Source: Deltaproteobacteria bacterium
GTDB taxonomy: Bacteria; Myxococcota; B64-G9
DNA: 61,902 nt
Reading direction: 5' to 3'
NCBI GenBank assembly: GCA_030622135.1
Contig: JAUXGL010000003.1
Coordinates: 1-61,902 of the forward strand
Both the position numbers and the translations under genes were made by a program. A model generated the notes under the pieces. It did not search any database, was not told where the DNA came from, and saw nothing but the letters and a program-made list of their open reading frames with translations. Numbering within the stretch: the first letter of the stretch is position 1; the number at the start of each line of letters is the position of its first letter. This document shows, one piece after another, positions 1-61,902 of the stretch.

Positions 1-46
1 GGTGTGCGATCCGGCCTGCGTGCTGCCCCAAATCTGCGTGGACTAG
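1..46 (+). CDS. 3' end (partial) of a cysteine-rich secreted lipoprotein paralog; runs off the window start
   Basis: nt 1-105 match nt 452-556 at 104/105 positions (hand alignment). This covers the last 14 codons + TAG of the 138..497 gene plus its terminator. Frame begins at nt 2. Confidence 0.6.
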   Translation, partial: VCDPACVLPQICVD

Positions 47-78
47 AAGTCTCTGAGTATTCTGCATGGCTGTAATGT

Positions 79-103
79 CCCACGGCGACGTGGGGTTTTT
101 TTT
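79..103 (+). terminator. Rho-independent terminator
   Basis: CCCACG-GCGA-CGTGGG hairpin (79-94) followed by T8 (96-103), about 30 nt after the TAG at 44-46. Confidence 0.7.
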
Positions 104-137
104 ATCCTGTAACTAGTATCGAATAGGAGGAAGCAAA

Positions 138-497
138 ATGAAAAAGTTGGTGGTTATCTTCTCGTTATTGGCAGTTTGCGGTTTCGTGCTCGGCGCCTGC
201 GGCGACGACGACAACGGTGGCACTAGCGGGCCCCACTGCGTGGATCCGCCTGCAACGTGTGATCCTGACTGCACGGCACCCGAGATTTGTTGCGGCACCA
301 CCTGCCAGGAGATTAAGGTCTGCGAGCCGGTCTGCGAAGCGACTCATTGGTGCAATCCATGTGATGCCACCTGCATAAAGTTGTGCGATCCGCCGGCCTG
401 CAACCCTGACGGGACTGAGTGGTGTGATGACGGCACCTGCAAGACCATCCCGGTGTGCGATCCGGCCTGCGTGCTGCCCCAAATCTGCGTGGACTAG
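138..497 (+). CDS. cysteine-rich secreted lipoprotein (hypothetical)
   Basis: Signal peptide with lipobox (LLAVCGFVLGAC). The mature part is dominated by C-x-x-x-C / CDP repeats. AGGAGG lies upstream of the ATG. Confidence 0.75.
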   Translation: MKKLVVIFSLLAVCGFVLGACGDDDNGGTSGPHCVDPPATCDPDCTAPEICCGTTCQEIKVCEPVCEATHWCNPCDATCIKLCDPPACNPDGTEWCDDGTCKTIPVCDPACVLPQICVD

Positions 498-528
498 AAG
501 TCTCTGAGTATTCTGCATGGCTGTAATG

Positions 529-554
529 CCCCACGGCGACGTGGGGTTTTTTTT
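529..554 (+). terminator. Rho-independent terminator
   Basis: CCCCACG-GCGA-CGTGGGG hairpin (529-546) followed by T8 (547-554), about 30 nt after the TAG at 495-497. Confidence 0.8.
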
Positions 555-616
555 ATTACGACTGTGTCAACCCGCCAGTTGCATAAACGTAAGCCGCTCG
601 ATGGCTCCAAGACGCG

Positions 617-955
617 CTAGTCTTTCAACTCTATCAATTTCCCCGCGCACATCTGGCGGATGAACAGGGCCAGCCGGTCCCATAGCGGCTCGATGTCGTC
701 GCCGAAGCGATCCTTCAGTCTTTTTCCGATGTCGGCTACGGCGCTCTCGCCGTCGAAGCCCAGCCAGACGGCCGAGCCGATCTTATCCAGATGAAGCTGA
801 TAGCAGGGCTTCTTCAGCCGGCGCTGGACCCAACCCATCCAGCGCGAGCGAAAGCGGGGAATCTGGACGACGACCAAGTCGCCCTCCATCCGGTGCTCCA
901 CTAAGCGCACCGGGCGGAGCTCAAGAAGATTTCGGGGATCTTTCTTTCGAGCCAT
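617..955 (-). CDS. PqqD-family (RRE-like) small protein
   Basis: 112 aa. The segment LDKIGSAVWLGFDGESAVADIGKRLKDRFGDD...LALFIRQMCAGKLIEL resembles the PqqD peptide-chaperone fold signature. Starts 11 nt downstream of the OPT gene. Confidence 0.6.
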   Translation of the reverse strand: MARKKDPRNLLELRPVRLVEHRMEGDLVVVQIPRFRSRWMGWVQRRLKKPCYQLHLDKIGSAVWLGFDGESAVADIGKRLKDRFGDDIEPLWDRLALFIRQMCAGKLIELKD

Positions 956-966
956 GCCGACTTCAG

Positions 967-3291
967 CTAGGAGTCCTTACTCTCGGGCGGAGACGGACCG
1001 GAGCCCTCCCCCTCTTTCTTCGAACCCTTCAGTGACGTGCGCACCATGTAGAACCCAAGCCCGAAGATCACCAAGAAACCCAGCCAGGCCTGCCCGAACC
1101 ACCCGGGAGCCCGGCCCACCAGAGTGGTATCGGCTGTCGTTCGCAGGGCGGTGATCTTGCCCTTGATTTTCTCCGGTGTTACGCCCTCGGCTATTTTCGC
1201 GTCGATCTCTTTTTCGACCAGCTCCGCATCCGCCACAACCAGCATCCGGCGCAGCAATGCCGGGTCCGTGGCAACCCGTTCGGCCCGTTCATCCTCGCCG
1301 CCCTGGATCTGCTCCACCTGGGCCAGTACGTTCCGGGCCTGCTCCACCTTGTTTACAAATCCTTCGTCGGGAAGCAGCTTGATCCCCATGGCAACGGTCC
1401 CGGCAATCAGGATCCCCAGCAAGGCCTCCCCGGCCACCAGACCGGAGGCAACCAGCAAGCCCCGGTTCTCCACGGTTTTGGCGACCTTTTTGTCCTTTTC
1501 GGCCCGCTTCTTGGCGATACTGTCCAAAATCCACTTGATGATCCCGCCCGTGAAGATGGCCAGGGTGGTCTGGAAGGGCAGATACATACCCACGGCGATC
1601 AACATGGGAGAGGGGCTCTGGATCAGGATCAGGGCCAAGGCGAAAAACATGCCGATGACGATCAATTCCCAGGGCATCTGGCCGCTGATGATCCCGTCGG
1701 CCATGGTGGCCATCAAGCCGGCCTGGGGCGCCGGCAAGGCGTCCGACCCGATACCGCCGCCGTACTCGTGCAGCAGCATGATCGGAAGCACCAAAACCAG
1801 CGCGGCCGCGATTACCCCGATGATGCCGCCGATCTCCATACGCCACGGGGTACCGCCAAGGTTGTGGCCGACTTTCCAGTCCTGAATCATGTCGCCGGCC
1901 ACGCCGGCCACACAGCAAATTACCGTGGCCACGCCCAACACCGCCAGCACTCCGGCGGCCCAGGCCGCGGTGCCCTTATCCCCGCCCATCCCCAACATGA
2001 CCAGCAAGCCGGCGGCGATCAGCAGAGTAGAGAGGGTCAAACCCGAAATCGGGTTCGAGGAGGAACCGATAATGCTCACCAGGTAGCCGGCCACGGCCGC
2101 GAACAGGAAGCCGGCGATGGCCATGACGATCATGGTGATGACGGAGATACCGATGCTATCACACAGCCAGTAGTACAGCCCCAGCATGAGCGACAGCATA
2201 ACGGCGATGGCTATTAACACGGTCTTGAAACTCAGATCCTTCTCGGTGCGCTTCTCGACCACGCCACCGGCGCCACCGATCCCCTTGATCGAGCGGCCGA
2301 TACCGGTAATGAGGCTACCGCGCATCTTGTAGAGGGTAAAAAAGGCCCCGACGATCATGGCCCCGATGGCTATCATCTTGATGTTGTCGCTGTAGAACCC
2401 CTTGAGCCCACCGAAGGCGACCCCGGTGCCGCCATACAAACTCTCCCATCTGGCCACCGAGAGCCCGTCATAAAGAGCACCCCAGTTGCCCTCGGCGATC
2501 AGCTTCTTGAGCGCGACTGAAGTGTTCGAGTCGAACAAGGCCCGCACAAACAGGGCCACCGGCATCAAGAACATCCAGCCGAAGATGCCCCCGGCCGCGG
2601 TGATGGCCGAAAGCTTGGGACCGATGATGAATCCCACCCCCAGAAAGGCCGGGGAGCATGTGGGGGTCACATATGGGAAAGTACCATTTTCTCCGATGGT
2701 GAAGGCGCCCTTGATGTTTTCCTTGACGATGGCAATTCCGTTGGCATTCTTGAAAAACTCGATTACGGCAGCCAACCCCATGGCAACGAACACCGGGCCC
2801 GCTCCGCTGGAGCCTTTCTGGCCGGCCTTGACGATCTCGGTGCAGGCCTGACTCTCTGGAAACGGCAGGTTCTTGTCTTCCATGAACGTTCGCCGGAGCA
2901 AAATCACCATCAAAACGCCCAGGACACCGCCGACCAGCAGCAGTGCCGTTGAAGTGACATAGTCGAATTCGGTCCAGAGACCGGTCAGGATGAAGGCCGG
3001 GATGGTGAAGATTGCGCCGGCGGCCAGGGCTTCGCCGACCGCCCCGGTGGTCCGGGCGATGTTTTCCTCCAGAATGGTTCCCTTCAGGGGGCGCAGCACC
3101 GCCATGGCAATGACCGCCGCCGGAAAGGTGGCCGCCACGGTCATTCCGGCCTTCAGGCCCAAATAGGCGTTGGCCGCACCCAGTATCACCGCCATGACGA
3201 TACCGAGCAACAACGCCTTCAGGCTCAGTTCTTTCATGTCCGTATCGACGGGCACGTACGGTTTGAACTCTTCCGCCCCGGGTTCGCTCAT
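967..3291 (-). CDS. OPT-family oligopeptide transporter
   Basis: 774-aa polytopic ORF. The N-terminal KELSLKALLLGIVMAVILGAANAYLGLKAGMTVAATFPAAV is the typical OPT-family start, followed by many Gly-rich TM helices. Confidence 0.85.
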   Translation of the reverse strand: MSEPGAEEFKPYVPVDTDMKELSLKALLLGIVMAVILGAANAYLGLKAGMTVAATFPAAVIAMAVLRPLKGTILEENIARTTGAVGEALAAGAIFTIPAFILTGLWTEFDYVTSTALLLVGGVLGVLMVILLRRTFMEDKNLPFPESQACTEIVKAGQKGSSGAGPVFVAMGLAAVIEFFKNANGIAIVKENIKGAFTIGENGTFPYVTPTCSPAFLGVGFIIGPKLSAITAAGGIFGWMFLMPVALFVRALFDSNTSVALKKLIAEGNWGALYDGLSVARWESLYGGTGVAFGGLKGFYSDNIKMIAIGAMIVGAFFTLYKMRGSLITGIGRSIKGIGGAGGVVEKRTEKDLSFKTVLIAIAVMLSLMLGLYYWLCDSIGISVITMIVMAIAGFLFAAVAGYLVSIIGSSSNPISGLTLSTLLIAAGLLVMLGMGGDKGTAAWAAGVLAVLGVATVICCVAGVAGDMIQDWKVGHNLGGTPWRMEIGGIIGVIAAALVLVLPIMLLHEYGGGIGSDALPAPQAGLMATMADGIISGQMPWELIVIGMFFALALILIQSPSPMLIAVGMYLPFQTTLAIFTGGIIKWILDSIAKKRAEKDKKVAKTVENRGLLVASGLVAGEALLGILIAGTVAMGIKLLPDEGFVNKVEQARNVLAQVEQIQGGEDERAERVATDPALLRRMLVVADAELVEKEIDAKIAEGVTPEKIKGKITALRTTADTTLVGRAPGWFGQAWLGFLVIFGLGFYMVRTSLKGSKKEGEGSGPSPPESKDS

Positions 3292-3378
3292 GGTTCACCT
3301 CGGCTGGTTTCGTTTCAATTACAGATGGTTGGAGGTACCACGCGACTGCAATCGAGTCAAGGAAAACGGCAGCTATCG

Positions 3379-3422
3379 GCAATTAGCCTTTGGCTGTCAG
3401 CTAACGACCAAAGGCTAATTGC
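3379..3422. repeat. perfect 15-bp inverted repeat (hairpin/operator candidate)
   Basis: GCAATTAGCCTTTGG (3379-3393), a 14-nt loop, then CCAAAGGCTAATTGC (3408-3422). Lies in the divergent intergenic region between the OPT gene and the ATPase gene. Confidence 0.8.
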
Positions 3423-3548
3423 TAGGGGCAAGGGCATCCGACGACCTACCTGAGTGTGAGCTTCATTGCAGCTATCCGATGACGTAACTTGATTCCAATA
3501 GAATTCGATGCCATCATTACTAACAGCAAGCCAAAGGGGAATAGAGAA

Positions 3549-4631
3549 ATGGGTAAGCCTATTATCCACAGATTACGAGTGAAGAAGTACGGTTGCCTCC
3601 AAGACGTTGAAATTCCATTAACTCCACTGCATGCGCTCATTGGGCCTAACGATAGCGGTAAGAGCACGGTCCTGAGGGCTGTGCGAACAATCGTTCAGCT
3701 GTCAGCATCATATTTCCATGGAGGATTGAATGCGCTACGTCCATTCGACCCAATGACCAATGACGAGAAAAGGGATTTTGAGATCGACGCCGTTCTTCAC
3801 CCCATTAAGCCTTCTGTAGAATATCGCATTCAACGAAAGGGAAATAAGCTTGTTGAGTCTCTTTTTGTGGAGGGGAACCGACACAAAAGCGAGGAGCGAG
3901 AATGGACCGAGAAAACGAGAATACCGATTCCAGCAGTGTTGCCCGGCCCCTTTCAAAAATACGTGAGTCCGCTCGAGGGTTCACGATTGCTACGTTTCGA
4001 TCCCGACGTGCTCAGAAAACCGTCTCGTTTAATACGGAATGAAGAGTTTGTCGACTTCTTCGATGAACGCGGATATGGCCTAGCCGGCATACTAGATGCC
4101 GTTCTTAACCGAGGTGATGATTCCTTTGGCAGTCTTACCAACCAAGTTCGCGATCTTTTTCCTGTAGTTAAACACGTTCGCCTGAAGGTACTATCAGATA
4201 ATACCAAGGAACTTGAGTTTGTGCTTATCTCTGGAGAAAGTGTTCGGGCACCATTTATAAGCGAAGGATTGCTTTTCTATTTGGGCTTTGCGTGTATTCC
4301 ATATCTCTTGCCAACGTCTGTTTTGTTAGTTGAGGAGCCGGAGAATGGATTTCACCCTGCCCGTATACGTGATGTGGTCAAGGTCCTTCGTAAGATCTCT
4401 AAACAGACGCAAGTCCTGATCGCTACACATAGCCCGCTCGTGGTCAACGAGCTTGCTCCAGAAGAGGTGACGGTTCTTACACGATCGGATGATGAAGGCA
4501 CAAGAGCCAGACCAATTACCAACACACGCAATTTCGAGGAACGCTCAAAAGTGTACGAACTCGGCGAGCTTTGGCTAAGCTACGCCAATGGTGAAGATGA
4601 GGGTCCATTATTCAATCCGGAGAAAGGATGA
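3549..4631 (+). CDS. ABC-type (AAA_21/OLD-like) ATPase
   Basis: Walker A GPNDSGKST, signature-like FISEGLLFYLG, Walker B VLLVEEPENGFHP and H-loop IATHSPLVV. I chose the internal ATG at 3549 (GGGGA upstream) over the ORF-track start at 3489. Confidence 0.8.
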   Translation: MGKPIIHRLRVKKYGCLQDVEIPLTPLHALIGPNDSGKSTVLRAVRTIVQLSASYFHGGLNALRPFDPMTNDEKRDFEIDAVLHPIKPSVEYRIQRKGNKLVESLFVEGNRHKSEEREWTEKTRIPIPAVLPGPFQKYVSPLEGSRLLRFDPDVLRKPSRLIRNEEFVDFFDERGYGLAGILDAVLNRGDDSFGSLTNQVRDLFPVVKHVRLKVLSDNTKELEFVLISGESVRAPFISEGLLFYLGFACIPYLLPTSVLLVEEPENGFHPARIRDVVKVLRKISKQTQVLIATHSPLVVNELAPEEVTVLTRSDDEGTRARPITNTRNFEERSKVYELGELWLSYANGEDEGPLFNPEKG

Positions 4632-5236
4632 AGAAGGTCTTTATTGCCGGCGAGGGACCCAATGATCTGGGTTCCTGGGCCAAAGAACCGCAGGATAGAG
4701 AACCCTCATACCCCGGAGTAGTTGAATCTTTGCTCCTTCGAGTAAATCCATCTGGCTGGATGGTGTCCGGTTCCAGGCGCTGGAAACATATTCGAAAGTA
4801 TGTTGCCAACAGTCCAGCTCCCACGGAAAAACGTAACGTGCTGGGTATTGCCTTGGAAGCAGTTGAGTCTGGTTGTGATGTGCTTGCATTTGTACGCGAC
4901 CGAGATGGTCCCAAGAACAGGAAGAGGCAGCAAGATATTGAAGAAGGAGTCCAGGAAGCCCAGGAGATGCATGGCCAGACGCTGTGTATCATTGGAGGTA
5001 TGGCCATCGAAAGAATTGAATCCTGGTTGTGCGCTCTCCTCTGTGGGGCCAAGTCTGAAAAAATGGGAAAGAGCAAAGTCGATGAATTTCTGGCAGGGAA
5101 AGTAGTTAAGTTGAAAGACACTTCATCAATGGTCGATGTTGTCGAGAACGCCGAGCTGGACAAGATTCCTCGCGACGCAGTATCTCTTCGCAGCTGGCTT
5201 GATGCGGCAAATGCATCACTTTGTGAGTCAACTTAA
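4628..5236 (+). CDS. DUF4276/RloB-like Toprim-fold protein (putative nuclease partner of the ATPase)
   Basis: 202 aa with an ATGA start/stop overlap with the ATPase gene. Toprim-like motifs: VFIAGEG (Glu), AFVRDRDG (DxD) and ERIESWLCALL. Confidence 0.55.
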   Translation: MKKVFIAGEGPNDLGSWAKEPQDREPSYPGVVESLLLRVNPSGWMVSGSRRWKHIRKYVANSPAPTEKRNVLGIALEAVESGCDVLAFVRDRDGPKNRKRQQDIEEGVQEAQEMHGQTLCIIGGMAIERIESWLCALLCGAKSEKMGKSKVDEFLAGKVVKLKDTSSMVDVVENAELDKIPRDAVSLRSWLDAANASLCEST

Positions 5237-5248
5237 CAAACCCCACTT

Positions 5249-6121
5249 TTATTGACTGTCGCGGACACGTATGCTTCTAAAAGATCGCTGCATAAGCAAC
5301 GCGTCTTCTTCCAGGTTCGGGCTCTCGCAGATCAAGACACCGCCGGCGCCATGGCTCTTGAGGGCCTTGAGCAAATCGCGGTATTTGAAATCGGATTCTT
5401 TCAGTAGTAAATGACGCCGCTCGCCTTTCCGAGTGTACTCGATCCCGCTCACGTGCAGGTGCAAATCCGACAGGGCCGACTTGCCCAGCACCCGGGCATA
5501 GCGCTTCAACGTCTCCTCGAACTCCGCCAAGCTGTTTTGCGCCCCGGTACGGGCGTGGAAGTGAGAAAAATCGATGCAGGGAAAGACGCCCTCGATCTCA
5601 TTGGAGAGGGCCAGCAACTCCTCCAGATCCCCGTACTGGGAGGGCTTCCCGGTCAACTCGGGCCGGACCTGGACTTTGATCTTCTCCCGGTCGAGCGTGT
5701 CCATGATCCCGGCCAGGGCGTCCTGGACCACCCGGTGGACCTTTTGGGGATCCTGCTTCATGTAGAAGGCCGCGTGAAAGGTAATGGATCCGGCCCCGAC
5801 TCGGTGGGCCGCCCGGGCCGTGTCCAGGATCCTCTTGACGCTGGCCTGCCGCTTCTCTTTTTCCTGAGAGTTGAGATTGATGTAGTAGGGACCGTGGCAG
5901 GTGAGCCTGATTCCGTTTTCCTCGGCCACCCGCCGGACCCGGTCGGCCATCTCGTCGCGGATACGCACACCGTAGACGAACTCAAGCTCCATGGCCCCGA
6001 GCCCCAACTCGGCAATCCTGGAAACACCGGCGGCGGGATCGCTACCCTTGGAGGAATGGGGCACACCGGCGGTGCCGAAAAGCATGCCGGCTTTCTGCCG
6101 GCCGCGGCCGCCCGGGCTCAC
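5249..6121 (-). CDS. TIM-barrel AP-endonuclease family 2 / endonuclease IV-like (xylose-isomerase-like fold) protein
   Basis: Motifs LTCHGPYYINL, ITFHAAFY, RPELTG, IDFSHFH, HLHVSG. The GTG at 6121 overlaps the upstream stop (GTGA). An alternative ATG lies at 6085. Confidence 0.65.
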   Translation of the reverse strand: MSPGGRGRQKAGMLFGTAGVPHSSKGSDPAAGVSRIAELGLGAMELEFVYGVRIRDEMADRVRRVAEENGIRLTCHGPYYINLNSQEKEKRQASVKRILDTARAAHRVGAGSITFHAAFYMKQDPQKVHRVVQDALAGIMDTLDREKIKVQVRPELTGKPSQYGDLEELLALSNEIEGVFPCIDFSHFHARTGAQNSLAEFEETLKRYARVLGKSALSDLHLHVSGIEYTRKGERRHLLLKESDFKYRDLLKALKSHGAGGVLICESPNLEEDALLMQRSFRSIRVRDSQ

Positions 6122-6717
6122 CAGCCCTGGTCCTTTTGCTTATTGATTACCGAAAAGTTGATGGTGGTCAGCCAGGTGGGCTCACTCCTGGGACCGCTGA
6201 GGACGATGGCCCGGTTGACTTCGTCCAGGCTGTACACCCAGGTAGCCGGATAGCGAATCTCCAACTGGAGATCGGGGGAGCGCAGGACCTTCTCGTCCGC
6301 CTGCTTGACCACCGTGAGCGATCCGGCGTAGCGAACCACCTTCAGTTTCTTCAGCACTGACTGAAACACGGGGTATCCGGCCTCGAAGAGTTGGTTCTCG
6401 TCGGGCGCCGTGTAGTGAATCACCACAAATAGCGAGGGCAGGTCCACCACGTAGATGATCCCGCGGCGCCGCTGACCGCCATGCAGCCAGGTGGCCTCCA
6501 TGCGTACCGCCGGGTACCCGCACAGGCCCACCTCCAGTTGCTTCTCCAGCTTGAACCCGTCCAGTTCTCCAAACACCGAAAGAACAATCTCCCGCGCCCA
6601 GGCCAGCGTGTGCCGATCGTCCTTATCCCCCTGCCGGAGTGGCTGATTGTCCGAACAGGAAACCCCCGCTCCCGCGGCTATCGAGAGGGCCAGGATGAAG
6701 ACGAGCGTACCTTTCAT
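6118..6717 (-). CDS. hypothetical lipoprotein
   Basis: 199 aa with signal peptide + lipobox MKGTLVFILALSIAAGAGVSC. No recognisable catalytic motif. Confidence 0.6.
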   Translation of the reverse strand: MKGTLVFILALSIAAGAGVSCSDNQPLRQGDKDDRHTLAWAREIVLSVFGELDGFKLEKQLEVGLCGYPAVRMEATWLHGGQRRRGIIYVVDLPSLFVVIHYTAPDENQLFEAGYPVFQSVLKKLKVVRYAGSLTVVKQADEKVLRSPDLQLEIRYPATWVYSLDEVNRAIVLSGPRSEPTWLTTINFSVINKQKDQGW

Positions 6718-6729
6718 CGCGACGGATGC

Positions 6730-9700
6730 CTACTCCCAGGAAACCATACGAACGCGGTAATCTTCCGACCACAGAACGGTTATCGTCAGATCCGGATTAA
6801 CCAACAGGCACGGCTGCTTGCTGTCGATGTCCGGTATCCCATCGGAGAGGATTTCGGGCGTGACACTCCAGGCTCCGGCCGGAGGCTTCTGGAAGTGGTG
6901 GATCTCGGCGTAAGTCCCCGTGCTGTCCTCCACTACCGCGTGAAGGCTATCACCGGCATCCGCCACCAGATCCAGCGCCTCGGGAGCCGCCGCGGTGGCC
7001 GTGGGCGCAGTGCCCGCGGCCCACCCGGAGGCGTCCCGGTAGGCATACTTGAGAGTGGTGTCCCACCAGAGCGCGTGGAGAACGCCCAGTCCATCCGAGG
7101 CCAGGGACACCAGAGTGCCCGTGCCGGCCACGGCGACCGTCCCGCCGTCGTTCCAGGCGCCTCCATCAAACCAGGCGTGAACCAGGTCGGTGCCGTTAAT
7201 GAAAACGATATGGAAATTGCCGGAAGGATCCACGGCGCCGGACACGCTGCCGGCGTTGGTGCCGGCGGTCAATACGTCTCCGGCGGTCCCCCAAACGCCC
7301 GCGGGAGACCGGGTGTTGTAACGAACCGCACCGCCGGTGCTCCAGGCGGTTATCACGGTCCCGCCGGCCAGCAGTCCAACCGCCGGCCGGGCATCCATGC
7401 TCTCTCCGGCCACGGTTTCAACGGCCGACCAGGTGTCGTGCTTGCCGCTGGTGTACAGGATGGCACTATCGGCCACGCCGGCGTCCAGGCAGACCAGGTG
7501 GTAGGTTCCCGCGCCGTCCCCGGCGATCTCCGGCAGGGATGAATCATTAGAAGAGGTGTCACTGAGGTTGAAAAAGCCCACCAGCGACCCGCCCACCCGG
7601 GCCTCGCCGAGGATCTCCAGGTCGGTGGCCAGCGGATCCGTCTCGGTCCAGACCACCTGGACGTCCCCGTTCGACTCGGTGGCCGCCCGGGGGAAGACTG
7701 AAGGAACCGAACCGGGCGTGTCCGAGTTCCAGATGACCGGAGCGGTCCAACCACGCTCGTCGCCGTTAATCGTGAGTATGGGAGTGTTGGAGTCATGGGA
7801 ACCGACCGTGACCGTCACCGGTCCGGTTACCACGTCGCTGGTCACGTCCACGTTGATCTGCGTATCGGTCCAATCGGTATCTGTGACCGTGAAGACCGGA
7901 GCGGTTCCGGTGAAGGTGATGGTGTCCACGGTGGAGCCAAAACCGCTTCCGGTGATTACGATGCCGGCGGGAAGCGCGATCGTGTTCGGAGTTATGGCAT
8001 CGATGTGGGGTGTCACGTCAAAGACGGCGGTGGTGGAGAAGGTGGAGTCGTTGGTCAGCGTCACCGTCATGGTGCCGGTACTTCCCGCCGGGACCGCCGC
8101 CACGATCGCGGTGTCCGACCAGCTCAGGACGGTGGCAACCGTGGCGCCGAACTCCACCGTCCCGGTGCCCTGGGCCGCCCCGAAGTTGGTTCCGTCGATG
8201 GAAACGATGGCACCCACCGGGGCCGCCGGCGGGCGGAAGCCGCTGACCGTCGGACAGGCCGGGCAGGGCAGCAACTGGTCGACCTGGTTGGACATCCCCG
8301 ACTCGTTGCCCTTGTCGTCGGTCGTCTTCATGCGGATGTAGTAATGGTGCCCCTGGGTCAGCCCGGTGTCGATGGTAACCGTCTCGGTACTGCCGGCCGC
8401 CTGGGGCGCGGTGGGAAGATCGCCGAACTGCGTGGCCGCAGTCCACTCGGCGTCGCCGGCGATGGGCGCCTCGGCGAAGCGAATATCGTAGGCGGTCACG
8501 GTGCCGACGTTCCCGTCGTCTCCCGGGGCGGTCCACTGCAGGGAGATGGAAACCTCGTCGAAGGCCGTCATGGCGAGATCGACGATATCCTCGGGGGAAA
8601 CAATATCCGTTGGCGTGGCCGTGGGGCTGTTGGAGACATTCACCGACCAGTTGTTTTGTTCGTCCATCGTCTTCAGCGCGAAGTGGTACTGCGTGTCCGG
8701 CGTCAGCCCGGTGACGTCGAAGGTCTCCGCGGAACCCGGCGCCTGGGGGGCGGGCTCGCCGGTCACCTCGGTGGCCGCGGCCCAGTTGGCGGCGCCGATG
8801 GGCGTGGCCCCCTCCAGGTAGCGGATGTCGTAAGCGGTGGCCGTGTTCAGCCCGGTGCTCACATCCTCGGCGGGAGCCGTCCAGGCAAGCCGCACGGCGG
8901 TTTCGCCGGCCACCACCGCCGCCAGATCGATCACGTCCGCGGGCGGATCGGTGTCGGGTATGCCCACCTGCAAAGTTACCACATTGGAAATCGGCGACTC
9001 GTTGGGCACCTCGTCGTAGGCCTTCAGGGCGAAAGTGTAGGTGGCGCCGGTGGTCAAGCCGCCGATGGTGGTCGTATCCGTGCCGCCGGCCACCTGGGGA
9101 GCGGGAGGATTGGTGTCGATGGTCGCCGTGGCCCAGTTGGTATCGAAATCGGACTCGTTGTGGGTCCCTTGCAGGTAGCGGATATCGTAGTGATCGGCGG
9201 TGCCGATATCATCGTCGTCCCCCGGGGCGGTCCAATCGAGCGTCACCGAAGTATCGTCGCTGCTCGGCGACCTCAGATCGGTAACCTTGGCGGGAGCGAT
9301 CACGTCCGCGGGGGTGGCATCCACGGAGTTAGATAGCATCGACCAGTTGGGAACCTCGTCGCCGGTCTTCATGCCGAAGTAGTACTGCTGACCCTCGGTC
9401 AAGCCGGTAACCGTAAAGGTCTCGGCACTGCCCGCCGCCTGGGGAGTGGGCTCGCCGGCGGCTTCGGTGACCGTGGCCCAGTTGGTATCGTCGATGGCGG
9501 TCGAGCCGGCCAGGTAGCGAACGTCGTAGACCGTGGCGGTCCCGGCGCTTCCGTCATCGCCGGAGGCCGTCCAGGAAAGCGTCACCGTGGTGTCGGTCAC
9601 CGAGTATACCGCCAAGATGGAGGCTCCCGGAGCGGTGGTGTCGACGCCGCCGGTGGTAACGATGGCCTCGTTGGAAACCGCCGACCGGTTCCCTCTGTCG

Positions 9701-10395
9701 TCGTCGACCTTGAGCACGAAGTGATAGGTACCACCGGGGGACAACCCGGTCACGGTGAACTGCTCGGTGGAACCGGACGCGCCCGGGGAGGGCACTCCGG
9801 TCACGGGCGTGGCCGAATCGAAGTTGGCGGCCGAGATGGTCGACTCCGACCAGCGCAGATCGTAGGAAGCCGCCTGACCCACCCGGCCGTCGTCTCCCGT
9901 GGCCGTCCAACCGAGGTTGACGTCGGCCCCGGAGGCCTGTCCGCTCAGGTCCTCCACCGCGGCAGGCGCGTAAACGTCGTTGTCCGGGGTATACGCCGGC
10001 TCCATGTCGATCGCGATGGTGACCGTCTGGTTCTTGGCGATGGTGATATTGGACTTGGTTCCATGGTAGACCACGTCCTGTCCGGCCAGAGCCTGGACCA
10101 AAAACACCCGGCCGTCACCCACCGGGATGTCCGAAACGGTACCGGTGCGACCCTCGTAGTCGAAGGTCTCCGCGACCAGTTGCTCCCCACCGTGGCTTAC
10201 CGTCACCCTGACCGAGTCCACCACGCCGGAAAGCACTCCGCGGGTACCGGCCCCCGGGAAGGGGGGCGGAGAAAAACGAAGGTGCACCGCGGCGGCCCCG
10301 GTGTCCGGCCCTTCGATCTGGCAGGCGGCCAGGCAAACGGCCAATCCGACCGTGAACAAACATAAGAGCTGAATGGGTAGGCATCTGTTTCGCAT
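6730..10395 (-). CDS. large surface lipoprotein with fibronectin-III-like repeats, IPT/TIG-like domains and a C-terminal beta-propeller-like region
   Basis: Internal ATG at 10395 gives MRNRCLPIQLLCLFTVGLAVCLAAC (lipobox). There are five repeats of the type L.WTA.GDDG..G.A..YD(I/V/L)R(Y/W/F), plus two P.G..V.I.G..FG (IPT-like) units. The 111-codon upstream extension is Arg/Pro junk overlapping the neighbouring gene. Confidence 0.8.
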   Translation of the reverse strand: MRNRCLPIQLLCLFTVGLAVCLAACQIEGPDTGAAAVHLRFSPPPFPGAGTRGVLSGVVDSVRVTVSHGGEQLVAETFDYEGRTGTVSDIPVGDGRVFLVQALAGQDVVYHGTKSNITIAKNQTVTIAIDMEPAYTPDNDVYAPAAVEDLSGQASGADVNLGWTATGDDGRVGQAASYDLRWSESTISAANFDSATPVTGVPSPGASGSTEQFTVTGLSPGGTYHFVLKVDDDRGNRSAVSNEAIVTTGGVDTTAPGASILAVYSVTDTTVTLSWTASGDDGSAGTATVYDVRYLAGSTAIDDTNWATVTEAAGEPTPQAAGSAETFTVTGLTEGQQYYFGMKTGDEVPNWSMLSNSVDATPADVIAPAKVTDLRSPSSDDTSVTLDWTAPGDDDDIGTADHYDIRYLQGTHNESDFDTNWATATIDTNPPAPQVAGGTDTTTIGGLTTGATYTFALKAYDEVPNESPISNVVTLQVGIPDTDPPADVIDLAAVVAGETAVRLAWTAPAEDVSTGLNTATAYDIRYLEGATPIGAANWAAATEVTGEPAPQAPGSAETFDVTGLTPDTQYHFALKTMDEQNNWSVNVSNSPTATPTDIVSPEDIVDLAMTAFDEVSISLQWTAPGDDGNVGTVTAYDIRFAEAPIAGDAEWTAATQFGDLPTAPQAAGSTETVTIDTGLTQGHHYYIRMKTTDDKGNESGMSNQVDQLLPCPACPTVSGFRPPAAPVGAIVSIDGTNFGAAQGTGTVEFGATVATVLSWSDTAIVAAVPAGSTGTMTVTLTNDSTFSTTAVFDVTPHIDAITPNTIALPAGIVITGSGFGSTVDTITFTGTAPVFTVTDTDWTDTQINVDVTSDVVTGPVTVTVGSHDSNTPILTINGDERGWTAPVIWNSDTPGSVPSVFPRAATESNGDVQVVWTETDPLATDLEILGEARVGGSLVGFFNLSDTSSNDSSLPEIAGDGAGTYHLVCLDAGVADSAILYTSGKHDTWSAVETVAGESMDARPAVGLLAGGTVITAWSTGGAVRYNTRSPAGVWGTAGDVLTAGTNAGSVSGAVDPSGNFHIVFINGTDLVHAWFDGGAWNDGGTVAVAGTGTLVSLASDGLGVLHALWWDTTLKYAYRDASGWAAGTAPTATAAAPEALDLVADAGDSLHAVVEDSTGTYAEIHHFQKPPAGAWSVTPEILSDGIPDIDSKQPCLLVNPDLTITVLWSEDYRVRMVSWE

Positions 10396-10417
10396 CGGAC
10401 GCTCCTTGAAACCTGAA

Positions 10418-11566
10418 TCATTGCCACGTAATCGTGGCGGCTCCGTACCCGGGAGGCCCCTCTTCTCGCAACAGGAAATACCAGGCCGCCGTGCCTCCGG
10501 CCCCGGCAACCACCGCGACCGTCGCGGTCCAGAACCACCAGGCCTCGTAAAACTTGGTTTCTTCCCGCCTGGTCGGCTCCGGCTTCTCTTTGGGGTCGGG
10601 CAAGTAGGCCTGGCTCTTGGCAATCTGTTGCCAGGGCGGGATACCTCCCGCGGCTTTCTTCTCGTCTTCGGGAGCAGTGCCCTCCGGCTTCTCCTCGATT
10701 TTTTTCGGCTTGGGCTCTTTCTTCTCAAACACGGCCCAGGGCGGAAGATCGAGCTTCCTCTCCTTCTTCTTCACGGGCTCCTCCGGCACCATCGCGGCCA
10801 CCTCCACGGGCTCGGGCTCAGCCTCCCCCAGCGGCTCCAACTTGGCGGCGACCACCTGCTTTTGTCCCGGCTTGACCACCACCACGTCGCGGAAGGGCCC
10901 GTATCCCTCCGCCTTCACGAGGATGTCGAACACGCCCGACGACACCTTGAAGCTCTTCCCGGTGCGTTTGCCGAAATTCTTTCCGTTCAGGTAGAGATTG
11001 GCCCCGGGCTGTTCACAGTTGACCCGCAGCTTTCCCTTCCCCTTGGCCAGCGTGGTAATCATCGGAGACGATACTCGGCGCGCTACCCACCGGGCAGCCC
11101 GCTTGAGATCCGCGATCCCCTCGCCGGTCAGCTCCGAACTCCCGCGAACCTCCTTGCCCGACTTCACATCGAAGGTCCGCATGCTCAAGTTGACCTCCCC
11201 CTCCTCCTTCTTGGTCACGCTCATGAAGTAAAGCACCTTCGCCCGCAACGCCCTCCCCACGGCCCGGATGCATCGTTTTTGCTCGGTGCATTTTTTGGTG
11301 AAAATTTTCTTCTTCCTGAGCCGCCTTATTTTCTTCCAGACCACCTTACCCGGCACAACCCGGAACACACCGATTTCACGCAACTCCTTTACGACCACCG
11401 ACCCAAGCTCCTTGGCCGTCTTGACGGATAAGCCTTGCACCTTTACCGGCAGGATAGCCACGCGCACTTTTTTGGCTTTGGATCGTTTGCCCTGGGCGGA
11501 AGCAATTCCCAGGCAACCCAGCAACACCAAGACCACCGTAAGACCTGTACAAACTTTTCTCAGCAT
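10418..11566 (-). CDS. PEGA-domain protein with C-terminal membrane anchor
   Basis: ATG at 11566 is preceded by AAGGA and gives signal peptide MLRKVCTGLTVVLVLLGCLGIASA. PEGA-like unit LRVNCEQPGANLYLNGK...VKAEGYGPF. C-terminal FYEAWWFWTATVAVVAGAGG helix. Confidence 0.7.
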   Translation of the reverse strand: MLRKVCTGLTVVLVLLGCLGIASAQGKRSKAKKVRVAILPVKVQGLSVKTAKELGSVVVKELREIGVFRVVPGKVVWKKIRRLRKKKIFTKKCTEQKRCIRAVGRALRAKVLYFMSVTKKEEGEVNLSMRTFDVKSGKEVRGSSELTGEGIADLKRAARWVARRVSSPMITTLAKGKGKLRVNCEQPGANLYLNGKNFGKRTGKSFKVSSGVFDILVKAEGYGPFRDVVVVKPGQKQVVAAKLEPLGEAEPEPVEVAAMVPEEPVKKKERKLDLPPWAVFEKKEPKPKKIEEKPEGTAPEDEKKAAGGIPPWQQIAKSQAYLPDPKEKPEPTRREETKFYEAWWFWTATVAVVAGAGGTAAWYFLLREEGPPGYGAATITWQ

Positions 11567-11679
11567 GGTCCTTATCCTTTCAATCCACACAGATTCGCGA
11601 GCCATATTCATACTGCCAAACCCCCCTCGCCAGGTCAACGATTTTGCAAACGACGCAACAGTTGATAGTATGGTCGACC

Positions 11680-12468
11680 ATGAACGTAGCCATGCTGCAG
11701 TTCGCGCCGGTTTTCGGGGAAGTGCAGGAAAACCTGCGGGCGATCGAGGAAGCCTGTGCGGATCTCCCAGCCGACTTGGTGGTGCTGCCGGAGTTGTGCA
11801 CCACCGGGTACCAGTTCCGGGACCGCAAGGAACTTCTAGAACTGGCCGAGCCGGCCGGCGGGCCATCTATACAGAGGCTGTCCGGCGTGGCCGCCGCCTG
11901 CGGGGGGCATCTGGTGGCGGGCTTCGCCGAAAAGGAATCCGACCTGGTGTTCAACAGCGCGGCGCTGGTAGGACCGGAAGGCGTCGTGGGCGTTTACCGC
12001 AAGATCCACCTTTTCTCCGAGGAGAAGCGGCTGTTCGAGCCGGGGAACCGAGGGTTTCCGGTTTTCCGAGCGGGCGGCATACCCATCGGCATCATGATTT
12101 GCTTTGACTGGCTCTTCCCCGAATCGGCGCGCTCGCTGGCCCTGGGAGGCGCCTGGGTAATTGCCCACGCCGCCAACCTGGTGCTGCCGTTCTGCCAGGA
12201 TGCCCTGATCACCCGGGCACTGGAAAACCGCGTGTTCATTATGAGCTGCAACCGAACCGGCCGGGAGGAACGCATCGCCGGGAAAAAGTACGAGTTCACC
12301 GGCAGAAGTCGGATGGTGGGACCGGACGGGAAAATCCTGGCCGACGGGCCGCCCGACGCCCCGGCCGTGATCACCGCCGAGATCGATCCCCGCCGGGCCG
12401 ACGACAAGAAGGTCACCTCCCTCAACCACGTCATCCGGGATCGCCGGACCGATCAGTACCGGTTGTAG
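11680..12468 (+). CDS. carbon-nitrogen hydrolase (nitrilase superfamily)
   Basis: Glu-Lys-Cys triad context: VVLPELCTTGY, VYRKIHLF, MICFDWLFPE. The start MNVAMLQFAP at 11680 was chosen over 11644. Confidence 0.8.
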   Translation: MNVAMLQFAPVFGEVQENLRAIEEACADLPADLVVLPELCTTGYQFRDRKELLELAEPAGGPSIQRLSGVAAACGGHLVAGFAEKESDLVFNSAALVGPEGVVGVYRKIHLFSEEKRLFEPGNRGFPVFRAGGIPIGIMICFDWLFPESARSLALGGAWVIAHAANLVLPFCQDALITRALENRVFIMSCNRTGREERIAGKKYEFTGRSRMVGPDGKILADGPPDAPAVITAEIDPRRADDKKVTSLNHVIRDRRTDQYRL

Positions 12469-13748
12469 GGATTCTGGACCATGATGGTTTCGGCTCGGCC
12501 GGCGCCCACGGAGATAATGTCCACGGGTAGGTTGAGCAAATGTTCCAGGCACTCGACGTACCGCCGGGCCTGGAGGGGAAGATCCGCCTTGGTTCGGCCT
12601 TCCCCGAGATCTTCCTCCCAGCCCTCGAACTCCTCGTAAATCGGCTCCACCCGAGAAAAATCACGGATGTTGGCGGGCGGCGAGGTCAGCTCTTGCCCGG
12701 CGAGCTTGTACCCCACCCCGATGCGGATGGGATTGATTCCGCTCAGAACGTCCAGCTTGGTGATACACAGCGAGGTCAGCCCGTTTATGGCGGCGGTGTA
12801 CCGCAGAGCCACCAGATCCAGCCACCCGCATCGCCGGGACCTTCCGGTGGTCGCTCCGTATTCGCCACCGGCCTCGCGGAGCTTGTCGCCCAGTTCATCC
12901 TTCAACTCGGTGGGGAAGGGCCCCGCGCCGACGCGGGTGGTGTACGCCTTGGCTACGCCCACCACACCATCTACCCGCTTGGGCCCGAATCCGACCAGCG
13001 GACAAACCGCGCCGGCCGAAGTGCTGGACGAAGTGACGAACGGATAGGTGCCGTGGTCGATGTCCAGCAATGTGCCCTGGGCACCCTCGAAGAGAACGTT
13101 CTTGCCCCGATCCATCTCCTGCCGGACAACCTCCCCCACGTCGCCCACGTACGGAGCCAGGCAGGCGGAGAGCTCCGCCAGGCGGGGAAGGATGTCCTCC
13201 GCCTGCACGGTATCCCGGCCGTAATGCGACAGTAGGGCGTTGACTTCCGGCAGCTTGACTGACAGGCGCTCCGCCAACACCTCGGAGTCGAGCAGATCAC
13301 TCAGGCGAATGCCGGTGCGGGCCGCCTTGTCCTCCAGGCAGGGACCGATCCCCCGCAGGGTGGTGCCGATCTTCTTCGAACCCCGGGCCGCTTCCCGAGC
13401 CGCGTCCAGCAAGCGATGGTAAGGCATCACCAGGTGCGCGCGGTGGCTGATTACCAACACATCGGGACTCACCTGGATGCCTCGCTGGGAGATGGCGTCG
13501 ATCTCCTCCACCAATGTCTCCGGGTCCACCACCACCGCCGGGCCGATGGCGCACCGCTTGGTCGGATGCAGGATGCCCGAGGGAACCAGATGGGTAATCA
13601 GCTGCTTCCCATCCACGATGAGCGTGTGTCCGGCGTTGGCTCCCCCCTGAAACCGGACCACCATATCGGCAAACTCGGCCAGGATATCGACCAGCTTACC
13701 CTTACCCTCATCGCCCCACTGAGTACCCACGACTACCAGGTTTGACAT
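12453..13748 (-). CDS. purA: adenylosuccinate synthase
   Basis: MSNLVVVGTQWGDEGKGKLVDILA...RFQGGANAGHT is the canonical PurA N-terminus. GGAGG upstream of the ATG at 13748. 431 aa. Confidence 0.95.
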   Translation of the reverse strand: MSNLVVVGTQWGDEGKGKLVDILAEFADMVVRFQGGANAGHTLIVDGKQLITHLVPSGILHPTKRCAIGPAVVVDPETLVEEIDAISQRGIQVSPDVLVISHRAHLVMPYHRLLDAAREAARGSKKIGTTLRGIGPCLEDKAARTGIRLSDLLDSEVLAERLSVKLPEVNALLSHYGRDTVQAEDILPRLAELSACLAPYVGDVGEVVRQEMDRGKNVLFEGAQGTLLDIDHGTYPFVTSSSTSAGAVCPLVGFGPKRVDGVVGVAKAYTTRVGAGPFPTELKDELGDKLREAGGEYGATTGRSRRCGWLDLVALRYTAAINGLTSLCITKLDVLSGINPIRIGVGYKLAGQELTSPPANIRDFSRVEPIYEEFEGWEEDLGEGRTKADLPLQARRYVECLEHLLNLPVDIISVGAGRAETIMVQNPYNRY

Positions 13749-13797
13749 CAGGTAACCTCCAGAACCGCCGGGCAAATACCACCCGCCCGTGCCGATG

Positions 13798-14706
13798 TCA
13801 AGACTGCGGCAGGATCTCTACCGGTACCTCCAGCCAGTCAGTCCCGTAGCGCCCGTCGCGTACCACCAGCCAGAGGGTGTGCTCCGGGGACAAGACGCTA
13901 GCGGGCAGACTCCAGGTATTGGTGTCCAGACGCTCGCCGTGGCTGTCGACGTCGAGGATGGTGCGCCGGTGAAGAAACACGCCCGAGGTGCAAAACCAGC
14001 TAAACAGGAAGTCCTCCAGCCGCTCGATGTCGTCGTCTTCACGCATGTAGGTCTGGCGGGTGCCCACGTCCGCCTCCGGAACCACCAGAACCTTTTGGTT
14101 GGCTACAATCTCCAGCGGATCGGCGCCGGCTTCCCAGCGCATTCCTCCCACGCTCACCCCCCGCAGTCTCGGATTCCGGTTGGGCTCCTCTGGTGTGGCG
14201 GCCAGACGAACCCCGATCCGCTTAAATCCTCTGGCTGTCTCGGCGCCGCTTTCCGGCGCCGTGCCATTTGGTACGGTGGCGGCCTGCACCTGAAGCCCCA
14301 CGATCAGGGGCAACTCCCGCATGGGTGGGTTGTCCGGATCGAACCGGCCGACTTGGAATCCCTGCTCGGCCAGCCAGGCGACCAAGTCGTTCATGCGCAC
14401 AGTAGCGGAATCACAGTCGCCCGACAGGTAGAAACTGCCCGGCCCCGGGCAGGAAATATCGGTGGCCGCGCCGCCAAGCTCGAACAGGCAGACCGCCCAG
14501 GTGCAATCCAACGGCCGGCCGGCCCCGCGGGGATCGGCGATGAGCGCGGACAGCTCCACTTCGCCGAATATGTCGGTCTCGGGCGGCTCGGCCCGGATGC
14601 CCAAAATGCGAAGCCGCTCCACCAACGTGATGTGGGCAAACTGTCCGCCGCAGCCTACGGCTGTAAAAACGAGAACCGCGGGCAAGATGAAAATATAACG
14701 GCGCAT
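13798..14706 (-). CDS. hypothetical lipoprotein coupled to the TonB-dependent receptor
   Basis: ATG at 14706 overlaps the receptor's TAA by 1 nt (TAATG). Signal + lipobox MRRYIFILPAVLVFTAVGC. Confidence 0.65.
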   Translation of the reverse strand: MRRYIFILPAVLVFTAVGCGGQFAHITLVERLRILGIRAEPPETDIFGEVELSALIADPRGAGRPLDCTWAVCLFELGGAATDISCPGPGSFYLSGDCDSATVRMNDLVAWLAEQGFQVGRFDPDNPPMRELPLIVGLQVQAATVPNGTAPESGAETARGFKRIGVRLAATPEEPNRNPRLRGVSVGGMRWEAGADPLEIVANQKVLVVPEADVGTRQTYMREDDDIERLEDFLFSWFCTSGVFLHRRTILDVDSHGERLDTNTWSLPASVLSPEHTLWLVVRDGRYGTDWLEVPVEILPQS

Positions 14707-17027
14707 TAGAAGCTCCCGATGATTCCCAGATAGGGAATGAGGGGCAGGCCCTCGATATAGGCCCGCTCGGTGAAGTCGTAGTTGTAGCGGATGCCTTCGA
14801 CGGCCTCGTAGTTGTACACGTTCTGGACGTCCAGGAAGACGGTCAGCGCCCAAATCGGAAACGCCCAGGTGTAGTCCACCCTGAGATCCAGGCGGTGATA
14901 GAACGGAAGCCGCTCGCTGTTGACCAGCCCGGGAATGGGCAGGTAGGTGTCGTAGTCGTTGTCGAAGTATCCGCCGATCAGCGGAGTAACCGGGTTTCCG
15001 GACACCAGTTGGAAGCGCAGCCCGAACCCCCAGCCGTCCCGCCGGCCGTGGGCGAGCTTGACCGGGCCGGTGGGGAGGCTGTAGCCCAGCACCAGGGTAA
15101 GGATGTGGGTCTGGTCGAAGGAGAACAGCCGCCAGGGCGCGTCGGGGCCGTCCTTACGTTTGCTCTGCATCAGGGTGTAGGCCAGCCAGCCGAACAGATC
15201 CTGGGCCAGTTCCCGGCGGATCAGGATCTCCAGCCCGGCGATCTTGCCGATGCCCTGGTTTGAGAAAACCGTGTCCTTATCGGTAACCACCAACCGGTCC
15301 AGGATCTTGTAGAAGTACTGGACGTCCAACTTGACCCTGGCGGGCATCTGCTGCTGAAGCCCGATGGTGAAGTGCCAGGCCCGCTCCAGCTTCAAGTTCG
15401 GGTTCCCCATGGTTTCGGACAGCTCGTCCTCTTGGGCAATCTGCTGGTAAAGACCCACACCGGTCTTGAACACCGTGCCGGGCCGGACCTCGTAGTGCAG
15501 GGAAAAACGGGGCATCAGGGCCGCTTCAAAAAGCGGGTCACCATAGGCCTCCAGGCGCAGGCCGCCGGTCAAGAGCAGTTTTTCAACGGGAGCATAACCC
15601 ACCGTCGCGTACGCGGATCCCCCGTATGCCAGGATCTGCTCGTCTCCCTCGATCAGCTCCAGGGTCTGGAACTTCCCCGGAACTTCTCCTTCCTTGGGCA
15701 TCCGGGGAAGGCGCTGCTCCGACTGGTAGGAATACACCCCGCCGCTCAATCCCGCCCGCAGCTTCCAATGCTCGGCGATCTGCCACTCCAGGTCCGCGCG
15801 GCTGCTCAGGTTGGGAACCGATATATCCAGGTAGCGCAGCTCGCCGATCTGCAGCTTGGCCCGATCCAGCCCGCCAACCACCGACCACTTCAGCTGCCAG
15901 GACGACTTCGGCGAGTGCACCCACACCGCGTAGATCCGGTGGAAATCCATCCACATGGAGAAGTCGCCCCGCAGCGACGGGTCGGAGGACATAGGTCTCT
16001 CGAAGAGGAACTCCAACTCGTCGTGAGATCCGATGACCATCATGTAGAAGCGGTTCTTGGTCGAAGGGATCCACTCGACCTTGGTCTGGTAGTCCCAGTA
16101 ATAGGGCGCCACGGTAAGGTCCAGGGAAACCCCCTCCGGCAGAAGCTCGGGCAGCACTTCCGGAAGCCACATATCCACCGTGCTGCGGCGGGCGGCGGCA
16201 GTGAAGCCCACCTGGTCACCGATGGGCCCTTCCAGGAAGAACCCCGCGTCCAGCATGCTCAGCTCCACGTAGCCGTCGTACCGCTTGGTCGAACACGGCC
16301 GCGTCTGGACGTCGATGACGCCCCCGATGGCGTCCCCGAATTCCGCGCCGAAACCGCCGGGCAAGAAATCGATCCGCTTCAACATGTCCGAGTTGAGCAC
16401 CGACTTTACCTGGCCGAAGTGGTACAAAAGCGGCACCTCGTGCCCGTCGATGAGCACCTTGGAATCCTCCGGCGCCGCTCCCCGAACCACCACCCCGAGC
16501 CCGGAGGCCCCGGTGATGGCCAGGTTCCGGGCCACCCCCGGCAGGCTCTGGACGATCTTGACGATGTCGCCCTGGGTGCCGGGGATCTTCTTGACCTCCT
16601 CCACCTCCAGAACCACGTCGGAGACCTGGGCTTCCAGGCGCTCCGAGCGGATGATTACCTCCTGCACCTCCTCCCGGCCCAGTGGATCCAGCGCGTAGCG
16701 CAGACGGGTGGTTTTCCCGGCGGTCACCTCGAAAGCAGCCCGGAATTGGACGTGCTCGGGATCCCTCACGACTATCTCGTGCCGGCCCGGGCCGACCCCC
16801 GCGAAGTCGAAGCGGCCCTGCTCGTCGGTCACCTCGACCGGCTCCCGGCCGTCGAGCCACAAAGGCGCCCCCATAATCGGCTCGCCGGACAGCTTGTCCA
16901 CCAGGACGCCCGCGACAGAGCCTTTTTCCCGAGCCCCGACGCCGGCCGGAAACCCGGCCGCCAGCAGGATGATGAAAACAATCCACCTGTTTTTTACAAA
17001 CGGCACCATTGTAGACATTATCCCCAA
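14706..17027 (-). CDS. TonB-dependent outer-membrane receptor with N-terminal carboxypeptidase-regulatory-like domain
   Basis: CarboxypepD_reg-like GVLVDKLSGEPIMGAPL...DEQGRFDFAGVGPGRHEIVV. Plug-like IPGTQGDIVKIVQSLPGVAR. Terminal aromatic ...GIIGSF. The true start may be the ATG at 17018 or 17009. Confidence 0.85.
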   Translation of the reverse strand: MGIMSTMVPFVKNRWIVFIILLAAGFPAGVGAREKGSVAGVLVDKLSGEPIMGAPLWLDGREPVEVTDEQGRFDFAGVGPGRHEIVVRDPEHVQFRAAFEVTAGKTTRLRYALDPLGREEVQEVIIRSERLEAQVSDVVLEVEEVKKIPGTQGDIVKIVQSLPGVARNLAITGASGLGVVVRGAAPEDSKVLIDGHEVPLLYHFGQVKSVLNSDMLKRIDFLPGGFGAEFGDAIGGVIDVQTRPCSTKRYDGYVELSMLDAGFFLEGPIGDQVGFTAAARRSTVDMWLPEVLPELLPEGVSLDLTVAPYYWDYQTKVEWIPSTKNRFYMMVIGSHDELEFLFERPMSSDPSLRGDFSMWMDFHRIYAVWVHSPKSSWQLKWSVVGGLDRAKLQIGELRYLDISVPNLSSRADLEWQIAEHWKLRAGLSGGVYSYQSEQRLPRMPKEGEVPGKFQTLELIEGDEQILAYGGSAYATVGYAPVEKLLLTGGLRLEAYGDPLFEAALMPRFSLHYEVRPGTVFKTGVGLYQQIAQEDELSETMGNPNLKLERAWHFTIGLQQQMPARVKLDVQYFYKILDRLVVTDKDTVFSNQGIGKIAGLEILIRRELAQDLFGWLAYTLMQSKRKDGPDAPWRLFSFDQTHILTLVLGYSLPTGPVKLAHGRRDGWGFGLRFQLVSGNPVTPLIGGYFDNDYDTYLPIPGLVNSERLPFYHRLDLRVDYTWAFPIWALTVFLDVQNVYNYEAVEGIRYNYDFTERAYIEGLPLIPYLGIIGSF

Positions 17028-17120
17028 GGAGACTACGTCGCAACAAAACCCTTGCAGACAACGGCCGGGTGAATAGAATAATGTTCTATTTTTACATATC
17101 TATATCGTCTGGAGGTTTTC

Positions 17121-17876
17121 ATGAAATGGATTACTGCACGGGTCGTGCTCGCGGTGCTTTTGGTTGCGGGTCTCGCCCTGGATGCCGGGGCGGGCAAAAA
17201 GAAGAGACTGAAGATCCCCCCTGCCCCCATGAACAAGCAGGTCAAGTTCGAGGCCTACCCGGGCACCGACATCGCCATGGTGACCTACCTCACCTCCCGC
17301 CAAGAGTTTCGGGTGGGCCACGCGCCCTACCAAGCCGAACGGTTTCACGTGGCCGAGTTCATCATCATCACCAACCACACCCGCAAGTACCTTAGGCCCG
17401 ACCTGAAGGCGGAAATCAAGATGGCCCCCCAGCGGAGCCGGCCCAAGCTGATGGCCAACCCGACCTTCCATAAGAAATGGAAGTCCCAGGTGAGCGCCTA
17501 CCGGCAAACGCTCGAAGCATATAAAAAAACCAGGATCCCCAAGTCCTGCAAAAGCGCCTTCGCCAAGTTCACCCAAGCCTTCCATGACGAGATCTTCTTG
17601 GCGGAGAAGATCGCCACGCGCATGTTCGCATCCCAGAAGATCCGCGCCCGCGAGCTTTTGCGCGGCGACCTCAAGGAACGCTTCCGCTCCCGGGAAAAAG
17701 ACTGGTTCGACCGCCTGCTGGACGACTTCGAGGAAAATCCCAACCTGGAGAAGTTCTACACGCGTTTCGCGGACATATTCATCGACGGCGCTTTAAAGAA
17801 AGCCGGCGAACAGGCCGAGGCGGTCATGCAGAAAGTCGAGTTGGAGTACGCCACCGCCGACAAGGAAACCGACTAA
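17121..17876 (+). CDS. hypothetical secreted protein
   Basis: 251 aa with signal peptide MKWITARVVLAVLLVAGLALDAGAG and a Lys/Glu-rich helical composition. No family recognised. Confidence 0.6.
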   Translation: MKWITARVVLAVLLVAGLALDAGAGKKKRLKIPPAPMNKQVKFEAYPGTDIAMVTYLTSRQEFRVGHAPYQAERFHVAEFIIITNHTRKYLRPDLKAEIKMAPQRSRPKLMANPTFHKKWKSQVSAYRQTLEAYKKTRIPKSCKSAFAKFTQAFHDEIFLAEKIATRMFASQKIRARELLRGDLKERFRSREKDWFDRLLDDFEENPNLEKFYTRFADIFIDGALKKAGEQAEAVMQKVELEYATADKETD

Positions 17877-17929
17877 GGATATTATCGAATAGCCGCTACT
17901 ACCGCAAAAAGCGCGGCACAAGACGTACG

Positions 17930-18154
17930 ATGCGCGGCGTTGGTGGCTCCGGTAAGACTCGCGAAGCTGCACCTGATTTGGAGGTGTTCCTGAGGCTGGC
18001 CCTAGAGACCTTCAGGCGGGAAGAGATCTCGCGGGCGAAGCTCGTCGAAGTCACGGCCATGGTCGATGTGGCCGCGAGCGATGTGGATCGAGCCACTTTG
18101 GACCTGGGCCTCGATGATGACGGGGGTGCCGAGGTTCACCTCCCCGGAGCGTAG
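17930..18154 (+). pseudogene. remnant 3' end of an XRE-ImmA/IrrE-type gene
   Basis: The last ~55 codons (LALETFRREEISRAKLVEV...GAEVHLPGA*) duplicate the C-terminus of the intact gene at 33039..34304. No HTH or HExxH part lies upstream. Confidence 0.75.
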
Positions 18155-18193
18155 TCGATGGCTGCTGTGGAACGAACACGCATCGTCGTGACC
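17994..18193 (+). repeat. left copy of 200-bp direct repeat flanking the island
   Basis: Ungapped hand alignment with 34144-34343 gives 192/200 identical. Confidence 0.9.
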
Positions 18194-18323
18194 GACGCCA
18201 ATGTGCTCATCAACCTGATCCATGTGGAAGTTCTTCGCCTTATAAATGCCATTCCTGAAGGGCACCTGGTAGAGCGACTGGAACTCGGTCTCGGTCCACT
18301 TCATCCCACCAACTCCTCAAAAT
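18158..18323 (+). pseudogene. 5' fragment of a PIN-domain (VapC-like) gene, truncated at the island edge
   Basis: MAAVERTRIVVTDANVLINLIHVEVLRLINAIPEGHLV matches a PIN N-terminus (D-x-N-V-L-I). Beyond ~18300 the frame reads antisense to the DUF1016 gene. Confidence 0.55.
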
Positions 18324-19352
18324 TCATTCCATGCCCTCCAGCAGGCTGGAGATTTCTTCAGGTGAGGGCAACTGGCCTTTTAGCTCCTTGGGTAAACGCT
18401 TGATGGTGCGATAGGTCGCGACGCCAACGGGTTTGCGGGCATCGTGCAAGGCGTATTCGACTACCGTCCGGTTTTTTTCTTTGCAGAGTATGATGCCGAT
18501 GGATGGGTTTTCGTCTTCCATGCGCACCTGGCGGTCGAGGGCGGCGAGGTAGAATTGCATCTTGCCCACGAACTCGGGCTGGAACTTGCCGATCTTGAGC
18601 TCGATGGCGACCAGGGCCTTCAAGCGGCGGTGGTATAGCAACAAGTCAATGAAGTATTCGTCGCCGTCCACCTCCAGCCGAAACTGGCTGCCCACGAAGG
18701 CAAACAACCCACCCATGGTGCGAAGGAAATCCTCGATACGGGCAATGAGTGCGCGTTCTAGCTCGCGCTCGGAATGTTCCTCGCCAAGTTCCAGAAAATC
18801 GAAGGTGTATTCGTCCTTGACGGCAAGTTTTGCCTGCGCTTGAAGCTCCGGGGTGAGAGCCTGGTCGAAATTGGTCTGGCCGAGCAGTGTCTTCTCGTAG
18901 CTTTGGTTTTCAACCTGATGCAGCAGGACATTCCTGGACCACCCGAATTTGCGGGTCATGCGGAGGTAGAACTCCCGTTCCTGCGGGTCTGAACAACGCT
19001 GCAAAATAACGAGATTGTGGCTCCAGCCGATTTCTCGCACAAGCAGTGCGAGTTTTTCAGAATCTGTGTACGCTTCGAAAAAGGCCTTCATGCGCCAGAG
19101 GTTGGAGGTGGAAAAACCGCCAACTCCGGGGAATTCAGTTCGCAAATCCTTGGCCAGTTGTTGAACAACCGACTTGCCCCATGTATCTCCGGCCTGCCGC
19201 TCCAGGATCAGCTTGCCGATATCCCAATACAGGCCGACCAGCTCGTTGTTGACCATCTTGAGAGCTTGATACTGGGCGGCACGGACTCGCTCTTTGATCT
19301 CGATCAGCAGGCCTGCGTAGTCTGCGGGAAGCTGGAGTGAGTTTTTGCTCAT
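18324..19352 (-). CDS. DUF1016/YhcG-family PD-(D/E)xK nuclease
   Basis: 342 aa from the ATG at 19352. Family-typical LVGLYWDIG, GFS.SNLWRMKAFF, SWSHNLVIL, and the core FIDLLLYHRRLKALVAIELKIGKF. ATGA overlap with the upstream gene. Confidence 0.85.
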   Translation of the reverse strand: MSKNSLQLPADYAGLLIEIKERVRAAQYQALKMVNNELVGLYWDIGKLILERQAGDTWGKSVVQQLAKDLRTEFPGVGGFSTSNLWRMKAFFEAYTDSEKLALLVREIGWSHNLVILQRCSDPQEREFYLRMTRKFGWSRNVLLHQVENQSYEKTLLGQTNFDQALTPELQAQAKLAVKDEYTFDFLELGEEHSERELERALIARIEDFLRTMGGLFAFVGSQFRLEVDGDEYFIDLLLYHRRLKALVAIELKIGKFQPEFVGKMQFYLAALDRQVRMEDENPSIGIILCKEKNRTVVEYALHDARKPVGVATYRTIKRLPKELKGQLPSPEEISSLLEGME

Positions 19353-19810
19353 CCCACCAACTCCTCGAAGTTGGCGGTGATGGTCTTCGCCAGTTCCGTC
19401 GCTTCCTCGCGGGCGTGGTCGATGACGCGGATCGTGAGCTTCTGCACCTCGTTGATCTGTTTTCGTAGCGAGGCGAAACGGGTAACAAAGGGCAAGAAGC
19501 TCTCGTGGAGTGCCCGCTGCTGGGCGTTGGTTGTCTTGGTGCCCGCGCCTTTCTTGCCGGCCCAAGTCTGCAAGTCCTTGAACAGCGTAATTCGCTCGGA
19601 CGTGAAGGTGACGATCGTTTCGGTTCGCTTCTTCTGGATAGCCTTGAAGTAGAACACCGCGACATCATCGACCCCGTCAGCAGGGTCGTGCTCAAGTACA
19701 ACACGCTGAACCTTGGAGCCTTCTCTGAGAAGCTCTGCGGCTTGGCGCCAGAAGAACAGACCCTGGTAAACATCGCCTTCCGTACGTGAACCTACCTGTC
19801 CGAGCGCCAT
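19349..19810 (-). CDS. small DUF4297-like PD-(D/E)xK nuclease-domain protein
   Basis: 153 aa. EGDVYQGLFFWRQAAELL...VVLEHDPADGVDDVAVFYFKAIQKK resembles the N-terminal nuclease core of DUF4297/Cap4-type endonucleases. The TGATG junction overlaps the upstream stop by 1 nt. Confidence 0.5.
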   Translation of the reverse strand: MALGQVGSRTEGDVYQGLFFWRQAAELLREGSKVQRVVLEHDPADGVDDVAVFYFKAIQKKRTETIVTFTSERITLFKDLQTWAGKKGAGTKTTNAQQRALHESFLPFVTRFASLRKQINEVQKLTIRVIDHAREEATELAKTITANFEELVG

Positions 19811-21405
19811 CACGCACCTCCTGTCGGAAGCTCTTCGGCCAGGCGCGCGAAGAGCTCGATGCAGGCAAAGCAAATCGATGCGGCGTAGGCCGTGGTCAGC
19901 TTGTCCTCGAGGTGTTGACCCAGATCGCCGGCGCTCTTGACGTGCTCGACGAGAATGTAGCTCGACCGCGTGACATGCTTGGCGACCGTGGGTAGGTTGC
20001 CGTACCCACCTGTAATCTCCCGGAGGACCGCACACTGTTGTCCGTCTTGCTTCGGGAACACTCGTTGCGTGCGTTCGATCGGCTTGACCCCGTCCTTCTC
20101 TTCGCCTTTCCAGGTGTCGATCCAGGACTGCGGCCACTTACCAGCATCCAGCTCTGCATCCCAGATGAGCTCAAGCGCCCGACGCGAGATGAGCCGGATC
20201 GAGTTGAGTGTCTCCGCTGGTCCCACCGCCAGCTCCCGGGTGGCTCGCTCGACATAGCCTCGAAGCTTCGCGTCCCCCCCAGGCACTTGCGCCAGTCGGA
20301 GTTCGAGAACTCGTTGGATCTGTTTGGCGTACAGGTCTTCTGTCAGAAACAGCCTCTTGAGCTCGACCGCTTCACTACCATGGCGGAGTGCCATCTTCTC
20401 CATGAAGCGGCAGTTCAGCTTGGGCTTCCTGCTCGGCGTGAGAAAGCCACGCTGGGCGCCAAACAGAGCACGGTCCTGCGGAATCGAATCCGCAGCGGGT
20501 TGTTTGGCGGCGAGCGCATGAAGGTCTCCGCGCACCTCGATCGGGCAGTCATCCCACAGGTGTTGGAGCAGTGCGTAGGCGCCGCCGGCGATGGCCTCCG
20601 CTTTCTCGTTCACTGCTTGTCCATCGATTTTCGAGCCGGAGCCAGCGGTTTCAACGAGACCACGGCACAAAAGGGCAACCAGAGCTGGGTGACCACCGGA
20701 CCAGTTGAAGATCTCCTTGCGCGCCGACGTGGCAAGATTCTCGACGTGAGCGGCGAGCGGAGCCAGGACCATGTCCTGTTCGTTCTCTTCGAATGGCTCC
20801 AGCACAACCACGGGATCTGCAAAGATGTTCCAGAACTCCGAAGCCAGCGAGTCGGGGTTGTTGCAGAGATCCTGAATTCGACGCCTTGTTCCTGTCACAA
20901 AGGTGCATGACGACTTCAACCCGATTTCACGTAGATAGTCCCAGAGGTTACGGCTGATCGTCGGAGAGCTGAGGACGTGATCGAGCCCGTCCATGATCAC
21001 CAGAAGCCGACCGGTGTCAGTGAGGTAGTCGAAGACCCCCGCCAGCACCTGCGGGAGATCCTCTTCGGTTGTTTCGAGGTCGATCAGTTCAGCGGATTCA
21101 TCGTTCGCATTCTTCAGAGCCGCGTGCACTTCATCGAGGAGTCTTTGACGAAACTCGTGATCCGTTCGAGGCGTATGGTAACGCAGGTCTAGAAAGGCCG
21201 ACGTAACATAGCCGCCGCGCTCAGGACCCACGACGCCGGCGAGATGGTGGAGGAAAGTGGTCTTGCCGATGTACGGCGCTCCAACCATGGAGATGTGGTC
21301 GCCTGTCGCCTTGCCGATTCTGCTCAGGACTGCATTCAGCACCTTCTGACGGCCGAGCATAGGTACCTGAGGAGCATTGGCCAGCGGGTAGAGGTCTTTG
21401 GTCAT
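19810..21405 (-). CDS. NACHT-like STAND P-loop NTPase with helical C-terminal domain
   Basis: 531 aa from the ATG at 21405 (ATGA overlap with the upstream gene). Walker A GAPYIGKTT and Walker B LLVIMDGLDHV (NACHT-style DGLD), followed by a helical C-terminal region. Confidence 0.7.
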   Translation of the reverse strand: MTKDLYPLANAPQVPMLGRQKVLNAVLSRIGKATGDHISMVGAPYIGKTTFLHHLAGVVGPERGGYVTSAFLDLRYHTPRTDHEFRQRLLDEVHAALKNANDESAELIDLETTEEDLPQVLAGVFDYLTDTGRLLVIMDGLDHVLSSPTISRNLWDYLREIGLKSSCTFVTGTRRRIQDLCNNPDSLASEFWNIFADPVVVLEPFEENEQDMVLAPLAAHVENLATSARKEIFNWSGGHPALVALLCRGLVETAGSGSKIDGQAVNEKAEAIAGGAYALLQHLWDDCPIEVRGDLHALAAKQPAADSIPQDRALFGAQRGFLTPSRKPKLNCRFMEKMALRHGSEAVELKRLFLTEDLYAKQIQRVLELRLAQVPGGDAKLRGYVERATRELAVGPAETLNSIRLISRRALELIWDAELDAGKWPQSWIDTWKGEEKDGVKPIERTQRVFPKQDGQQCAVLREITGGYGNLPTVAKHVTRSSYILVEHVKSAGDLGQHLEDKLTTAYAASICFACIELFARLAEELPTGGA

Positions 21406-24400
21406 GATTCCGATCTCCCTTCCTGTACCGCGAGCTTGAGCAGCTCCCTGCGGTCGACGTTCCGCTCGATCCACAGACCCATGAGTGGGACCGTGAGCCG
21501 ATAGACATGGAAGGTGCCGTCCGGCACCTGTGAGATCAGCTCCAGCTCCCTCAGGTGATCGAGGTCATCGCGTAGGCCCTCGACGCTCACGACGTCGCCA
21601 TAGCCAAACCCGGAGCCATCACCACTTCCGCTGCCGTATCCGGAGCCATCGCCAAATCCGGAGCCATCACCGCTCCCGCTGCCGTATCCGGAGCCATCGC
21701 CGTATCCGGAGCCATCGCCGCTCCCGCTCCTGCTCCTACCGCCGAATACATCGTCATAACCGTAACCAATACGAGCGGCCTCGAGCTGGTTCTGCAGCAA
21801 ATCGAAGGTGACGGGATCCGGACCATCCTGGAGGTCGTGGCACAGTTGAAGGACGTACCGTGTGCGCTCCGAGCCAGCATAGCCCCACAGCGTGCGAAAG
21901 TGCTCATTGTCACGGATCATGTCCTCGACTGCGGCATCCACCTGCTTCTTCGAAACGTGACGGACCTCCTCCGCTACGGCCCTATCGAACACCCGAGCGC
22001 ACAGGAGTTGGATGAGGAAGGGATGACGTGCACACAGGGTGGTGATCCGCTCGATGGCGTCTGGTTGGTAGGCCAAGCGACCAGCGACAGGCTTTTGGAC
22101 AAGATCCTCCGCGGCACCTTGCGGGAGGACGGTCACGGAGATTGCGAAACCGAAACCAAACAGTACGTTCCAGTACTCCTCGCGCAGCCTTCGGATCCGT
22201 CGTGAGCCGGTGAGAATGCCTGCCATGCCGGTGTTGTTCTGGAACAGGTAGCGGATGTTCTCCGGTACCTGCGGGCTGGTGACGCCTGAGTCGATACCCT
22301 CCTGTAACTTGTCGAACTCATCGAGCATCAAGAGCAGGCGCCTCGGCGCAACGGCATCGACGGCCACGGCTACCAGCGAATCCAGCGATGTGAATGCAGC
22401 TCGCTCCCTAAACCAGGCATTCACCAGGCTGGGCAGCTTCATGTGTACAAAGGCCTTGCGCTTCTTGTCCGGCCACTGGAGCAAATCGTCGGGCGTGCCG
22501 GGGATGGGGAGTGGATATCCAGCGAGGGCACAGTCTCCCGCAAGCGCTCGGCCAATCGTCTTGAAGACCTCGTCGGTGGGAACGCCAACCTTCGTGCTGT
22601 CACCGGCCGAAGCCTGAAAAGAACAGTACACCGGGACGTGGGACGGGAGTGTATCTGGCCGTTGCAAGCTTTTGAGGATAGAGGTCTTGCCGGTCCGCCG
22701 GTTGCCTTCGAGCAGGATGACGTTCGCGACCCCGTCCTGGCTGAGATGCAGCCGCATCTTGTCGAGGATGTCTTCTCGACCGAAAAACATCTCGGGCCTA
22801 TCAACAGGGTTTCCCACGATGTAAGGGCTCGAACCCATCGCTTCGGGCTCAGTGTCCTTGGCTGCGTGGTCTTTAGCCTCGCCGAGGCTCAGGTCGACGG
22901 TGACCTCCCCCTTGACGGGCTCGAGCGTAGCTGTTGTCCCCTTCCAGGACAGCGTGGCTCGAAACGAATCATCGAGTTCATCGGGGATGCCGATCACGTA
23001 GCGCTCTTCCTGCTCTCCAAGCAGCATATCCTCAGAGATCTTGCGCAAAAGCACGGAAGGCGAAGCGCTCAAGGCTGCTTCGATCCGCAACAGGGGCGCA
23101 GAACCCGCATTGCGTACTCCGATCGTTACCGTTCGTCCAAGCTCCGGCGTCTCAAAGAGCACGCCTTGTTTCACCGTCGGGCCGGGGTCAGGCATCTCAA
23201 AGAGTACGTTTTGCCTCGAGTGGGAATTCGGATGGATCTGGAAAGCCTCGATAGCTACATCGCGTACCAGCGAGCGGCTTGCGTGGATCAACAGGAACCA
23301 TGCCGAGTCCAGCGCTCGCTCCAGACCTCGGCTGTGTGCCCGGAGGCCCTCGGGAATGGACCGGCTGGCCTCCTTCAGGGCCGTAACGACGGCCGATTGG
23401 GCGGACACTTGAATGGGCACAGCGGAGGGGGCCACCACATCGGTCGCCACACCCGCCAGACCATCAGCGATCGGATGTAGCGCACTCACCCAGCTCGAAA
23501 TCTCATCGCCGATGTGGAGCCGGATCGGATCGTCCGCCGCAGCGAGCGCACGTGTAAGCCCCTTACCGAACAGCCGGAGCACCGCGACGGGGTCTTCTTG
23601 GGTCTCCGCAGTGCGCGCGTGGGCGAGCGCGTTTCTCAGTTGGCGGACCGCCTGCACAGCGGGGTCAGATTCCAAGTAGGTAACCACCGGGTGAGTGTCT
23701 TCGGTGAGAACCAAGCGAAGCAAAGCGAGAGCGTCGCCTCCGCGATTCTCGATGGCGTCCGCGATGCGCTCCTGGATCGGGATCGGTGGGCGGGGCAGTC
23801 GGATACGCTTGAGAACCGATAGCGAGAGATGTTGAACAGCGATGCCACGGGCCTGAGACTTCATTAGCTCTTGAAGAGCTGGCGATCGCAATAGCCCACC
23901 CAGGTAACGACTGGACACACCCTGCCGCGGCCGAACGACGATGACACCGTTGGTGGCGATGCACCCGACGCTTCCATTGGTTACCGTTCCAACCCGGCCG
24001 ATGCTGCCTGAAGTGGTCACCACGAGGTCGCCCAAGCGCAACACCTGTCCCTCTTTGGCTCGCTGCACAAGCTCTTGGCGTGCGAAAAGCGATGGGGACT
24101 GCACTCGCCGTTCGTTGACATCGCGCACACGGATCAGGCCTCGGGTTTCCTCGGCTGCGTTGATGTCCTCGGTTGTCTTTGCGCGTGTGTAGCCCAAGCC
24201 GTTGCTCAGAGACGCCATCTCGCCCAAGGACACTACATCCACGTCGTCGAGCTGTTCGAGCTCTGTCAGGGTGACCTGAAGCTCTTCTTCCGCCGCAGAC
24301 GGTGCGATGAGGTTCCAGTCGTGTTCGGCAAGCTCTGACAAGCCAACAACGCGAACGGGACCGTCTGTAGATTCACCTCGGACCCAAGAGATAATCCTGT

Positions 24401-25598
24401 CGAGGTCGCGGTCCAGGTTGAGTGTCTCTCCAAGTACGTTAAGATCGACAAAGCGTACCTGCTTTGCGCTGCCGGTCTTGGAGAGCACCAACAGGGAGAT
24501 CTGAACGCCGGTGTAAGGCAGAAAAGACCCGGTGGGCAGTTGGAGAACGGCTTCGAGGTGATGGTCCTCGATCAGCCACTGCCGCAAGGCCTGTTCCGCG
24601 CCGCCACGAAAGAGAAGCCCGTTCGGCACGGCAACGACAGCTCTTCCCCCAGGACGAAGCGAAGCCATGGCGAGTTGGAGAAAGGTCGCCTCCAATGTGT
24701 TTGTCTTGAAGGGGAGATGCTCGTGTACGGTGGCTTCGCGCGGGCTGCGCTTGCCCCAGGGCGGTACCGCAACCACCACGTCGAAGCGCTGGGCATGTCC
24801 ATTTTCCAGCGGGCGCTGAAGCGCATCTCCGAGAACAAGGCCCGGGTGGTGAACGCCAGCCAGCAGAACTCGTACAAGGCCGATGAGGTGAATGGCGGGC
24901 GAGATCTCCACACCGAAAACGCTCTCTGCCTGAACGCGCTCCCATAACTCGGCAGTGTGAAACTCCGCTGATTGCTGCAACTTGTCGATGCACCGGATGA
25001 GGACCTCCCCCGAACCAAAACAAGGGTCAAAGATCCGTTCACCAGGCGCGGGCGCCGCAAGGCGTGCCATTAGCTCTGCCACCGCCGGAGGGGTCGCATA
25101 GGCTCCACTGTAACGAGACTTGGCGACAGTCTTTCGAAGCAGGTCTCCAAATATCTCGCCGGCGCGTCGCTGGTCAGCATTGGTCTCAAAGGGCAGCTCG
25201 GCCACGGCCTGTAGCAGGTCTTGGAGATCACCGTGTGAGCTGAGCGCATCTTTGATGCTTGGATGCGAAAAATCGACAGAGAGGACGTCGGGGCGTGCTT
25301 CAGCCAGGGCGGGCACGAGCTTGTCTTGGACGTAACCCGCGAGATCAGGTCCCTGCAAGCCGGACCAGGTGTCCCATGCGAGTTCACGCGGCAGCATGTG
25401 CTCGTAGTTCTCGTCGTTGAAGAGCGCGATAGCCTCGCGCTCGGCATCGATCAGGTCGACCCAGCGCAGCAGAAGCAACACCGCCAACTGCGGCAGGGTC
25501 TCGGTCCACGGGTCGACGGCGTTGCCCCTGCGGGCATCGGCCGCCGACCACAAAGCGTGGCTGAGCCTGTCTTCGATGCTGGTGGGGGTGGGCTGCAT
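21402..25598 (-). CDS. fusion protein: HsdM-like N6-adenine methylase module + single HsdS-type TRD + STAND/Arch-type ATPase + low-complexity G/S/D/Y insert
   Basis: 1398 aa from the ATG at 25598. HsdM_N-like LWSAADARRG..LLLLRW. Motif I FDPCFGSGE (25005-25031). Motif IV reads VPPW. TRD-like LGEMASL.NG..., ...ATNGVIVVRP, ...HLSLSVLKRIRLPRPPIPIQERI. FFGRE + Walker A GNRRTGKTS (22680-22706). Walker B LLLMLDEFD (22311-22337). Confidence 0.8.
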   Translation of the reverse strand: MQPTPTSIEDRLSHALWSAADARRGNAVDPWTETLPQLAVLLLLRWVDLIDAEREAIALFNDENYEHMLPRELAWDTWSGLQGPDLAGYVQDKLVPALAEARPDVLSVDFSHPSIKDALSSHGDLQDLLQAVAELPFETNADQRRAGEIFGDLLRKTVAKSRYSGAYATPPAVAELMARLAAPAPGERIFDPCFGSGEVLIRCIDKLQQSAEFHTAELWERVQAESVFGVEISPAIHLIGLVRVLLAGVHHPGLVLGDALQRPLENGHAQRFDVVVAVPPWGKRSPREATVHEHLPFKTNTLEATFLQLAMASLRPGGRAVVAVPNGLLFRGGAEQALRQWLIEDHHLEAVLQLPTGSFLPYTGVQISLLVLSKTGSAKQVRFVDLNVLGETLNLDRDLDRIISWVRGESTDGPVRVVGLSELAEHDWNLIAPSAAEEELQVTLTELEQLDDVDVVSLGEMASLSNGLGYTRAKTTEDINAAEETRGLIRVRDVNERRVQSPSLFARQELVQRAKEGQVLRLGDLVVTTSGSIGRVGTVTNGSVGCIATNGVIVVRPRQGVSSRYLGGLLRSPALQELMKSQARGIAVQHLSLSVLKRIRLPRPPIPIQERIADAIENRGGDALALLRLVLTEDTHPVVTYLESDPAVQAVRQLRNALAHARTAETQEDPVAVLRLFGKGLTRALAAADDPIRLHIGDEISSWVSALHPIADGLAGVATDVVAPSAVPIQVSAQSAVVTALKEASRSIPEGLRAHSRGLERALDSAWFLLIHASRSLVRDVAIEAFQIHPNSHSRQNVLFEMPDPGPTVKQGVLFETPELGRTVTIGVRNAGSAPLLRIEAALSASPSVLLRKISEDMLLGEQEERYVIGIPDELDDSFRATLSWKGTTATLEPVKGEVTVDLSLGEAKDHAAKDTEPEAMGSSPYIVGNPVDRPEMFFGREDILDKMRLHLSQDGVANVILLEGNRRTGKTSILKSLQRPDTLPSHVPVYCSFQASAGDSTKVGVPTDEVFKTIGRALAGDCALAGYPLPIPGTPDDLLQWPDKKRKAFVHMKLPSLVNAWFRERAAFTSLDSLVAVAVDAVAPRRLLLMLDEFDKLQEGIDSGVTSPQVPENIRYLFQNNTGMAGILTGSRRIRRLREEYWNVLFGFGFAISVTVLPQGAAEDLVQKPVAGRLAYQPDAIERITTLCARHPFLIQLLCARVFDRAVAEEVRHVSKKQVDAAVEDMIRDNEHFRTLWGYAGSERTRYVLQLCHDLQDGPDPVTFDLLQNQLEAARIGYGYDDVFGGRSRSGSGDGSGYGDGSGYGSGSGDGSGFGDGSGYGSGSGDGSGFGYGDVVSVEGLRDDLDHLRELELISQVPDGTFHVYRLTVPLMGLWIERNVDRRELLKLAVQEGRSES
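21597..21743. repeat. in-frame 48-nt tandem repeat (about 2.75 units) encoding SGSGDGSG(Y/F)GDGSGYG
   Basis: The peptide GGRSRSGSGDGSGYGDGSGYGSGSGDGSGFGDGSGYGSGSGDGSGFGYG is read directly from the ORF. The DNA shows repeating ccggagccatc(a/g)cc units. Confidence 0.85.
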
Positions 25599-25602
25599 GG
25601 TC

Positions 25603-26778
25603 TCAGAGCTCTCCCGCAAAGGCTTTGCGGAGGATGGCTGCGCGGAAAGTTGCCGAATCATCAATGCCGTACTCTTTGCAGAGCGCAGTTGACGCTCGCC
25701 AAGCCTCGTCCAAGCGCTCGATCAAGACTTGTTGCACTGCTAGTTTGGGAACTGGAATCTCGACTGACCGAAGCCTTTTTCCAGAGATCTTCACCATGCT
25801 CTGGCTACTACCCGTTGCTCTTTCTTGAATCTGTTTGCGAGTGTCAGGAAATCGCAATGTATACATTAGGTACTTAGGAAGAATGATCGCATCATTTGCG
25901 CAGAGACGAATCATCAAGTCTGGATAGATAACTCGGTCTTCGACTGCGGCCTCAGCAATAGCCGATAACCCGACGAATTCGACAGTGTTGGCGCGCGAAA
26001 TGAATACGTCGCCAATAGCAACTTGGTATTTCTTGGCAACTCCGTCATCCATTTCGACCCACTTGAACTTTGACACGTCCAGATGTGGTTCGCGTACAGA
26101 TGCCAACGTCAGGATGCGCCCTGTCCCATGATCGCCCAATGATTTGATTGACCTGCCGTTTCGACTGTCGACCAGGATGTTGTCCATGGTCATCATGTTC
26201 GTTCCGGCATCAGTCTCCGCGCGATGCAGAAAGGAGCCGAATAGCGCCTTTGCCTCATCTTCTGCCTTATTGCGCAACCTCCGCAGCTCATCCACTCGCT
26301 CCATGGCATCACGAATTCGCGTCACGATGCGCTGTTGTTCATTGAGTGGGGGAGTGGGTATCTCAATCGACTCCAACTTCCCCTTTGTTATGTGTCGCAA
26401 TCCGACCCCGCCATGGGCCAGCTCGATCATCTCATCAAGCTGGGAGTTGACCGCATGCAAGAAAAACAGTGGGAGTATTCTCTTCGGGTCAACAAGGACT
26501 TTGAAGATGTGTTGATTGAGGACGGCATTACCGCCATGCCATTGGAAACACCCAAACGACGTGCCAGGCGTGCCCGACCATGAAAGCAGAATGTCACCGC
26601 TTTCGATAATGTGCTTATCCTTGACCTCTCCATTGTAGCGATTGAACGGCTTTGATGGATTGTTGAGGTTCTGTATCCGGACGATCTTCAGTCCTTCTTT
26701 GGTCCAGTCAGATGGCTTGAAGGCTCGTCCGTTGACAAGGTCGCATAGGTCACCAATGTGGGTACGCCTCCAGTTCAT
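25603..26778 (-). CDS. hsdS: type I restriction-modification specificity subunit
   Basis: 391 aa with two TRDs separated by the conserved spacer PPLNEQQRIVTRIRDAMERVDELRRL. C-terminal conserved helix ...AILRKAFAGEL. ATGA overlap with hsdM. Confidence 0.9.
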   Translation of the reverse strand: MNWRRTHIGDLCDLVNGRAFKPSDWTKEGLKIVRIQNLNNPSKPFNRYNGEVKDKHIIESGDILLSWSGTPGTSFGCFQWHGGNAVLNQHIFKVLVDPKRILPLFFLHAVNSQLDEMIELAHGGVGLRHITKGKLESIEIPTPPLNEQQRIVTRIRDAMERVDELRRLRNKAEDEAKALFGSFLHRAETDAGTNMMTMDNILVDSRNGRSIKSLGDHGTGRILTLASVREPHLDVSKFKWVEMDDGVAKKYQVAIGDVFISRANTVEFVGLSAIAEAAVEDRVIYPDLMIRLCANDAIILPKYLMYTLRFPDTRKQIQERATGSSQSMVKISGKRLRSVEIPVPKLAVQQVLIERLDEAWRASTALCKEYGIDDSATFRAAILRKAFAGEL

Positions 26779-28295
26779 ACCTCCCCCTCCAACATCTCCT
26801 CTAACTCCCCAAGAAGCTCGAAGATCCGCTCTTCTTTCGTCTTGATGGATCGCACCAGCTCCAGCGCCGGAACGTGCTCGTAGTCGTCTTTCTTGTTGGG
26901 GTTACGAGCCGTGAGGTCCCAGCCATCTTCCTCAAAGGCAACCTCATCGAACTCGACCACCCATGAGTTGTCGCCCTCGACCTGCTTCTTCCGCTTCTTG
27001 AGAAAATCGGGGAGTTGGCTGCCCTCGATTGGTTTGCGCGTCTGCTTCAACTCGAAGCCGTCGTTGGTCAGCTCGTAGAACCAGATCTTGTTTGTGGTAG
27101 CGGCCTTCTTCGGTCGGTCAAAAAAGATGACGTTGGTCTTTACGCCGGTGTAGGGCAAGAATGCTCCGGCCGGCAGAGATAGGATGGTGTGCACCTTGAA
27201 CTGGGTTAGCAGCTTCTTGCGCACCTTGGCATCCGGACCGCCGCGAAACAGCACGCCCTCGGGAAGGATCACTCCCGCTCGTCCGCCCTTGGCCAGGTTG
27301 GTCATGATGTGCTGCAAGAAGAGGATCTCGGTCGCGGCCGACTGGATGGTGAAGTTGCCCTGGGAGTCCCGGTCCATCTTGCCGCCATAGGGCGGATTGG
27401 AGAGGATCACAGAAAAACGGCGCTGCTCGGCCACGTTGTTCTCGTGGCGCTCCAGGGTGTCGGCCAGGGCCAGCTTGGCCTTGTCGATACCGTGTAGGAT
27501 CATGTTCATGACCCCGAGCAAGTAGGAAAGCGGCTTGAGCTCGTTGCCGGCGAAGGTGTCTCTTTGAAAACGCTCGAAGTCTTCGCCGCTCATGTTGGAG
27601 TCGTGGTGCTTGATGTACTCTGCCGACTCGAAGAGAAAGCCGGCCGTCCCCATGCAGGGATCGTAAACGCGGTCACCAAGACGTGGTTTGACCACTTCGA
27701 CCATGGCCTTGACGATGTGGCGTTGGGTGTAAAACTCGCCCGCGTACCCGGCGGAGTCACCGGCAACGTCCTTGAGCAGGCGCTCGTAGATCTCCGACAG
27801 CTCGATAACGTCGGCCTGGCGGCTGAAATCGATCCGTTCGACCTGACTGACCACGCGGGCAAAGCTGCCGGGGCGCCGGCTGTGATTGCGGATCGTGCTG
27901 AAGATGCGCTGGAATTGGAGGCCAAGGGTATCGTCGCCGAGGGTCGTGAGCTTCTCGAAGAGGTCGGCGTTGACAAAACGAAAGACCTCTTCGGGAGTCT
28001 TCAGGCCTTTGACAGCCTTACTCTTGCCGGTGAGCGCGCGAGTCCACGTCGACCAACGGTACTTGCCATTGAGCCGCCTCTCATAGGGCGTGTCCTCGAA
28101 GGCGGACTCTTCTTCTCGGCGGTCCTCCGATGCCTCGAAGGCTTTCAGGAAAAATAGCCAGGAGAGTTGCTCGACGTAATTTCGCGGCTCGACACCGTCG
28201 CTGTTGAGCTGATCGCAGGCATTGTTGACCGCCTGCCGTACATTGTCGCGTCGTGCCTCGGCTCCGTTTCCTGGTTTTGTGGTCTTTGAAGTCAT
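26775..28295 (-). CDS. hsdM: type I restriction-modification DNA methyltransferase subunit
   Basis: 506 aa. HsdM_N-like YVEQLSWLFFLKAF, motif I VYDPCMGTAGFL and canonical motif IV ILSNPPYGG. Confidence 0.92.
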   Translation of the reverse strand: MTSKTTKPGNGAEARRDNVRQAVNNACDQLNSDGVEPRNYVEQLSWLFFLKAFEASEDRREEESAFEDTPYERRLNGKYRWSTWTRALTGKSKAVKGLKTPEEVFRFVNADLFEKLTTLGDDTLGLQFQRIFSTIRNHSRRPGSFARVVSQVERIDFSRQADVIELSEIYERLLKDVAGDSAGYAGEFYTQRHIVKAMVEVVKPRLGDRVYDPCMGTAGFLFESAEYIKHHDSNMSGEDFERFQRDTFAGNELKPLSYLLGVMNMILHGIDKAKLALADTLERHENNVAEQRRFSVILSNPPYGGKMDRDSQGNFTIQSAATEILFLQHIMTNLAKGGRAGVILPEGVLFRGGPDAKVRKKLLTQFKVHTILSLPAGAFLPYTGVKTNVIFFDRPKKAATTNKIWFYELTNDGFELKQTRKPIEGSQLPDFLKKRKKQVEGDNSWVVEFDEVAFEEDGWDLTARNPNKKDDYEHVPALELVRSIKTKEERIFELLGELEEMLEGEV

Positions 28296-28307
28296 GTCAG
28301 CAAATCC

Positions 28308-30602
28308 TCATGCGCTAAGCGGAACGTAGAGATGGCGCTTGACCTCCTCGAGGTCACTGCGCAGTTGCTTGGCGTTTCCGTAGCGTCTGAGCAACTGCGT
28401 GAAGCTGCCAAAGCGACCTACGAACTGCGGGGTGCGGAACGTGCGGGCATCTTCGAGATCATCGACGCCAAACAGGGTGTAGTGGTCGAGGCAGGTCTCC
28501 CAGAATTGCAGGCGAATCCGGTCTTCCTGCGAGATGTTCTCCTCGCCGATATGCGCGAGCAGCCAGTCCTGGTCGTACTCCCAGAAGTGGGCGACACGAT
28601 CCCGTCGCTCGGGAACCCTGACCAGATCAAAGGCTACCTTTGACAAGACATCGACATCGTCCGTCTCCGGGAGGTCGAAGAAGTGGCGAAAGGCGGCTAC
28701 GTGGACATCCTGGTCACGAAGCTCAGCCCGGAGCTCCTGGCGCGTTCGCTTGTCAATCCATGCGTCCAGCAGCGCCTTGAGGTCAGGCGTTACGAGCGTT
28801 CGTATCGCGCCCTTTGATTGCTCCTTGTATTCCTCGAATGGGATCTTGCGTCCATCCGCCAGGCACACGAAGCGGCGGTTGTCAGAGAGCTCGATGGTGA
28901 CTCCCTGCTCGACCGGAATGTCTTTGGGCTCGCTTTTCTTGCGAGGTTTCTTCGCGGGCTTTCGCGACTTGTCCTGATTGGCCGGGTGGCCGTCGAACTC
29001 GGAGTCCTCGAGCGTGCTCGCGCCAGAGTAATCCCAGATCGTGAAGTAGCGCTTGTCGACCTCTGGGTCGTCGCACAATCGAGTGCCGCGACCCTTCATC
29101 TGTTTGTAGAGAATGGAGCTGCGGAGGGGGCGTACAAAGACGATGTTCTTGACGTCAGGGGCGTCGTATCCCGTGGTCAGTAGATCGACGGTGACGGCGA
29201 CGCGAGGATTTGTGCGGCCGACTTCCTGAAAGTTCCGCTCCAGCTGGTGGGAGTTCCTCTCGGCGCGGGTAATTCGCGCGGCGTATTCGGGGTCTCCGGT
29301 GATCCGTCTGAGCTCCTGCGCCATGAAAGCCGCGTGAGTGTCATTGACGCAGAAGACGATGCTCTTCTCGTTCTCGAGCCCGTACCTCTTGAGCTGAGCG
29401 TAGAGGTCTTCCGCGATCCACTTGGTGCGATCCGGCAGAGACACATCACGCTCAAAGTGTTTGGTCTCGTATCGGCGCCCATCGGGGCCGTCGTAACCCT
29501 CTTCGTCGACGTTGGTGATGCGCTGCTCGAGAAGGTAGGGCACCAGGTAGCCATCTTCGATGGCCTGTTTGAGCGAATAGGTGAAAATGGGCTCGCCGAA
29601 ATACTCATAGCTGTCCCGACGGAGTTCCTCGGGGCTAAGGTCCCGGCCCTCTTTGTAAAGCTCACGCGGAGTGGCCGTCAGGCCTAACTGGTAGGCCTTA
29701 CCAAAGTGCTCCAAGACCCCGAACCAGTCGCCAAATCCAGAGCGATGGCACTCATCGATGACGATGAGATCAAAGAAGTCGGCCTCGTAGTGTTCATAGA
29801 GCTTTTTGCCGTCCAGCTCCTCGTCGAGGTTCTGGTAGTTGGCGAAGAACACCTTACCAACTCGGTGGGTCCCGGCTTTGACAGCGTTCTTGTCAATGGT
29901 GACGCGCTCGTCCGTTGGGAAACCATTGAACGCTCGGTAGGCCTGACCCTTGAGGCTGTTGCGATCCGTGAGAAAGAGGACGTTTCCTCGTGGAAGGATA
30001 TCGGTTTGCAGGAGCTTCCACACGAGTTGAAAGACCGTGAAGGTCTTGCCCGTGCCCGTGGCCATGAGCAACAAGACCCGGCGGTTGTCTTGCGAGAACT
30101 GGTACAGCGCCTCAGTGATGGCGCGCTCTTGATACGGACGGACCTTCTTGCGCGAGATCTGATCGACGTGCCAGTCGGCAAGGAAGGCGTCATTCCAACT
30201 GCGGGGGATCATGTTGAGCCCCATATAATGGAGAACATCGCCAGGTGGAGGAGGCGTATCCTGGGTGTGGTACTCGCCAGTCTTGTTGTCAGTGACGATG
30301 TACTCGTGGCCGTTGCTCGCGATGGAGAAGCGGAGGCTCAGACGCTGTGCGTAGCGCGAGCCTTGCTGCATCCCGTCAGATGCGTCTTCGTCCTCCCTCT
30401 TCGCTTCAAGAATGGCCAGAGGCATACCATAGAGCTTGAGGACGTAGTCGGCGACGATGTGCTGATGCTCATCGTACATTCGTTCGCCGGAGAGATTCAC
30501 TCGTCCGGGGCCAATCATCACCTCACGAGACCATGTCCAGCCTGCAGCTTCGAGCGCAGGCTCGATAAGCTCTCGGCAGGTTTGGTTCTCGTTGCGGCTC
30601 AT
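28308..30602 (-). CDS. hsdR: type I restriction endonuclease subunit R
   Basis: 764 aa. N-terminal nuclease region ETCRELIEPALEAAGW...ADYVL...AILEAK. SF2 helicase motifs LLLMATGTGKT and VIDECHR. GAGGAG SD 5 nt upstream of the ATG. Confidence 0.9.
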   Translation of the reverse strand: MSRNENQTCRELIEPALEAAGWTWSREVMIGPGRVNLSGERMYDEHQHIVADYVLKLYGMPLAILEAKREDEDASDGMQQGSRYAQRLSLRFSIASNGHEYIVTDNKTGEYHTQDTPPPPGDVLHYMGLNMIPRSWNDAFLADWHVDQISRKKVRPYQERAITEALYQFSQDNRRVLLLMATGTGKTFTVFQLVWKLLQTDILPRGNVLFLTDRNSLKGQAYRAFNGFPTDERVTIDKNAVKAGTHRVGKVFFANYQNLDEELDGKKLYEHYEADFFDLIVIDECHRSGFGDWFGVLEHFGKAYQLGLTATPRELYKEGRDLSPEELRRDSYEYFGEPIFTYSLKQAIEDGYLVPYLLEQRITNVDEEGYDGPDGRRYETKHFERDVSLPDRTKWIAEDLYAQLKRYGLENEKSIVFCVNDTHAAFMAQELRRITGDPEYAARITRAERNSHQLERNFQEVGRTNPRVAVTVDLLTTGYDAPDVKNIVFVRPLRSSILYKQMKGRGTRLCDDPEVDKRYFTIWDYSGASTLEDSEFDGHPANQDKSRKPAKKPRKKSEPKDIPVEQGVTIELSDNRRFVCLADGRKIPFEEYKEQSKGAIRTLVTPDLKALLDAWIDKRTRQELRAELRDQDVHVAAFRHFFDLPETDDVDVLSKVAFDLVRVPERRDRVAHFWEYDQDWLLAHIGEENISQEDRIRLQFWETCLDHYTLFGVDDLEDARTFRTPQFVGRFGSFTQLLRRYGNAKQLRSDLEEVKRHLYVPLSA

Positions 30603-30613
30603 CGTGACTCCTC

Positions 30614-30631
30614 GGTGACTAGCGTGTCACC
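30614..30631 (-). promoter_or_regulatory. 6-bp inverted repeat in the hsdR leader (GGTGAC-N6-GTCACC)
   Basis: Read directly. Lies between the predicted sigma-54 start site and the hsdR SD, so it is either an operator or a 5'-UTR hairpin. Confidence 0.4.
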
Positions 30632-30641
30632 CAGTCTAAGT

Positions 30642-30657
30642 TGCAGATGTCGTGCCA
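30642..30657 (-). promoter_or_regulatory. sigma-54 (-24/-12) promoter driving hsdR and the downstream operon
   Basis: The minus strand reads TGA-TGGCACG-ACAT-CTGCA, against the consensus TGGCACG-N4-TTGCW. It starts immediately after the activator gene's stop and lies about 40 nt upstream of the hsdR ATG. Confidence 0.75.
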
Positions 30658-32175
30658 TCATCTCTCCACCCCATATTTCTTGAGCCAGTTCGTTAGCGTC
30701 TGATAGCTCGGGAGGCCCACCAGCTCGGCGGCCTTGGTCTTGTTTCCGCTCGCCTCATCGATGGCGCGCCCCAGATAATGCCTGGCTATTTCTGTTAGTA
30801 AATCCGGTAGGTTGAACTTGCCACCAAGCTGCCGCCCGAACGCCTCCGACCGGCTTGCGAAGCCGGAAGGGAGCAGAGCCTCTCGCGCATCTTCGACGGT
30901 GATCGTCGCGCTGTCGGACCAGATCGCTGCACGTCGGAGCGTGTTGAGCAACTCCCTGACATTGCCGGGCCAGGGATGCGAAAGCATAAGATTTCTTGCC
31001 CCAGCGGAAAGTTTCTTGTGCTTGAACTCAGGTTCGACCATAGCCTCTTCATTCACCTGCTGGAGAAGTCGGTCGATGAGTAGTCCAAGGTCGCCAGCGC
31101 GATCGCGAAGCGGTGGGATATTCAGGACGGCAACCGCCAGTCGGTAAAAGAGGTCTTCACGGAAGCGGCCGGCTGCAATCTCCTCGGTGAGGGTCCTATT
31201 CGTCGCGGCAATGATGCGGACGTTGACCTTGGCGGCTTTGGTCGACCCGAGACGAACAACCTCTCCCTCTTGGATGACCCGGAGCAGCTTCACCTGGGCC
31301 GAACCGGGCAGATCCCCGAGTTCATCGAGAAACAGGGTCCCGGTGTTCGCAGCCTCGAAGTAGCCCTTCCGCGGTTCATTCGCGCCAGTAAACGCTCCCT
31401 TCTCGTGCCCAAAGAGCTCTGACTCCACGAGGTCGTCGGGTATTGCCCCGCAGTTGACCGCTACGAACGGCGCCTGGCTCCGAGTGCTCGCCTGATGGAT
31501 CGCGCGCGCGATCATCTCCTTGCCTGTTCCTGACTCTCCCTCGATCAAGACGGGTACGTTGCGAACCGCTACTCGCCGCGCTCGTTGGATGAGTCGGTCC
31601 ATCACCCGGCTTCGATAGATGATATCGGCGAACTCGGGCGCCTCAGGCGACTCGGCGCCGCTCAGCTCCCGCAAGCGTTCATCGCGTTCGCGGAGCAGAT
31701 CTGGCAGGAAGTCGACGGCGATATCGAACGGGACCTCGGCGGTGCGCACGCCATGGTCCCTTGAAGACTCAATCAGCTCTGCCGGGAACCGTGTCTTGGC
31801 GAGTAGTATCCAGACCGCCGCCATCGCCGGCGTGCCCGGGCTCAAGTGGAAGCTGAGCGAGGCCTCTTTCGCGCGTCCGTCCAGAGCTGCGCTGATCGTG
31901 CGGACGGCAGCCTTGTAGATCTCCCCAAAGTTAGTCGGGCCAGAACGCGGCTCGAATTGTAGGTCGATCTTTGCTGCCGTTCGAGCCCGCACCCACGCGG
32001 CGTAGGGTTTGACCTCCGCCTTGGGATAATCGTGAAGAAGAATGATGCGGTCGAACGCAAGCGCATCCACTGCCTGAGCAATGGGCCCGACTCCGACCGT
32101 CTCCTCCTCCGTTCGTGCGCGGAGATCCGTTCGGCCGACCCAGCTGACAAGAACCTTCTCCATGCCGAAAGACAT
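30658..32175 (-). CDS. RtcR-family sigma-54-dependent transcriptional activator (CARF-type N-domain + AAA+ + Fis-type HTH)
   Basis: The N-domain [32 protein letters not shown] parallels E. coli RtcR's YLIHITTGTHVAQICWFLLAEARYLPARLIQSS. AAA+ motifs GESGTGKE, the GAFTGA loop and FLDELGDL. C-terminal [26 protein letters not shown]. Confidence 0.85.
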
Positions 32176-32239
32176 ACAAGAAATCTACTGAAAACACAAG
32201 ATCTCTTGCAGGCTGCCACGTGTGCAGGTGTACGGAATG

Positions 32240-32533
32240 CTACATGGAAAGGCGACTCCACACCCGCCGCTGCTCGGCCAACCCCGCGCACCTCACCACA
32301 TCCCGGAGCCCCCGCTCGGTCACCGGCTCCACGCCGTCCACACGCTCGAGGTTCTTGTGCCGAGCGAACTGCAGGCCCTGCTTGAGGCTGCGCTCGATGA
32401 AGATCACTCCGCGCCGCTCGGCGCTGTAGGGGAAGTTGCTGCCGCCCCTGAGCGTCCGCGACCCATCGATAAACTTGCAGCGGGGTGTGAGCACGAACAG
32501 TGTCAGATAACACTGCAAGCCAACTCTTGACAT
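32240..32533 (-). CDS. hypothetical 97-aa ORF (doubtful; possible gene remnant)
   Basis: Composition is more protein-like than the opposite-strand ORF. However, there is no SD, the start overlaps the -35 box of the divergent promoter, and no family was recognised. Confidence 0.3.
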
Positions 32534-32555
32534 TCTGTGTGCGAATTGCTAACCT
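32527..32555 (+). promoter_or_regulatory. sigma-70-like promoter for the DUF457 / XRE-ImmA genes
   Basis: TTGACA (32527-32532), a 17-nt spacer, then TAACCT (32550-32555). AGGAG SD at 32563-32567 and ATG at 32573. Confidence 0.45.
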
Positions 32556-32572
32556 TCTAGTCAGGAGATCAC

Positions 32573-33025
32573 ATGGCGAACCGAAAAATGCACATGATTG
32601 TTGGGGCTGCCGCTGGTGGTGCCAGCGCTTGCTTTCTCGCCCGTGACCAAGAGCCGGCCCACCAGCTCGTAGAAACTCTTGGCGGCGTGCTCGCGGGCAC
32701 CTTGGGCGGGAGACTCCCCGACATCATCGAGCCCGCGCTTCATCCAGGGCATCGCAGCGTCGCGCACGCCATGCTTCCCACTGGCGCGGCCGGAGTTGCT
32801 GTTGTCCCGCGCCTACGCGCCGGACAACAGCGCGGCCGGCGGTGGGCCGATCAATGCCACGCACGTCGCGATGGCGCCGAGAACCTGCTCGCGCAGATCC
32901 TCTGGTGGCTCGCCGAGATGGCATGTCGACTCGTATCGGGCGCAGTGGGCGGGATCGCGGCGGGTTACGCGTCCCACCTCGTCTTGGATGCGACCACCCC
33001 GATGGGATTGCCACTGCTTGCGTGA
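32573..33025 (+). CDS. DUF457/YdjM-like membrane-bound metal-dependent hydrolase
   Basis: RLPDIIEP...HPGHRSVAHA and GYASHLVLDATTPMGLPLL parallel E. coli YdjM's LPDIDHP, GHRGFTHS and GYLSHILADMLTPAGVPLL. Confidence 0.7.
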   Translation: MANRKMHMIVGAAAGGASACFLARDQEPAHQLVETLGGVLAGTLGGRLPDIIEPALHPGHRSVAHAMLPTGAAGVAVVPRLRAGQQRGRRWADQCHARRDGAENLLAQILWWLAEMACRLVSGAVGGIAAGYASHLVLDATTPMGLPLLA

Positions 33026-33038
33026 GGGAGGAGAGCAC

Positions 33039-34304
33039 ATGGCCATCGATCAGAAAGAGCTTGGACAACGGCTGAAAGGTGCGCGCGAGGCCTGCGGGAT
33101 GACCCAGGACGATGTTGCGCGGCAGCTCGGCGTCTCGCGCTCCACCGTGGCGCAGATGGAGCTCGGCAACCGCGCGGTTACAGGCATCGAGTTGTCACGC
33201 CTCGCCTACCTGTTCGGCAAGGACCTGCGGAGCTTCGTCGCAGTCGAGGCTCCCGATCAGGAGGACGCCCTGGTCGCGCTCTTCCGTCTCCATCCGGAGC
33301 TGTCGAGCCAGGAGGACGTGATCGAGGCCCTGCGGCAATGTCTGGCGCTCGGCCGCGAGCTGACCAATCTGGAGCGGCTGCTCGGCGTCGATCGAGGCCT
33401 CGCCACGGTCGCCGCCTATCCCCTGCCGAGACCGCGAACCAAGTGGGAGGCCATCCAACAGGGAGAGCGCATCGCGCTCGAAGAGCGCAGGCGCCTCGGG
33501 CTTAGCCTCGCCGCACTGCAGGACGTCGCCGAGCTGCTCGAAGCGCAAGGCATCCGCACGGCTCAGGTGACCTTGCCCGAGGACATCTCGGGCCTGACCC
33601 TCATCGAGCCCAAGATTGGCTTCTTCGTGGTGGCCAACCTGGAGCATCACATCCTGCGCAGACGCTTCTCCTATGCACACGAGTACTGCCACGTGCTGGT
33701 CGACCGTAACGAACGCGGGCTCGTGAGCCGTGGACAAGACCGCGATGAGCTGCTGGAGATCCGTGCCAACGCCTTCGCCGCGAGCTTCCTCATGCCGGCC
33801 GACGCCGTGCGTCGGTTCATCAGCGCCCTGGGCAAGGGGCAGCCGAGCCGAATGGAAGCCGAGGTATTCGACGAGGGGGCGCCGGTCTCCGCGCGGGCGC
33901 GATCGGCGCCGGGCAGCCAGGACATCCAGCTCTACGACGTGGTCCAGATGGCCCACCACTTCGGGGTAAGCCGGGCAGCGGCCTGCTACCGTCTCAAGAG
34001 CGCTCGGCTGCTCACGAGCGCAGAGCTCGATTCCCTGCTTGAGCACGACCGCGCCGGTCGAGGCCGCGAGATCGAGAAGCTCCTGGGTCTCCCGGAACCC
34101 GACCATCAGGCCCGGCGAGATGATTTCCGCCACCGCTTCCTGGGGCTGGCCCTAGAGGCCTTCAGGCGGGAGGAGATCTCGCGGGCGAAGCTCGTCGAGG
34201 TCGCGGCCATGGTCGATGTGGACGCGAGCGATGTGGATCGAGCCACTTTGGACCTGGGCCTCGATGATGACGGGGGTGCCGAGGTTCACCTCCCCGGAGC
34301 GTAG
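33039..34304 (+). CDS. fused XRE-family HTH regulator / ImmA-IrrE (COG2856) zinc metallopeptidase
   Basis: ATG at 33039 after GGAGGAG. HTH LGQRLKGAREACGMTQDDVARQLGVSRSTVAQMELGNR. HExxH as YAHEYCHVLVD. Confidence 0.85.
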   Translation: MAIDQKELGQRLKGAREACGMTQDDVARQLGVSRSTVAQMELGNRAVTGIELSRLAYLFGKDLRSFVAVEAPDQEDALVALFRLHPELSSQEDVIEALRQCLALGRELTNLERLLGVDRGLATVAAYPLPRPRTKWEAIQQGERIALEERRRLGLSLAALQDVAELLEAQGIRTAQVTLPEDISGLTLIEPKIGFFVVANLEHHILRRRFSYAHEYCHVLVDRNERGLVSRGQDRDELLEIRANAFAASFLMPADAVRRFISALGKGQPSRMEAEVFDEGAPVSARARSAPGSQDIQLYDVVQMAHHFGVSRAAACYRLKSARLLTSAELDSLLEHDRAGRGREIEKLLGLPEPDHQARRDDFRHRFLGLALEAFRREEISRAKLVEVAAMVDVDASDVDRATLDLGLDDDGGAEVHLPGA

Positions 34305-34343
34305 GCGATGGCTGCTGTGGAACGAACACGCGTCGTCGTAACC
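34144..34343 (+). repeat. right copy of 200-bp direct repeat flanking the island
   Basis: 192/200 identical to 17994-18193. Covers the last ~53 codons of the XRE-ImmA gene, the 3-nt spacer and the first 12 codons of the next ORF. Confidence 0.9.
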
Positions 34344-34450
34344 GTCGAGGAGGCGGATCAGGACAAGCAGGTGATCGAGGAGCACCGATTCAAGATGCGG
34401 TTCTCATCGTTCCGAGACGTACTCGGTACCGAGACCAAGGAGTAGAGATC

Positions 34451-34564
34451 ATGGCAAAAAGAACCAAGTACCACGTGACGAAACGCCCAGACGGGCAGTG
34501 GCAAGCCAAGGCCGTCTGTAAACCACCCCGCCGGTCAGACCACGCCCGGTACCCGTTCTCATGT
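34451..34564 (+). pseudogene. DUF2188-like gene fragment (truncated or frameshifted)
   Basis: MAKRTKYHVTKRPDGQWQAKAV matches the DUF2188 N-terminal pattern (YHV.p..dG.W.vk). It then degenerates and stops after 37 codons. Confidence 0.35.
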
Positions 34565-34685
34565 CCCTGAATGATGACATCCAAGAACATGAGCAAGCGT
34601 CTATGTCGGCCGGGGCTTTCTTGTACAAGCGCGGAAACTCAACGGTGTGACTCAAGCGTGAAGGTCGTATGCCGTATCAAGCGGT

Positions 34686-36305
34686 TTAGCGGTAGGGAGT
34701 CTCGGGGACGAAAAGCTGGCTCTGGACGATGGCCTGGGTATCGGGAGCCTGGCTGGCCAGACCACCGCAGAGGAACACCCACCCGTTGCCCAGCGCGGCG
34801 GCCGCGTGCAGGTACCGGGCGGGATCGATCGGATCGGCCAGCGGGTTGACGGAGTAGGTGTCCCGAATCAGTATCACTTCCCCCGAGCCGGTCGCCTGCC
34901 CGGAACCGGTCAGCCCTCCGGCCACCAGCACGTCCCCGGTCCCATCCAGCAGGGTGCAGGTGTGATCCATGCGGGCGTTGGTCAGGTTTAGGGTTTGCTG
35001 CCTGAAGCCGCCGAATGCCCCCCCCAGGCCGGAACTGTAAATTTCCACGCCGGCGTTCACGTCCGCCACGTCGTTAGTGGTGGTACCACCGGCCACCAGG
35101 ACCTCCCCGTTCCGCAGGAGCACCGCGCAGTGGTGCGTACGGTTGACGGCCATGAGCGGATCCGGGTTGGGGTAAAACTGGTTGTCCACCGGGTCGTAGA
35201 TCTCCACGGTCTTGAGCGGACCGGTCGCGTCCGACCCTCCGGTGACCAACACCTTACCCTGGTCGGCGTTGGGATCCAGTTCGGTGGTCGTGTGAAACGC
35301 GCGTTGAGCACCCATGCTGTTGTTGGCCACAGTCCAGGTGTTGGTGCTGGGATCGTAGACCTCGGCGCTATCGTGGTAGGTGACGATGTTCTGGGCGTCG
35401 TAAATGCCCCCGCCCACGACCAGCACCTTTCCCGAGGCAGTCAGCATGGTTGCGGTGTGGCTGGCCCGAGCCTTGTCGGTGACGCCGATGAGATTCTGCG
35501 GGAAGGTCTCCGACTCGACGTCGAATACCTCCGACGAACGCAGCGAGGTCCGCTGGTCCTGCACAATCCCCACACCGCCTACGATCAGCACGTTTCCGTC
35601 ACGCAGCTTCGTGGCGGTGTGAAACGCCCGGCCGGAGCCGGCGTTCATGGAAAGCGGCAGGCTGCCGGGGCCAACGAGCTGGCGGTGCACACCGGTTTCG
35701 GGATCGAAGATCTCCGCGGTGGCCAGAATCTTCTCCACCTGCCCGATCCGGCGGATGCCGCCGACGATCAGCACGCGGCCGTCGTCCAGCCGGGTGGCGG
35801 TGTGCCCGAAACGACCGCCATCTTGCTCCATGGTCGAGCAGGTGCCGACCTCGCTCCCCTGGAGATGGGTGGTCTCCACGAAACCGTTGATGGTGCCGAG
35901 CAACAGGTTGAAAGTCCCGCCCCCGCTCTCGTCCAACAATAAAGCCGGGGAGGTGGCCCTAGCCACCGGGGGATTGGCCCGGTCCACGTAACACTGCACG
36001 TCCACGATCCTTCCGGGCCCGAGCAGTTCCGAGCCCCCCACGTTGCAGTTTCCCAGGTCGATGCCGCACTCTCGCGCCAGCGGGCCGGGGTAGTTACCCG
36101 GATACAGATCGTCACGCGCACTCAGGGAGGAGACCACCAGCCGAATGAATTGGCATCCCTCCTCGTAAAGCACGTCGCTACTGCAGGGATCGATCAGGTT
36201 GAAGGTGACATTCACGTCGGAACCACATCTGGGTACCATGAGACCCAACAGCACCACCGGCAACAACCTGTAGAGTGGAACTCTGCGCGTGGGACTGTTT
36301 TTCAT
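34686..36305 (-). CDS. Kelch-repeat beta-propeller lipoprotein
   Basis: Signal/lipobox ...LLGLMVPRCG. Repeated units of the type R.GHTAT.L.DGRVL(I/V)VGG (RFGHTATRLDDGRVLIVGG, RAFHTATKLRDGNVLIVGG, HHCAVLLRNGEVLVAGG). Confidence 0.8.
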   Translation of the reverse strand: MKNSPTRRVPLYRLLPVVLLGLMVPRCGSDVNVTFNLIDPCSSDVLYEEGCQFIRLVVSSLSARDDLYPGNYPGPLARECGIDLGNCNVGGSELLGPGRIVDVQCYVDRANPPVARATSPALLLDESGGGTFNLLLGTINGFVETTHLQGSEVGTCSTMEQDGGRFGHTATRLDDGRVLIVGGIRRIGQVEKILATAEIFDPETGVHRQLVGPGSLPLSMNAGSGRAFHTATKLRDGNVLIVGGVGIVQDQRTSLRSSEVFDVESETFPQNLIGVTDKARASHTATMLTASGKVLVVGGGIYDAQNIVTYHDSAEVYDPSTNTWTVANNSMGAQRAFHTTTELDPNADQGKVLVTGGSDATGPLKTVEIYDPVDNQFYPNPDPLMAVNRTHHCAVLLRNGEVLVAGGTTTNDVADVNAGVEIYSSGLGGAFGGFRQQTLNLTNARMDHTCTLLDGTGDVLVAGGLTGSGQATGSGEVILIRDTYSVNPLADPIDPARYLHAAAALGNGWVFLCGGLASQAPDTQAIVQSQLFVPETPYR

Positions 36306-36336
36306 GTTCCCTCTCCAGTGAGTATGCTTTTGTCGT

Positions 36337-38019
36337 TCAAGGCGCGGGCCAGCGTGTGGTGATGTTTATGTTGTCGACTCCGCCGTCGAACACGCCGGCA
36401 CCATGGAGCACTCCGGCGGTTCCGCCCACGACCACCACACTCGCGATGGTCCAGAACCACCAGGTCTTGTAAAACGCCGGCCCTCCGTTCTTCTGTTCAT
36501 CGATGGGCTTGATCGTCTCGGCCACCGGCACAGTCGACACCACAATCGGCGCGGCCGGTGATATCGCGCTGGAACCGGTGGTGACCAGCCCCTCCTTGGT
36601 CGTGGTCACTCGGGGAGGCTCCGCGGGCATCTTGCGCGGGGGAAGCGCGGGCGCCCGGCCCGGCACCGCCGGGCCCTTGGCGGGCACGGCAACTCGGGAA
36701 ACCACCGAGGGAGGGGGCGTTGCCGGGGTTCTTCCCGGCGACGGGGCGATGACCCTGGAGGGACCGACGGCCACGCTGCGAATCCCGGTCTTCCGCTTGG
36801 CCGTCTGGACGACCGCCACCACCTGGCCCTTGACCGGATCGGGACACCCCTCGACGCGCTTGTACATGACGGAGGCCATGTTGTAGACCTCCACGCTGGC
36901 GCCCAGCAAATCGGGATCGAACCGGATCTCGGGAAGCGGGCACAGCTCCTGGCTCTTGACATTGAGCAGGAAGCTGCCCACCCGGTAGTTGTCGCCCAGC
37001 TTGGCCACCCCGCCCAGCACCACGTAGTCGGCCCCGACCTGCTTGCCCAAATCGGCGGCCTTTTTCAGCACGTCGGGCGAGATCCGGTTCGACCGGATGG
37101 CCATGGCAATCTCTCCCAGGGGCCCGGTGGCCTTCTTGACGCCGCCCAGCGCCGCCAGCACCCGCTTGCGCTGGGTGGACACCACGGTGACCTTGCCGGC
37201 CCAGGGTTGCAGGCCCTCCTTCTCTACGCGCACAAAATGATCACCCGGCACCAACTCCTTTAACAAGACGGGAGTGGACCCCACCTTGCGCCCGTCGAAG
37301 AACACCAGCGCGTCTTCTTCGTTGGCTACCACTTCCACTTCCCCGCGCCGCTTCAAGAGCAGCTTCTTGCTGATAGCCTCCGCGATGTTGCGAAACATGG
37401 GGGGATACTTCTCCGGATCCAGGATCAGGTCCGGCTTGAGACGGATGACCCTGGCCAGCATCTTGGCGCCGTCCTTCTCCTGGTCTTGCCGATAGTAGCA
37501 CACCGAGAGCATGAGCAGCGTGTCCAGGACCGGCGTGATGTCCGCCATCTGGGCCAAGGAAGTCTCGAACTTGGCCAAGGCGAAAGCAAAGGACTTGACG
37601 GCCCGGTCGAACCGGAGCGCCTGGTAGTGCTTCTTTCCTTCCTGGTGATAGCGCATGGCCCGCTTCAGGTCCTTATCGCTCAGCGGCCGGACCTTGGTGG
37701 TTTCGGCTTCGGGGATGAAGATGGGCCCCTTCTGGAGACGCACCTCATCCGAGTGTTTGATCTCGTTCTTCAGCAAATCGGTGGTCTGGCCGCCGATATT
37801 CTTGGAAATGCCCTTGAACACCGGCTGGTAGGGAAACACGTAGATCTTCGGCCCGGGCCCCACCGCGGCCTGCGCCACCGGAACCGGCCCCGGTACGAAT
37901 AGCCCGATTAAAACACCCGCCATCACGGCGCACAGCCCCCGACTCCATCCACTCGCCTTCGGGAGGATGCCCCGTAGCTTGCCACGGGAAGCTTCACTGG
38001 TAAGCGTCGTCCGGATCAT
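36337..38019 (-). CDS. PEGA-domain protein with C-terminal membrane anchor (paralogous architecture to 10418..11566)
   Basis: PEGA-like VEVVANEEDALVFFDGRKVGSTPVLLKELVPGDHFVRVEKEGLQPW. C-terminal FYKTWWFWTIASVVVVGGTAG. Confidence 0.75.
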   Translation of the reverse strand: MIRTTLTSEASRGKLRGILPKASGWSRGLCAVMAGVLIGLFVPGPVPVAQAAVGPGPKIYVFPYQPVFKGISKNIGGQTTDLLKNEIKHSDEVRLQKGPIFIPEAETTKVRPLSDKDLKRAMRYHQEGKKHYQALRFDRAVKSFAFALAKFETSLAQMADITPVLDTLLMLSVCYYRQDQEKDGAKMLARVIRLKPDLILDPEKYPPMFRNIAEAISKKLLLKRRGEVEVVANEEDALVFFDGRKVGSTPVLLKELVPGDHFVRVEKEGLQPWAGKVTVVSTQRKRVLAALGGVKKATGPLGEIAMAIRSNRISPDVLKKAADLGKQVGADYVVLGGVAKLGDNYRVGSFLLNVKSQELCPLPEIRFDPDLLGASVEVYNMASVMYKRVEGCPDPVKGQVVAVVQTAKRKTGIRSVAVGPSRVIAPSPGRTPATPPPSVVSRVAVPAKGPAVPGRAPALPPRKMPAEPPRVTTTKEGLVTTGSSAISPAAPIVVSTVPVAETIKPIDEQKNGGPAFYKTWWFWTIASVVVVGGTAGVLHGAGVFDGGVDNINITTRWPAP

Positions 38020-38312
38020 GACTCCCTCCCGATTGTCGGGGCAAGCCCCGGAGGTCTGGGCACACCCACTCCAGGGAGATCGGACGTATTATCGCTCTAT
38101 CCGATCTACCACTCCAGGTAGCGAAAAACGCTAACACAGTGGTTTTCAACCTGTCAACATCATCACGCCATCCGCACATCCGCCGCCACGTTGTTTGCGG
38201 CGTTGTTTGCGGTCCTGTTTTTTAGGGCCGTCCGCGCAGTTCGAGGGTCACCGGTGATGACGTTATTGTTGTCTACAGGCCCCCACTTTTGCTATAACAT
38301 ATTCCTGATACC

Positions 38313-39587
38313 ATGCGCGCAAGAAACCACAATTCCGCCTACTTCATCTCCGGCTGCCTGACCGGCAGCGCCGTCACCGCCACGCTCGTCTTCTTCGTGT
38401 GGCTGCAGACGCGCCCCGCCACGCCCCCGCCGGAGGTGGTGGCTGAAGCGGAGCCGGCCCCGACCGCAGCGGCCGCGCCGGAAGCCGAAGCGAAGTGCCC
38501 GGGATATACCCTGGTCGCGCCGGACTGGCTGCCGGCCGCGGAGGGCAACAACGCCAAGATCACCCGGCTCAAGATCCCCCGCAGCCTGCGCAAGCGAGTT
38601 GATTTCTGGAAATCGGTCTGGGGAAAGCGGCCCAACCACGTCCACCTCCTGGTGGACAAGCGACGCCCCTGGGTGGTCCACAAGACGGTGGACTGCCAAC
38701 GCCTGTTCAACTCCGGCACCCCCACCAGGAAGAAGGAAAACCAGTGCGGCTATTGGATCTCTCAGGCCAAGAAAAAAGTCATCAAGAAGCTGCGCAAGCA
38801 GCGGCGCCGGCCACGCCGGGCACTCTTGAAGGCCTTCGGCCGCAACCGCAAGCTGGCCCGGACGGCTTACCAGAACATCATCAAGATCGAGGGCCGGAGA
38901 GAGAACCTTCAAAAAGCCCTGGAACGCGCCGAGCCATTCCTGGCCGACGTCGAGCGGGTTTTCACGGATGCCGGCCTGCCGGCGTCTCTGGCCCGCATGA
39001 CCATCATCGAGTCGCTGGCCCATGCCGGAGCCGTCTCTCCCCGCGGAGCCGTGGGCGCCTACCAGTTCGTCCTCGACACCGCCCGCTACTACCTGATGGT
39101 CCGGGACGGCGTGGACGAACGGCTCGATCCGCTACGCGAGGGCTGGGCCGCGGCCCGATACATCAAGGAGTTACACAAGAGCTTCCGCAACTGGCCGCTG
39201 GCGCTGACCGCCTACAATACCGGCCCCACGCGCCTCAAGCGCCTGATCGAGAAGCGGCGCACCCGCGACGTAGGCAAGCTGGCCGATCACGGAAATCACG
39301 GTTCTTTCGGCTTCGACGGCCAGAACTACTACGCCCAGATCGCCGCGGTGGTGGAGCTCACCGCCAAGTTCGACGGGCGGCCGAACAACCACAGGACCAA
39401 AGTCTACCGGGTGCCCAAGCCCATGCCATTGAAGGAGGTGGCCGCCTGCCTGGAGTCCCCCGTCGAAAAGCTCATCTCCGCCAACCCGGCGCTCACCAAA
39501 CCCATCGCGTTCGAAGGCGCGCCGGTGCCCGAAGGCTACCTGATTGCGGTATCCGAAGACGGCACTAAAACGGCAGCGAACCCATGA
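38313..39587 (+). CDS. lytic transglycosylase (SLT domain) protein
   Basis: SLT catalytic region TIIESLAHAGAVSPRGAVGAYQFVLDTARYY...ALTAYNTGP. N-terminal TM helix. Confidence 0.75.
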   Translation: MRARNHNSAYFISGCLTGSAVTATLVFFVWLQTRPATPPPEVVAEAEPAPTAAAAPEAEAKCPGYTLVAPDWLPAAEGNNAKITRLKIPRSLRKRVDFWKSVWGKRPNHVHLLVDKRRPWVVHKTVDCQRLFNSGTPTRKKENQCGYWISQAKKKVIKKLRKQRRRPRRALLKAFGRNRKLARTAYQNIIKIEGRRENLQKALERAEPFLADVERVFTDAGLPASLARMTIIESLAHAGAVSPRGAVGAYQFVLDTARYYLMVRDGVDERLDPLREGWAAARYIKELHKSFRNWPLALTAYNTGPTRLKRLIEKRRTRDVGKLADHGNHGSFGFDGQNYYAQIAAVVELTAKFDGRPNNHRTKVYRVPKPMPLKEVAACLESPVEKLISANPALTKPIAFEGAPVPEGYLIAVSEDGTKTAANP

Positions 39588-39671
39588 GCTGGGAGCATAA
39601 GGGCACAGGGAATCCTTGCAACCCGTGCCGTCCCGGCGGTACCATGAGGCTAATTTTCCGGGAGGACTAAC

Positions 39672-40187
39672 ATGACCGACGATCCGCGTACCCAGTTCGC
39701 ACTGGCGGCCGTAGACTTCGCCCAGCTGTTCAACGACACCTTCGGAAGCGTCAACCTTTCCGGCTACACGCCGAAGCTCACCACCCCCTCGGGTCAGTCG
39801 ACCGGAGGCGGGGTCCAGGCCCTGCAGCACATCACCCTGGACAACGACGCCGAAGGAAAAACCATCGTGGTGGGCTCCTGCGACAACACCACCAAGCAGG
39901 CCGAGCTGCGCGTCTACGACCACGTGGCCGGCTCGTTCATTCAGCGTTTCGACGGCATGGTCTTCCCGGTCGGCAAGGCCGAGTTCACCAATCTGCACGA
40001 CCGCTTCAAGGATTTCCTGGAGATGCAGGCCATCCGCGTGAACCTGGCCCGCCCCCCCGTAGCCCAGCCCCAAGCCGCAACGGCTCCTTTGGGCAAACCC
40101 TCCCAGGTCCTCTGGATCGCAATCGCCGTTTTGGTCATGGCAATCGCCGGGGGCCTGGTGTACTACTTAGGCTTCTACCAGCAATAG
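39672..40187 (+). CDS. hypothetical protein with C-terminal TM helix
   Basis: 171 aa, with GGAGGA upstream of the ATG and C-terminal VLWIAIAVLVMAIAGGLVYYLGF. Confidence 0.6.
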   Translation: MTDDPRTQFALAAVDFAQLFNDTFGSVNLSGYTPKLTTPSGQSTGGGVQALQHITLDNDAEGKTIVVGSCDNTTKQAELRVYDHVAGSFIQRFDGMVFPVGKAEFTNLHDRFKDFLEMQAIRVNLARPPVAQPQAATAPLGKPSQVLWIAIAVLVMAIAGGLVYYLGFYQQ

Positions 40188-40201
40188 AATAGACCGGAAT
40201 A

Positions 40202-41404
40202 TCAGCCGCACTGGCCAGACTGGTCGCAGCAACCCGGGGTTCCGTCCACCACGCACGGCCAGGGGCTGGCCTCCGGGCAACAACTGACGTGGCCGTCGGG
40301 GAAGATCACCCCAATGGGGGAGGCCGTACCGTTGCAACAGACGCGACAGGTTTCGTCGGTGGTACCATCGCAGCGGCGGGGATTCTCCGCCACCATCGGG
40401 CAGCACACCTTATCCAACGAACCGCAGGCGAGGAACGGATAGGGCGCCTCCGCGGCGCAGCAGGAGGTCTCCCCGTCGGACCACAGGACCGGGTTGGGAT
40501 ACTCCAAGTCGGTACAGCAGGCCTCGCAGCTATCGTCTACGGATCCGTCGATCTTCTTGGGATGATCGGGCATAACCACGCAGCACTTGTTTTCCCGCGA
40601 CCGGCAGGTCATGAAACAGTAGGGATGCTCGGGCGGACACTGCGCGCCGGTCCAGCAATCCCCCACACCCGCCAGAATGCACTGATATTCGGAGCAAAAC
40701 GATCCCTGCGCACACAGCCCGCAGGAATCCCCCGCACAATTCACCCCGCACTGCTTACCGGTGCAGTCGAACAGACAACATTCATCGTTCTGGCAGGTCT
40801 CCCCCGCAGCGCAGCAGACCTCGCCGCATACCTCGTAATTGCAAACGCAGACGCCGTTCGCGCAGTCGTAGCCCGGGTTGCAAGTGCCGCAGTCTCCCCC
40901 ACACCCGTCGGAACCGCAGTTCTTGCCGTTACAGTTCGGCGTACACTGTCCCTCGCATCGGCAGGTAGCATCGTTGCAGGTCTGCCCGGTGGCCGCGCAG
41001 TCGTCCGGGCAGGTCCCCCCGCAGGCGTCGCTACCGCAGCACTTACCAATGCAGACAGTCTGGCACTGGCCCTCGCAGACTCCGTTTACGCAAGTCTGCC
41101 CGGAGCTGCACCCCGGCAGGCAGGTGCCACCGCACCCGTCGTCTCCGCACTCCTTGTTGACACAATCAGAAACACACTCGCACGGCTTCTTGCAGGCGGT
41201 GAAGTCCGCGTTGCAGCCACACTCGCAGTCCCCGGCCTTGTCCCCCCGTTCCCCGCAGCTATCCACCCAGTAAACAACGTCCTCCTTGCAGACGGTATGG
41301 TGGTTCGGCGTACAGTCCTCGGATCCATTCTGGCCGCACCCCAGGAGAAAAAACGTTCCGAGCAAAAATAAAAAGAGTAACCATCTCCTCGCAGGCATCG
41401 GCAT
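40202..41404 (-). CDS. cysteine-rich repeat lipoprotein
   Basis: Lipobox FFLLGCG. Repeated C-G-x-D-x-C-G-G-x-C units (CGDDGCGGTC, CGSDACGGTC, CGSDGCGGDC, CGVNCAGDSC). Confidence 0.75.
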   Translation of the reverse strand: MPMPARRWLLFLFLLGTFFLLGCGQNGSEDCTPNHHTVCKEDVVYWVDSCGERGDKAGDCECGCNADFTACKKPCECVSDCVNKECGDDGCGGTCLPGCSSGQTCVNGVCEGQCQTVCIGKCCGSDACGGTCPDDCAATGQTCNDATCRCEGQCTPNCNGKNCGSDGCGGDCGTCNPGYDCANGVCVCNYEVCGEVCCAAGETCQNDECCLFDCTGKQCGVNCAGDSCGLCAQGSFCSEYQCILAGVGDCWTGAQCPPEHPYCFMTCRSRENKCCVVMPDHPKKIDGSVDDSCEACCTDLEYPNPVLWSDGETSCCAAEAPYPFLACGSLDKVCCPMVAENPRRCDGTTDETCRVCCNGTASPIGVIFPDGHVSCCPEASPWPCVVDGTPGCCDQSGQCG

Positions 41405-41501
41405 GTCTCCTCCCTCGGAACCAGTCTACCACCAGAGCAACAAAAAAGGGACCTCTCCAGAAGGAAAGCCCCTTCTTCAAGTTGGTCCGCGATGTTGGCG
41501 T

Positions 41502-41786
41502 CTACTTCTTGGACGTCTTCTCCAACGCCTTGTCGCGCGTGCCGCAACTGGAGACGTTGGCAGCCGTGGGGCACGAAGAAGTCCCGCCGCGCCTGCAACC
41601 CAGCTTCTTGCAGTACTTGTCCCCGTCCGACTGGCTCATGCCGCTGGGGTAGCAGCAGTACTTCCGGCCCGCGCACTTGCCGGTGCTGTCAGACTTGCAG
41701 ATGATGGCCGGATCGCCCGCCGAGGCCACCGGCGCGAAGGTCAACACCAGAGCTGCCGCCGTCAGAATGACAATGATTGATTTCAT
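41502..41786 (-). CDS. small secreted cysteine-rich protein
   Basis: The ATG at 41786 is preceded by AAGGAGG. Signal peptide MKSIIVILTAAALVLTFAPVASA. 94 aa with 9 Cys in the mature part. Confidence 0.7.
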   Translation of the reverse strand: MKSIIVILTAAALVLTFAPVASAGDPAIICKSDSTGKCAGRKYCCYPSGMSQSDGDKYCKKLGCRRGGTSSCPTAANVSSCGTRDKALEKTSKK

Positions 41787-41820
41787 GTCTCTCTCCCTCC
41801 TTAAAGTGACTGGAAATGGA

Positions 41821-42135
41821 TCAACAATCCGGACCGCCGTGTTCCGGTGCCAAGAAACAGATGCACTCCGTTTTCGGGGTGGTGGCGTTTTCGATGCACT
41901 CCTCCCTGCAGAGAAACAAATCCTTGTACTCCTCGGCCGTGTCGGCCTTGTCGAAGGCGTCGCAGGAGGAGATGCATTTATCATAGTCAAGGGGTTTGGT
42001 GGAGCACCGCTTGACGACCTCGCAAAGATGATCCACGCATTGAGCCTTCAGCTTTTTCCACTGGTCATCCTCTCCGCAACCTGAAATGTTCCCGGCCGCC
42101 ACCACCCAGAGCACAACGAGTAAAAATCGTTTCAT
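41821..42135 (-). CDS. small cysteine-rich lipoprotein
   Basis: ATG at 42135 with GAGGTG SD. MKRFLLVVLWVVAAGNISGC lipobox. Confidence 0.65.
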   Translation of the reverse strand: MKRFLLVVLWVVAAGNISGCGEDDQWKKLKAQCVDHLCEVVKRCSTKPLDYDKCISSCDAFDKADTAEEYKDLFLCREECIENATTPKTECICFLAPEHGGPDC

Positions 42136-42479
42136 CGAACACCTCATTGAAAAACTGTTTCAGGAAACTGGCTTCAGAGGATATATCCAACCGACCCCGC
42201 CGTCAAACCCCAAAAATGTCACAAGGTGCTCCAGCAAGTGTCACAACGTTGATCACATTTATCTATTTGATTTATATGGATTTACACACCCATTCTTGAT
42301 AATTCGGTTGCCTTCGTGTACCATTTACGAGACACGGGTTGGGAAGTCTTAAGGGTGATTCTACTCCAACTAACCGAAATCACTAAAGGTATTCCTTCAT
42401 CCGTCCATCTGGCCCGGTTCTTGTATTACCTAGGGGAAACTGGCTTTCCCTCTACGGGTAATAACAACGGGAGAAAACC

Positions 42480-43766
42480 ATGAAAAAATCGCATTTCCCC
42501 TTGGCGTTGCTTCTGGCAGCCCTTCTGGCCCTTTTCGGTCTCCCGGCTTGCGGACCGGACGAAGGCGTGGGAACCGGCGACAACTCGGGCGGTGGCGGCT
42601 CAGACGATCCGGGTGATCCGGGCGACCCGGGTGATCCGGGAGACCCCGGTGATCCGGGCGGCGGAGGCGGGCTCGATCTCGGCCCGGGCGGCGAAGAGAT
42701 TTGCGGTACTATGAGAATCGGCGCTGACGGCGTGGGGCCCAACATGATGCTGGTGGTGGACAAATCCGGCTCCATGGACTACCCCATCTCCAGCGCACGC
42801 CCGGGCAGAAAGGTCGACGACCTGAAGGTCGCCCTCGATATCCTGCTCGACCTGGGCGATGGCGAAATCCGCTTCGGGTGGATGCAGTACCCCAGCAACA
42901 GTCACTGCGCCCCCGGCTCGGTGTCCATCCCCTGCGGGGACGACACGGTGTCCGACATCCGTAGCCTGGCCAACCAACTATCGCCCAGCGGCGGAACCCC
43001 CACCGGCGACTCGCTGTTCAACATCGTCGACCACCCCAGCCTGAGTGACGAGACCCGGGCCAACTACGTGGTGCTGCTCACCGACGGCGTGCCCACCTGC
43101 CCCAACGGCAACGGCCAGGTGTCCACGCCGGCCGACAAAAGTGCGGCCATCGCATCTATCCAGGCCCTTTACCAGCGCCGGGTCCAGACCTTCGTGATCG
43201 GCATCGGCGAGGACCTGAACAATCCGGAGGGCCTTGAGAGCAACGACCCCGACCTGCTCAACCAGATGGCCGAAGAAGGCGGCCGCCCCCAGGCCGGAGC
43301 AGTCAAGTACTACCCGGCCAACAGCCGCGAGGAGTTGGAGCAAGCCTTGGAGAACATCGGCAACATGGTCATCGGCTGCACCTTCGCCCTGAACCCCCAG
43401 CCCCAAGATCCCGGCAGTATCTGGGTTTCCTTCGACGACAAGTGGATCAAGCGGGACCGCGATCACGTCAACGGATGGGATTACGACCGCAACGTCAACC
43501 AGCTGGATTTCTACGGCCCCGCCTGCGACCGCCTGCGCTCCGGCCAGGTCAACATCATGGATATCCTGATGGGCTGCGCTATCTGCGACGACCCCGAAGA
43601 CGGCTGGGACATCGACCCCGGCGACATCGCCGACAATGACACCGGCGGCGGCTCCGGGGATGGATCGTTCGTGGATCCCGAAGACGGCTGGGACATCGAT
43701 CCCGGCGACATCGTAGGCGACGAACCCTGCGACCCCGCAGTCGACGACACCTGCCGCCCGCAGTAA
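42480..43766 (+). CDS. von Willebrand factor type A (VWA) domain lipoprotein
   Basis: Lipobox LFGLPAC, (DPG)6 linker, MIDAS motif MMLVVDKSGSMD, and a duplicated DPEDGWDIDPGDI motif near the C-terminus. Confidence 0.8.
   Translation: MKKSHFPLALLLAALLALFGLPACGPDEGVGTGDNSGGGGSDDPGDPGDPGDPGDPGDPGGGGGLDLGPGGEEICGTMRIGADGVGPNMMLVVDKSGSMDYPISSARPGRKVDDLKVALDILLDLGDGEIRFGWMQYPSNSHCAPGSVSIPCGDDTVSDIRSLANQLSPSGGTPTGDSLFNIVDHPSLSDETRANYVVLLTDGVPTCPNGNGQVSTPADKSAAIASIQALYQRRVQTFVIGIGEDLNNPEGLESNDPDLLNQMAEEGGRPQAGAVKYYPANSREELEQALENIGNMVIGCTFALNPQPQDPGSIWVSFDDKWIKRDRDHVNGWDYDRNVNQLDFYGPACDRLRSGQVNIMDILMGCAICDDPEDGWDIDPGDIADNDTGGGSGDGSFVDPEDGWDIDPGDIVGDEPCDPAVDDTCRPQ
42606..42659. repeat. in-frame 9-bp tandem repeat x6 (GAYCCSGGN) encoding (DPG)6
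   Basis: Read directly: gatccgggt gatccgggc gacccgggt gatccggga gaccccggt gatccgggc. Confidence 0.9.
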
Positions 43767-43810
43767 CCGGCTTCGCCAAAAACCAGATGGAGAAGAAGCC
43801 GCGTTGGGCT

Positions 43811-44833
43811 TTAGAATCCTATCGAGTTGAAGATGAACGGATAGGTCACCTTCACGACACCGCCGCCACGCGGCTTTGGGAACTTCCACTTGAGGATCTC
43901 GGCAAGAAGGCACTTCCCGACACCCGGATTGCCGAGGGTATCGGTTTTCAGCTCGGCATCCCGAACGGTACCGTCGGTGTCGATGGTCCAGCTCAGGACC
44001 AGCTTGCCGGTCAGGCCGGGGTTGACCAACAGGTTCTTTTCGTAGCAGAACTGAACGCCACGCAGGTTGGCCCGCACCACCTTGGCGATCTCTCCCCGGG
44101 TTAGATGACCCATGCGGGTCATCATCTCCTTCTTGGGAGCCACGGCCAGGCGCTTGACCGGCCGGGTGGCCGCCACCAGCCTGTAACCGGTGGCCTTGGA
44201 CTCCAGCTTGGCCCCGATCTTACCCGCGATCATGGCCAACGCGTCGTACGCTGCAATATTTTCGGCTCTGACCGTCACGGGTTTGTCGGCCAGGGCCGGA
44301 TCGATATCCAGCGAGATCCGGAAGGCCTGCTTGAACACGGCCTGGACGTCGGCCAGCTTGGCTTCCTTGAAGTTCACACTGATTACACGATCGCGAATTT
44401 TCAACTTGTAGGCTTTCGACTGTTTGTCGGGACGGACTCCGGCGACATCCTGGGCACCGAGCTTGTCGAGCTGACCCTTGGCTTCCAGGGTGGCCCAGGG
44501 GATGTGGGAGAAACGATCCAGCACGTCCAGGTAGAGCTCGATGGCCCGCTCTTTCTCATCGAGTTGAACCTTGAGCGCGGCCGCACGCAGCCAGGTCTGG
44601 GCGGCGAGCGGACCGGCGGCTTCGAACAGGGTGAGAAGATCGTCGTAGACGGCATCGGCTTCCCGCAGCTTGCCCTCTTCCCCGAGTTCCCGGGCTTCCT
44701 CGATCCGGTAGGCCAGGGTGTTGCGGATGCGTTCCATGTCCTGGAACTCATCCGGGCCATCCGCAACGGGCTGCTGACCCCGGGCGATAGGCAGGAGCAG
44801 GAAAAAAACGGTCAGGACGGTGGCTGGCTTCAT
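43811..44833 (-). CDS. secreted protein with AgmX/PglI-type (TonB-C-like) C-terminal domain
   Basis: ATG at 44833 after AAGGAGGA. Signal peptide MKPATVLTVFFLLLPIARG. C-terminal GEIAKVVRANLRGVQFCYEKNLLVNPGLTGKLVLSWTIDTDGTV...KWKFPKP. Confidence 0.7.
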   Translation of the reverse strand: MKPATVLTVFFLLLPIARGQQPVADGPDEFQDMERIRNTLAYRIEEARELGEEGKLREADAVYDDLLTLFEAAGPLAAQTWLRAAALKVQLDEKERAIELYLDVLDRFSHIPWATLEAKGQLDKLGAQDVAGVRPDKQSKAYKLKIRDRVISVNFKEAKLADVQAVFKQAFRISLDIDPALADKPVTVRAENIAAYDALAMIAGKIGAKLESKATGYRLVAATRPVKRLAVAPKKEMMTRMGHLTRGEIAKVVRANLRGVQFCYEKNLLVNPGLTGKLVLSWTIDTDGTVRDAELKTDTLGNPGVGKCLLAEILKWKFPKPRGGGVVKVTYPFIFNSIGF

Positions 44834-44976
44834 GGTCTTCCTCCTTCGAGTTTGGGTTGCATGTCTCCTCCCACGGTAGCCGGCCACGTGTTTCCGATTG
44901 TCATGGTTGTGTAAGAAACCTGCAAAATTTCACTCGCCTTCGCCAGGAGGCCCGACGTAGCCTTGGCGAAGTCGGG

Positions 44977-45684
44977 TCACTCCAGCACCAGCCGGTAACC
45001 CACCGAGCGGATCGAGATAAGGTGCCTGGGTTTTCCAGGGTCCGGTTCGATTACTCTTCGTATGCGTACGATGTGATTGTCCACCGTACGTGTGGTGGGA
45101 TAACTCTCGTAGCCCCACACCTCGTTCAGCAGCTCATCACGGCTCACGACTTCTTCCTTGCGTCCCAGCAGGTAGTGCAGAACCGCGAACTCCCGCGGGG
45201 TCATCCGAGCTTTCTTTCCCTTGCGCCGGACCTCGTAGCGTCGGAAGTCGATCTCTGCCACGCCAATGGTTACCGGTTTTCCGGACGGGGCCTCCCCCGC
45301 CTGCATCTTCTGCTGTCGCCGCAGCACGGCCTTGATGCGGGCCAGCAGTTCCCTGAGCCGGAAAGGCTTGGTGATGTAATCGTCGGCGCCCAACTCGAGC
45401 CCCAGGACGATGTCCACCTCCTGGTCGCGGGCACTCAGGATGACGACGGGGGTAATCACGCCACGGGCCTGCAGTTCCCGGCAAACATCCAGACCGTTCA
45501 TCTTGGGCATCATGATGTCCAGCAATAGCAGGTCGGGCTTCAACTCCAGAGCCTTTTGCAGAGCCTCCTCGCCGTCCGAGACCACCTCGACCCGGTAGCC
45601 CTCCAGATCGAGGTTGTCCCGCAGCGGCAGAACGAAACCTGGCTCATCATCGGCCAGGAGGAGCAGGGGACGCTCATCTGCCAT
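44977..45684 (-). CDS. OmpR-family response regulator
   Basis: Receiver LLLADDEP...DLLLLDIMMPKMNG...ITKPF, and a winged-helix C-terminus LTPREFAVLHYL...TVDNHIVRIRRVIE. Confidence 0.92.
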   Translation of the reverse strand: MADERPLLLLADDEPGFVLPLRDNLDLEGYRVEVVSDGEEALQKALELKPDLLLLDIMMPKMNGLDVCRELQARGVITPVVILSARDQEVDIVLGLELGADDYITKPFRLRELLARIKAVLRRQQKMQAGEAPSGKPVTIGVAEIDFRRYEVRRKGKKARMTPREFAVLHYLLGRKEEVVSRDELLNEVWGYESYPTTRTVDNHIVRIRRVIEPDPGKPRHLISIRSVGYRLVLE

Positions 45685-47389
45685 GGGACCATCCCTCCGT
45701 CTCCATCCCCTCGATCGGTATCCACAGATCGAAACGTGTCCCGGTACCGAGACGGCTGTGGACCTCCACCCTCCCGCCGTGACGGGTGGCCACCTCGCGA
45801 ACGATGGCCAGCCCCAGTCCGGTCCCTTTGGTCTCCCGGTTCAGCTCGTCCCCGGGCCTGTAGAACCAGTCAAAGATCCTCTTCTGTTCCCGGGGAGAAA
45901 TGCCTGGTCCGCGATCCCGCACGGTGAAGTGGACGGCACCAGTATCCATCGAGGCAGCCACGGAAACCCGGCTTCCCGCCGGGGAAAACTTGATGGCGTT
46001 GTCGATCAGGTTGAGCAAGGCCATCTGGATGAGATCGGCGTCCCCGGCACCTTCCGGCAGAGCCGCGTCAACGGCCATGGCTATCTCGATGTTCTTGCCG
46101 ATCGCTTCGCCCCGCACCTGTTCGACGGCGGTCTCGACGGCATGCCCCGGAGACCAGGCATCCCGGCGCATTTCATCGGTGCGTTGCATGCGGCCGAGCG
46201 CCAGCAGGTTTTCCGACAGGCGAGAGAGCCTGCGGGTCTCTTTCTTCATTTGTTCCAGGTATTCAAGGCGCTTCGGTTCCGAATTGACTTTGCCTTCCAG
46301 AAGCGTATCGATCATGAGTTCCAGGCCACCGAGGGGAGAACGAAACTCGTGGCTGACGCTGGCCACGAAATTCTCACGCAGCTGCACGTTCTCCATGGCT
46401 CCCCGGACCGCCCGGTAGGCAAGCACCAGGGATGCCAGCAACACCAGCCCGGCCAGCGAGAACCACAGGATCAGGAGGTCGGTTCCGTGCCGGGCTTCCG
46501 AGAGCCGGCTTTCGAAACGCGGATCCTCGACGACCAGAAACCCGACCCGTTCGTCCACGAAGGCCAGGCTGGCAATCCGGGTATCGTGTTGGGGGGGATC
46601 CTGGTGCAGACGCATTTTGAAGTCGAAGCTTCCTCCCTTCAACACGTTGCGGGTTACCAGGAAATCCCTTACATCCACAGAACGGGGCTGGCTGTTGAAT
46701 CCCAGCACCCGGCCCCCATCCCCCGTGCCGGTGAGCCGGTAACGCCCCACCTGCAACCACCGGGTCCAGGCTCCGGGATTCGTCTTGTCCGGACGGAAAA
46801 GTGACCTCAGCTTTTTGAAGTGCCTGCGCACGGAGTCTTCGAACAGGATCCTTTCGAGGCGCCAGCGCAGCCGGTAGGTGGCGTCCGCCCGGGGTTTGAT
46901 CCGTTCGAGGGTCCAGAGCACGGGCGGCCCGTGGTGGGCCAGGAGGGGATCGGACCAGGAGTCGGTTGCCACCATGCGATCGGCCAGAGCCAGGCATTCG
47001 GGCAAACCTGCCCCCCCGGGCGCACATCCTCCGCGGAATGCTTGCCGTCGGTCTTCTTCCCTGGCGCCCACCGGAGGCCTGCCCTTGTCGCCGGCGGGAT
47101 CGCCCATGATGAACCAGTGAAAGGGGGAATCGCCCGCCCGGGTACCTGCACAGCCGCTCGTCCGGGCAGACTCGTTCGGTGCGACAAGTACCCGGCGGCA
47201 TCTCTCCAACTCGTCGGCCAGGGCCCCCGCCGACCAGGCCGCCAGGAACGAGCGCTCGCGCAGCAGATCTTCCTCGATCTCGGCCCGATCGGACAAGAAC
47301 CTGAACAGACCGAATCCGATCAGCACGGCCGCGGCCAGGCCTCCGAAAACCAGAAACAGGATCAGACGCCGGTGTCGCACGGGTTGCAT
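45674..47389 (-). CDS. sensor histidine kinase
   Basis: H-box SHEFRSPLGGL, N-box LLNLIDNAIKFS, G-boxes DRGPGI and GTGLGLAIV, and an N-terminal TM helix. Overlaps the response-regulator start by 11 nt. Confidence 0.9.
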   Translation of the reverse strand: MQPVRHRRLILFLVFGGLAAAVLIGFGLFRFLSDRAEIEEDLLRERSFLAAWSAGALADELERCRRVLVAPNESARTSGCAGTRAGDSPFHWFIMGDPAGDKGRPPVGAREEDRRQAFRGGCAPGGAGLPECLALADRMVATDSWSDPLLAHHGPPVLWTLERIKPRADATYRLRWRLERILFEDSVRRHFKKLRSLFRPDKTNPGAWTRWLQVGRYRLTGTGDGGRVLGFNSQPRSVDVRDFLVTRNVLKGGSFDFKMRLHQDPPQHDTRIASLAFVDERVGFLVVEDPRFESRLSEARHGTDLLILWFSLAGLVLLASLVLAYRAVRGAMENVQLRENFVASVSHEFRSPLGGLELMIDTLLEGKVNSEPKRLEYLEQMKKETRRLSRLSENLLALGRMQRTDEMRRDAWSPGHAVETAVEQVRGEAIGKNIEIAMAVDAALPEGAGDADLIQMALLNLIDNAIKFSPAGSRVSVAASMDTGAVHFTVRDRGPGISPREQKRIFDWFYRPGDELNRETKGTGLGLAIVREVATRHGGRVEVHSRLGTGTRFDLWIPIEGMETEGWSHGR

Positions 47390-47575
47390 CGACGTCGAGT
47401 GTAACAGAGCCTCCTCGGATGAGTGTCATGAAAATGTAAAAAGCCCGTCGCGTATCCCCACCTCCACGGGCAAACTGTCCAAATTTTTGGGTCCACTATA
47501 CTGTAGACAATCTGCTTGCTAAATTACCCGACAAGCTCTAGTTATCGGACAAGCGATTCGCAGGAAGAGGCAACG

Positions 47576-48280
47576 ATGAAACCCCTGGAAAAACTCGACC
47601 AGGTAACGACGGTTGACGGTAAGGAGCTGGCACTGTACCGGCGCAGCGAGGACTTCTATATAAAGATCGACGGTAGCGACCTGATGACCAGCCGGGCGCA
47701 CGGCTCCGAGGAGGAAATGGCTCGACTGGCCTGGCGGGGTCTGGGGCGCGTCCCCCCAGAACCGCAAGTGCTCGTCGGGGGACTCGGGATGGGCTACACC
47801 CTCCGGGCAACCCTGGACCAACTCCCCGACGGTGCCAAAGTCGTCGTGGCCGAGGTGTTTCCCCAGGTAGTCCGCTGGAACCGCGAGTTGCTGGGACACC
47901 TCGCGCGACACCCCCTGAGTGATCCACGGGTGCTCGTGGAGAAAGCCGACGTCAACGACCTGCTCCGGATCGACGCCTATGACATGATCCTGTTCGACGT
48001 GGACAGCGGACCGAACGCCTTGACCCTGGCGGCCAACCATCGTCTATACGACGACGCGGGGCTCGCTCGTCTCCGCCAAGCGCTCAAGGCGGGCGGCGTA
48101 CTGTCGATCTGGTCGGTATCGCCGGATAGTGGGTTTACAAAGCGCATGCGAAGAGCCGGGTTCGAGGCCACCCGCCAGACGGTCTGGGCCAGAAGCTGCG
48201 CCAAGGGAGGCCGCCACGCGATCTTCCTGGGGCGCAAGAAAAACCAGGAGCGAACCCGGAAGAGCCCGAAACGGAGATAG
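47576..48280 (+). CDS. spermidine-synthase-like (SAM-dependent transferase fold) protein
   Basis: YRRSEDFYIKIDGSDLMTSRAHGSEEEMA...VLVGGLGMGYTLRATLD...DMILFDVD resembles the spermine/spermidine synthase family. ATG at 47576. Confidence 0.6.
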   Translation: MKPLEKLDQVTTVDGKELALYRRSEDFYIKIDGSDLMTSRAHGSEEEMARLAWRGLGRVPPEPQVLVGGLGMGYTLRATLDQLPDGAKVVVAEVFPQVVRWNRELLGHLARHPLSDPRVLVEKADVNDLLRIDAYDMILFDVDSGPNALTLAANHRLYDDAGLARLRQALKAGGVLSIWSVSPDSGFTKRMRRAGFEATRQTVWARSCAKGGRHAIFLGRKKNQERTRKSPKRR

Positions 48281-48296
48281 GCCATCCGGTTTGGGT

Positions 48297-48333
48297 GGCA
48301 CGTTGGCACATCGGCACGTCGGCACATCGGCAG
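48297..48333. repeat. 8-bp tandem repeat (GGCACRTY x4 plus a partial unit) in a convergent intergenic region
   Basis: ggcacgtt ggcacatc ggcacgtc ggcacatc ggcag, read directly. Confidence 0.85.
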
Positions 48334-48348
48334 GAGCAACCTAAAAAG

Positions 48349-51300
48349 TTACCGGATACGCAGGACTTTGTTTAGCTGGAAGAACTGGGACCTGGTCAAC
48401 GTGGGCATGCCCACCTCGATTTGTTCGAACTCTTTCCGGCTCATGATCTTCAGGGGGTTGAGCTTCTTGGCGCCAAGTTCCTGATTGAAGCCATCCACCT
48501 GCTTCAGGTAGGATTCCAGGATCTTCTTGTCGCCGTCCAATTCACCGGAAAGGACTTTCAGGCGGGTCATCTGAGAGCCGGTCGGGCGTCCGCCGTAGTT
48601 GCTTACAGCCCCATACAACTCGACGATTTTCTTCCGCAACTGACGCTCGTCGGTCAACAGACCCTCCCTGGTTTCCACCATGATGGCGTGCAGCTCGTCC
48701 AGTTTGTCGGCATATTGTCCCAGGCGCTTGCCCAAATCGGAGTCTTGGTCGGCCTTTTCCGACATCTTCCGAGCCTGATCGCGAAGCGAAGTGACCGTCT
48801 TGTCCAAGAAGCTCAACTCTTCCTGCATACGGTAAAGACGCCAGACAGTCTTATGTTGCAGAAGCCTGGCTTCCTTTGAGTAGGGAGATTCGGGATCGAG
48901 CACCAACTCCAGCTTGCCGGTATGAGTCTGCTTGCCTTGGATTAGCTTGACCGTGTATGTCCCGGCGGGAACCACGGGGCCGAACAAGGCCATACCGGCC
49001 AACTGGGGCGACGGCGGTATCTTGGGAGCTTTTTCCCGCATGGCCCAGCTGACTCGGTTGATGCCCCGACGTCGGGAGCCCGGCAAAGTCTTTATCAGCT
49101 TGCCGTCGGGAGCGTAAATCTCCAGCTTGAGCTTTCCAAAAACATGCCTCTTTTTCAGGTAGTAGGTGATAATGGCTGTTGGATCCGGATTTCTGCCGAC
49201 AAACTCATCGTCTCCGGGAAAAGACATTTGACTGGTGGGCACTTTGACCACCGACGGCCTGGCGGGCAAGAAAGCGACTTTTTGGTTCAGCACTTCGGCG
49301 GTCAAATGGCGCAGGGGGGTGATGTCGTCCAAAATGAACACGCCCCGACCGTGGGTGCCGATGATCACGTCCCCTTCCCGGGGATGGATGGCGATGTCGT
49401 GGACGGCCACCTTGGGTAGCTTCCCAGTCAGGCGCGCCCACTGCTGGCCACCATCCACGCTGATGTACAGGCCGAATTCGGTCCCCAAAAAGAGCAGGTG
49501 GGGGTTGACCAGATCCTGGCGAACGACCCGGGCAAAACCCTCGATCCGATCGCCGGCCAGCGAAGTCCAGGTCTTGCCGTAGTCGTCGGTCCGGTACACG
49601 TACACACCCATGTCACCGGTCCTGTGTCCGTCGAAAACCGCAAATGCCTGAGCCGGATGGAACCGGCCGGCTTCCACGCCGGTCACCCAGGTACCCTTGG
49701 GCAGGTCGGGCACATTTTTCACCACGTTGGTCCAGGTCTTGCCGTCATCTCTGGTCAACTGAAGGTTGCCGTCGTCGGTGCCCACCCAAATGACCTTGCC
49801 GTCCATCGGCGATTCGGAAATGGTTACGATGGTGCAATGGTTTTCGGCCGTGGAGTTGTCGATGGTCAAACCGCCCGATTCCTCTTGACGCTGTTTTTGG
49901 GGATCATCGGTGGTCAAGTCGCCTGACAGCCTTTGCCAGTTTTCCCCTTTGTCCATAGAACGGAACAAGAACTGGGCTCCGGCGTAAATGGCTCCCGGCC
50001 GGGTAGGACTGAGATGCAGGGGCGTATCCCAATTAAAGCGGTATTTGGGCTCCCCTTCCTTGGGGTAGGGCCGGATTTCTTTGACCTCCTGGGTGGAGTG
50101 GTGATGGCGCAGGATGTTGCCGCCCTGGTACTCACAATAGACGATATCCGGATCGGTCGGATCGGAGTACACGTGGAAGCCGTCGCCCATGCCCACCCCC
50201 TTCCAATCTCGGTTTTCGATGCCATTAATGGACCTGGAAGGGCCCATCCAGGAACCGTTGTCCTGCAACCCACCGTAAACGTTGTAAGGCCTATCGTTGT
50301 CAACGCTGACGTGATAAAACTGAGCCAAGGGCATGCTGTTTAAAAAGAACCAGTTGTTGCCTCGATCCATCGACTTGTAGACGCCGCCGTCCGTTCCCAA
50401 CAGGATCTCATCGGAATTCTTGGGATTGATCCAAATGGCGTGCATGTCCGGATGAACCCCGCCGATGCCCGCTCCGCTGGTGAAAGGGGAAGAAAAGGAT
50501 TCCCCGCCATCCTCGGACACGGTCACCAGCAGACCGAGTTTGTACACCCGCCTGGGATCATCGGGAGCCACGGCCAACTCGGAAAAGTAGAAAGGCCGTA
50601 TGGTGGTGTTGAACGACGAGTCCAACCGCAGCCAGTTTTCACCCATGTCATCCGAGCGATACAAGGCGGTCTTCTCGGCCTCGACCACTGCGTAAACCGT
50701 CTTGGGTTGAGACCCGGCGATCGCCAAACCGATGCGGCCCAGGTTCCCTTCGGGCAGGCCGCGCTGAATCTTGCGCCAGGTTTTACCACCGTCGACACTT
50801 TTATACAGGCCGCTGCCGGGACCACCGGATTCGAAAAAGTCGGGGTAACGCCTGAGTTGCCACATGGCGGCGTAGAGAACCTTGGGATTTTTGGGATCCA
50901 TCTTCAGATCGGTACAACCGGTGTTCTCGTCCACGTACAACATGCGCTGCCAAGTCTTGCCGCCGTCTTGGCTGCGGTAGACACCGCGCTCTTCGTTCGC
51001 GTCCCATAGATGCCCCAAGACCGCCACGAACACTTCGTCGGGGTTTTGGGGATTGATAACAATTTTGGAAATGCGTTCGCTGTCCAAAAGACCCATGCGC
51101 ATCCAATTGTCACCACCGTCGGTTGTCTTGTAGATGCCGTCGCCTACCGTGACGCTGTTGCGGGGACAGCCTTCACCGGTTCCCACCCAAATCACTTTGG
51201 GATTCTTGGGATCCAAGGCCACCGCACCAATAGACTGGTTGTGCTTGTCGAAGATGGGCTCGAAATTAGCGCCGCCGTTTTTGGTACGCCATAGGCCGCC

Positions 51301-51585
51301 GGAGGCGGTCCCCACGTAGAACTCCTTGGGGTCGTCGGGTCGGGCCTCGATGGACATGATCCTTCCACCCATGACCGCAGGGCCTATGGCCCGGGCTTCG
51401 ATGGCCCCAAAGGTAGCCGAATCGATCTTGATTTTAAAAGCCGGGGGCTTGGCTATGCTCGGAGTCTTTTTTGCAACCTGTTTTATGACCGCTTCCGGTT
51501 TGGTGGATTCCACCACATGGGTGCAGGCGAATAAACCCAACGCCAAAGGAAGCGCCACCAGGCATTTGTACCGGCAAGATTTCAT
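48349..51585 (-). CDS. BNR/Asp-box repeat, sortilin/VPS10-like beta-propeller lipoprotein
   Basis: The ATG at 51585 gives MKSCRYKCLVALPLALGLFAC (lipobox). Repeated Asp-boxes: WRTKNGGANF, YKTTDGGDNW, YRSQDGGKTW, YKSVDGGKTW, RSDDMGENW, TRDDGKTW. Confidence 0.85.
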   Translation of the reverse strand: MKSCRYKCLVALPLALGLFACTHVVESTKPEAVIKQVAKKTPSIAKPPAFKIKIDSATFGAIEARAIGPAVMGGRIMSIEARPDDPKEFYVGTASGGLWRTKNGGANFEPIFDKHNQSIGAVALDPKNPKVIWVGTGEGCPRNSVTVGDGIYKTTDGGDNWMRMGLLDSERISKIVINPQNPDEVFVAVLGHLWDANEERGVYRSQDGGKTWQRMLYVDENTGCTDLKMDPKNPKVLYAAMWQLRRYPDFFESGGPGSGLYKSVDGGKTWRKIQRGLPEGNLGRIGLAIAGSQPKTVYAVVEAEKTALYRSDDMGENWLRLDSSFNTTIRPFYFSELAVAPDDPRRVYKLGLLVTVSEDGGESFSSPFTSGAGIGGVHPDMHAIWINPKNSDEILLGTDGGVYKSMDRGNNWFFLNSMPLAQFYHVSVDNDRPYNVYGGLQDNGSWMGPSRSINGIENRDWKGVGMGDGFHVYSDPTDPDIVYCEYQGGNILRHHHSTQEVKEIRPYPKEGEPKYRFNWDTPLHLSPTRPGAIYAGAQFLFRSMDKGENWQRLSGDLTTDDPQKQRQEESGGLTIDNSTAENHCTIVTISESPMDGKVIWVGTDDGNLQLTRDDGKTWTNVVKNVPDLPKGTWVTGVEAGRFHPAQAFAVFDGHRTGDMGVYVYRTDDYGKTWTSLAGDRIEGFARVVRQDLVNPHLLFLGTEFGLYISVDGGQQWARLTGKLPKVAVHDIAIHPREGDVIIGTHGRGVFILDDITPLRHLTAEVLNQKVAFLPARPSVVKVPTSQMSFPGDDEFVGRNPDPTAIITYYLKKRHVFGKLKLEIYAPDGKLIKTLPGSRRRGINRVSWAMREKAPKIPPSPQLAGMALFGPVVPAGTYTVKLIQGKQTHTGKLELVLDPESPYSKEARLLQHKTVWRLYRMQEELSFLDKTVTSLRDQARKMSEKADQDSDLGKRLGQYADKLDELHAIMVETREGLLTDERQLRKKIVELYGAVSNYGGRPTGSQMTRLKVLSGELDGDKKILESYLKQVDGFNQELGAKKLNPLKIMSRKEFEQIEVGMPTLTRSQFFQLNKVLRIR

Positions 51586-51604
51586 CAGGAACTCTCCCCA
51601 CCAA

Positions 51605-52399
51605 TCAACTGGCCTTCTTGGGTGTCTTGGGTGTCTTGGGTGTCTTGGGTGTCTTGGGTGTCTTGGGTGTCTTGGACACTTCGGGCATTTTGAAAACGCC
51701 GTCATCGATGTCCAGATTCAACTCCACTTTCTTGATGCTGATCTGTCCGCCCTGACCTTGGGCGTTTTTGGTGTCAACGGTATGCGGAAACATGACCCCG
51801 CCCACTTCCTGGTAATCACCCAAAAACGAATGCTGAATCACCTCGACACCCTGCCGCTTTATCTTGGCGGTTTGCTTCAATTCGATGAAATTCTCCGAAT
51901 CCAGATAGTAGACCCGTTCTTTACCGCTCTTGAGCTTGATCCTGAGTTTGAATGTGTCCGACCCTTCCATATCCTCTTTGCCCAGCAATTCAACGCTGTG
52001 GCCCTTCTTTTTATACTCGAACAAAGGGCCTTCGATCATATCGTCGGCCTGATCCTTAATCTGCTCCAGCTCATCCTTGGGCATTTTCTGCGGGTCCTTG
52101 GAACCCAACATGGGCATGATCATCCAACCGATCTTTCCATCATATGCCTGAACGATTTGGTTGCCTTGAAAGGAGATCTCCAAACGCACCTTGTTGGGAC
52201 GTTTCCAAAGTATTGTGATCGGCATTTCCAGGGGGCCGCCGGTCATGGTGGCGGTAAACTTGGCCGTCTTGATGGCTTTGATGTTCTTGGCACCACCGCG
52301 AGCTTCGGTATTCTTGGCAATCAGTTCATCAACCGTTTGCGCCACGGCAGGCACGGTAAAACAGATCAAACCAAGGACCAACATTGTTCTTTTCAACAT
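51605..52399 (-). CDS. LolA-like outer-membrane lipoprotein-sorting family protein with (KTP)n tail
   Basis: Signal peptide MLKRTMLVLGLICFTVPAVAQ. VDELIAKNTEARGG...KVRLEI..QG..IVQAYDGK.GW resembles the lipoprotein-sorting (LolA-fold) family. Confidence 0.55.
   Translation of the reverse strand: MLKRTMLVLGLICFTVPAVAQTVDELIAKNTEARGGAKNIKAIKTAKFTATMTGGPLEMPITILWKRPNKVRLEISFQGNQIVQAYDGKIGWMIMPMLGSKDPQKMPKDELEQIKDQADDMIEGPLFEYKKKGHSVELLGKEDMEGSDTFKLRIKLKSGKERVYYLDSENFIELKQTAKIKRQGVEVIQHSFLGDYQEVGGVMFPHTVDTKNAQGQGGQISIKKVELNLDIDDGVFKMPEVSKTPKTPKTPKTPKTPKTPKKAS
51617..51670. repeat. perfect 9-bp tandem repeat x6 (CTTGGGTGT) encoding (TPK)6 on the minus strand
   Basis: Read directly. Followed by a partial seventh unit up to 51675. 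Confidence 0.95.
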
Positions 52400-52470
52400 G
52401 GCAATCCTCCTAGAAAGGGCTTTTACTCAAGGAAACTTGAAAAGTGACTCACGTTCATGCGACCGGCGAG

Positions 52471-53817
52471 TCAATTGGAGAAGGCCGCCTTGCGAATCTT
52501 TTCGGCGGTGTCCGACTCCAGGTTTTCCACTACCAGGACGCGGCTCTTGCGACGTTCCACGTATACCACCCGGTTTTGCTTGTTTTCCCAGGTGATTTTC
52601 GGTTCCTTGGTCAGGGGCTTTCTGGTGAAACCTTTTACCCGCGACGAGACGGTCTTGGCGAAGGCGCCGGCGAACTCGACGGCGTCTTTTTCGGTGTCCC
52701 ATACGCTCAGCTGCACCCAGGCCAGGTCCTGGCCCTGCTTAAAAACCCAGACCTTGTCACCGTCCCAACCGGCGGCGGCCTTCTTCTCCTCGTCCTGGTC
52801 GTCGACCGGGTCGAGCAGTTGCAGGGTCATGAACTCGCCCAGCACGTCCGTGTAGATCTTCTCCCACTTTTCCGGGACCAGCTTAGCTATGAAGTCGAGG
52901 GACACCTCGGTGGGGGGATCGCGCTGGTCGAAGTACCTGGCCGGATGCATGATTTGCTCGGTGGACTCGGGAATGTCGGCGTAAATTTTATCGATGCGCT
53001 TCCAGCCTCCCTGGCGGCGGCCGTAGTTCACGAAGCCCAGGCCCTTGATGTAGGGAAACATCAGGGTCTCGCGCAGGGCTTTTGGAGCCTCGGCGAACTT
53101 GGGAAACTGGGCCGCGGACATCTGAATCATGAGCTGGCCGAAGACGCCGTCCATGTCCAGCATGGAGAGGTCCATCTCCACGCCCAGGTTGTCCATGGAA
53201 TCCGCCAGCATGACCAGGGTGGCCTCGCCTTCGACCAGCGCCGCCCGGGCGTACATGGCGTCGGAGTTGCCCTTGATGCGGTCGATGAACTTGTCGATGT
53301 CGAAGTGCTGATCCTGCAACGCGTGGGTCAGCTCGTGGGCAATGATGGTCTCCTGCATGCCCGGAGCGATCCAGTCCGCCAGGTAGAAGGTCTCTTTCAC
53401 CGGATCGTAGTAGCCGCCCACCTGCTCCTCGTAGAGCGCTATGATGAACTCCTTGAAATTCATGTTCCGGGAGATGAAACCCAGGGCCTGCATGGCCTGG
53501 CCCTCTTTCTCCATTTCCCCGGGAGCGTACTGCTCATCCAGCGTCTTCTGCAGGTAGGCCCGCACCTTGTCCTTGGTGGTCACTTCCCAGCGGATGGGCT
53601 TCTTCACCTCAAGCCCGCGGAGCTTGACCACTCGCTGCTCCACCCGTTTGCCCAGCTCGATGAGACTCTCGGCCCCCGCGCCGGCCCAGGCGCTCCGGCC
53701 GGCGAACAGCAGCAGGATCAGAACAAGGCCCAGCCGCCGCTCACTCGCTTTTGCCAGGATGCCCCGCGGCTTGCCGGGGGTAGCTTCACTCCATGTGTTC
53801 ATCCAGGTACCTGGCAA
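52471..53817 (-). CDS. putative secreted HExxH zinc metalloprotease
   Basis: Hydrophobic signal LGLVLILLLFAGRSAWA. Zinc motif IIAHELTHALQDQHF. The start is uncertain (53817 or 53802) and overlaps the end of the PilZ gene. Confidence 0.65.
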   Translation of the reverse strand: MPGTWMNTWSEATPGKPRGILAKASERRLGLVLILLLFAGRSAWAGAGAESLIELGKRVEQRVVKLRGLEVKKPIRWEVTTKDKVRAYLQKTLDEQYAPGEMEKEGQAMQALGFISRNMNFKEFIIALYEEQVGGYYDPVKETFYLADWIAPGMQETIIAHELTHALQDQHFDIDKFIDRIKGNSDAMYARAALVEGEATLVMLADSMDNLGVEMDLSMLDMDGVFGQLMIQMSAAQFPKFAEAPKALRETLMFPYIKGLGFVNYGRRQGGWKRIDKIYADIPESTEQIMHPARYFDQRDPPTEVSLDFIAKLVPEKWEKIYTDVLGEFMTLQLLDPVDDQDEEKKAAAGWDGDKVWVFKQGQDLAWVQLSVWDTEKDAVEFAGAFAKTVSSRVKGFTRKPLTKEPKITWENKQNRVVYVERRKSRVLVVENLESDTAEKIRKAAFSN

Positions 53818-54169
53818 TAATCATCTCGGATTTTAGATCCAGACTGACGAAACGGACGCGAGTGCCCTTCTCCTCGGGAGTGCCTACCGCGGTGATCTCC
53901 ATCACCTCCCCCTTGAGCAGCAGTTCCTTTTCGGAGCCCGGAAGGGCGAACCGGAGTTGGACAACCGCGCCAACGGGCATAGCCAAGGGCTTCTGGAAGA
54001 AAATCCCCCCGATGGAGATGTTGCCGTCGTGCTTCTCGAACGGCCGGTTGCCCTCGCTTACCTCCACCGCGATGGGAATCCTATGGGAATCCCGCCGGTC
54101 CCCCATCCGGCGCTCCTCGCCCCGGGAACCATCGTCCCGACGATCGTCACTAAACCTTCTTTCCGACAT
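53786..54169 (-). CDS. PilZ-domain protein
   Basis: The ATG at 54169 is preceded by GGGAGGAG. RRxxxR-type DRRDSHRIPIA and D.S.GG (DGNISIGGIFF) c-di-GMP-binding motifs. Confidence 0.75.
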   Translation of the reverse strand: MSERRFSDDRRDDGSRGEERRMGDRRDSHRIPIAVEVSEGNRPFEKHDGNISIGGIFFQKPLAMPVGAVVQLRFALPGSEKELLLKGEVMEITAVGTPEEKGTRVRFVSLDLKSEMIIARYLDEHME

Positions 54170-54244
54170 CCGAACACTCCTCCCAGACTCCCCAAGGGCT
54201 TGTACCGTAACGCCGGCACCCCCAATCGTCAAGACAAATCCCGA

Positions 54245-56803
54245 CTAGATCCTCCGCACGAGCACTTCTAAAAGAAACAACCCCAGGGCCAAAAACAAGA
54301 AGGGCGGCCAGTGCTCCTTGCGCTGCTCGCGCTGCTTTTGTCCCGGGGCGTAGACGTCCTTGGCGACCGGGTTCAGCTTGCCGCCGGTGGCCCGGGCAAC
54401 GGCCTCGAGCAAGTCGGGGTTGGCCCCGGCGGAAAGATGCTCCTCCATGTAGGTGCGGCTGAGTGAGGCATAGGCCCGCTCGACGGCCTCCCGCTCCCCG
54501 GTCCGTTCCGCCTCGAAGGCATAGGGGCCCAGACGGACAAGCGGCAACTCCGCGCGGTAGGTGCCCAGGCCCCGGCGCACCACCGAAAGCTCCGTCTCCT
54601 TGCCGGCGGGATCGATGGCCAAAAGTCGGGGAACCCGGGCGGGCCGATCGGGTCTTTCGGCCGGGATGCGTATGGTGAGCACCGAAAGATCCTCGATAAC
54701 CTTCCCGAACAGGCGAATGTCTCCCGGAGGCGTGTTGCGCAGTGTGTCGTTCACCAGCCGGGGCCACAGGCGCTCGAATCCTTTCCATTGGGTCCACTCA
54801 CCGCCCCAACCTCCCTGGGCATCCGTGGTGAAAACCGCCACCCGGCCCAGGCCGAACCTCCAGCGGGCCAACAGCGGCTCGGAGCGGTCGGAGCTCTTCA
54901 GCAACACCTCCGAGGTGGGCCGGGCCTCACTGGCGATATAGCCTTTCAGCGGCGGAGCGGAATCGAAGTCGATCCCCGAAAGCACCTCGACCAGCTTGGC
55001 CGGGAGCGCGCGGATGGACTGCTCCACCACGTTGCTCTCGGTTATGTTCTCGGTCTCCGCCGAGAATATCTTGGGCACGTTTTGCATGCTGTCGGTGAAG
55101 TAGAACCGGCCGCCGCTGCGGCCGGCAATGCGCTTCAACTCCTCCTGATCCGCGTCCGCTCCCAGCGCGACCGTGGTAACGGTGATCTTGTCGCGGGCGA
55201 TTTTCTCCACCACGTAGCCATAGTGGGCATAGATGCTGATGCTCTGCCCATCCGAAAGCAGAATTATGTGTTTCAACCGGGCCGCGCTCTTCTTCAACTG
55301 CTGGTGGGCCGCCTGCAGTGCCGGGTAGATGGAGGTTCCCCCACCGACCCGCTGGGACATGAGGATCTTGCGGATTTTCTTACGGTGCTTGGCATCGGTG
55401 AGCGGCACCACCACGTCCGGAAAATCGTCGAACATGACCATGGACACCTGCGCGGTGTCCCGCAGCCTATCCAGGGCGTCCACCACCGCCCGCATCAGGA
55501 TGACGAACTTGGCGCCCCGCTCCATGGAGGAAGAACGATCCATGACGAAGATCAGTGCAGCGGGTATTTTCTCCTTCTTCTTGACCTGCCTGAAGTGCAC
55601 CGGAAGCAGCGCCTCGATGGGAAAGTCCTCGGGGCCGGCCAGATCGGACGAGCTTGCGCCGGCGGTAACCAGTAGGCCGCCGGCGTACTCCTCCACGTAG
55701 CTTCTCAGGTTTTTGGTGGTCTTCTCATCGAACCTGGACAGGGCCAGGTCATCCAGGATCACCAGATCGAACTCGGACAACTCATCGAAGCGCTCCGGCA
55801 CCCGGCCCACCGTCAGCCGGACATCCTGACTGGAAAGCAGGCTTTTTAGCGGATTCTTCGCGGTGGTACGCTGAACCAGAAGCACCCGCGGCCGGCCGGT
55901 GACAAAAACCCGGCAGGCAGTCTTGTTGTTGTCCGGATAGCGATCTTTCGTGTAAACCCGTGCTCCCAGGTCGTGCCAACCCTCGCCTTCCAGGGTCGCT
56001 GAAAAAGGGACCCGGGTGACGCCACGTTCCAGCTTCACCACCCGGCGCTCGATCGGCTTCTGGTCGCGCAGCAGTTGCACGGACACCCGCCGACGAGTAT
56101 CCGAGGCAATCTGGATCTCCAGGTCAAACGGCTCGCCGGACCGCACGGACGGGGGAGCCACCACCCTTTCCATCCGGACATCGGTGCCGGACCGGGGGAT
56201 CAAGGCAACCGCCGATACGCTGATCCCAAACTGCCTTGCCCGAACCGCTTCGGCCCGGAGATCTCCCCGGGTTTCCACGCCGTCTGAAAAAATCACCACG
56301 CGCCGGTCATGCTCCGGCGGGAACAGGCCATAGGAAAACCGCAGCGCACCGGCGATGTCGGTGGCCCCGGATTCCGGCGCCGGGGGTAAGCGGATCCGGC
56401 GATTCTCCGGCCGAGCGACCAGAAACGGCTCCTTCCCGAAACCGACCAGATAGGTGGCCGCCTCGCCGCGCTGGGCCCACAAGTCACGAATTCGATCCTG
56501 CATGCTATCCCGAATCTGCTCGGAAATGCTGTCGGAAAGGTCCGCCAGAAAAACCACCGCCGGAGCGTTTTCCTTCGACACCTTCACCGGCTGGGCCAAT
56601 GCCACCGCCAGAACCGCAATCAGGGCCGCCCGCAGGATCTGCACGATCAGTCGACGGTACCAACGCAAGTCCCGCCCCATCCAGAGCCCCAGGACGAAAA
56701 ACACCGGAATGGCCAGTATGAGCAAGAGCCCCTCGGGGTTCTCGAGCCTCAGATCGTATTGACCCAGGAAAAACTGTATAGCTCTGGTTAGCTCTTCAAA
56801 CAT
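54245..56803 (-). CDS. BatA-N/VWA-domain membrane protein
   Basis: N-terminal double-TM region ...LENPEGLLLILAIPVFFVLGLW. VWA MIDAS motif IFVMDRSSSME. 852 aa. Confidence 0.75.
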   Translation of the reverse strand: MFEELTRAIQFFLGQYDLRLENPEGLLLILAIPVFFVLGLWMGRDLRWYRRLIVQILRAALIAVLAVALAQPVKVSKENAPAVVFLADLSDSISEQIRDSMQDRIRDLWAQRGEAATYLVGFGKEPFLVARPENRRIRLPPAPESGATDIAGALRFSYGLFPPEHDRRVVIFSDGVETRGDLRAEAVRARQFGISVSAVALIPRSGTDVRMERVVAPPSVRSGEPFDLEIQIASDTRRRVSVQLLRDQKPIERRVVKLERGVTRVPFSATLEGEGWHDLGARVYTKDRYPDNNKTACRVFVTGRPRVLLVQRTTAKNPLKSLLSSQDVRLTVGRVPERFDELSEFDLVILDDLALSRFDEKTTKNLRSYVEEYAGGLLVTAGASSSDLAGPEDFPIEALLPVHFRQVKKKEKIPAALIFVMDRSSSMERGAKFVILMRAVVDALDRLRDTAQVSMVMFDDFPDVVVPLTDAKHRKKIRKILMSQRVGGGTSIYPALQAAHQQLKKSAARLKHIILLSDGQSISIYAHYGYVVEKIARDKITVTTVALGADADQEELKRIAGRSGGRFYFTDSMQNVPKIFSAETENITESNVVEQSIRALPAKLVEVLSGIDFDSAPPLKGYIASEARPTSEVLLKSSDRSEPLLARWRFGLGRVAVFTTDAQGGWGGEWTQWKGFERLWPRLVNDTLRNTPPGDIRLFGKVIEDLSVLTIRIPAERPDRPARVPRLLAIDPAGKETELSVVRRGLGTYRAELPLVRLGPYAFEAERTGEREAVERAYASLSRTYMEEHLSAGANPDLLEAVARATGGKLNPVAKDVYAPGQKQREQRKEHWPPFLFLALGLFLLEVLVRRI

Positions 56804-56810
56804 TTCTCTC

Positions 56811-58703
56811 TCAGAACAAGATCCTGAACACGTAGAAGATCCAGTCGAACAACAAGAGCCAGGCTATCGCCAGCAAAACGATCGGCCACTGCAGCGGCGG
56901 TTCGGGATACTCGGCCTGGTCGAATCCGGCGACCACCGGGCCCGGCGGCTCCCCGGTCCGCCAGCGTACCCGGCCGGCCGACTCCCGCCGGTCACCCACC
57001 GGGACGGATTCTCTCTCCAGGTAGAAGTTCACCGGAACCACCCAGCGATTCTGGTGCCTCCGCGCGGAATAGTACCCGGGCAACCGCGGTCTCAGCAGGA
57101 GCTTGCCACCGACCTCCCGGGGCATCACCCGGTTGCCGGCCGGATCCTCGACTCCCTTCGCGGGCTCCACCCAGAGCGGAAGCTCCACCAGGTCTCCGAC
57201 ACTCGATTCGTTGAAGCCTCCAATGACCGCTTCCCCGAGAAACCAATCCAGCACGTTGTGTAACAGGAGAGGAAAAGCCACCCGCAGCGGCAGATCGCTC
57301 TTGGACACGTCGAACCCAACCCCCAACAAGCGAACCGGACCCTTCTCCCGAGCGATGACCAGGGGCCCACCGTCGTCGGAGAGCAGCTCCACATCTCCCG
57401 GTTCGGGAAGCAGCCGGCAGGCCTGCTGGACCTGAACATCAATGAGGGTGATTCCCCGGGTGACCGGATGGTCGCCCCGCAACGGCAGCAGAACGGGAAA
57501 CTCGACCTCCCGATCGTGCGCGAACGGACACCCCAAGCTCCCCGGCGGATTGAAATACATCGCATGAACCGGCGCCGGCGGGCAGATCCCGTCGAAAAAC
57601 ACAGCCTGGGCCCCCGCCAGGACTTCCGGACGAAAACGCGCGGGTGACACCACCTGCACCTCGATGGCGGGATTCAACCCAAGCGCCTTCTCCAGATACA
57701 GGTTCCCCGCGGTAACCAGCACCACCCGGCGGGTGCTACGCTCCGGTGTCAGCGCGTAGGCCCGGTCGTCGAGCGCGAATCCGTCGACCGGGCCGCCGCC
57801 CCGCTCTGCCGTGATGGTTGCCATCACCCGATCGGTCTCGAGGGGCTTTAGAAAATATGATCGCGTGACGGTTCCGCCGGCGGGAACACCGAGAATCTCC
57901 TCCCCCAGCAGCGCCTTTTTTGTATGAATGCAGAGCCGCGCCTTCCGGGCCCGTTTGCCGTAGTTGGTCACCTCCAGAAACACCTCGCTTCCCCGCGCGG
58001 CACCGCCACGAGGCCGGATATCAAAGGCGGTCACTGAAAGGTTCTCGGTGCTCTCCCCGACCGTCACCTGAACCAGTTCGAACCCCTCGGGAGCCTGCAC
58101 GGCATGAAAACGATCGCTCACCAGCACGATTCTCCCTACCGCGTTCTCGGCAAACCCGGCACCCGTCATGGTGCTGGAGGCGAAGTTCACGGCCTGCTGG
58201 GCTTCTTCGGACACCGTCGTGGGATTCAGTTCGGCCAGCGCCGACTTGATCAGGTCCGGATTGGATGTAAGCGGCACCAGCGGGCGGCAGGAATCGTCCA
58301 TGCTCATGAGCACCATGCGGTCCCGGGGCCCCATGGCATCCGCAATGCCGTTGGACAGTTCCACGGCCCGATCGAGGCGGGTGCCTCCCTTTTCCCGGGC
58401 GCCCATGCTGGCTGAGATATCCACCACCAGAACCAGGGTAACCGGCGGCTTGGCTTTTTCTGGTAGCAAGCGAGGATCCCCGAGTGCCAGCGACAACAAG
58501 AACAATACCAGCAGTTGGATTGCCAATGCCAACAGCTTGCGGAACGGCGTCCGGCGTTTGCCGACAATCTTCCGCCAGATTGGATCGGCCGCGACCACCA
58601 CGGTGCGTTTCCTAAACGACAGCAGATAGATGATCACCGCCGACAGGGCAGTCACGCAGAATAGCAAGGTGAACTCGGTAGATGTCAGACCGAAAAACCG
58701 CAT
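56811..58703 (-). CDS. BatA-N/VWA-domain membrane protein
   Basis: N-terminal TM pair, VWA MIDAS motif LVLVVDISASMG and a C-terminal TM helix. 7-nt gap to the downstream paralog. Confidence 0.75.
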   Translation of the reverse strand: MRFFGLTSTEFTLLFCVTALSAVIIYLLSFRKRTVVVAADPIWRKIVGKRRTPFRKLLALAIQLLVLFLLSLALGDPRLLPEKAKPPVTLVLVVDISASMGAREKGGTRLDRAVELSNGIADAMGPRDRMVLMSMDDSCRPLVPLTSNPDLIKSALAELNPTTVSEEAQQAVNFASSTMTGAGFAENAVGRIVLVSDRFHAVQAPEGFELVQVTVGESTENLSVTAFDIRPRGGAARGSEVFLEVTNYGKRARKARLCIHTKKALLGEEILGVPAGGTVTRSYFLKPLETDRVMATITAERGGGPVDGFALDDRAYALTPERSTRRVVLVTAGNLYLEKALGLNPAIEVQVVSPARFRPEVLAGAQAVFFDGICPPAPVHAMYFNPPGSLGCPFAHDREVEFPVLLPLRGDHPVTRGITLIDVQVQQACRLLPEPGDVELLSDDGGPLVIAREKGPVRLLGVGFDVSKSDLPLRVAFPLLLHNVLDWFLGEAVIGGFNESSVGDLVELPLWVEPAKGVEDPAGNRVMPREVGGKLLLRPRLPGYYSARRHQNRWVVPVNFYLERESVPVGDRRESAGRVRWRTGEPPGPVVAGFDQAEYPEPPLQWPIVLLAIAWLLLFDWIFYVFRILF

Positions 58704-59183
58704 TGAAAAAACGCTCCTTCAGGCACCACTCCTAGTCGAATTTACACTCACCAAAATGGACGAAACCTTGACCTGCTTCCTGTTCCACATCCCAAATCCA
58801 GGACATCTTCCGGTCAAATCTGCTCCTGTAATCACTCACGAAACTACGTTGGCATTAACACCGCGAGGAGCACATTCAGGTGGCCAGGTTTAGAGCCTGC
58901 CGCATTAATGTAGGCCGTTCATCGCACCAGTTCAAGCCTGCTTCCACAAAAAACCATGTCTGTCCGGAATCCGGACACGGTGTACGGATTCCGGACACCT
59001 CCGGATGGTCCGACTGGTCCGGGTGATAGCCCCAACCCTCTGACACGGTCCACTATCAGTAACTTACCTTGCAGATTGAAAATCACTATAGGATTTGAGT
59101 CGGTAAAAACCCTTGCTCTGGACTATCCTGTCTGCTACCTCCCTACGTGAGTAGTTGCATTGAAATTCACTATCAAACGAACA

Positions 59184-61112
59184 ATGCAGTCCGGGCCTCA
59201 TCGCAATATCGCCGCCATTCTGCTGCTCGCCGTGTTGGTGATTGCCGGCCGCCCGGCGTCCGCGGTGACAGCACGCTGGGCGTTCGAGACTGCATACGGC
59301 GACGGCCAGTGGTACCAGGGCTACGACAACGAGTCGGCGACGCTGGCCTGGGGCGAGTCGTTCGTGATGATGTCACTGGCGGCAATGTATCGGGCGACCG
59401 GTGACCGTGCCTATCTCGACCGTCTCGCTGCTCACGCCGACGCTGTCATGTCGCAACGCGACCATGCTCGCGGGGTAACCGACTACCGCGGCATCTCGAC
59501 CGCGTGCTGGCGCAACACCTCCTACCAGGTTCGGCCTTACTGCTACGTCGTCCACTCGGGAATGATCGCCTACCCGGTCGCGGAGCTCGTACGCCTGATC
59601 GGAGCCTGTCCTGATCTCGCCGATGTCGAGACCTATGACGGTACGACCTACGCCGCGAAAACCACGTCGCTGCTCGCCGCGGCCGAAGAGGTAGTCGCCG
59701 CTCACGATGACCAGTTCGTGCCTTCGGGAAACGCCGGTGACTACATCTTTCGCCCCGACGCCAACTTCCTTACCTACGCCGGCTCCCCGGTCCCGCTCAA
59801 TCAGCAAAACGCCATGGGGCGCCTCCTCGTCACGTTGTGGCAGATTACCGGGAACCCGGACTATCTCGACAAAGCCCAACGGCTCGCGATCCGTCTCCGC
59901 TCCGCGATCTCTCTCGGAGGCAATGGCGAGTATCTGTGGAACTACTGGGGTGGTTCCTACTCCGCGCCCGGCGAAGACATTTCCCACGCCGCGATCAACG
60001 TCGGCTTCGCGGCGCTGGCGGCTTCAGCCGGGATCGAATTCGATGAAGATGACCTCGAGGCATTCGCCCACACCTTCGTGGTCCACGTCTACGTCGATGA
60101 CGCAACCCTCTCCAATAACGTCGGTGGTGGTGGTGGCGTCAACGGCTCTTCCTACAAGCCTCAAGCCGGGCGCTGGCTGATCCTGGCTCCGATCCGAACG
60201 GTGATCTATCAGGCGGTGCGCAACTACTACGATAGAGAGATCGATCCCGTTGGTGTCGACAGTGGCTGGACCCTGCTCGGTTGGGCATACCTGGCCGAAT
60301 TCGAGCCCCCGCTTTGCGAGCAATTCTTCTACGACTTGAACTGGGCCGACATGGGTAGTTATATGGAGGCAACGGCGCAAGACCCCTATATCCTCACCAT
60401 TCCGCCGGATCCAACCCTGCCCTGCCTGGTGCCGCTTTCCATCGCGACCCACCGCACCGTCACCGTGTCGCAGTATGACGGCGAGGCCTATCACGCCAAC
60501 GCGGTCTGGTTGTCGACTGGCGGCTCGTTCGTCGATCGCCTCCTTGCCTACGAACCGCGCTGGCACTACGAGTACTGGAACGGCGGAGACCTCTATCAAT
60601 TCGAGGATGCATTCGTCCCCGGCGAAGGAGTGCGGGTGGAACACCCGGTGGGACGCACTGCGCCGGTGATAACCAGCACCGCGCGAACGACCGCCGAGAT
60701 CGGCTCCCCCTATTCCTACGACGATGACGGGTTACCCGCGGCTACCGGTGACGAGCCGCTGTGGTGGTCGGTCACCAGCGGCCCCGCCGAGGCTCGGCTT
60801 GACCCCGCGATTGGCGAGCTCTCGTGGGTACCAGATGAGGCTGGTTCCGTGACCATCGTCCTTCGCGTCGCCAACGACCTTGGCTTTGCCGAGCAGAGCT
60901 TCACGGTCGAGGTCGTGGATCCAAACGCGCCAGATGGAGGAACATCTGGAGATGCCGGTGAAGCTGGTGATGGTGGATCGAGCGCCGACAACATAGTTGG
61001 CGGGTGCGGCTGCTCGGCGGGAACGCGATCGGATCGTGGGGCGATAATGGGGGGCGGATTCCTGCTGCTGCTCGGTTTTTGGCGAACGCGATCACCTCCT
61101 CGAACCCCATAG
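59184..61112 (+). CDS. secreted alpha-helical-toroid-like protein with Ig-like domain and MYXO-CTERM-type sorting tail
   Basis: Signal peptide MQSGPHRNIAAILLLAVLVIAGRPASA. Ig-like region ...GDEPLWWSVTSGP...GELSWVPDEAGSVTIVLRVAND. Tail GGCGCSAG...GGFLLLLGFWRTR. The ORF-track TTG at 59160 is an alternative start. Confidence 0.75.
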   Translation: MQSGPHRNIAAILLLAVLVIAGRPASAVTARWAFETAYGDGQWYQGYDNESATLAWGESFVMMSLAAMYRATGDRAYLDRLAAHADAVMSQRDHARGVTDYRGISTACWRNTSYQVRPYCYVVHSGMIAYPVAELVRLIGACPDLADVETYDGTTYAAKTTSLLAAAEEVVAAHDDQFVPSGNAGDYIFRPDANFLTYAGSPVPLNQQNAMGRLLVTLWQITGNPDYLDKAQRLAIRLRSAISLGGNGEYLWNYWGGSYSAPGEDISHAAINVGFAALAASAGIEFDEDDLEAFAHTFVVHVYVDDATLSNNVGGGGGVNGSSYKPQAGRWLILAPIRTVIYQAVRNYYDREIDPVGVDSGWTLLGWAYLAEFEPPLCEQFFYDLNWADMGSYMEATAQDPYILTIPPDPTLPCLVPLSIATHRTVTVSQYDGEAYHANAVWLSTGGSFVDRLLAYEPRWHYEYWNGGDLYQFEDAFVPGEGVRVEHPVGRTAPVITSTARTTAEIGSPYSYDDDGLPAATGDEPLWWSVTSGPAEARLDPAIGELSWVPDEAGSVTIVLRVANDLGFAEQSFTVEVVDPNAPDGGTSGDAGEAGDGGSSADNIVGGCGCSAGTRSDRGAIMGGGFLLLLGFWRTRSPPRTP

Positions 61113-61266
61113 GAATTTTTGATCCGAAGTGGTAACTCAAGGTAGCAACCTGGGACCCGGAAAAGGATTGAACTGCTACCTGGAGGTTGCATCCTTGCTT
61201 GAACACCGAGGCGGTGGAAAGCCAAGTTTTCAGAAAAACCAAGCTATTAGGCATATCAGGGGTGCC

Positions 61267-61282
61267 TGGCACCGTTGTTGCT
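61267..61282 (+). promoter_or_regulatory. sigma-54 (-24/-12) promoter
   Basis: TGGCAC-CGTTG-TTGCT matches TGGCAC-N5-TTGCW exactly. Lies 84 nt upstream of the ATG at 61366. Confidence 0.7.
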
Positions 61283-61365
61283 AATGATCTAACCGATGGA
61301 GAATGAAATGGGGATTTGTTGGAGATGTGAGAAGTCACATTGTCAGAGAGTAAAGGAGCCTAATT

Positions 61366-61902
61366 ATGAACAAAACAATCACGATCATGGGGATTTCGAC
61401 AATTGCGCTCTTTTTGGTCGTAGGATGCACGCAAGAAGGACAAGAACCCGGGTGCGGCAACCAGATTTGCGAATCGGGAGAAGACGGCTTTACCTGTCCG
61501 CGGGATTGCTGTGTTGACGGGGATGGAGTTTGCAGGGATGGTTGCACTCCGGCAATTGACGACGATTGTAAAGCCAAAACAATCCAGGATTTAGCGGTGG
61601 GCATCCATTTGGAAAGTACAAGGGATTTTGGGGATGATGCTTATAAATATATAAAAAAAGCGGTTGATGATGTCGGATCTCAATTGATATCTCGCGGTTG
61701 GAGTGGTCATGGGTTTACAAAATATAGTGAGTATAGCGATTGGTTCTCTCATACTCAAGCTGCAAATGACGCTGGAGCGTTCTTTGGAGCATGGCAATCA
61801 GTAGCCAGAATAAAGAGGGAATTTGGAGGACAGGACGATCTCCTCACCAGTATGGAATTTAACGATTATACTACCCGAGGCGCGGATGGAAAATCATATT
61901 AC
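61366..61902 (+). CDS. cysteine-rich lipoprotein (partial; open to the window end, so absent from the ORF track)
   Basis: My own translation: MNKTITIMGISTIALFLVVGCTQEGQEPGCGNQICESGEDGFTCPRDCCVDGDGVCRDGC..., with no stop in 179 codons. AAGGAG SD. AT-rich (21/60 G+C at 61621-61680). Confidence 0.7.
   Translation, partial: MNKTITIMGISTIALFLVVGCTQEGQEPGCGNQICESGEDGFTCPRDCCVDGDGVCRDGCTPAIDDDCKAKTIQDLAVGIHLESTRDFGDDAYKYIKKAVDDVGSQLISRGWSGHGFTKYSEYSDWFSHTQAANDAGAFFGAWQSVARIKREFGGQDDLLTSMEFNDYTTRGADGKSYY

Follow-up and report, generated by a model that had tools for sequence, protein, structure and literature searches.

A methylase-TRD-NTPase fusion and a paralogous NTPase in RtcR-headed type I restriction-modification cassettes

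Eight genes on the minus strand of a 61,902-nt stretch of DNA from a Deltaproteobacteria bacterium (Myxococcota; contig JAUXGL010000003.1; hereafter the window) place a type I restriction-modification (R-M) system between an RtcR-like regulator and a 1398-aa methylase-ATPase fusion, followed by a second ATPase and two further genes, which raises the question of which of them form one defence system and what the fusion contributes to it. An ORF check of the window recovered eight intact ORFs at 18324-32175, all of them where an earlier note had placed them and each with an ATG start, a TGA end and a Shine-Dalgarno-like sequence upstream. The junctions from hsdR through the DUF1016 gene were recomputed as +12, -4, +4, -4, -1 and -4 nt, exactly the values from which that note had deduced a seven-gene operon, and a gap of 55 nt separates the regulator from hsdR. 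Its domain calls were borne out by PADLOC, Pfam and NCBIfam for seven of the eight proteins, the exception being a 153-aa ORF. The GC content is 55-61% across 17-31 kb vs. 62-65% in the flanks. The next genes in the window are a TonB-dependent receptor and purA. For comparison we used about 80 related loci, 79 of them from genomes and others from metagenome contigs, which together span at least 10 phyla. In the reading preferred here, the window carries a horizontally acquired defence cassette of six genes, not eight.

The 5' end of the cassette (all features given here lie on the minus strand) is formed by a 505-aa RtcR-like enhancer-binding protein (30658..32175) with an N-terminal CARF domain, a sigma-54 AAA+ domain bearing the GAFTGA loop and a C-terminal Fis-type HTH. 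Its assignment to the RtcR family, already made from the sequence, was matched by the PADLOC model RtcR_PspF2 (8.7e-200) and agrees with Pfam (Sigma54_activat 2.4e-71, HTH_8); the NCBIfam RtcR score of 343 bits lies under the cut-off of 650, and the median identity of the regulator in 47 related loci was 62%. A sigma-54 (-24/-12) promoter, TGGCACGACATCTGCA (30642..30657), begins right after the regulator TGA and 40 nt before the hsdR ATG, with one mismatch to TGGCAC-N5-TTGCW. As the window contains 19 matches at ≤ 2 mismatches and shuffles give more, match quality in one window proves nothing alone; the near-consensus promoter proposed previously is nonetheless present, and 37 of 45 related loci have an equivalent element in the corresponding place, most of these elements with 0-1 mismatches. 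The cyanobacterial loci of the family are without the RtcR-like regulator, Cyanobacteria being a phylum that is not known to possess sigma-54.

Directly behind the promoter, hsdR (764 aa, 28308..30602) encodes a type IB (EcoAI/FtnUII-like) subunit with an N-terminal PD-(D/E)xK nuclease (ILEAK), an SF2 helicase (DECH) and an EcoEI_R_C region, matching ResIII, HSDR_N and EcoEI_R_C in Pfam, REase_I in PADLOC (6e-92) and restrict_EcoAI in NCBIfam (513 bits). The hsdM product (506 aa, 26775..28295) has canonical motifs I (DPCMGTAGF) and IV (NPPYGG) and matches N6_Mtase (1e-62) and HsdM_N in Pfam as well as PADLOC MTase_I (7e-136), while hsdS (391 aa, 25603..26778) encodes two target-recognition domains (TRDs), with Methylase_S matched in two stretches and PADLOC Specificity_I over the full length. 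Across loci, HsdR and HsdM share 61-65% identity with their respective counterparts, and HsdS varies from one locus to another (median identity 32%).

The 1398-aa protein that follows joins N6_Mtase, one Methylase_S TRD and an AAA_16 ATPase, in this order. Residues 1-440 (24279..25598) form an HsdM-like N-domain and a gamma-class N6-adenine methylase fold, matched by N6_Mtase over residues 147-434 (1.6e-40, Pfam) and by PADLOC MTase_I over residues 26-393, and residues 450-620 (23739..24251) are a single HsdS-type TRD (Methylase_S 3e-08; PADLOC Specificity_I) with 23% identity to TRD1 of the cognate HsdS. A helical bundle and then a beta-sandwich were seen in the AF2 model at residues 621-905 (22884..23738), the least conserved part of the protein (mean identity 26-29%). 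The best conserved part (mean identity 58%) is the ORC/Cdc6-STAND-type P-loop NTPase at residues 920-1280 (21759..22841), whose Walker A (EGNRRTGKTS) and Walker B (LLMLDEFDK) motifs are near-invariant in 75 loci and whose best Foldseek matches are Orc1/Cdc6-DNA complexes and NLRs. Residues 1281-1398 (21405..21758; AF2, TRF) comprise a disordered linker rich in Gly, Ser, Asp and Tyr, for which a 48-nt tandem repeat codes (21597-21728, TRF), and a C-terminal winged helix; the AF2 pLDDT is below 50 at model residues 681-737, after which comes an H-E-E-H-H domain.

The methylase part keeps motif I (DPCFGSG), and its motif IV reads VPPW in this clade rather than NPPW. Among 71 scored loci, N/D-PP-[WFIV] was retained in 26, and in the window and about two-thirds of the scored loci the catalytic position is V, A, H, C or S; the name pseudo-methylase, given to the protein earlier, therefore suits this clade, where the methylase is probably inactive judging from its motifs, but not the family as a whole. 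Where the upstream sequence was long enough, loss of the catalytic N/D was seen in 21 of 22 loci lacking hsdM and in 24 of 49 possessing it (Fisher p = 1.2e-4). Even where the N/D is gone, motif I (DPCFG) and the PPW of motif IV hardly vary across the family, and the TRD is conserved rather than hypervariable (mean pairwise identity 41% vs. 46% for the methylase part). With both motifs kept and the TRD at 41% while the cognate HsdS varies, the recognition module of the fusion is evidently under selection.

Its partner, a 531-aa NACHT-like STAND NTPase (19810..21405), has the Walker motifs GAPYIGKT (A) and MDGLDHV (B) and a winged-helix region. It matches AAA_16/nSTAND2/NACHT models, and the same picture was obtained from Pfam searches of 26 homologues (AAA_16 in 26, NACHT in 19, ATPase_2 in 17). 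The AF2 model (pLDDT 87) retrieved ORC2/Cdc6, PAby2304, Avs3 and CED-4 with Foldseek, and the protein is paralogous to the NTPase of the fusion (hhalign 98%, E 6e-14); both NTPases have intact Walker motifs and an ORC/Cdc6-STAND fold. An all-alpha, family-specific C-terminal domain (residues ~352-531) contains the invariant residues R370, R404, E418 and H498, and no similarity of this domain to nuclease, HEPN, TIR or pore-forming families was detected. The fusion and the 531-aa NTPase share 34-35% identity with their counterparts across loci, diverging at about double the rate of HsdR and HsdM.

The last two genes probably have a different history. The 153-aa ORF (19349..19810) had been described as a DUF4297-like nuclease domain, a reading that we rejected: the PADLOC models Effector and SAVED_PDDEXK match residues 4-66 only, which correspond to the N-terminus of ~500-aa Cap4-like effectors, and residues 43-152 correspond to the C-terminal portion of a long HsdM (BLASTP 1e-14 to residues 482-581 and 688-703 of Crinalium HsdM). 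The ORF is chimeric and joins fragments of two genes, with ~65 aa of a Cap4-like DUF4297 effector at its N-terminus and ~110 aa of HsdM at its C-terminus. The DUF1016/YhcG PD-(D/E)xK gene behind it (342 aa, 18324..19352) is intact (YhcG_C 4.5e-62, DUF1016_N 8.6e-46; PADLOC candidate PDC-S02, 1e-152) and is followed by an hsdS fragment (18002..18304), the first 27 codons of which match the HsdS N-terminus before the likeness is lost (phmmer 1e-07; BLASTP 67% identity over 27 aa, 8e-12; no Pfam match for the whole ORF). The order HsdM-DUF1016-HsdS also occurs in Marinomonas. By their sequence, the hsdM fragment, DUF1016 and the hsdS fragment look like the remnant of a decayed second type I locus in which DUF1016 was probably an embedded gene; with the 153-aa ORF included, these ORFs would be what is left of an adjacent CBASS effector and of that second type I locus. 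Neither the 153-aa ORF nor the DUF1016 gene was found in any of the ~80 other loci, closest relatives included, and both are therefore placed outside the system, their tight junctions notwithstanding; the single operon holds as regards its junctions but not as regards its last two members.

In the majority of related loci the regulator, hsdR, hsdM, hsdS, the fusion and the NTPase follow each other in this order on one strand. An NTPase of ~530 aa follows the fusion in essentially all loci, usually with overlapping junctions, and downstream of it no gene family recurs. The co-occurrence expected of fusion homologues was thus observed for the 531-aa ATPase and not for the 153-aa ORF and DUF1016, and the combination of a methylase/TRD/STAND fusion with type I R-M and a NACHT-like partner, pointed out in the earlier note, is real and conserved. 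From this comparison, the conserved unit consists of the RtcR-like activator, the sigma-54 promoter, an EcoAI-type hsdRMS, the fusion and the 531-aa ATPase. Some variants lack hsdRMS and others have hsdR only: hsdR, fusion and NTPase overlap or adjoin each other without hsdM or hsdS at L042, L074 and L087 (Acinetobacter ursingii plasmid), and at 14 loci, all with a non-canonical motif IV, the regulator, fusion and NTPase are present but hsdR is missing within 10 kb. In the closest relatives the NTPase is shortened to 408 aa or lost, i.e., the module is not always maintained. Neighbours at related loci include CBASS, Zorya I, Druantia III, Hhe, OLD/AriA-like, SIR2 and toxin-antitoxin genes, in agreement with the expected location in defence islands.

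Parts of this arrangement have been described. RtcR-like (PspF-like) CARF/sigma-54 regulators beside R-M systems were reported by Makarova et al. 2014 (PMC4012209), whose supplementary table lists, without comment, a Desulfococcus oleovorans locus with the fusion, and Bell et al. 2024 (PMC11090510) described defence superoperons that are headed by RtcR and contain type I R-M and CoCoNuTs. Like the loci shown in these papers, ours have the same regulator family at the 5' end of a tight co-directional array with type I R-M directly behind, and other defence systems (e.g., Druantia III) downstream in some; unlike the superoperons presented by Bell et al., the window contains no CoCoNuT or McrBC-type genes. 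Neither the methylase-TRD-NTPase fusion nor its paralogue nor the conserved promoter position is described in the main-text passages of the two papers that concern such loci. The ATPase half of the fusion and the 531-aa partner are not named by any model of PADLOC, Pfam or NCBIfam, and no PADLOC system or candidate model matched the 531-aa protein at all. The novelty claimed earlier for the whole gene set is overstated, the link between RtcR-like regulators and R-M dating from 2014 and the superoperons from 2024; the fusion and the 531-aa NTPase are a real, unnamed two-gene module.

Among named systems, BREX combines a gamma-class methylase with an HsdM-like N-domain and TRD, an ORC/Cdc6-clade ATPase with wHTH and a STAND-like partner (PMC12839542). 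The cassette resembles it in having an HsdM-related adenine methylase with TRD, a winged-helix ATPase of the ORC/Cdc6 clade and a further STAND-like protein, but it carries methylase and ATPase on a single polypeptide, the Walker motifs are intact in both NTPases (BrxB is an inactive STAND), the methylase is probably inactive in this clade, PglZ, BrxL and BrxA are lacking and no BREX HMM was matched. In the abortive-infection proteins PrrC and RloC, whose genes are embedded in type I R-M loci, an anticodon nuclease is joined to an ABC-type or Rad50-like ATPase; as in PrrC/EcoprrI and RloC, an NTPase accessory gene lies in or beside hsdRMS, there thought to act once restriction is neutralised, whereas our cassette has two NTPases, both of the STAND/ORC type, together with a methylase-TRD head, and no RNase can be recognised in it. 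With Avs and NLR proteins it shares a NOD-type NTPase with NACHT-like Walker B (DGxDH/DEFDK) followed by helical and winged-helix modules, and Foldseek matches of the NTPases include Avs3, CED-4, Apaf-1 and plant NLRs; it differs in lacking a repeat-type sensor arm or known effector domain, in its two paralogous NTPases and appended methylase-TRD, and in the absence of a PADLOC Avs match. Type ISP (LlaGI) and type IIG (MmeI) enzymes carry their own nuclease, ISP also its own helicase motor, and both methylate. The fusion is similar in that it links a gamma-class methylase covalently to a single TRD, a half-site being readable as one unit, but it bears a STAND NTPase instead and at most relies on a separate HsdR. 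Matches to MADS (methylation-associated defence system) were weak, HsdM and the fusion reaching 63-89 bits against MAD2 (cut-off 720) and the TRD 44 against MAD5 (cut-off 400), with none for the 531-aa protein.

How the cassette might work can be proposed as a whole only tentatively, with somewhat less than even confidence: an AdoMet-binding DNA reader and a STAND switch would work together with HsdR. Read-through from the regulator gene would give basal expression and keep host DNA methylated, and transcription would be boosted when the CARF domain binds a nucleotide or RNA linked to infection; were hsdM purely sigma-54-dependent, the host would be left unmethylated, which counts against the scheme. 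HsdRMS would act as an ordinary type I enzyme, and the fusion as a covalent "M plus half-S" recognition module reading a fixed target via its conserved TRD. Type I enzymes require AdoMet for restriction as well as methylation, and the fusion would still bind AdoMet (motif I) and a flipped adenine (PPW of motif IV), in this clade with no methyl transfer. Its ORC/STAND NTPase and the paralogous 531-aa NTPase would form an ATP-dependent switch, and the assembled complex would take HsdR as nuclease motor; the fusion-HsdR and fusion-NTPase contacts are predicted from gene order only. The hsdR-fusion-NTPase triads point to coupling with HsdR, and the retained motif I and PPW, the conserved TRD, the intact Walker motifs of the paralogous NTPases, the conserved synteny, the promoter at the regulator stop codon, the defence neighbours and the GC contrast are consistent with the scheme. 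Against it, the 14 loci without hsdR imply either HsdR in trans or a pair with its own effector (for example, the conserved C-terminal domain of the NTPase), a non-methylating restriction module must spare host DNA by other means, none of which we identified, and in the 26 loci with canonical motif IV the fusion may simply be a second methylase.

A rival reading, which we consider unlikely, is a guard or integrated decoy in which the HsdM-TRD head mimics the type I M2S core and either is the target of anti-restriction factors made by phages (DNA mimics of the Ocr or ArdA type, Stp-like peptides), which bind it, or reports AdoMet depletion by phage SAM lyases; binding would flip the STAND switch, the NTPases would oligomerise and abortive infection would follow via the C-terminal domain of the 531-aa protein. 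There are precedents, since PrrC guards EcoprrI and PARIS senses Ocr, and the standalone regulator-fusion-NTPase loci, with no nuclease gene and a non-canonical motif IV in all 14, agree with such a role, as do the excess loss of N/D where hsdM is missing, a TRD that does not diversify, the rapid evolution of the pair and a family-restricted C-terminal domain with invariant R, R, E and H. A decoy has no need of an adenine-stacking PPW or of motif I, yet both are kept; the triads suggest direct use of HsdR, and the putative effector domain has no detectable likeness to the nuclease, HEPN, TIR and pore-forming families. BREX-like exclusion is less probable still. The fusion would then be a PglX (methylase plus TRD) joined to a BrxC-like ORC/Cdc6 ATPase, with the 531-aa protein as BrxB or BrxD, marking host DNA at a fixed motif and blocking the replication of unmarked DNA without cutting. 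The domain logic agrees, the whole set being held in one chain, and the loci with canonical motif IV could write such a mark, but PglZ, BrxL and BrxA are absent, BrxC, BrxB and PglX models found no sequence-level match, and the substituted catalytic residue in the window and about two-thirds of scored loci means that no mark can be written there.

A non-immune role (epigenetic regulation, R-M assembly or maintenance, or post-segregational addiction of a mobile island) seems quite improbable: R-M systems can act as selfish elements and the NTPase is reduced or missing in the nearest relatives, but the pair is consistently found in defence islands, co-directional with Zorya, Druantia III, Hhe and CBASS, has an architecture typical of immune sensors and is linked to a CARF-domain regulator. 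The composite of seven genes proposed in the earlier note, in which the STAND module licenses the 153-aa and DUF1016 nucleases when restriction is evaded, has very little probability left. The -1 and -4 nt junctions do tie both genes to the operon in the window, and DUF1016 is an intact defence candidate in its own right, but synteny contradicts the licensing model: neither supposed effector adjoins the fusion elsewhere, nothing recurs downstream of the NTPase, one of the two is chimeric and the other lies between hsdM and hsdS fragments of another locus.

The six-gene cassette is probably an anti-phage system spread over many bacterial phyla and, if the fusion reads DNA and engages HsdR as in the reading preferred here, the outcome would be a second, infection-gated restriction activity that is independent of the HsdS-specified methylation mark.

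The minus-strand genes under study form a probable defence operon of the RtcR-like-headed kind, built on type I restriction-modification (R-M) and containing an uncharacterised, widely distributed two-gene module, made up of a 1398-aa HsdM-like/TRD/STAND-ATPase protein (the fusion) and a 531-aa NACHT-like ATPase (the NTPase). The gene layout was as an earlier note had described it from the sequence, with eight intact ORFs between 32175 and 18324 (ATG starts, TGA stops, Shine-Dalgarno-like sequences upstream), a gap of 55 nt between the regulator and hsdR, and, from hsdR on, exactly the junctions listed there (+12, -4, +4, -4, -1, and -4 nt). By their domains and motifs, hsdR, hsdM, and hsdS are a type I R-M system of the EcoAI/FtnUII (type IB) family. 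HsdR matched the Pfam families HSDR_N, ResIII, Helicase_C, and EcoEI_R_C, scored slightly below the 550-bit cut-off of NCBIfam restrict_EcoAI (1e-153, 513 bits), and carries the motifs ILEAK (PD-(D/E)xK) and DECH (SF2 helicase core). HsdM (Pfam N6_Mtase, HsdM_N) has canonical motifs I (DPCMGTAGF) and IV (NPPYGG), and HsdS, encoded in the same operon (junctions +12 and -4), has two TRDs (Methylase_S, two stretches). The GC content of the 17–31 kb region was 55–61% vs. 62–65% in the flanks, which hold a TonB-dependent receptor with a CarboxypepD_reg N-domain (14706-17027, minus strand), purA, and PEGA/fn3 proteins (a PEGA-domain protein at 10418-11866, minus strand) on the low side and Kelch, PEGA (36337-38019, minus strand), and SLT proteins on the high side; lower GC and housekeeping flanking genes together give the region the look of an acquired island. 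The host genome is probably Acidobacteriota-like, with which the two PEGA-domain proteins and the receptor agree. Neither Rfam nor tRNA scanning gave a match in the window.

The regulator matched PADLOC CARF_AAA_HTH models, the best being RtcR_PspF2 (8.7e-200), a model that reportedly derives from Makarova et al. 2020, as well as Pfam Sigma54_activat and HTH_8, and on these matches it shares the CARF / sigma-54 AAA+ / HTH architecture of RtcR. A true RtcR was rejected, as the score against the NCBIfam RNA_repair_RtcR equivalog was only 343 bits vs. a cut-off of 650, and rtcA/rtcB were not found beside the gene, which has hsdR behind it and an XRE/M78 gene in front. The latter (32679-34304, plus strand) adjoins the regulator divergently, encodes an XRE-type HTH and an M78 (ImmA/IrrE-like) peptidase with a weak NCBIfam match to the spr1629-family repressor/antitoxin, and as listed probably begins too early; the gene was not conserved beside the cassette in other loci, with a single weak match in one of them (L005).

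The sigma-54 promoter proposed in the earlier note is present as TGGCACGACATCTGCA at 30642-30657 (minus strand), directly after the TGA of the regulator and 40 nt upstream of the hsdR ATG. A scan of the window gave 19 matches at ≤ 2 mismatches vs. about 27 in shuffled sequences, so that a match in a single window proves nothing by itself; the only zero-mismatch consensus site, TGGCACCGTTGTTGCT, lies elsewhere, at 61267-61282 (plus strand). What settles the question is recurrence in related loci: of the 45 with an RtcR-like gene ahead of the cassette, 37 have a GG-N10-GC element with ≤ 2 mismatches, mostly with 0 or 1 mismatch and mostly at an offset of 0–3 from the regulator stop codon. Two loci with no regulator nearby still had a sigma-54-type element about 50 nt upstream of the fusion. 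Three cyanobacterial loci (L008, L012, and L015) had neither regulator nor sigma-54-type promoter, which fits the absence of sigma-54 from Cyanobacteria as a phylum, to our knowledge a general one.

The protein collection has more than 147 full-length relatives of the fusion (1300–1400 aa), whose most specific name is 'N-6 DNA methylase'. Pattern scanning, with a single genome for each species, yielded 156 relatives, and the 79 loci kept are from Acidobacteriota, Gemmatimonadota, Latescibacterota, Planctomycetota, Cyanobacteria, Desulfobacterota, Spirochaetota, Armatimonadota, Chloroflexota, and Beta- and Gammaproteobacteria; the closest of the scanned genome loci came from an Acidobacteria MAG (63% fusion identity). 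The eight window proteins served as queries against ORFs called in every locus. An NTPase of about 530 aa comes after the fusion in essentially every locus that reaches far enough, and the commonest arrangement has all six genes on one strand in the order regulator, hsdR, hsdM, hsdS, fusion, NTPase. In fourteen loci there were regulator, fusion, and NTPase but no hsdRMS within 10 kb, and three had hsdR, fusion, and NTPase without hsdM or hsdS (L042, L074, and L087, an Acinetobacter ursingii plasmid where PGAP names the genes 'type I restriction endonuclease subunit R', 'N-6 DNA methylase', and 'ATP-binding protein'). In outline, the earlier note was right about a conserved, unnamed, sigma-54-controlled extension of type I R-M. 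Median identities to the window proteins were 62% (regulator), 65% (HsdR), and 61% (HsdM), and 32% (HsdS), 34% (fusion), and 35% (NTPase), which indicates that a slow-evolving regulator/HsdR/HsdM lineage travels with a faster-evolving fusion-NTPase pair. A conserved effector gene downstream of the NTPase was ruled out, as no shared family recurred there and the largest was found in 7 loci. In three contigs with an 82%-identical fusion (L084-L086), the partner NTPase is shortened to 408 aa or an unrelated ORF on the minus strand stands in its place, and L059 and L069 (Pseudomonas sp. KNUC1026) have split regulator, hsdR, and hsdM ORFs; either the cassette decays in some lineages or these are assembly frameshift errors. 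A DNA search of E. coli genomes with a Klebsiella-MAG locus found nothing at the nucleotide level.

Residues 1-440 of the fusion are HsdM-like (PADLOC MTase_I, residues 26-393 to model positions 18-396 of 491), and the HMM scan placed an N6_Mtase domain at residues 147-434, a single Methylase_S TRD at 515-618, and a weak AAA_16 match at 938-1100. In the 75 aligned members, motif I (DPCFG) is kept nearly throughout and the PPW of motif IV is nearly invariant, while its catalytic first residue varies. In 71 loci the upstream sequence was long enough for hsdM to be scored. Of these, 26 (all but one with hsdM) had N or D as the catalytic residue, and the others had V, A, C, S, or H (24 loci with hsdM and 21 of the 22 lacking it); loss of the catalytic N/D was thus associated with hsdM absence (Fisher p = 1.2e-4, uncorrected for phylogeny). 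The term 'pseudo-methylase' used in the earlier note therefore suits the clade of the window, where motif IV reads VPPW, but not the family as a whole. A family-wide VPPW, which a 21-sequence alignment had given everywhere, was discarded when the 75-locus alignment exposed a sampling bias. An extreme loss of the catalytic loop was observed in a Longimicrobiales fusion (L064), with a 15-residue insertion inside motif IV (ASP-RSILAAGVRPELRLN-PWD), and another fusion (L037) has the motif I D changed to C (YCPCFG). The mean pairwise identity of the TRD was 41% vs. 46% for the methylase part. The fusion TRD is conserved while HsdS varies, and so does not follow HsdS specificity; co-specificity of the two was rejected (23% identity to TRD1 of the cognate HsdS, no co-variation).

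From its N- to its C-terminal end, the AF2 model of fusion residues 601-1398 (pLDDT 79) comprises a helical bundle, a beta-sandwich, a P-loop NTPase and its lid, a disordered linker, and a winged helix. In Foldseek, this half matched archaeal Orc1/Cdc6-DNA complexes best, with NLRs and Apaf-1 next. The 75 aligned members show almost no variation in Walker A (EGNRRxGK[ST]S) or Walker B (LLMLDEFDK). The Gly/Ser/Asp/Tyr-rich linker (GSGDGSGYGDGSGYGSGSGDGSGFG...) between NTPase and terminal winged helix is encoded by a 48-nt tandem repeat at 21597-21728 (minus strand; 2.8 copies, 91% matches), whose number may vary, given that the 82%-identical homologue is 52 aa shorter. The partner NTPase gave weak AAA_16, nSTAND2, and NACHT matches in the window, and its homologues (n = 26) matched AAA_16 in all 26 cases, NACHT in 19, ATPase_2 in 17, and NB-ARC in 7; Walker B follows the NACHT pattern (MDGLDH in the window, LDGFDH in the family consensus). 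Its AF2 model (pLDDT 87) had Foldseek matches that include ORC2/Cdc6, the archaeal ATPase PAby2304, Avs3, and CED-4, whole-chain matches that are dominated by the NTPase domain and do not isolate the C-terminal one. Residues 2-299 are paralogous to fusion residues 922-1254 (profile-profile, probability 98%, E 6e-14), which makes a hetero-oligomer plausible.

The remaining part of the NTPase (residues ~352-531) is an all-alpha domain with invariant R370, R404, E418, and H498. Ten excised domains had no Pfam match (E up to 10), a profile search of PDB sequences returned only noise, and a profile search of 1.84 billion representatives gave 409 clusters, to which family the domain is confined; in the best 150 of these 409 clusters it is almost always C-terminal in proteins of about 525 aa. 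By eye, the helix pattern and a 'G-D-x-G-x-H' loop resemble DUF4145. A HEPN/DUF4145 identity was nevertheless not adopted, with the canonical arginine missing and the Pfam and PDB searches giving no support, and a HEPN-like topology is possible even though the arginine of Rx4-6H is absent.

The last two genes do not belong to the system. The earlier note had counted both as PD-(D/E)xK nucleases of a single composite, and this part of it failed: neither the 153-aa ORF (19349-19810, minus strand) nor the DUF1016 gene (18324-19352, minus strand) has a counterpart in any other locus or in the contigs with the 82%-identical fusion, so that of the genes proposed to co-occur with the fusion only the 531-aa NTPase does, and the two are probably remnants. 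Their identities fared differently. The DUF1016/YhcG protein is full length (DUF1016_N 8.6e-46, YhcG_C 4.5e-62) and corresponds to the PADLOC candidate PDC-S02 (1.1e-152 over residues 1-340), whereas the supposed DUF4297-like nuclease domain comes down to residues 4-66 of the 153-aa ORF, matching positions 3-65 of Cap4-like DUF4297/SAVED effector models of about 500 residues (PADLOC). Residues 43-152 align to a 704-aa HsdM encoded on a Crinalium plasmid, at its residues 482-581 and its very C-terminus (BLASTP 1e-14). A CBASS Cap4 effector was rejected, as there is no full DUF4297 domain with SAVED and the remainder is HsdM-derived; a CD-NTase was not found in this region of the window. Directly after the DUF1016 gene, an ORF at 18002-18304 has its first 27 residues 67% identical to the N-terminus of the Crinalium-plasmid HsdS, after which similarity is lost, and an HsdM-DUF1016-HsdS layout is known among type I loci, e.g., from Marinomonas in the entries of a supplementary table (PMC4012209). 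We read these remnants as the probable product of a deletion, by which a CBASS-type effector gene, cut back to its 5' end, became fused to the 3' end of the hsdM of a second, decayed type I locus. The -1 and -4 junctions, inherited from earlier genes, are then no evidence for membership of the last two genes in the system. CD-NTase (CBASS cyclase) genes directly follow the NTPase in three other loci (L002, L051 13709-14860, and L075 16588-17739), which fits a former CBASS neighbour in the window, where the Cap4-like fragment has the same position. L002 has another CD-NTase, together with SAVED, beyond the regulator (L002 coordinates 1-1311 and 15530-16474).

Neighbours in other loci include CBASS genes (CD-NTase, SAVED), a second sigma-54 activator, PIN/MazEF toxin-antitoxin pairs, SIR2, HATPase-helicase, WYL/WCX regulators, RNA ligase, and DUF4143. 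Large downstream ORFs on the same strand were sampled by eye, nine in all from nine loci. Among them, complete Zorya type I genes (L024 15527-23216; ZorA 1.5e-181, ZorD with a reported E = 0), the Druantia III protein DruH (L080 15850-19353, 5e-130), and an Hhe/PDC-S37 protein (L026 15813-22106) were co-directional behind the cassette, together with an OLD/AriA/PtuA-like ATPase (L029) and weaker ZacB and PglW matches. By association, the Zorya, Hhe, OLD-like, and Druantia III genes support a defence role. In the closest genome locus (L001/L004), a Schlafen/AlbA_2 + HATPase_c_4 gene (7294-8697) is inserted between hsdM and hsdS, another case of cargo embedded in this type I lineage. An RNA ligase (PF09414) lies just beyond the NTPase on the opposite strand in three regulator-fusion-NTPase loci (L043 7330-8286, L044 17158-18345, and L065 17160-18230, all minus strand); this may matter, as RtcR has its ancestry in RNA repair.

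The link between regulator and R-M genes had been recorded before, which makes the novelty claimed in the earlier note overstated on this point. In the supplementary table of Makarova et al. 2014 (PMC4012209), Desulfococcus oleovorans entries 158521270-74 comprise a regulator, HsdR, HsdM, HsdS, and a 1362-aa protein, annotated there as COG0286+COG0732+COG1672 with no comment, which is the fusion; further loci in the table have other cargo after hsdS. Bell 2024 (PMC11090510) described co-directional superoperons headed by RtcR in which type I R-M, Druantia III, and CoCoNuTs occur; the L024, L080, and L026 arrays resemble them. The window likewise has an RtcR homologue heading a co-directional defence array with type I R-M, but CnuB (McrB-like GTPase), CnuC (McrC-like), and CnuH (helicase) were not found, no McrBC-type match occurred in the operon, and beyond 18324 follow the TonB-dependent receptor, purA, and PEGA/fn3 proteins; with these downstream genes being housekeeping ones, a CoCoNuT superoperon was ruled out. 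The fusion and its partner mirror the PglX/BrxC/BrxB domain logic set out in a 2026 BREX analysis (PMC12839542), and no PglZ, BrxC, or PglX model rose above noise in the operon proteins (PglX 21 bits, to HsdM only). Scores against the NCBIfam MADS models were far from the cut-offs (MAD2 63-89 vs. 720 bits, MAD5 44 vs. 400), with no match for the 531-aa protein. Like Avs and other antiviral STAND proteins, both NTPases have a STAND fold with intact Walker A and B; unlike them, they match no Avs model and lack a repeat arm in the AF2 models. PrrC/RloC-type proteins fuse an ATPase to an anticodon nuclease domain, which does not apply to the 531-aa NTPase, whose C-terminal domain has no Pfam or PDB sequence match and which matched no PADLOC model of any system or candidate. 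PADLOC (v2.0.0) gave zero families for this protein and for the C-terminal 778 aa of the fusion, and neither it nor the literature searched names a system with the pair, which has no specific Pfam or NCBIfam family name either. Most of what the earlier note observed stands.

We propose that the operon would act as an anti-phage or anti-plasmid cassette whose expression is raised by the CARF/sigma-54 activator; that the fusion would be a covalent M-plus-half-S recognition unit still binding AdoMet and a flipped adenine; that the two paralogous NTPases would form an ATP-driven switch; and that HsdR would be the output, with our confidence decreasing in this order. Since type I enzymes require AdoMet not only to methylate but also to restrict, the retention of motif I and PPW beyond the loss of the catalytic residue would be accounted for, and the assignment of HsdR as output is suggested by the hsdR-fusion-NTPase triads. 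Its main weakness is the 14 loci with no hsdR nearby, which keep in play a guard or decoy model, where the effector would be the C-terminal domain of the NTPase. For members with NPPW, a BREX-like marking-and-exclusion is also possible. More speculatively, and as a reading we consider rather doubtful, the fusion and its partner may represent a new class of bacterial STAND immune receptor, in which a type I methylase-TRD sensor, catalytically dead in many lineages, would sense the methylation state or anti-restriction proteins and license HsdR or, via the C-terminal domain, abortive infection, the CARF/sigma-54 regulator being switched by an infection-derived nucleotide or RNA. The CBASS cyclase neighbours raise the idea of cyclic nucleotides as the CARF ligand.

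Whereas R-M systems usually count as constitutive, the type I lineage found here, a specific and highly conserved one, is tied to a sigma-54 promoter and a CARF activator in at least 10 phyla, a wiring that offers a tractable case of inducible restriction and bears on a question from the CoCoNuT work, namely which ligand RtcR-like CARF domains sense in infection. The fusion-NTPase module, with about 400 clusters at 50% identity and found beside Zorya, Druantia, Hhe, and CBASS genes, suggests how a methylase-TRD unit can be recruited as a sensor of NLR-like NTPases, and the repeated loss of the catalytic asparagine provides a natural series for what a methylase-like 'reader' recognises. Culturable carriers include Cupriavidus lacunae S23 (L046) and Marinobacterium nitratireducens (L033), both with the six-gene cassette, as well as Geomonas diazotrophica and the Acinetobacter ursingii plasmid pRIVM0002 (L087). 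If the STAND-receptor reading is true, the family would combine inducible restriction with a self/non-self logic independent of its own methylation mark.

Follow-up and report, generated by a model that had tools for sequence, protein, structure and literature searches.

Why should an operon that encodes a canonical HsdM and a two-TRD HsdS carry a second methylase–specificity unit, covalently fused to an ATPase? The question is raised by a gene, here called C0, in the window analysed (a stretch of 61,902 nucleotides). C0 encodes a 1398-aa protein on the minus strand at positions 21402–25598, with its ATG at 25598 and its stop codon at 21402–21404; an earlier sequence-only reading had the coordinates right and left the strand unstated. 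That reading was also correct that canonical hsdM (26775–28295, minus; motif IV NPPY) and two-TRD hsdS (25603–26778, minus) lie immediately upstream. The hsdS stop codon occupies 25603–25605, and the C0 ATG follows 4 nt downstream. From N- to C-terminus, C0 comprises an HsdM part, half an HsdS, a helical bundle, a β-sandwich, an ORC/Cdc6-like AAA+ domain and a winged helix. The domain order claimed earlier was borne out by Pfam, PADLOC, the family profile and an AlphaFold model of residues 640–1398.

A long ORF of this kind could arise artificially if a sequencing frameshift or a misassembly had merged two or three genes. No support for this was found, and the sole assembly-prone element, a 48-bp tandem repeat, is in frame and was placed in a winged-helix loop by the AlphaFold model. 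Moreover, the same architecture is common to at least 120 full-length homologues of ~1300–1400 aa among the matches listed, and it is continuous, at the same length, in 68 genome loci from at least 14 phylum-level lineages. The C0 ATPase profile matched 1315 cluster representatives at E ≤ 1e-30, the best 150 of which are mostly ~1300 aa long with the ATPase likewise at the C-terminus. Because more than 1300 representatives match and the best ones share the layout, an artefact has a vanishingly small probability and was rejected; the single-ORF fusion is real, its architecture being kept in hundreds of lineages. The C0 family is widespread and has no name of its own.

The N-terminal part of C0 is a complete type I HsdM. 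The family profile matched the solved HsdM 5ybb_A across positions 6–446 (3.7e-90); the alignment of C0 to the HsdM encoded next to it begins at residue 10, with 28% identity over the head. An HsdM N-terminal-like helical domain (25164–25598, minus; residues 1–145; profile and HsdM alignments) is followed by a γ-class N6-adenine methyltransferase fold (24294–25163, minus; residues 146–435), assigned by Pfam N6_Mtase (residues 147–434, E = 1.6e-40). Motif I, FDPCFGSG (25008–25031, minus; residues 190–197), is intact, as had been claimed, and so are motifs II and III. Each position of DPCFG is kept in 82–85 of 85 sequences (P, C and G in all of them); the Glu of motif II is present in 83. The methylase as a functional enzyme did not survive inspection of motif IV. 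In N6-adenine methyltransferases this motif reads (D/N/S)PP(Y/F/W), and its first residue hydrogen-bonds the target amino group. In C0 it is VPPW (24756–24767, minus; residues 278–281), Val replacing the catalytic Asn/Asp. The first residue across the 85 sequences is V in 47, A in 11, S in 3, T in 1, another non-N/D residue in 1, N in 12 and D in 10, so that ~74% of homologues lack N/D (residues seen: V/A/S/T/C/H). Some members, with HPPV or PPI, also lack the aromatic residue. Mapped onto the ATPase-domain tree, N/D was gained or lost at least five times. As motif IV lacks N/D here and in ~74% of homologues while the SAM motifs are invariant, the C0 head is, as judged from its motifs, a pseudo-methylase that keeps the SAM-binding motifs and has lost the catalytic residue. 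The 22 of 85 relatives that keep N/DPPW or N/DPPF are mostly in R-M-linked loci; members with N/DPPW, about a quarter of the family, may methylate, and therefore the idea of a pure reader fails for the family as a whole.

The half-HsdS consists of a single HsdS-type TRD with the conserved-region helix (23679–24236, minus; residues 455–640). It was recognized by Pfam Methylase_S (residues 515–618, 3e-8) and PADLOC Specificity_I (residues 454–618), and the family profile matched EcoKI HsdS (2y7c_A) over positions 464–628 (1.8e-21). TRD and methyltransferase identities are 0.36 and 0.41 in C0, compared with 0.24–0.28 and 0.69 in the neighbouring HsdS and HsdM. In addition, HsdS from the same locus is no closer to the C0 TRD than HsdS from other loci. 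These identities indicate that the C0 TRD is a domain without accelerated diversification, unlike the TRDs of neighbouring HsdS. These data bear on the possibility that C0 is a second active methyltransferase (orphan, or type IIG/type I-like) that is regulated or assisted by its ATPase tail, in other words an ordinary R-M variant. Databases do name the family 'N-6 DNA methylase', motifs I–III are intact, the relatives with N/DPPW or N/DPPF exist, and engineered HsdM–HsdS fusions are reported to be active (PMC3510504). However, VPPW falls outside the motif IV consensus, most of the family lacks the catalytic residue, and the TRD lacks the diversification typical of R-M specificities, which makes this reading improbable. 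The earlier view that the fused unit is no ordinary modification subunit was upheld.

The C-terminal half was examined in the AlphaFold model of residues 640–1398 (mean pLDDT 84.9). What had been called a ~300-aa linker is predicted to be folded, as a helical bundle (640–780) and a β-sandwich (783–905). The bundle has five helices (23259–23678, minus; residues 641–780 in the model) and is among the least conserved parts of the protein, with 25% mean pairwise identity; the β-sandwich domain (22884–23252, minus; residues 783–905) corresponds to strands E144–265 of the model. The ATPase with its lid (21774–22826, minus; residues 925–1275) is the most conserved part (53–57% identity). Its best Foldseek matches are archaeal ORC/Cdc6 structures (1w5t_A, E = 1.5e-8; also 2qby and 1fnn), and these extend over the winged helix. 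The Pfam AAA_16 match (residues 938–1100, 2e-4) is under the Pfam cut-off. The domain contains FFGRE (residues 938–942), a Walker A GNRRTGKT (22683–22706, minus; residues 965–972) and a Walker B LLLMLDEFD (22311–22337, minus; residues 1088–1096). The Walker B is of the hydrolysis-type DE form, and the AAA+ domain is predicted to be hydrolysis-competent. Of the earlier label 'STAND/Arch-type ATPase', the P-loop ATPase therefore stands, but 'STAND' is loose: by fold and by its DE Walker B the domain is nearer to ORC/Cdc6.

The C-terminal part of the winged helix (21405–21593, minus; residues ~1336–1398) is a helix–strand–strand–helix unit with pLDDT >90 in the model. It is preceded by a G/S/D/Y low-complexity insertion (21594–21740, minus; residues 1287–1335), disordered in the model, whose source is the 48-bp tandem repeat (2.8 copies, 21597–21728). 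An interruption of the winged-helix end by this repeat had been noticed correctly, but it is no family feature: the region measures 91 aa here and 33–34 aa in others, and the repeat occurs only here among the 68 genomic homologues, indicating a private, lineage-specific insertion. No effector domain was recognized in C0 or C1, and neither Pfam nor PADLOC assigned anything to the C-terminal half of C0 or to the C-terminal domain of C1.

C0 does not stand alone. C1, a 531-aa ORC/STAND-like NTPase, is encoded directly downstream (19810–21405, minus); in the window the C1 ATG and the C0 stop codon overlap (ATGA). In 75 of 79 loci, a co-oriented C1 gene (~530 aa) lies directly 3′ of C0. Together with the overlap seen here, this indicates that the unit is two genes, and C0 is the signature subunit of a conserved C0–C1 module. 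C1 contains a Walker A GAPYIGKT, a Walker B LLVIMDGLD and an all-helical C-terminal domain of ~200 aa with a conserved G-D/N-x-G-Q-H motif. Its fold matches ORC2/Cdc6, Arch_ATPase 2qen, Avs3 and CED-4; the C0 and C1 ATPases are paralogous, and both resemble ORC/Cdc6.

The module is the distal part of an operon, hsdR–hsdM–hsdS–C0–C1, that starts at a predicted σ54 promoter. The hsdR gene (28308–30602, minus) was identified by Pfam ResIII, EcoEI_R_C and HSDR_N and by PADLOC REase_I (6e-92). Upstream of it, at 30658–32175 (minus), lies an RtcR-like enhancer-binding protein (EBP) with CARF, σ54 AAA+ and Fis-type HTH domains (PADLOC RtcR_PspF2--CARF_AAA_HTH, full length, 8.7e-200; Pfam Sigma54_activat, 2.4e-71; GAFTGA at 31381–31398, minus). 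The predicted −24/−12 promoter, TGGCACGACATCTGCA (30642–30657, minus), is situated just past the EBP stop codon and shares 2 nt of TGATGG with it; the hsdR ATG is 39 nt downstream. The σ54 motif has 2 matches in the window, against 0.07 expected. It occurs at the same stereotyped position in 27 of 43 EBP-bearing loci, and 27 of 36 coding-strand matches in related loci fall inside the 1% of sequence right after the EBP gene. The gene that follows is hsdR or, in 17 EBP–C0(–C1) loci, C0 itself. Loci with this layout are found in different phyla, some with type I R-M genes and some lacking them. Rather than a lone oddity, as C0 first appeared, it is half of a conserved module under σ54/RtcR-like CARF control. 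Nearby defence-context genes comprise the type I R-M system, a YhcG/PDC-S02 gene and GHKL/NOV_C giant proteins.

On this basis, C0 probably represents a novel type of sensor, for DNA or for anti-restriction, rather than an ordinary methylase. We tentatively favour, at somewhat less than an even chance, a reader that does not methylate and is linked to an ATP switch, with C0–C1 forming the distal end of a defence superoperon that is inducible; we infer DNA binding, dimerization, SAM binding and a C0–C1 interaction. The CARF activator would sense an infection or stress signal, and the activated EBP would then turn the operon on. A C0 dimer, formed via the half-HsdS helix, would mimic the M2S1 core and could flip a base on DNA into a SAM-loaded pocket where methylation is impossible. 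Since the bound base could not be methylated, C0 would be a reader and not a writer. Target engagement would be coupled to an ATP-dependent, ORC-like assembly with C1 on DNA. C0–C1 may interfere directly with the foreign DNA in a BREX-like manner that involves no cleavage, or may pass control to an effector; HsdR, in loci that have it, and the helical C-terminal domain of C1 are the candidates. No family member was detected in phage genomes, a result that speaks neither for nor against this reading.

Hand-over to HsdR could also be the whole function. C0 would then be an alternative, non-modifying targeting core in which a (C0)2 dimer replaces M2S1 and brings the type I motor-nuclease to a target that is conserved. 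Such a restriction-only arm, possibly suicidal or abortive, could be carried safely only because the operon is normally kept silent, with C1 and the AAA+ domain gating the hand-over. C0 does hold both a half-HsdS and an HsdM that is complete down to its N-terminal domain, and in ~38 of 82 loci the same, highly conserved HsdR lineage (70% identity across phyla) lies just upstream. Two loci lack hsdM and hsdS and have a dead C0, then C1, immediately after hsdR: L055 (AAPPWS) and the Acinetobacter ursingii plasmid NZ_MH220285 (HPPV), where the C0 start overlaps hsdR. However, ~27 untruncated loci, nearly all with a dead motif IV, have EBP–C0–C1 or C0–C1 alone and no hsdR within ~7 kb, so the module must work without a linked HsdR, and we regard this alternative as unlikely.

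Equally unlikely, in our estimate, is an integrated decoy or guard, in which the dead, non-diversifying M·S head mimics an anti-restriction target and inhibitor binding (Ocr/ArdA) or SAM loss flips the ATP switch and triggers C1. The DNA mimics Ocr and ArdA and SAM-degrading enzymes are phage anti-restriction factors against type I R-M and BREX, and precedents for guarding exist: PrrC guards EcoprrI, PARIS senses Ocr, and plant NLRs carry integrated decoys. Repeated loss of catalysis with invariant SAM-binding motifs is consistent with a decoy, as is a TRD that does not diversify, expected if sequence specificity is irrelevant. C0 also follows hsdS immediately in many loci, and STAND relatives such as Avs3 are among the structural matches of C1. 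Against a decoy, the head shares just 28% identity with the adjacent HsdM, which makes it a poor sequence-level mimic; a linked R-M system is missing from half of the loci, and some members have an intact N/DPPW.

Among known systems, C0 shares with the type I R-M core (HsdM2–HsdS1, including dimerizing half-size HsdS and the engineered HsdM–HsdS fusions of PMC3510504) an HsdM fold that includes the N-terminal domain, together with the TRD plus helix; the solved structures closest to it are M and S subunits of type I systems, and its gene sits inside a type I operon. It differs in being one chain with one TRD, VPPW, a TRD that is not hypervariable and a ~760-aa extension with AAA+. The pairing of an MTase–TRD protein with an ORC/Cdc6-type ATPase is a BREX theme (PMC12839542). 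BREX (the MTase–TRD protein PglX/BrxX, the ORC/Cdc6-clade ATPase BrxC/DUF499 and the STAND-like BrxB) and C0–C1 both have an HsdM-like N6-MTase with TRD, an ORC/Cdc6-type AAA+ protein, a second STAND-like NTPase, no obvious nuclease and a defence-island context, but here methylase and ATPase form one polypeptide, the methylase is usually dead and regulation is σ54-dependent. PADLOC detected no PglZ, BrxL, BrxA, BrxC or DUF499 family in C1 or the C-terminal half of C0, and the NCBIfam PglX match reached only E = 0.004. Type ISP (LlaGI/LlaBIII) and type IIG enzymes likewise join methylase and TRD in a single chain, with an NTPase in type ISP; there, however, an Mrr nuclease and SF2 motor lie N-terminal to an active methylase, whereas C0 has no nuclease, a C-terminal AAA+ domain and a dead methylase. 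STAND/Avs sensors and the PrrC–EcoprrI guard resemble C0 in combining a sensor domain with a switch NTPase and in having the gene inside a type I R-M operon, and STAND proteins (Avs3, CED-4, Apaf-1) are among the C0/C1 structural matches. Nevertheless, ORC/Cdc6 structures remain the top matches, C0 has a DE Walker B, and neither a repeat-type sensor nor a recognized effector domain is present.

The fusion had been thought undescribed, and no description was found in the literature searched. However, one member, from Desulfococcus oleovorans (gi 158521274), had been listed without comment in a supplementary table of PspF/RtcR-like neighbourhoods published in 2014, and GenBank carries the name 'N-6 DNA methylase'. 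RtcR/PspF-like proteins are known to adjoin R-M systems (PMC4012209), and a CARF-EBP followed by type I R-M and then a terminal module is the gene grammar of CoCoNuT superoperons (PMC11090510; also PMC4012209). The present locus has the same regulator family and the same co-directional order as those RtcR-homologue-led superoperons (PMC11090510), but it ends in C0–C1 where those have a McrBC-type CoCoNuT. The present analysis directly documents the σ54 promoter as well as its fixed placement at the EBP stop codon.

A single minus-strand open reading frame encodes the fusion protein C0; it runs from an ATG at 25598 to a stop codon at 21402-21404 and gives 1398 aa, at the coordinates of the sequence-only reading. 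Its ATG lies 4 nt after the stop codon of hsdS (25603..26778, minus strand), and a longer TTG-initiated version (21402-25664) is unneeded because the homologues start at the equivalent Met. Pfam assigned residues 147-434 to N6_Mtase (1.6e-40) and residues ~454-618 to an HsdS target-recognition domain (TRD; Methylase_S, 3e-8; PADLOC Specificity_I, 6e-16), together with a weak AAA_16 match, below cut-off, at residues 938-1100 (1e-4). In addition, a family profile built from 85 C0-family members was matched to solved structures. Positions 6-446 matched type I HsdM 5ybb_A (E = 3.7e-90) and positions 464-628 matched EcoKI HsdS (1.8e-21), indicating that the N-terminal half of C0 corresponds to a whole HsdM, including its N-terminal domain, plus half an HsdS. 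The HsdM part is 28% identical to the neighbouring HsdM. The Methylase_S TRD is followed by the conserved helical region (Pfam, PADLOC and the EcoKI S profile), and C0 has this one TRD only, rather than the two TRDs and two conserved regions of an HsdS.

Residues 640-1398 were modelled using AlphaFold with an 85-row alignment (mean pLDDT 84.9). The segment of about 300 aa previously described as a linker was folded in this model, forming a five-helix bundle (640-780) and a β-sandwich (783-905). These are followed by an AAA+ core and lid (940-1275) and by a C-terminal winged helix split by a disordered segment (1287-1335). The G/S/D/Y tract of C0 derives from a 48-bp tandem repeat (2.8 copies, 21597-21728) and is specific to this sequence among the genomic homologues; the winged-helix segment with this tract measures 91 aa in the window versus 33-34 aa in 67 of 67 other genomic homologues; a shorter version of the tract occurs in one metagenomic relative (P0003). 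No nuclease domain was detected in C0 with Pfam, PADLOC or NCBIfam, the remaining folded regions being otherwise accounted for. Moreover, no repeat sensor (TPR, WD40 or LRR) was found by Pfam or in the AlphaFold model, and the N-terminus consists of HsdM and HsdS, not of a STAND-type effector. The proposed domain order was thus upheld by Pfam, PADLOC, the structure profiles and the model, and the earlier interpretation was right in outline.

The fold of the C0 ATPase was evaluated using Foldseek against the PDB. Archaeal ORC2/Cdc6 and eukaryotic ORC1 ranked on top (1w5t, E = 1.5e-8; 1w5s, 2qby and 1fnn), with top matches spanning 1e-8 to 1e-6, and Apaf-1 and plant NLRs (NRC3) ranked under ORC. 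C0 has the features of the ORC/Cdc6 clade, namely an AAA+ core with Walker A (GNRRTGKT) and Walker B (LLLMLDEFD, catalytic Glu present), a helical lid and a C-terminal winged helix. STAND family models scored under cut-off (nSTAND6, E = 0.04; AAA_16, 1e-4). The original STAND label is therefore approximate, as the fold is nearest to ORC/Cdc6 and Walker B has its catalytic Glu. No PADLOC 2023 or NCBIfam family matched the ATPase half of C0, a PDB sequence search with the ATPase profile gave chance-level matches only, and a viral fold library gave generic AAA+/RFC matches only.

SAM motif I is present as reported (FDPCFGSG, residues 190-197). Among the 85 aligned members, P192, C193 and G195 are invariant, D191 is kept in 84 and F194 in 82, the motif II Glu (E231) is found in 83, and motif III is D or N. 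The methylase had been taken as working on the basis of the intact motif I, which overlooked motif IV: the window C0 reads VVVAVPPWG, with VPPW at residues 278-281 and without the catalytic N/D, and the adjoining canonical HsdM (26775..28295, minus strand) reads SNPPYG. Motif IV of N6-adenine methyltransferases is (D/N/S)PP(Y/F/W), and its first residue hydrogen-bonds the target amino group. Substitution of this residue by V or A is expected to abolish methyl transfer. The first residue is V in 47 of the 85 members, A in 11, S in 3, T in 1 and another residue in 1, with N in 12 and D in 10; the aromatic residue is also gone in some members (PPI; HPPV in Acinetobacter). When traced on a neighbour-joining ATPase-domain tree, N/D is gained or lost at least five times, suggesting that catalysis was lost repeatedly while SAM binding was kept. 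Moreover, N/D is nearly restricted to loci linked to restriction-modification (R-M) genes (15/38), occurring in 1/17 loci with only the RtcR-like CARF σ54 enhancer-binding protein (EBP) and in 0/10 loci with neither EBP nor R-M. Judged by its motifs, the C0 methylase is a pseudo-enzyme. Motif I would fit an ordinary active methylase, but with VPPW at motif IV this is highly improbable for the window gene.

Mean pairwise identity across loci was computed per region for C0 and the co-operonic type I system. The values for C0 were 25% (HsdM_N-like), 41% (MTase), 36% (TRD), 25% (helical bundle), 32% (β-sandwich), 57% (AAA+) and 53% (lid), versus 70% for HsdR, 62-69% for HsdM and 24-28% for the HsdS TRDs. 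By this measure the neighbouring R-M system combines a conserved enzyme with hypervariable TRDs, as is classic for such systems, and the C0 TRD changes at the same pace as the remainder of the C0 head, unlike an R-M specificity domain. Copying of the neighbouring HsdS TRD by the C0 TRD, with the same target, was rejected, as same-locus pairs averaged 34 bits versus 32 for other loci; the best match of the window C0 TRD to its own-locus HsdS has 23% identity. The co-operonic HsdR and HsdM (26775-30602 in the window, and ~35 loci) show 62-70% identity across very distant phyla, and the EBP 54-66% across loci. These identity levels imply horizontal spread of the cassette as a unit.

A word-indexed search with C0 returned 152 matches at E ≤ 1e-5, the best 120 of which are nearly all 1200-1480 aa with unchanged Pfam content. 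Named sources among the listed matches are Gemmatimonadota, Nostoc, Mesoterricola, Phycisphaeraceae and Alphaproteobacteria, and the listed homologues are labelled 'N-6 DNA methylase' or 'type I restriction enzyme M protein'. Extra domains occur in P0096 and P0117 (VWA in a 1440-aa Alphaproteobacteria protein; HTH_17 in a 1433-aa protein). An exhaustive HMM search with the C0 ATPase region gave 1315 cluster representatives (50% identity) at E ≤ 1e-30; in most of the best 150 the length is ~1300 aa and the ATPase spans about residues 880-1250, and about a quarter of the 150 are shorter and probably fragments. When one genome per species was scanned, 124 C0 loci were confirmed, of which 80 were fetched. 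These came from Acidobacteriota, Binatia, Gamma- and Betaproteobacteria, Gemmatimonadota, Planctomycetota, Cyanobacteria, Desulfobacterota, Myxococcota, Latescibacterota, Spirochaetia, Chloroflexota, Nitrospirales, Verrucomicrobia and Armatimonadota, and the family spans at least 14 phylum-level lineages. The locus closest to the window belongs to an Acidobacteria MAG (81% identity in the ATPase region), and no homologue was found in 50,697 phage records. Searching other genomes for the same architecture and recording its neighbours thus revealed a widespread family, and the continuous architecture conserved across this family excluded a frameshift or assembly artefact. The window appears to be chromosomal; purA and genes for a TonB-dependent receptor and an OPT transporter are close by. 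Its GC content falls to 0.56-0.58 over 26-30 kb versus ~0.63 in the flanks.

The ORFs of the 80 loci and the window were clustered, and the result was rechecked by tblastn, free of ORF-calling errors. In 75 of 79 loci, C0 is directly followed by a same-strand NTPase gene of ~530 aa, C1, an obligatory partner that the sequence-only reading had overlooked. In the window (19810..21405, minus strand), the ATG of C1 overlaps the C0 stop codon (ATGA), and the ribosome-binding site is GGAAGGGAG. C1 is paralogous to the C0 ATPase (27% identity from Walker B to lid), and its model (pLDDT 87) matches ORC2/Cdc6, Arch_ATPase PAB2304, Avs3 and CED-4; its Walker B is DG[LF]D, without Glu. Family models gave 8e-5 (nSTAND2) and 2e-3 (NACHT), below cut-off, and PADLOC 2023 and NCBIfam gave weak sub-threshold matches only (mad8, E = 0.01). 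The C-terminal ~200-aa domain is all-helical, with a conserved S-[VF]-G-[DN]-x-G-Q-H motif (window 19912-19929, minus strand; homologues in the related loci L001-L080), and had no PDB sequence match. An HEPN/DUF4145 RNase at this position was not established, as only 1 of 6 members gave a sub-threshold HEPN_Swt1 match (E = 0.13); this member, L072, is alone in having RNRVQH (R-x4-H) at the motif. A divergent or inactivated HEPN-like domain is possible.

The combination of a DNA reader and a switch ATPase had been considered undescribed. No paper naming or studying the fusion or C1 was found in the literature searched, which agrees with this view, but one member, Desulfococcus oleovorans gi 158521274 (COG0286+COG0732+COG1672), appears uncommented in the PMC4012209 (2014) supplement. 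C0-C1 is a widespread uncharacterised variant assembled from known parts.

The EBP (30658..32175, minus strand) lies directly upstream in the same direction, matches the PADLOC RtcR_PspF2 CARF-AAA-HTH family end to end (8.7e-200) and carries GAFTGA at residue 260. It was found in 43 of 82 loci. The order EBP-hsdR-hsdM-hsdS-C0-C1 occurred in 21 of the 82 loci and EBP-C0-C1 in 15, plus 2 truncated; hsdRMS-C0-C1 with the EBP absent or out of range occurred in 9, hsdR-C0-C1 without hsdM and hsdS in 2, and other partial combinations in 12, with nothing recognisable upstream of C0-C1 in 21. A σ54 -24/-12 element, TGGCACGACATCTGCA (30642-30657, minus strand), directly follows the EBP stop codon, sharing 2 nt with it in TGATGG, and the ATG of hsdR (28308..30602, minus strand) is 39 nt downstream. 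The pattern occurred twice in the window versus 0.07 expected. Furthermore, 27 of the 43 EBP-bearing loci have a strict σ54 motif in the same slot, usually 3-13 nt past the last EBP residue and whether hsdR or C0 comes next, and 27 of 36 coding-strand matches in 1.5 Mb sit in the 1% of sequence just after the EBP. The presence of both promoter and activator elements, as read from the DNA, places the operon under predicted σ54/CARF control, which the sequence-only reading had missed. No internal σ70 promoter or terminator above background was found in the operon, and the genes are tightly packed (4-nt hsdM/hsdS and C0/C1 overlaps, 4-nt hsdS-C0 gap). Long HsdR variants with an N-terminal DUF4145 were rejected as over-extended ORF calls. 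A second perfect motif, TGGCACCGTTGTTGCT (61267-61282, plus strand), would drive a gene beyond or near the window edge and suggests that the organism uses σ54 elsewhere too.

RtcR-like proteins beside R-M systems were noted earlier in PMC4012209, and PMC11090510 describes RtcR-homologue superoperons that run from the CARF gene through type I R-M to a terminal module, with an inducible logic proposed. The regulation of the C0 operon belongs to this RtcR-like CARF/σ54 class. The reading we favour, with somewhat less than even confidence, is that C0 is a non-methylating reader and ATP switch within an inducible defence operon. The CARF activator would switch the operon on upon a nucleotide-type signal, which by RtcR analogy only may be cyclic-phosphate RNA ends (PMC7790460). 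C0 would be the sensor of the superoperon's terminal module. Truncated HsdS proteins dimerise, and a half-HsdS is expected to do likewise. A (C0)2 assembly resembling M2S1 would then bind DNA, and the base that it flips would enter a pocket that is loaded with SAM yet inert. The recognition event would be relayed to the ORC/Cdc6-type AAA+ of C0, which is better conserved than any other part of the protein, has a catalytic Walker B and an Arg-rich box, and would assemble with C1 as a switch-like paralogue. The output may be a BREX-like block of the recognised DNA, HsdR recruitment, which the hsdR-C0-C1 loci support, or an activity of the C1 helical domain.

C0-C1 would work most like BREX, with an MTase-TRD protein, an ORC/Cdc6 ATPase and a STAND-like partner, but it has no PglZ or BrxC/DUF499 match and resembles PglX only at E = 0.004; Pfam and PADLOC detected no BREX component in the genes of the locus. 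By homology the C0 head is an M·S core of type I R-M, but it differs in its catalytic motif, its single TRD and its TRD variability. Unlike type IIG and type ISP enzymes, C0 has no nuclease and no SF2 motor. Two other roles were considered. C0 may be an HsdR-targeting core, in favour of which stand the two hsdR-C0-C1 loci without hsdM and hsdS; we consider this unlikely. We regard as equally doubtful a role as an integrated decoy that responds to anti-restriction factors or to depletion of SAM. Slightly less doubtful, although still improbable, is that C0-C1 is a new class of immune sensor, an M·S pseudo-enzyme hard-wired to an ORC-like switch and acting as DNA reader or decoy. As a reader it could sense DNA modification state or foreignness while writing no mark, which would give methylation-independent, signal-induced restriction via HsdR where present, or a BREX-like block. 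As a decoy it could detect phage anti-restriction weapons, either DNA mimics or SAM depletion. With either sensor, the whole cassette would make a feed-forward loop with the CARF activator; the C1 C-terminal domain might be a divergent HEPN-like RNase making the cyclic-phosphate RNA signal.

If confirmed, a widespread unnamed module with more than 1300 cluster representatives would join the bacterial immune systems. It would offer a natural case of a DNA methyltransferase repeatedly turned into a SAM-binding pseudo-enzyme, bearing on base-flipping coupling in type I and BREX systems, and the fused minimal MTase-TRD and ORC-type ATPase pair could model the BREX mechanism, a long-standing question. 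Interest would increase should the pseudo-methylase turn out to read modification state or to act as a decoy. Moreover, the conserved σ54 promoters are sequence evidence for CARF-EBP-inducible type I R-M operons, raising the question of what protects self-DNA once they are induced.

Several neighbourhood variants were observed. An hsdR followed by a dead C0 and C1, without hsdM and hsdS, occurs on the 317-kb Acinetobacter ursingii plasmid NZ_MH220285 (L081, 5071-12836, HPPV) and in L055 (5200-~13000, AAPPWS). On the clinical Acinetobacter megaplasmid this looks like a 'restriction-only' arrangement, and PGAP annotates its genes as 'type I restriction endonuclease subunit R', 'N-6 DNA methylase' and 'ATP-binding protein'. 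The idea that a conserved nuclease gene comes third, after C1, was rejected because the downstream ORFs do not cluster. In the window, a 153-aa ORF (19349-19810, minus strand) has an ATG overlapping the C1 stop codon (TGATG) and shares sequence with the start of the YhcG ORF. Pfam gave no family for it, and it is not a conserved neighbour of C1 in the other loci; it may be what is left of a gene, or a small gene specific to this lineage. The YhcG/DUF1016 PD-(D/E)xK nuclease itself (18324-19565, minus strand; PADLOC candidate PDC-S02, 2e-152) comes shortly after the end of the operon and lies outside the conserved module. Giant proteins of 1300-2600 aa directly follow C1 in L024 (13056-18377), L065 (12791-20626) and L004 (14154-18107), with an N-terminal Sacsin/GHKL ATPase and NOV_C or ResIII helicase domains, and are probably further defence genes of the same superoperon. 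L068, a Spirochaetia MAG, has tandem modules (C0 of 1278 aa with C1, then C0 of 1326 aa with C1) and a σ54 motif that precedes the first of them by 18 nt. In some Gammaproteobacteria MAGs, an hsdR N-terminal fragment or a half-HsdS-like ORF precedes C0 (L003, 5773-6780; L010, 6236-6973), suggesting that the linked type I system is decaying while C0-C1 is retained.

Follow-up and report, generated by a model that had tools for sequence, protein, structure and literature searches.

The window, i.e., the whole stretch of 61,902 nucleotides of deltaproteobacterial DNA that was analysed, features on its minus strand a type I R-M operon headed by an RtcR-like CARF/sigma-54 activator (30658..32175), which was recognized by Pfam (Sigma54_activat) as well as by PADLOC (RtcR_PspF2 CARF_AAA_HTH, E 9e-200). 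The operon includes hsdR (28308..30602) and an hsdS with two TRDs (25603..26778), both assigned by Pfam, as well as a canonical hsdM (26775..28295), whose motif ILSNPPYGG had already been pointed out in an earlier note on this DNA and was found as described. Downstream, a fusion gene, FUS (21402..25598), and the gene of a partner NTPase, ATP2 (19810..21405), are located on the same strand. The minus-strand ORF containing FUS spans 21402..25664, and residues of FUS are counted here from the TTG at 25664. The likely start codon is the ATG at 25598 (M23), 4 nt past the hsdS stop, resulting in a product of 1398 aa.

Residues 169-456 of FUS (24297..25160) constitute an N6_Mtase-like domain of the gamma-class, HsdM type (Pfam PF02384, E 1.7e-40), for which the AF2 model reached a pLDDT of 88.6. 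Type I HsdM is the best match of this domain in both sequence and structure, as HMMER aligned it with 5ybb_A at an E-value of 1e-47 and the top Foldseek matches of the model were the HsdM chains 5ybb, 7eew, and 2okc (prob 1.0). The adjoining residues 470-640 (23745..24257) form a single HsdS-type TRD with a conserved helix (Pfam Methylase_S, E 3e-8; PADLOC Specificity_I). With its own single TRD, FUS departs from the type I M2S1 arrangement of a separate two-TRD HsdS and two HsdM subunits. This TRD shares 23% identity with TRD1 of the adjacent HsdS and is no closer to it than to HsdS of other loci; a shared specificity with the adjacent HsdS was rejected, the same-locus HsdS ranking at random among 40. 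According to the AF2 model of residues 640-1305, a helical region and an Ig-like beta-sandwich follow (residues 641-940, 22845..23744), which matched no Pfam family and represent the fastest-evolving part of FUS with a median pairwise identity of 0.25. The C-terminal residues 941-1305 (21750..22844) were assigned by Foldseek and AAA_16 to an AAA+/STAND-like ATPase that includes a lid and a winged helix, featuring the Walker A motif GNRRTGKTS and the Walker B motif LMLDEFD. Structural matches of this ATPase included Orc1/Cdc6 (2qby), PAB2304 (2qen), and SSO1545 (2fna), the AAA_16 match lying under the Pfam cut-off and those to AAA_22 and nSTAND6 being weak. This Orc1/Cdc6-like part is the most conserved one throughout the FUS family.

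The earlier note had further claimed a degenerate catalytic motif IV in the fusion protein, which was borne out by the translation and by alignments with HsdM. FUS does not feature (N/D/S)PP(Y/F/W) but V-P-P-W at residues 300-303 (24756..24767), with GTA at 24765-24767 encoding Val300 as stated before. The motif IV context of the 1398-aa product is FDVVVAVPPWGKR, and the stretch around Val300 in the translated ORF 21402..25664 reads QRFDVVVAVPPWGKRSPRE. BLASTP pairs AVPPWG of FUS with SNPPYG of the neighbouring HsdM, and HMMER alignments with solved HsdM chains place Val300 on NPPF of 5ybb, 3ufb, 2okc, and EcoKI 2y7c. Motif I, the SAM-binding loop, reads FDPCFGSGE (25005..25031); it agrees with (D/E)PxxGxG and is thus intact, as had also been noted, with DPCFGxG being near-invariant across the family. 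Motif VIII reads LLFRGG (24600..24617) and corresponds in the alignments to VLFRGG in the neighbouring HsdM and to VLFEGG in EcoKI. Its Phe falls on the second of the aromatics with which HsdM stacks on the base; F352 is kept in at least 90% of cases. Judged by its sequence, FUS is a homologue of the gamma-class N6-adenine methyltransferase family (HsdM type, PF02384) and would not be a member of it as an enzyme.

The FUS family, defined by its conserved C-terminal Orc1/Cdc6-like ATPase, comprises more than 1,300 clusters at 90% identity, and hundreds of homologues, each about 1300 aa long, share the architecture. Most members carry the methyltransferase-TRD head, which is replaced by a DEAD-box helicase in one locus (L075) and not recognizable in another (L071); TRD-only forms occur as well, and the short TRD plus ATPase forms (P0085, P0088, and similar) may be real proteins or truncations. 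A fully canonical (N/D/S)PP(Y/F/W) was found in 38 of 114 diverse members, which are the representatives of 50% clusters. Among cultured hosts, Novipirellula rosea (NPPW, L042) and Marinobacterium nitratireducens (DPPF, L033) have canonical members, and Calothrix anomala FACHB-343 (L012) has one with VPPW. In a closer set of 147 sequences, the first residue of motif IV was V in 57, A in 41, T in 13, N in 16, and D in 4 cases, and throughout the family the Asn position is often occupied by V, A, I, C, and other residues that do not hydrogen-bond. On an ATPase-based tree, motif IV switched between the canonical and the non-canonical state at least 22 times, and the clade of the window features VPPW throughout. 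The co-resident true HsdM lineage, serving as a matched control, retains NPP(Y/F) in 120 of 121 cases, and the median identity in the same 38 loci is 0.44 for the methyltransferase domain of FUS versus 0.73 for HsdM. The alignment of homologues had been proposed in the earlier note as the test of its claim, and it speaks against an ordinary methylase in which Val arose by a mutation of this strain or by faulty sequencing, as Val is fixed in every close relative (P0005-P0009, P0037-P0041, L001) from independent assemblies. Moreover, all four Val codons are in use across the VPPW loci (GTA 6, GTT 8, GTG 5, GTC 3), and Ala at this position is likewise encoded by all synonymous codons in loci of the family. 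Such an error or mutation is thereby refuted and has practically no probability left.

Effects of substitutions at motif IV are known from other enzymes. In EcoKI, changes at N266 or F269 abolish activity, and F269 and F345 sandwich the flipped adenine (PMC2647291). In PacII-type systems, mutation of NPPF or NPPY to APPA leads to a loss of methylation, with one subunit being dead and the complex intact (PMC5100572), and the change of DPPW to APPW in Mta1 produces a dead allele (PMC11258239). APPA also occurs naturally in the FUS family, and VPPV, HPPV, and motif-I-less members persist. Motif I was lost in 14 of the 76 non-canonical members versus 0/38 canonical ones, and motif II in 10/76 versus 0/38; they are accordingly retained in 62 and 66 non-canonical members, respectively. 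The strong retention of motif I could merely be structural. The Pro-Pro pair of motif IV is conserved across the family, and about 81% of the members retain the pocket aromatics in the canonical as well as in the non-canonical class. A migrated or compensating catalytic residue was considered and rejected, as the family comparison revealed no polar residue that is conserved only in the V/A class.

ATP2 resembles NACHT/nSTAND2-like NTPases, its Pfam matches to AAA_16 and nSTAND2 (PF20702; 22.4 bits, cut-off 24) both lying under the cut-off, and Atlas clusters assign it to NPHP3_N/AAA_22. It is paralogous to the ATPase of FUS (hhalign probability 98.6%, E 5e-16) and directly follows FUS in 76 of 79 loci, with GK(T/S) and the acidic Walker B residues being invariant columns in both proteins. 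In some loci FUS follows a type I R-M operon under RtcR control, and in others no such operon is present: a type I R-M system adjoins FUS in 46 of 70 loci and is absent beside it in 24, many loci feature no hsdR nearby, and the RtcR-like activator lies upstream in most of the related loci. Canonical motifs were present in 20/46 FUS proteins linked to R-M versus 1/24 of those not beside R-M (raw Fisher p = 7e-4), yet an association between motif IV and R-M linkage is not established because only one to three phylogenetically independent pairs agree. R-M remnants adjoin an intact FUS-ATP2 pair in three loci (L058, L060, L061), and in L042 a full-length hsdR directly precedes FUS. The annotation of the Acinetobacter ursingii plasmid NZ_MH220285.1 gives the order hsdR, FUS (HPPV), and ATP2 and includes neither hsdM nor hsdS, the missing hsdM being weak evidence as the PLSDB gene table is incomplete. 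Among five genomes whose FUS has no adjacent R-M, an HsdR-like gene was absent in one with the query used. Neighbours downstream of ATP2 vary, with a YhgA-like PD-(D/E)xK protein in nine loci, a helicase in five, and no conserved effector among the loci compared. No further locus in the comparison featured the DUF4297-like or YhcG nucleases that occur in the window.

Several known systems share parts of this architecture. FUS shares with type I HsdM (EcoKI, TteHsdM 5ybb; PF02384) the fold and the helical domain at the N-terminus, along with motif I, the Pro-Pro turn, and the Phe of motif VIII, but differs in the loss of N/D/S from motif IV, in being joined to a single TRD as well as to Ig-like and ATPase parts, and in evolving much faster than the co-resident HsdM. 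A combination of an HsdM-like domain and one TRD in a single chain was likewise described for the HsdM-S(1/2) "minimal intact MTase" of Vibrio vulnificus YJ016 (7eew), of which two chains rebuild an M2S1-like assembly that was crystallized with Ocr (Seo et al., 2022, as cited in PMC12429846). In the HMMER alignment, the motif IV position of 7eew reads GVPF and is also non-canonical; unlike FUS, this protein of 638 aa features neither an Ig-like nor an ATPase part. Ronin, a decoy system of E. coli ECOR55, employs a type I M/S module to sense and not to modify, and its function survives mutation of the catalytic motif IV (bioRxiv 10.1101/2023.04.06.535777). Ronin has a canonical NPPF, separate HsdM and HsdS, a 61-aa membrane toxin and no ATPases, whereas in FUS catalysis would have been lost naturally and the output would be an NTPase pair; moreover, hsdR, which usually does not accompany Ronin, is present in the window, and the conserved neighbour of FUS is an NTPase and not a small toxin. 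A parallel to the two NTPases is the nSTAND2 NTPase operon of two genes that Kaur et al. (2021; eLife, PMC8195603, section 15) predicted. Both feature two adjacent related STAND-like NTPase genes, one of them with variable modules fused to a constant NTPase core. [quoted passage not shown] A fusion of methylase, TRD, and ATPase had no prior description in the literature searched, the coverage of which is incomplete, and PADLOC, NCBIfam, and Pfam hold no named family for the C-terminal part of FUS or for ATP2. The S-subunit-like protein Esub1 (PMC11754733) was considered and is not relevant to FUS.

The head of FUS is probably a catalytically dead, SAM-binding, and base-flipping DNA-recognition module on a putative two-ATPase defence system. 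As the family has repeatedly lost the catalytic residue, the most likely task of the HsdM-like domain is to read DNA and not to methylate it. The domain would be a pseudo-methyltransferase, as the earlier note had suggested and as the homologue alignment and the published motif IV mutants support: fold, SAM pocket (motifs I and II), Pro-Pro turn, and two stacking aromatics are kept, and with the loss of the Asn/Asp that hydrogen-bonds to adenine N6, DNA would no longer be methylated. Pseudo-methyltransferases such as METTL14 likewise keep the fold with a degenerate xPPx and bind nucleic acids beside an active paralogue; METTL14 is a eukaryotic, RNA-acting member of the MT-A70 class and lacks an ATPase fusion and a defence context. 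Together with its own single TRD, the HsdM-like domain would most likely form a sequence-reading DNA-binding head, probably acting as a dimer that mimics the M2S1 core. The role of a SAM/DNA-binding sensor is plausible because pocket aromatics, motif I, and TRD are conserved. This head would sit on the Orc1/Cdc6-like ATPase, which in turn is proposed to work with the paralogous NTPase from the next gene, the pair representing a putative conserved conflict or defence module that often stands behind the RtcR/sigma-54-controlled type I R-M and persists without it. We infer the loss of catalysis, the binding of DNA and SAM, dimerization, a signalling role, and a defence function of FUS, the latter being suggested for FUS-ATP2 by gene context. 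The canonical third of the family may methylate DNA, and modification could therefore have been part of what the family originally did or of a second function.

An active methyltransferase in the window, in which Val is tolerated or another atom or substrate is methylated, is quite improbable. The conserved fold, motif I, Pro-Pro pair, Trp, and Phe of motif VIII as well as the canonical third of the family would fit it, but the substitutions at the motif IV residue in the literature cited above all remove activity, motif IV changes far more readily across the family than in the partner HsdM, APPA, VPPV, HPPV, and motif-I-less members persist, and the family comparison offers no compensating residue. 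A dead pocket that reports SAM depletion by phage SAM-degrading enzymes to the ATPase could account for the motifs I and II retained in non-catalytic members; such a SAM-level sensor is very improbable, as it leaves the retention of the TRD and the base-stacking aromatics unexplained, motif I is missing in 14 of the 76 non-canonical members, and one relative (L075) exhibits a helicase head in place of the methyltransferase.

Two further explanations make use of the mimicry of M2S1. The dead M-TRD head might act as a decoy or guard, in which the binding of Ocr or ArdA, anti-restriction proteins of phages that mimic DNA, switches on the ATPase pair in a Ronin-like manner. This corresponds to the HsdMS pair of Ronin, which triggers cell death on Ocr/ArdA and in which the NPPF mutation F287G does not abolish this function (bioRxiv 10.1101/2023.04.06.535777), to the Ocr-bound crystal of 7eew as the closest solved protein of M-S(1/2) architecture, and to the adjoining type I R-M in the majority of the 70 loci. 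Still, the binding of a DNA mimic should need neither SAM motifs nor base-stacking aromatics, yet both are conserved, and the loci without adjacent R-M, one of the five such genomes having no HsdR-like match with the query used, also argue against a decoy, which is rated as rather unlikely. We know of no RonA-like toxin for FUS-ATP2 loci. Alternatively, a FUS dimer could replace M2S1 and load HsdR without modifying DNA, leading to inducible, modification-independent or abortive restriction. The gene orders on NZ_MH220285.1 (from the incomplete gene table) and in L042 as well as the retained HsdM-like N-terminal and catalytic domains are consistent with such a targeting core, but many loci lack a nearby hsdR and the role of two ATPases is not accounted for, making it unlikely.

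Returning to the DNA-reading head, a more far-reaching proposal is tentative and rather doubtful in its full extent: FUS-ATP2 might be a widespread, unnamed two-NTPase immune module, in which the type I methylase head was repeatedly turned from writer to reader. Its hydrophobic pocket (V/A, Trp, and Phe) might probe a flipped adenine or the methylation state of that base, or else an anti-restriction protein that mimics DNA. It might then license the ATPase pair, which would either support the RtcR-induced type I restriction enzyme next to it or take its place.

FUS proteins of about 1300 aa are named "N-6 DNA methylase" or "type I restriction enzyme M protein" in databases. These names are probably wrong for most of the family and would therefore mislead methylome and R-M annotation. 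Most of its state changes lead toward losing the catalytic residue, and the family can serve as a natural series in which a modification enzyme would have been converted into a nucleic-acid reader. It also indicates that a two-ATPase module, so far missing from the catalogues, accompanies inducible type I restriction. As the module occurs in cultured bacteria, i.e., Calothrix, Cupriavidus, Pseudomonas, Marinobacterium, Novipirellula, and Geomonas, as well as on the Acinetobacter plasmid, it is directly testable.

The motif IV of FUS, a fusion of methylase domain, TRD and ATPase, lies in a long minus-strand reading frame (ORF 21402..25664), whose translation gives the context AQRFDVVVAVPPWGKRSPRE and places V-P-P-W at 24756-24767, with Val300 (numbered from the TTG at 25664) encoded by GTA at 24765-24767. 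The ATG at 25598, 4 nt past the hsdS stop, is the likely start, giving 1398 aa. In BLASTP, FUS and the neighbouring canonical HsdM (26775-28295) are 28% identical across 407 residues (E 9e-51), AVPPWG of the former being paired with SNPPYG of the latter, and in HMMER alignments to solved HsdM chains VPPW falls on NPPF of 5ybb, 3ufb, 2okc and EcoKI 2y7c. Thus, VPPW is motif IV with Val in place of Asn. Motif I (FDPCFGSGE) and the Phe of motif VIII (LLFRGG) are intact. An earlier note on this DNA had described, at exactly these coordinates, a degenerate motif IV and, in contrast to it, an intact SAM motif I, and was accurate on each point.

To delimit the FUS family independently of the methylase domain, the conserved ATPase at the C-terminus was used as query. 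It retrieved 1,352 clusters at 90% identity and 268 representatives of 50% clusters (E < 1e-30), the full-length matches being nearly all of ~1300 aa with an N6_Mtase domain at the N-terminus. In the closer set (n=147), motif IV reads VPPW in 47, APPW in 37 and TPPW in 13 members, and Asn/Asp occurs in 20. At the first position of the motif, 114 representatives carry N (40), D (12), S (4), V (21), A (12), C (6), T (5), I (4), H (4) or one of a few others, and only 38 fully match the canonical (N/D/S)PP(Y/F/W). The window's own clade (homologues P0005-P0009 and P0037-P0041, locus L001) is uniformly VPPW, and all four codons are used for Val in VPPW loci, as likewise for Ala; the residue has therefore been retained through long synonymous turnover. 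A mere quirk of the window is ruled out by the clade-wide VPPW and the four Val codons. On a FastTree phylogeny of the C-terminal 520 residues, motif IV changed between canonical and non-canonical at least 22 times, and well-supported sister pairs carry unlike motifs (DPPF/TPPI, NPPF/NPPI, NPPF/HPPW). The HsdM lineage of the same operons, with many members on FUS-bearing contigs, served as matched control and reads NPPY (117), NPPF (3) or NQPY (1). Accordingly, alignment of homologues supports the pseudo-methyltransferase proposed in the earlier note.

Within the same 38 loci, the median pairwise identity is 0.73 for the HsdM catalytic domain, 0.49 for the FUS ATPase, 0.44 for the FUS methylase domain, 0.34 for its TRD and 0.25 for its middle region. 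The Pro-Pro of motif IV is nearly invariant across the family, and the aromatic residue at position 4 together with the motif VIII Phe is retained in ~81%, irrespective of a polar first residue. None of the 38 canonical members has lost motif I or the motif II acid; among the 76 non-canonical ones, motif I is lost in 14 and the motif II acid in 10. Decay has gone further in some lineages. The V/A class showed no polar residue of its own that could stand in for Asn. As judged from these alignments, the pattern is that of a pocket which would still bind something (a flipped base, SAM) and whose chemistry is no longer needed. In a model of EcoKI, N266 lies close enough to the flipped adenine for a hydrogen bond, and activity was abolished by changes of N266 or F269 (PMC2647291). 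Four PacII-type systems were tested with NPPF/NPPY changed to APPA: m6A was abolished in each, and the m4C of the APPA subunit was abolished or greatly reduced, with the complex still functional (PMC5100572); exactly APPA occurs naturally in two FUS members (L017, L019). Likewise, Mta1 with DPPW changed to APPW serves as a dead allele (PMC11258239). The loss of catalysis in the FUS methylase domain is a strong inference, and one we hold with high confidence.

Among 79 genomic loci fetched from species-representative genomes of many phyla, ATP2, a ~530-aa NTPase gene (19810-21405 in the window), directly follows FUS in 76. Profile comparison identifies ATP2 as a paralogue of the FUS ATPase (hhalign 98.6%, E 5e-16, 277 columns). 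The pair is found mainly either behind an RtcR-like activator, hsdR, hsdM and hsdS, as in the window, or as RtcR-FUS-ATP2 or FUS-ATP2 alone. The upstream sequence sufficed in 70 loci, with an R-M link in 46 and none in 24. Canonical motif IV occurs in 20/46 R-M-linked loci versus 1/24 others, an association with p = 7e-4 on raw counts only and not significant after relatedness is allowed for. Three loci (L058, L060, L061) retain hsdR or hsdS remnants immediately 5' of an intact FUS-ATP2, which shows that R-M can decay as the pair stays. The entire RtcR-hsdRMS-FUS-ATP2 locus of a Gemmatimonadales MAG (contig CAVUEU010000006.1) is split into many short frames, through decay of the operon or else an assembly rich in frameshifts. 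An operon of overlapping hsdR, FUS (HPPV) and ATP2 lies on an Acinetobacter ursingii plasmid (NZ_MH220285.1, 194747-202512), with no hsdM/hsdS annotated in a PLSDB gene table that may be incomplete; the carrier, pRIVM0002_IMP-4, is a mobilisable 317-kb plasmid. In a Spirochaetia chromosome (OZ241863.1; L075:7367-11275), a FUS-type ATPase has DEAD/Helicase_C in place of methylase-TRD as its N-terminal head and still precedes ATP2, so the heads are exchangeable on the NTPase pair. Shorter forms, possibly truncations, comprise TRD and ATPase with the methylase domain undetectable.

Two related NTPases form the constant core, with methylase-TRD as one of several putative nucleic-acid-binding heads that it can carry. 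Because of this core with interchangeable heads, the methylase domain is read as a dead DNA reader, which would be sequence-specific, base-flipping and SAM-binding. By analogy with V. vulnificus HsdM-S(1/2) (PMC12429846), the head probably dimerises into an M2S1-like core. Of the mechanisms considered, a sensor role in a two-NTPase defence module has the best support and is, in our estimation, reasonably probable. Parts of the data are also compatible with a Ronin-like decoy for DNA-mimic anti-restriction proteins or with a sensor of SAM levels; the conserved base-stacking aromatics argue for real DNA engagement. A non-methylating loading platform for HsdR is likewise compatible with parts of the data, but the R-M-less loci speak against an obligatory HsdR link. 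The FUS TRD showed no relatedness to neighbouring HsdS TRDs past family level, and the proposed DNA reader would therefore not simply re-read the site of the R-M system itself.

The FUS methylase domain is a homologue of HsdM but lacks the defining catalytic motif, and FUS should therefore not be filed as a methyltransferase. Its head would work most like pseudo-methyltransferases and the Ronin decoy, differing in that it is naturally dead, fused to TRD and ATPase, and accompanied by a second NTPase. A similar layout of paired NTPases was predicted by Kaur et al. (PMC8195603) for the two-gene nSTAND2 operon; however, the Pfam nSTAND2 score is under cut-off here, both FUS ATPase and ATP2 retain Walker motifs, and the modules described there include no methylase-TRD head. 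Neither PADLOC (2023) nor NCBIfam (2026) holds models for the FUS ATPase part or ATP2, and no published description of the family was found in the literature searched, the coverage of which is incomplete. The crystal structure 7eew, of single-chain HsdM-S(1/2) from Vibrio vulnificus bound to Ocr, reads G-V-P-F at the motif IV position of chain A in the HMMER alignment and is non-canonical too; this solved 'minimal intact MTase' may itself be a pseudo-methylase.

Downstream of ATP2, no gene is conserved across the 79 loci. The window's operon ends in a DUF4297/Cap4-like 153-aa ORF and a YhcG (PDC-S02) PD-(D/E)xK gene (18324-19810), which stand beside FUS-ATP2 in 0/79 other loci and which, rather than being core effectors, are probably separate neighbours or additions particular to this lineage. 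The C-terminal third of ATP2 (19810-20487) holds a helical region that matches no Pfam family; its Arg, Glu and His (R393, E441, H521, numbered from the GTG start) are invariant across 34-68 homologues, and the region may represent an effector or HEPN-like module that has gone unrecognised.

Pfam assigns to FUS an N6_Mtase domain (residues 169-456, E 1.7e-40), a single Methylase_S TRD (537-640) and a weak AAA_16 (960-1122). Residues 23-700 gave a confident AlphaFold model (pLDDT 88.6, pTM 0.87) from 44 homologues, and the solved structures nearest to it are HsdM subunits, among them 7eew. In a second model (640-1305, pLDDT 81.5), long helices and an Ig-like beta-sandwich are joined by an AAA+ module that has a lid and a winged helix and is nearest to Orc1/Cdc6 and the archaeal ATPases 2qen and 2fna. 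Near the C-terminus lies a Gly/Ser/Asp/Tyr low-complexity repeat (21597-21743); it looks specific to the window's lineage, since P0005, at 85% identity, falls 74 aa short of FUS and the length of most members is ~1300-1350 aa. Two longer homologues (P0035, P0036; ~1700 aa), with NPPW as motif IV, carry an extra NTPase-like region (AAA_14, nSTAND6 matches) N-terminal of the methylase domain.
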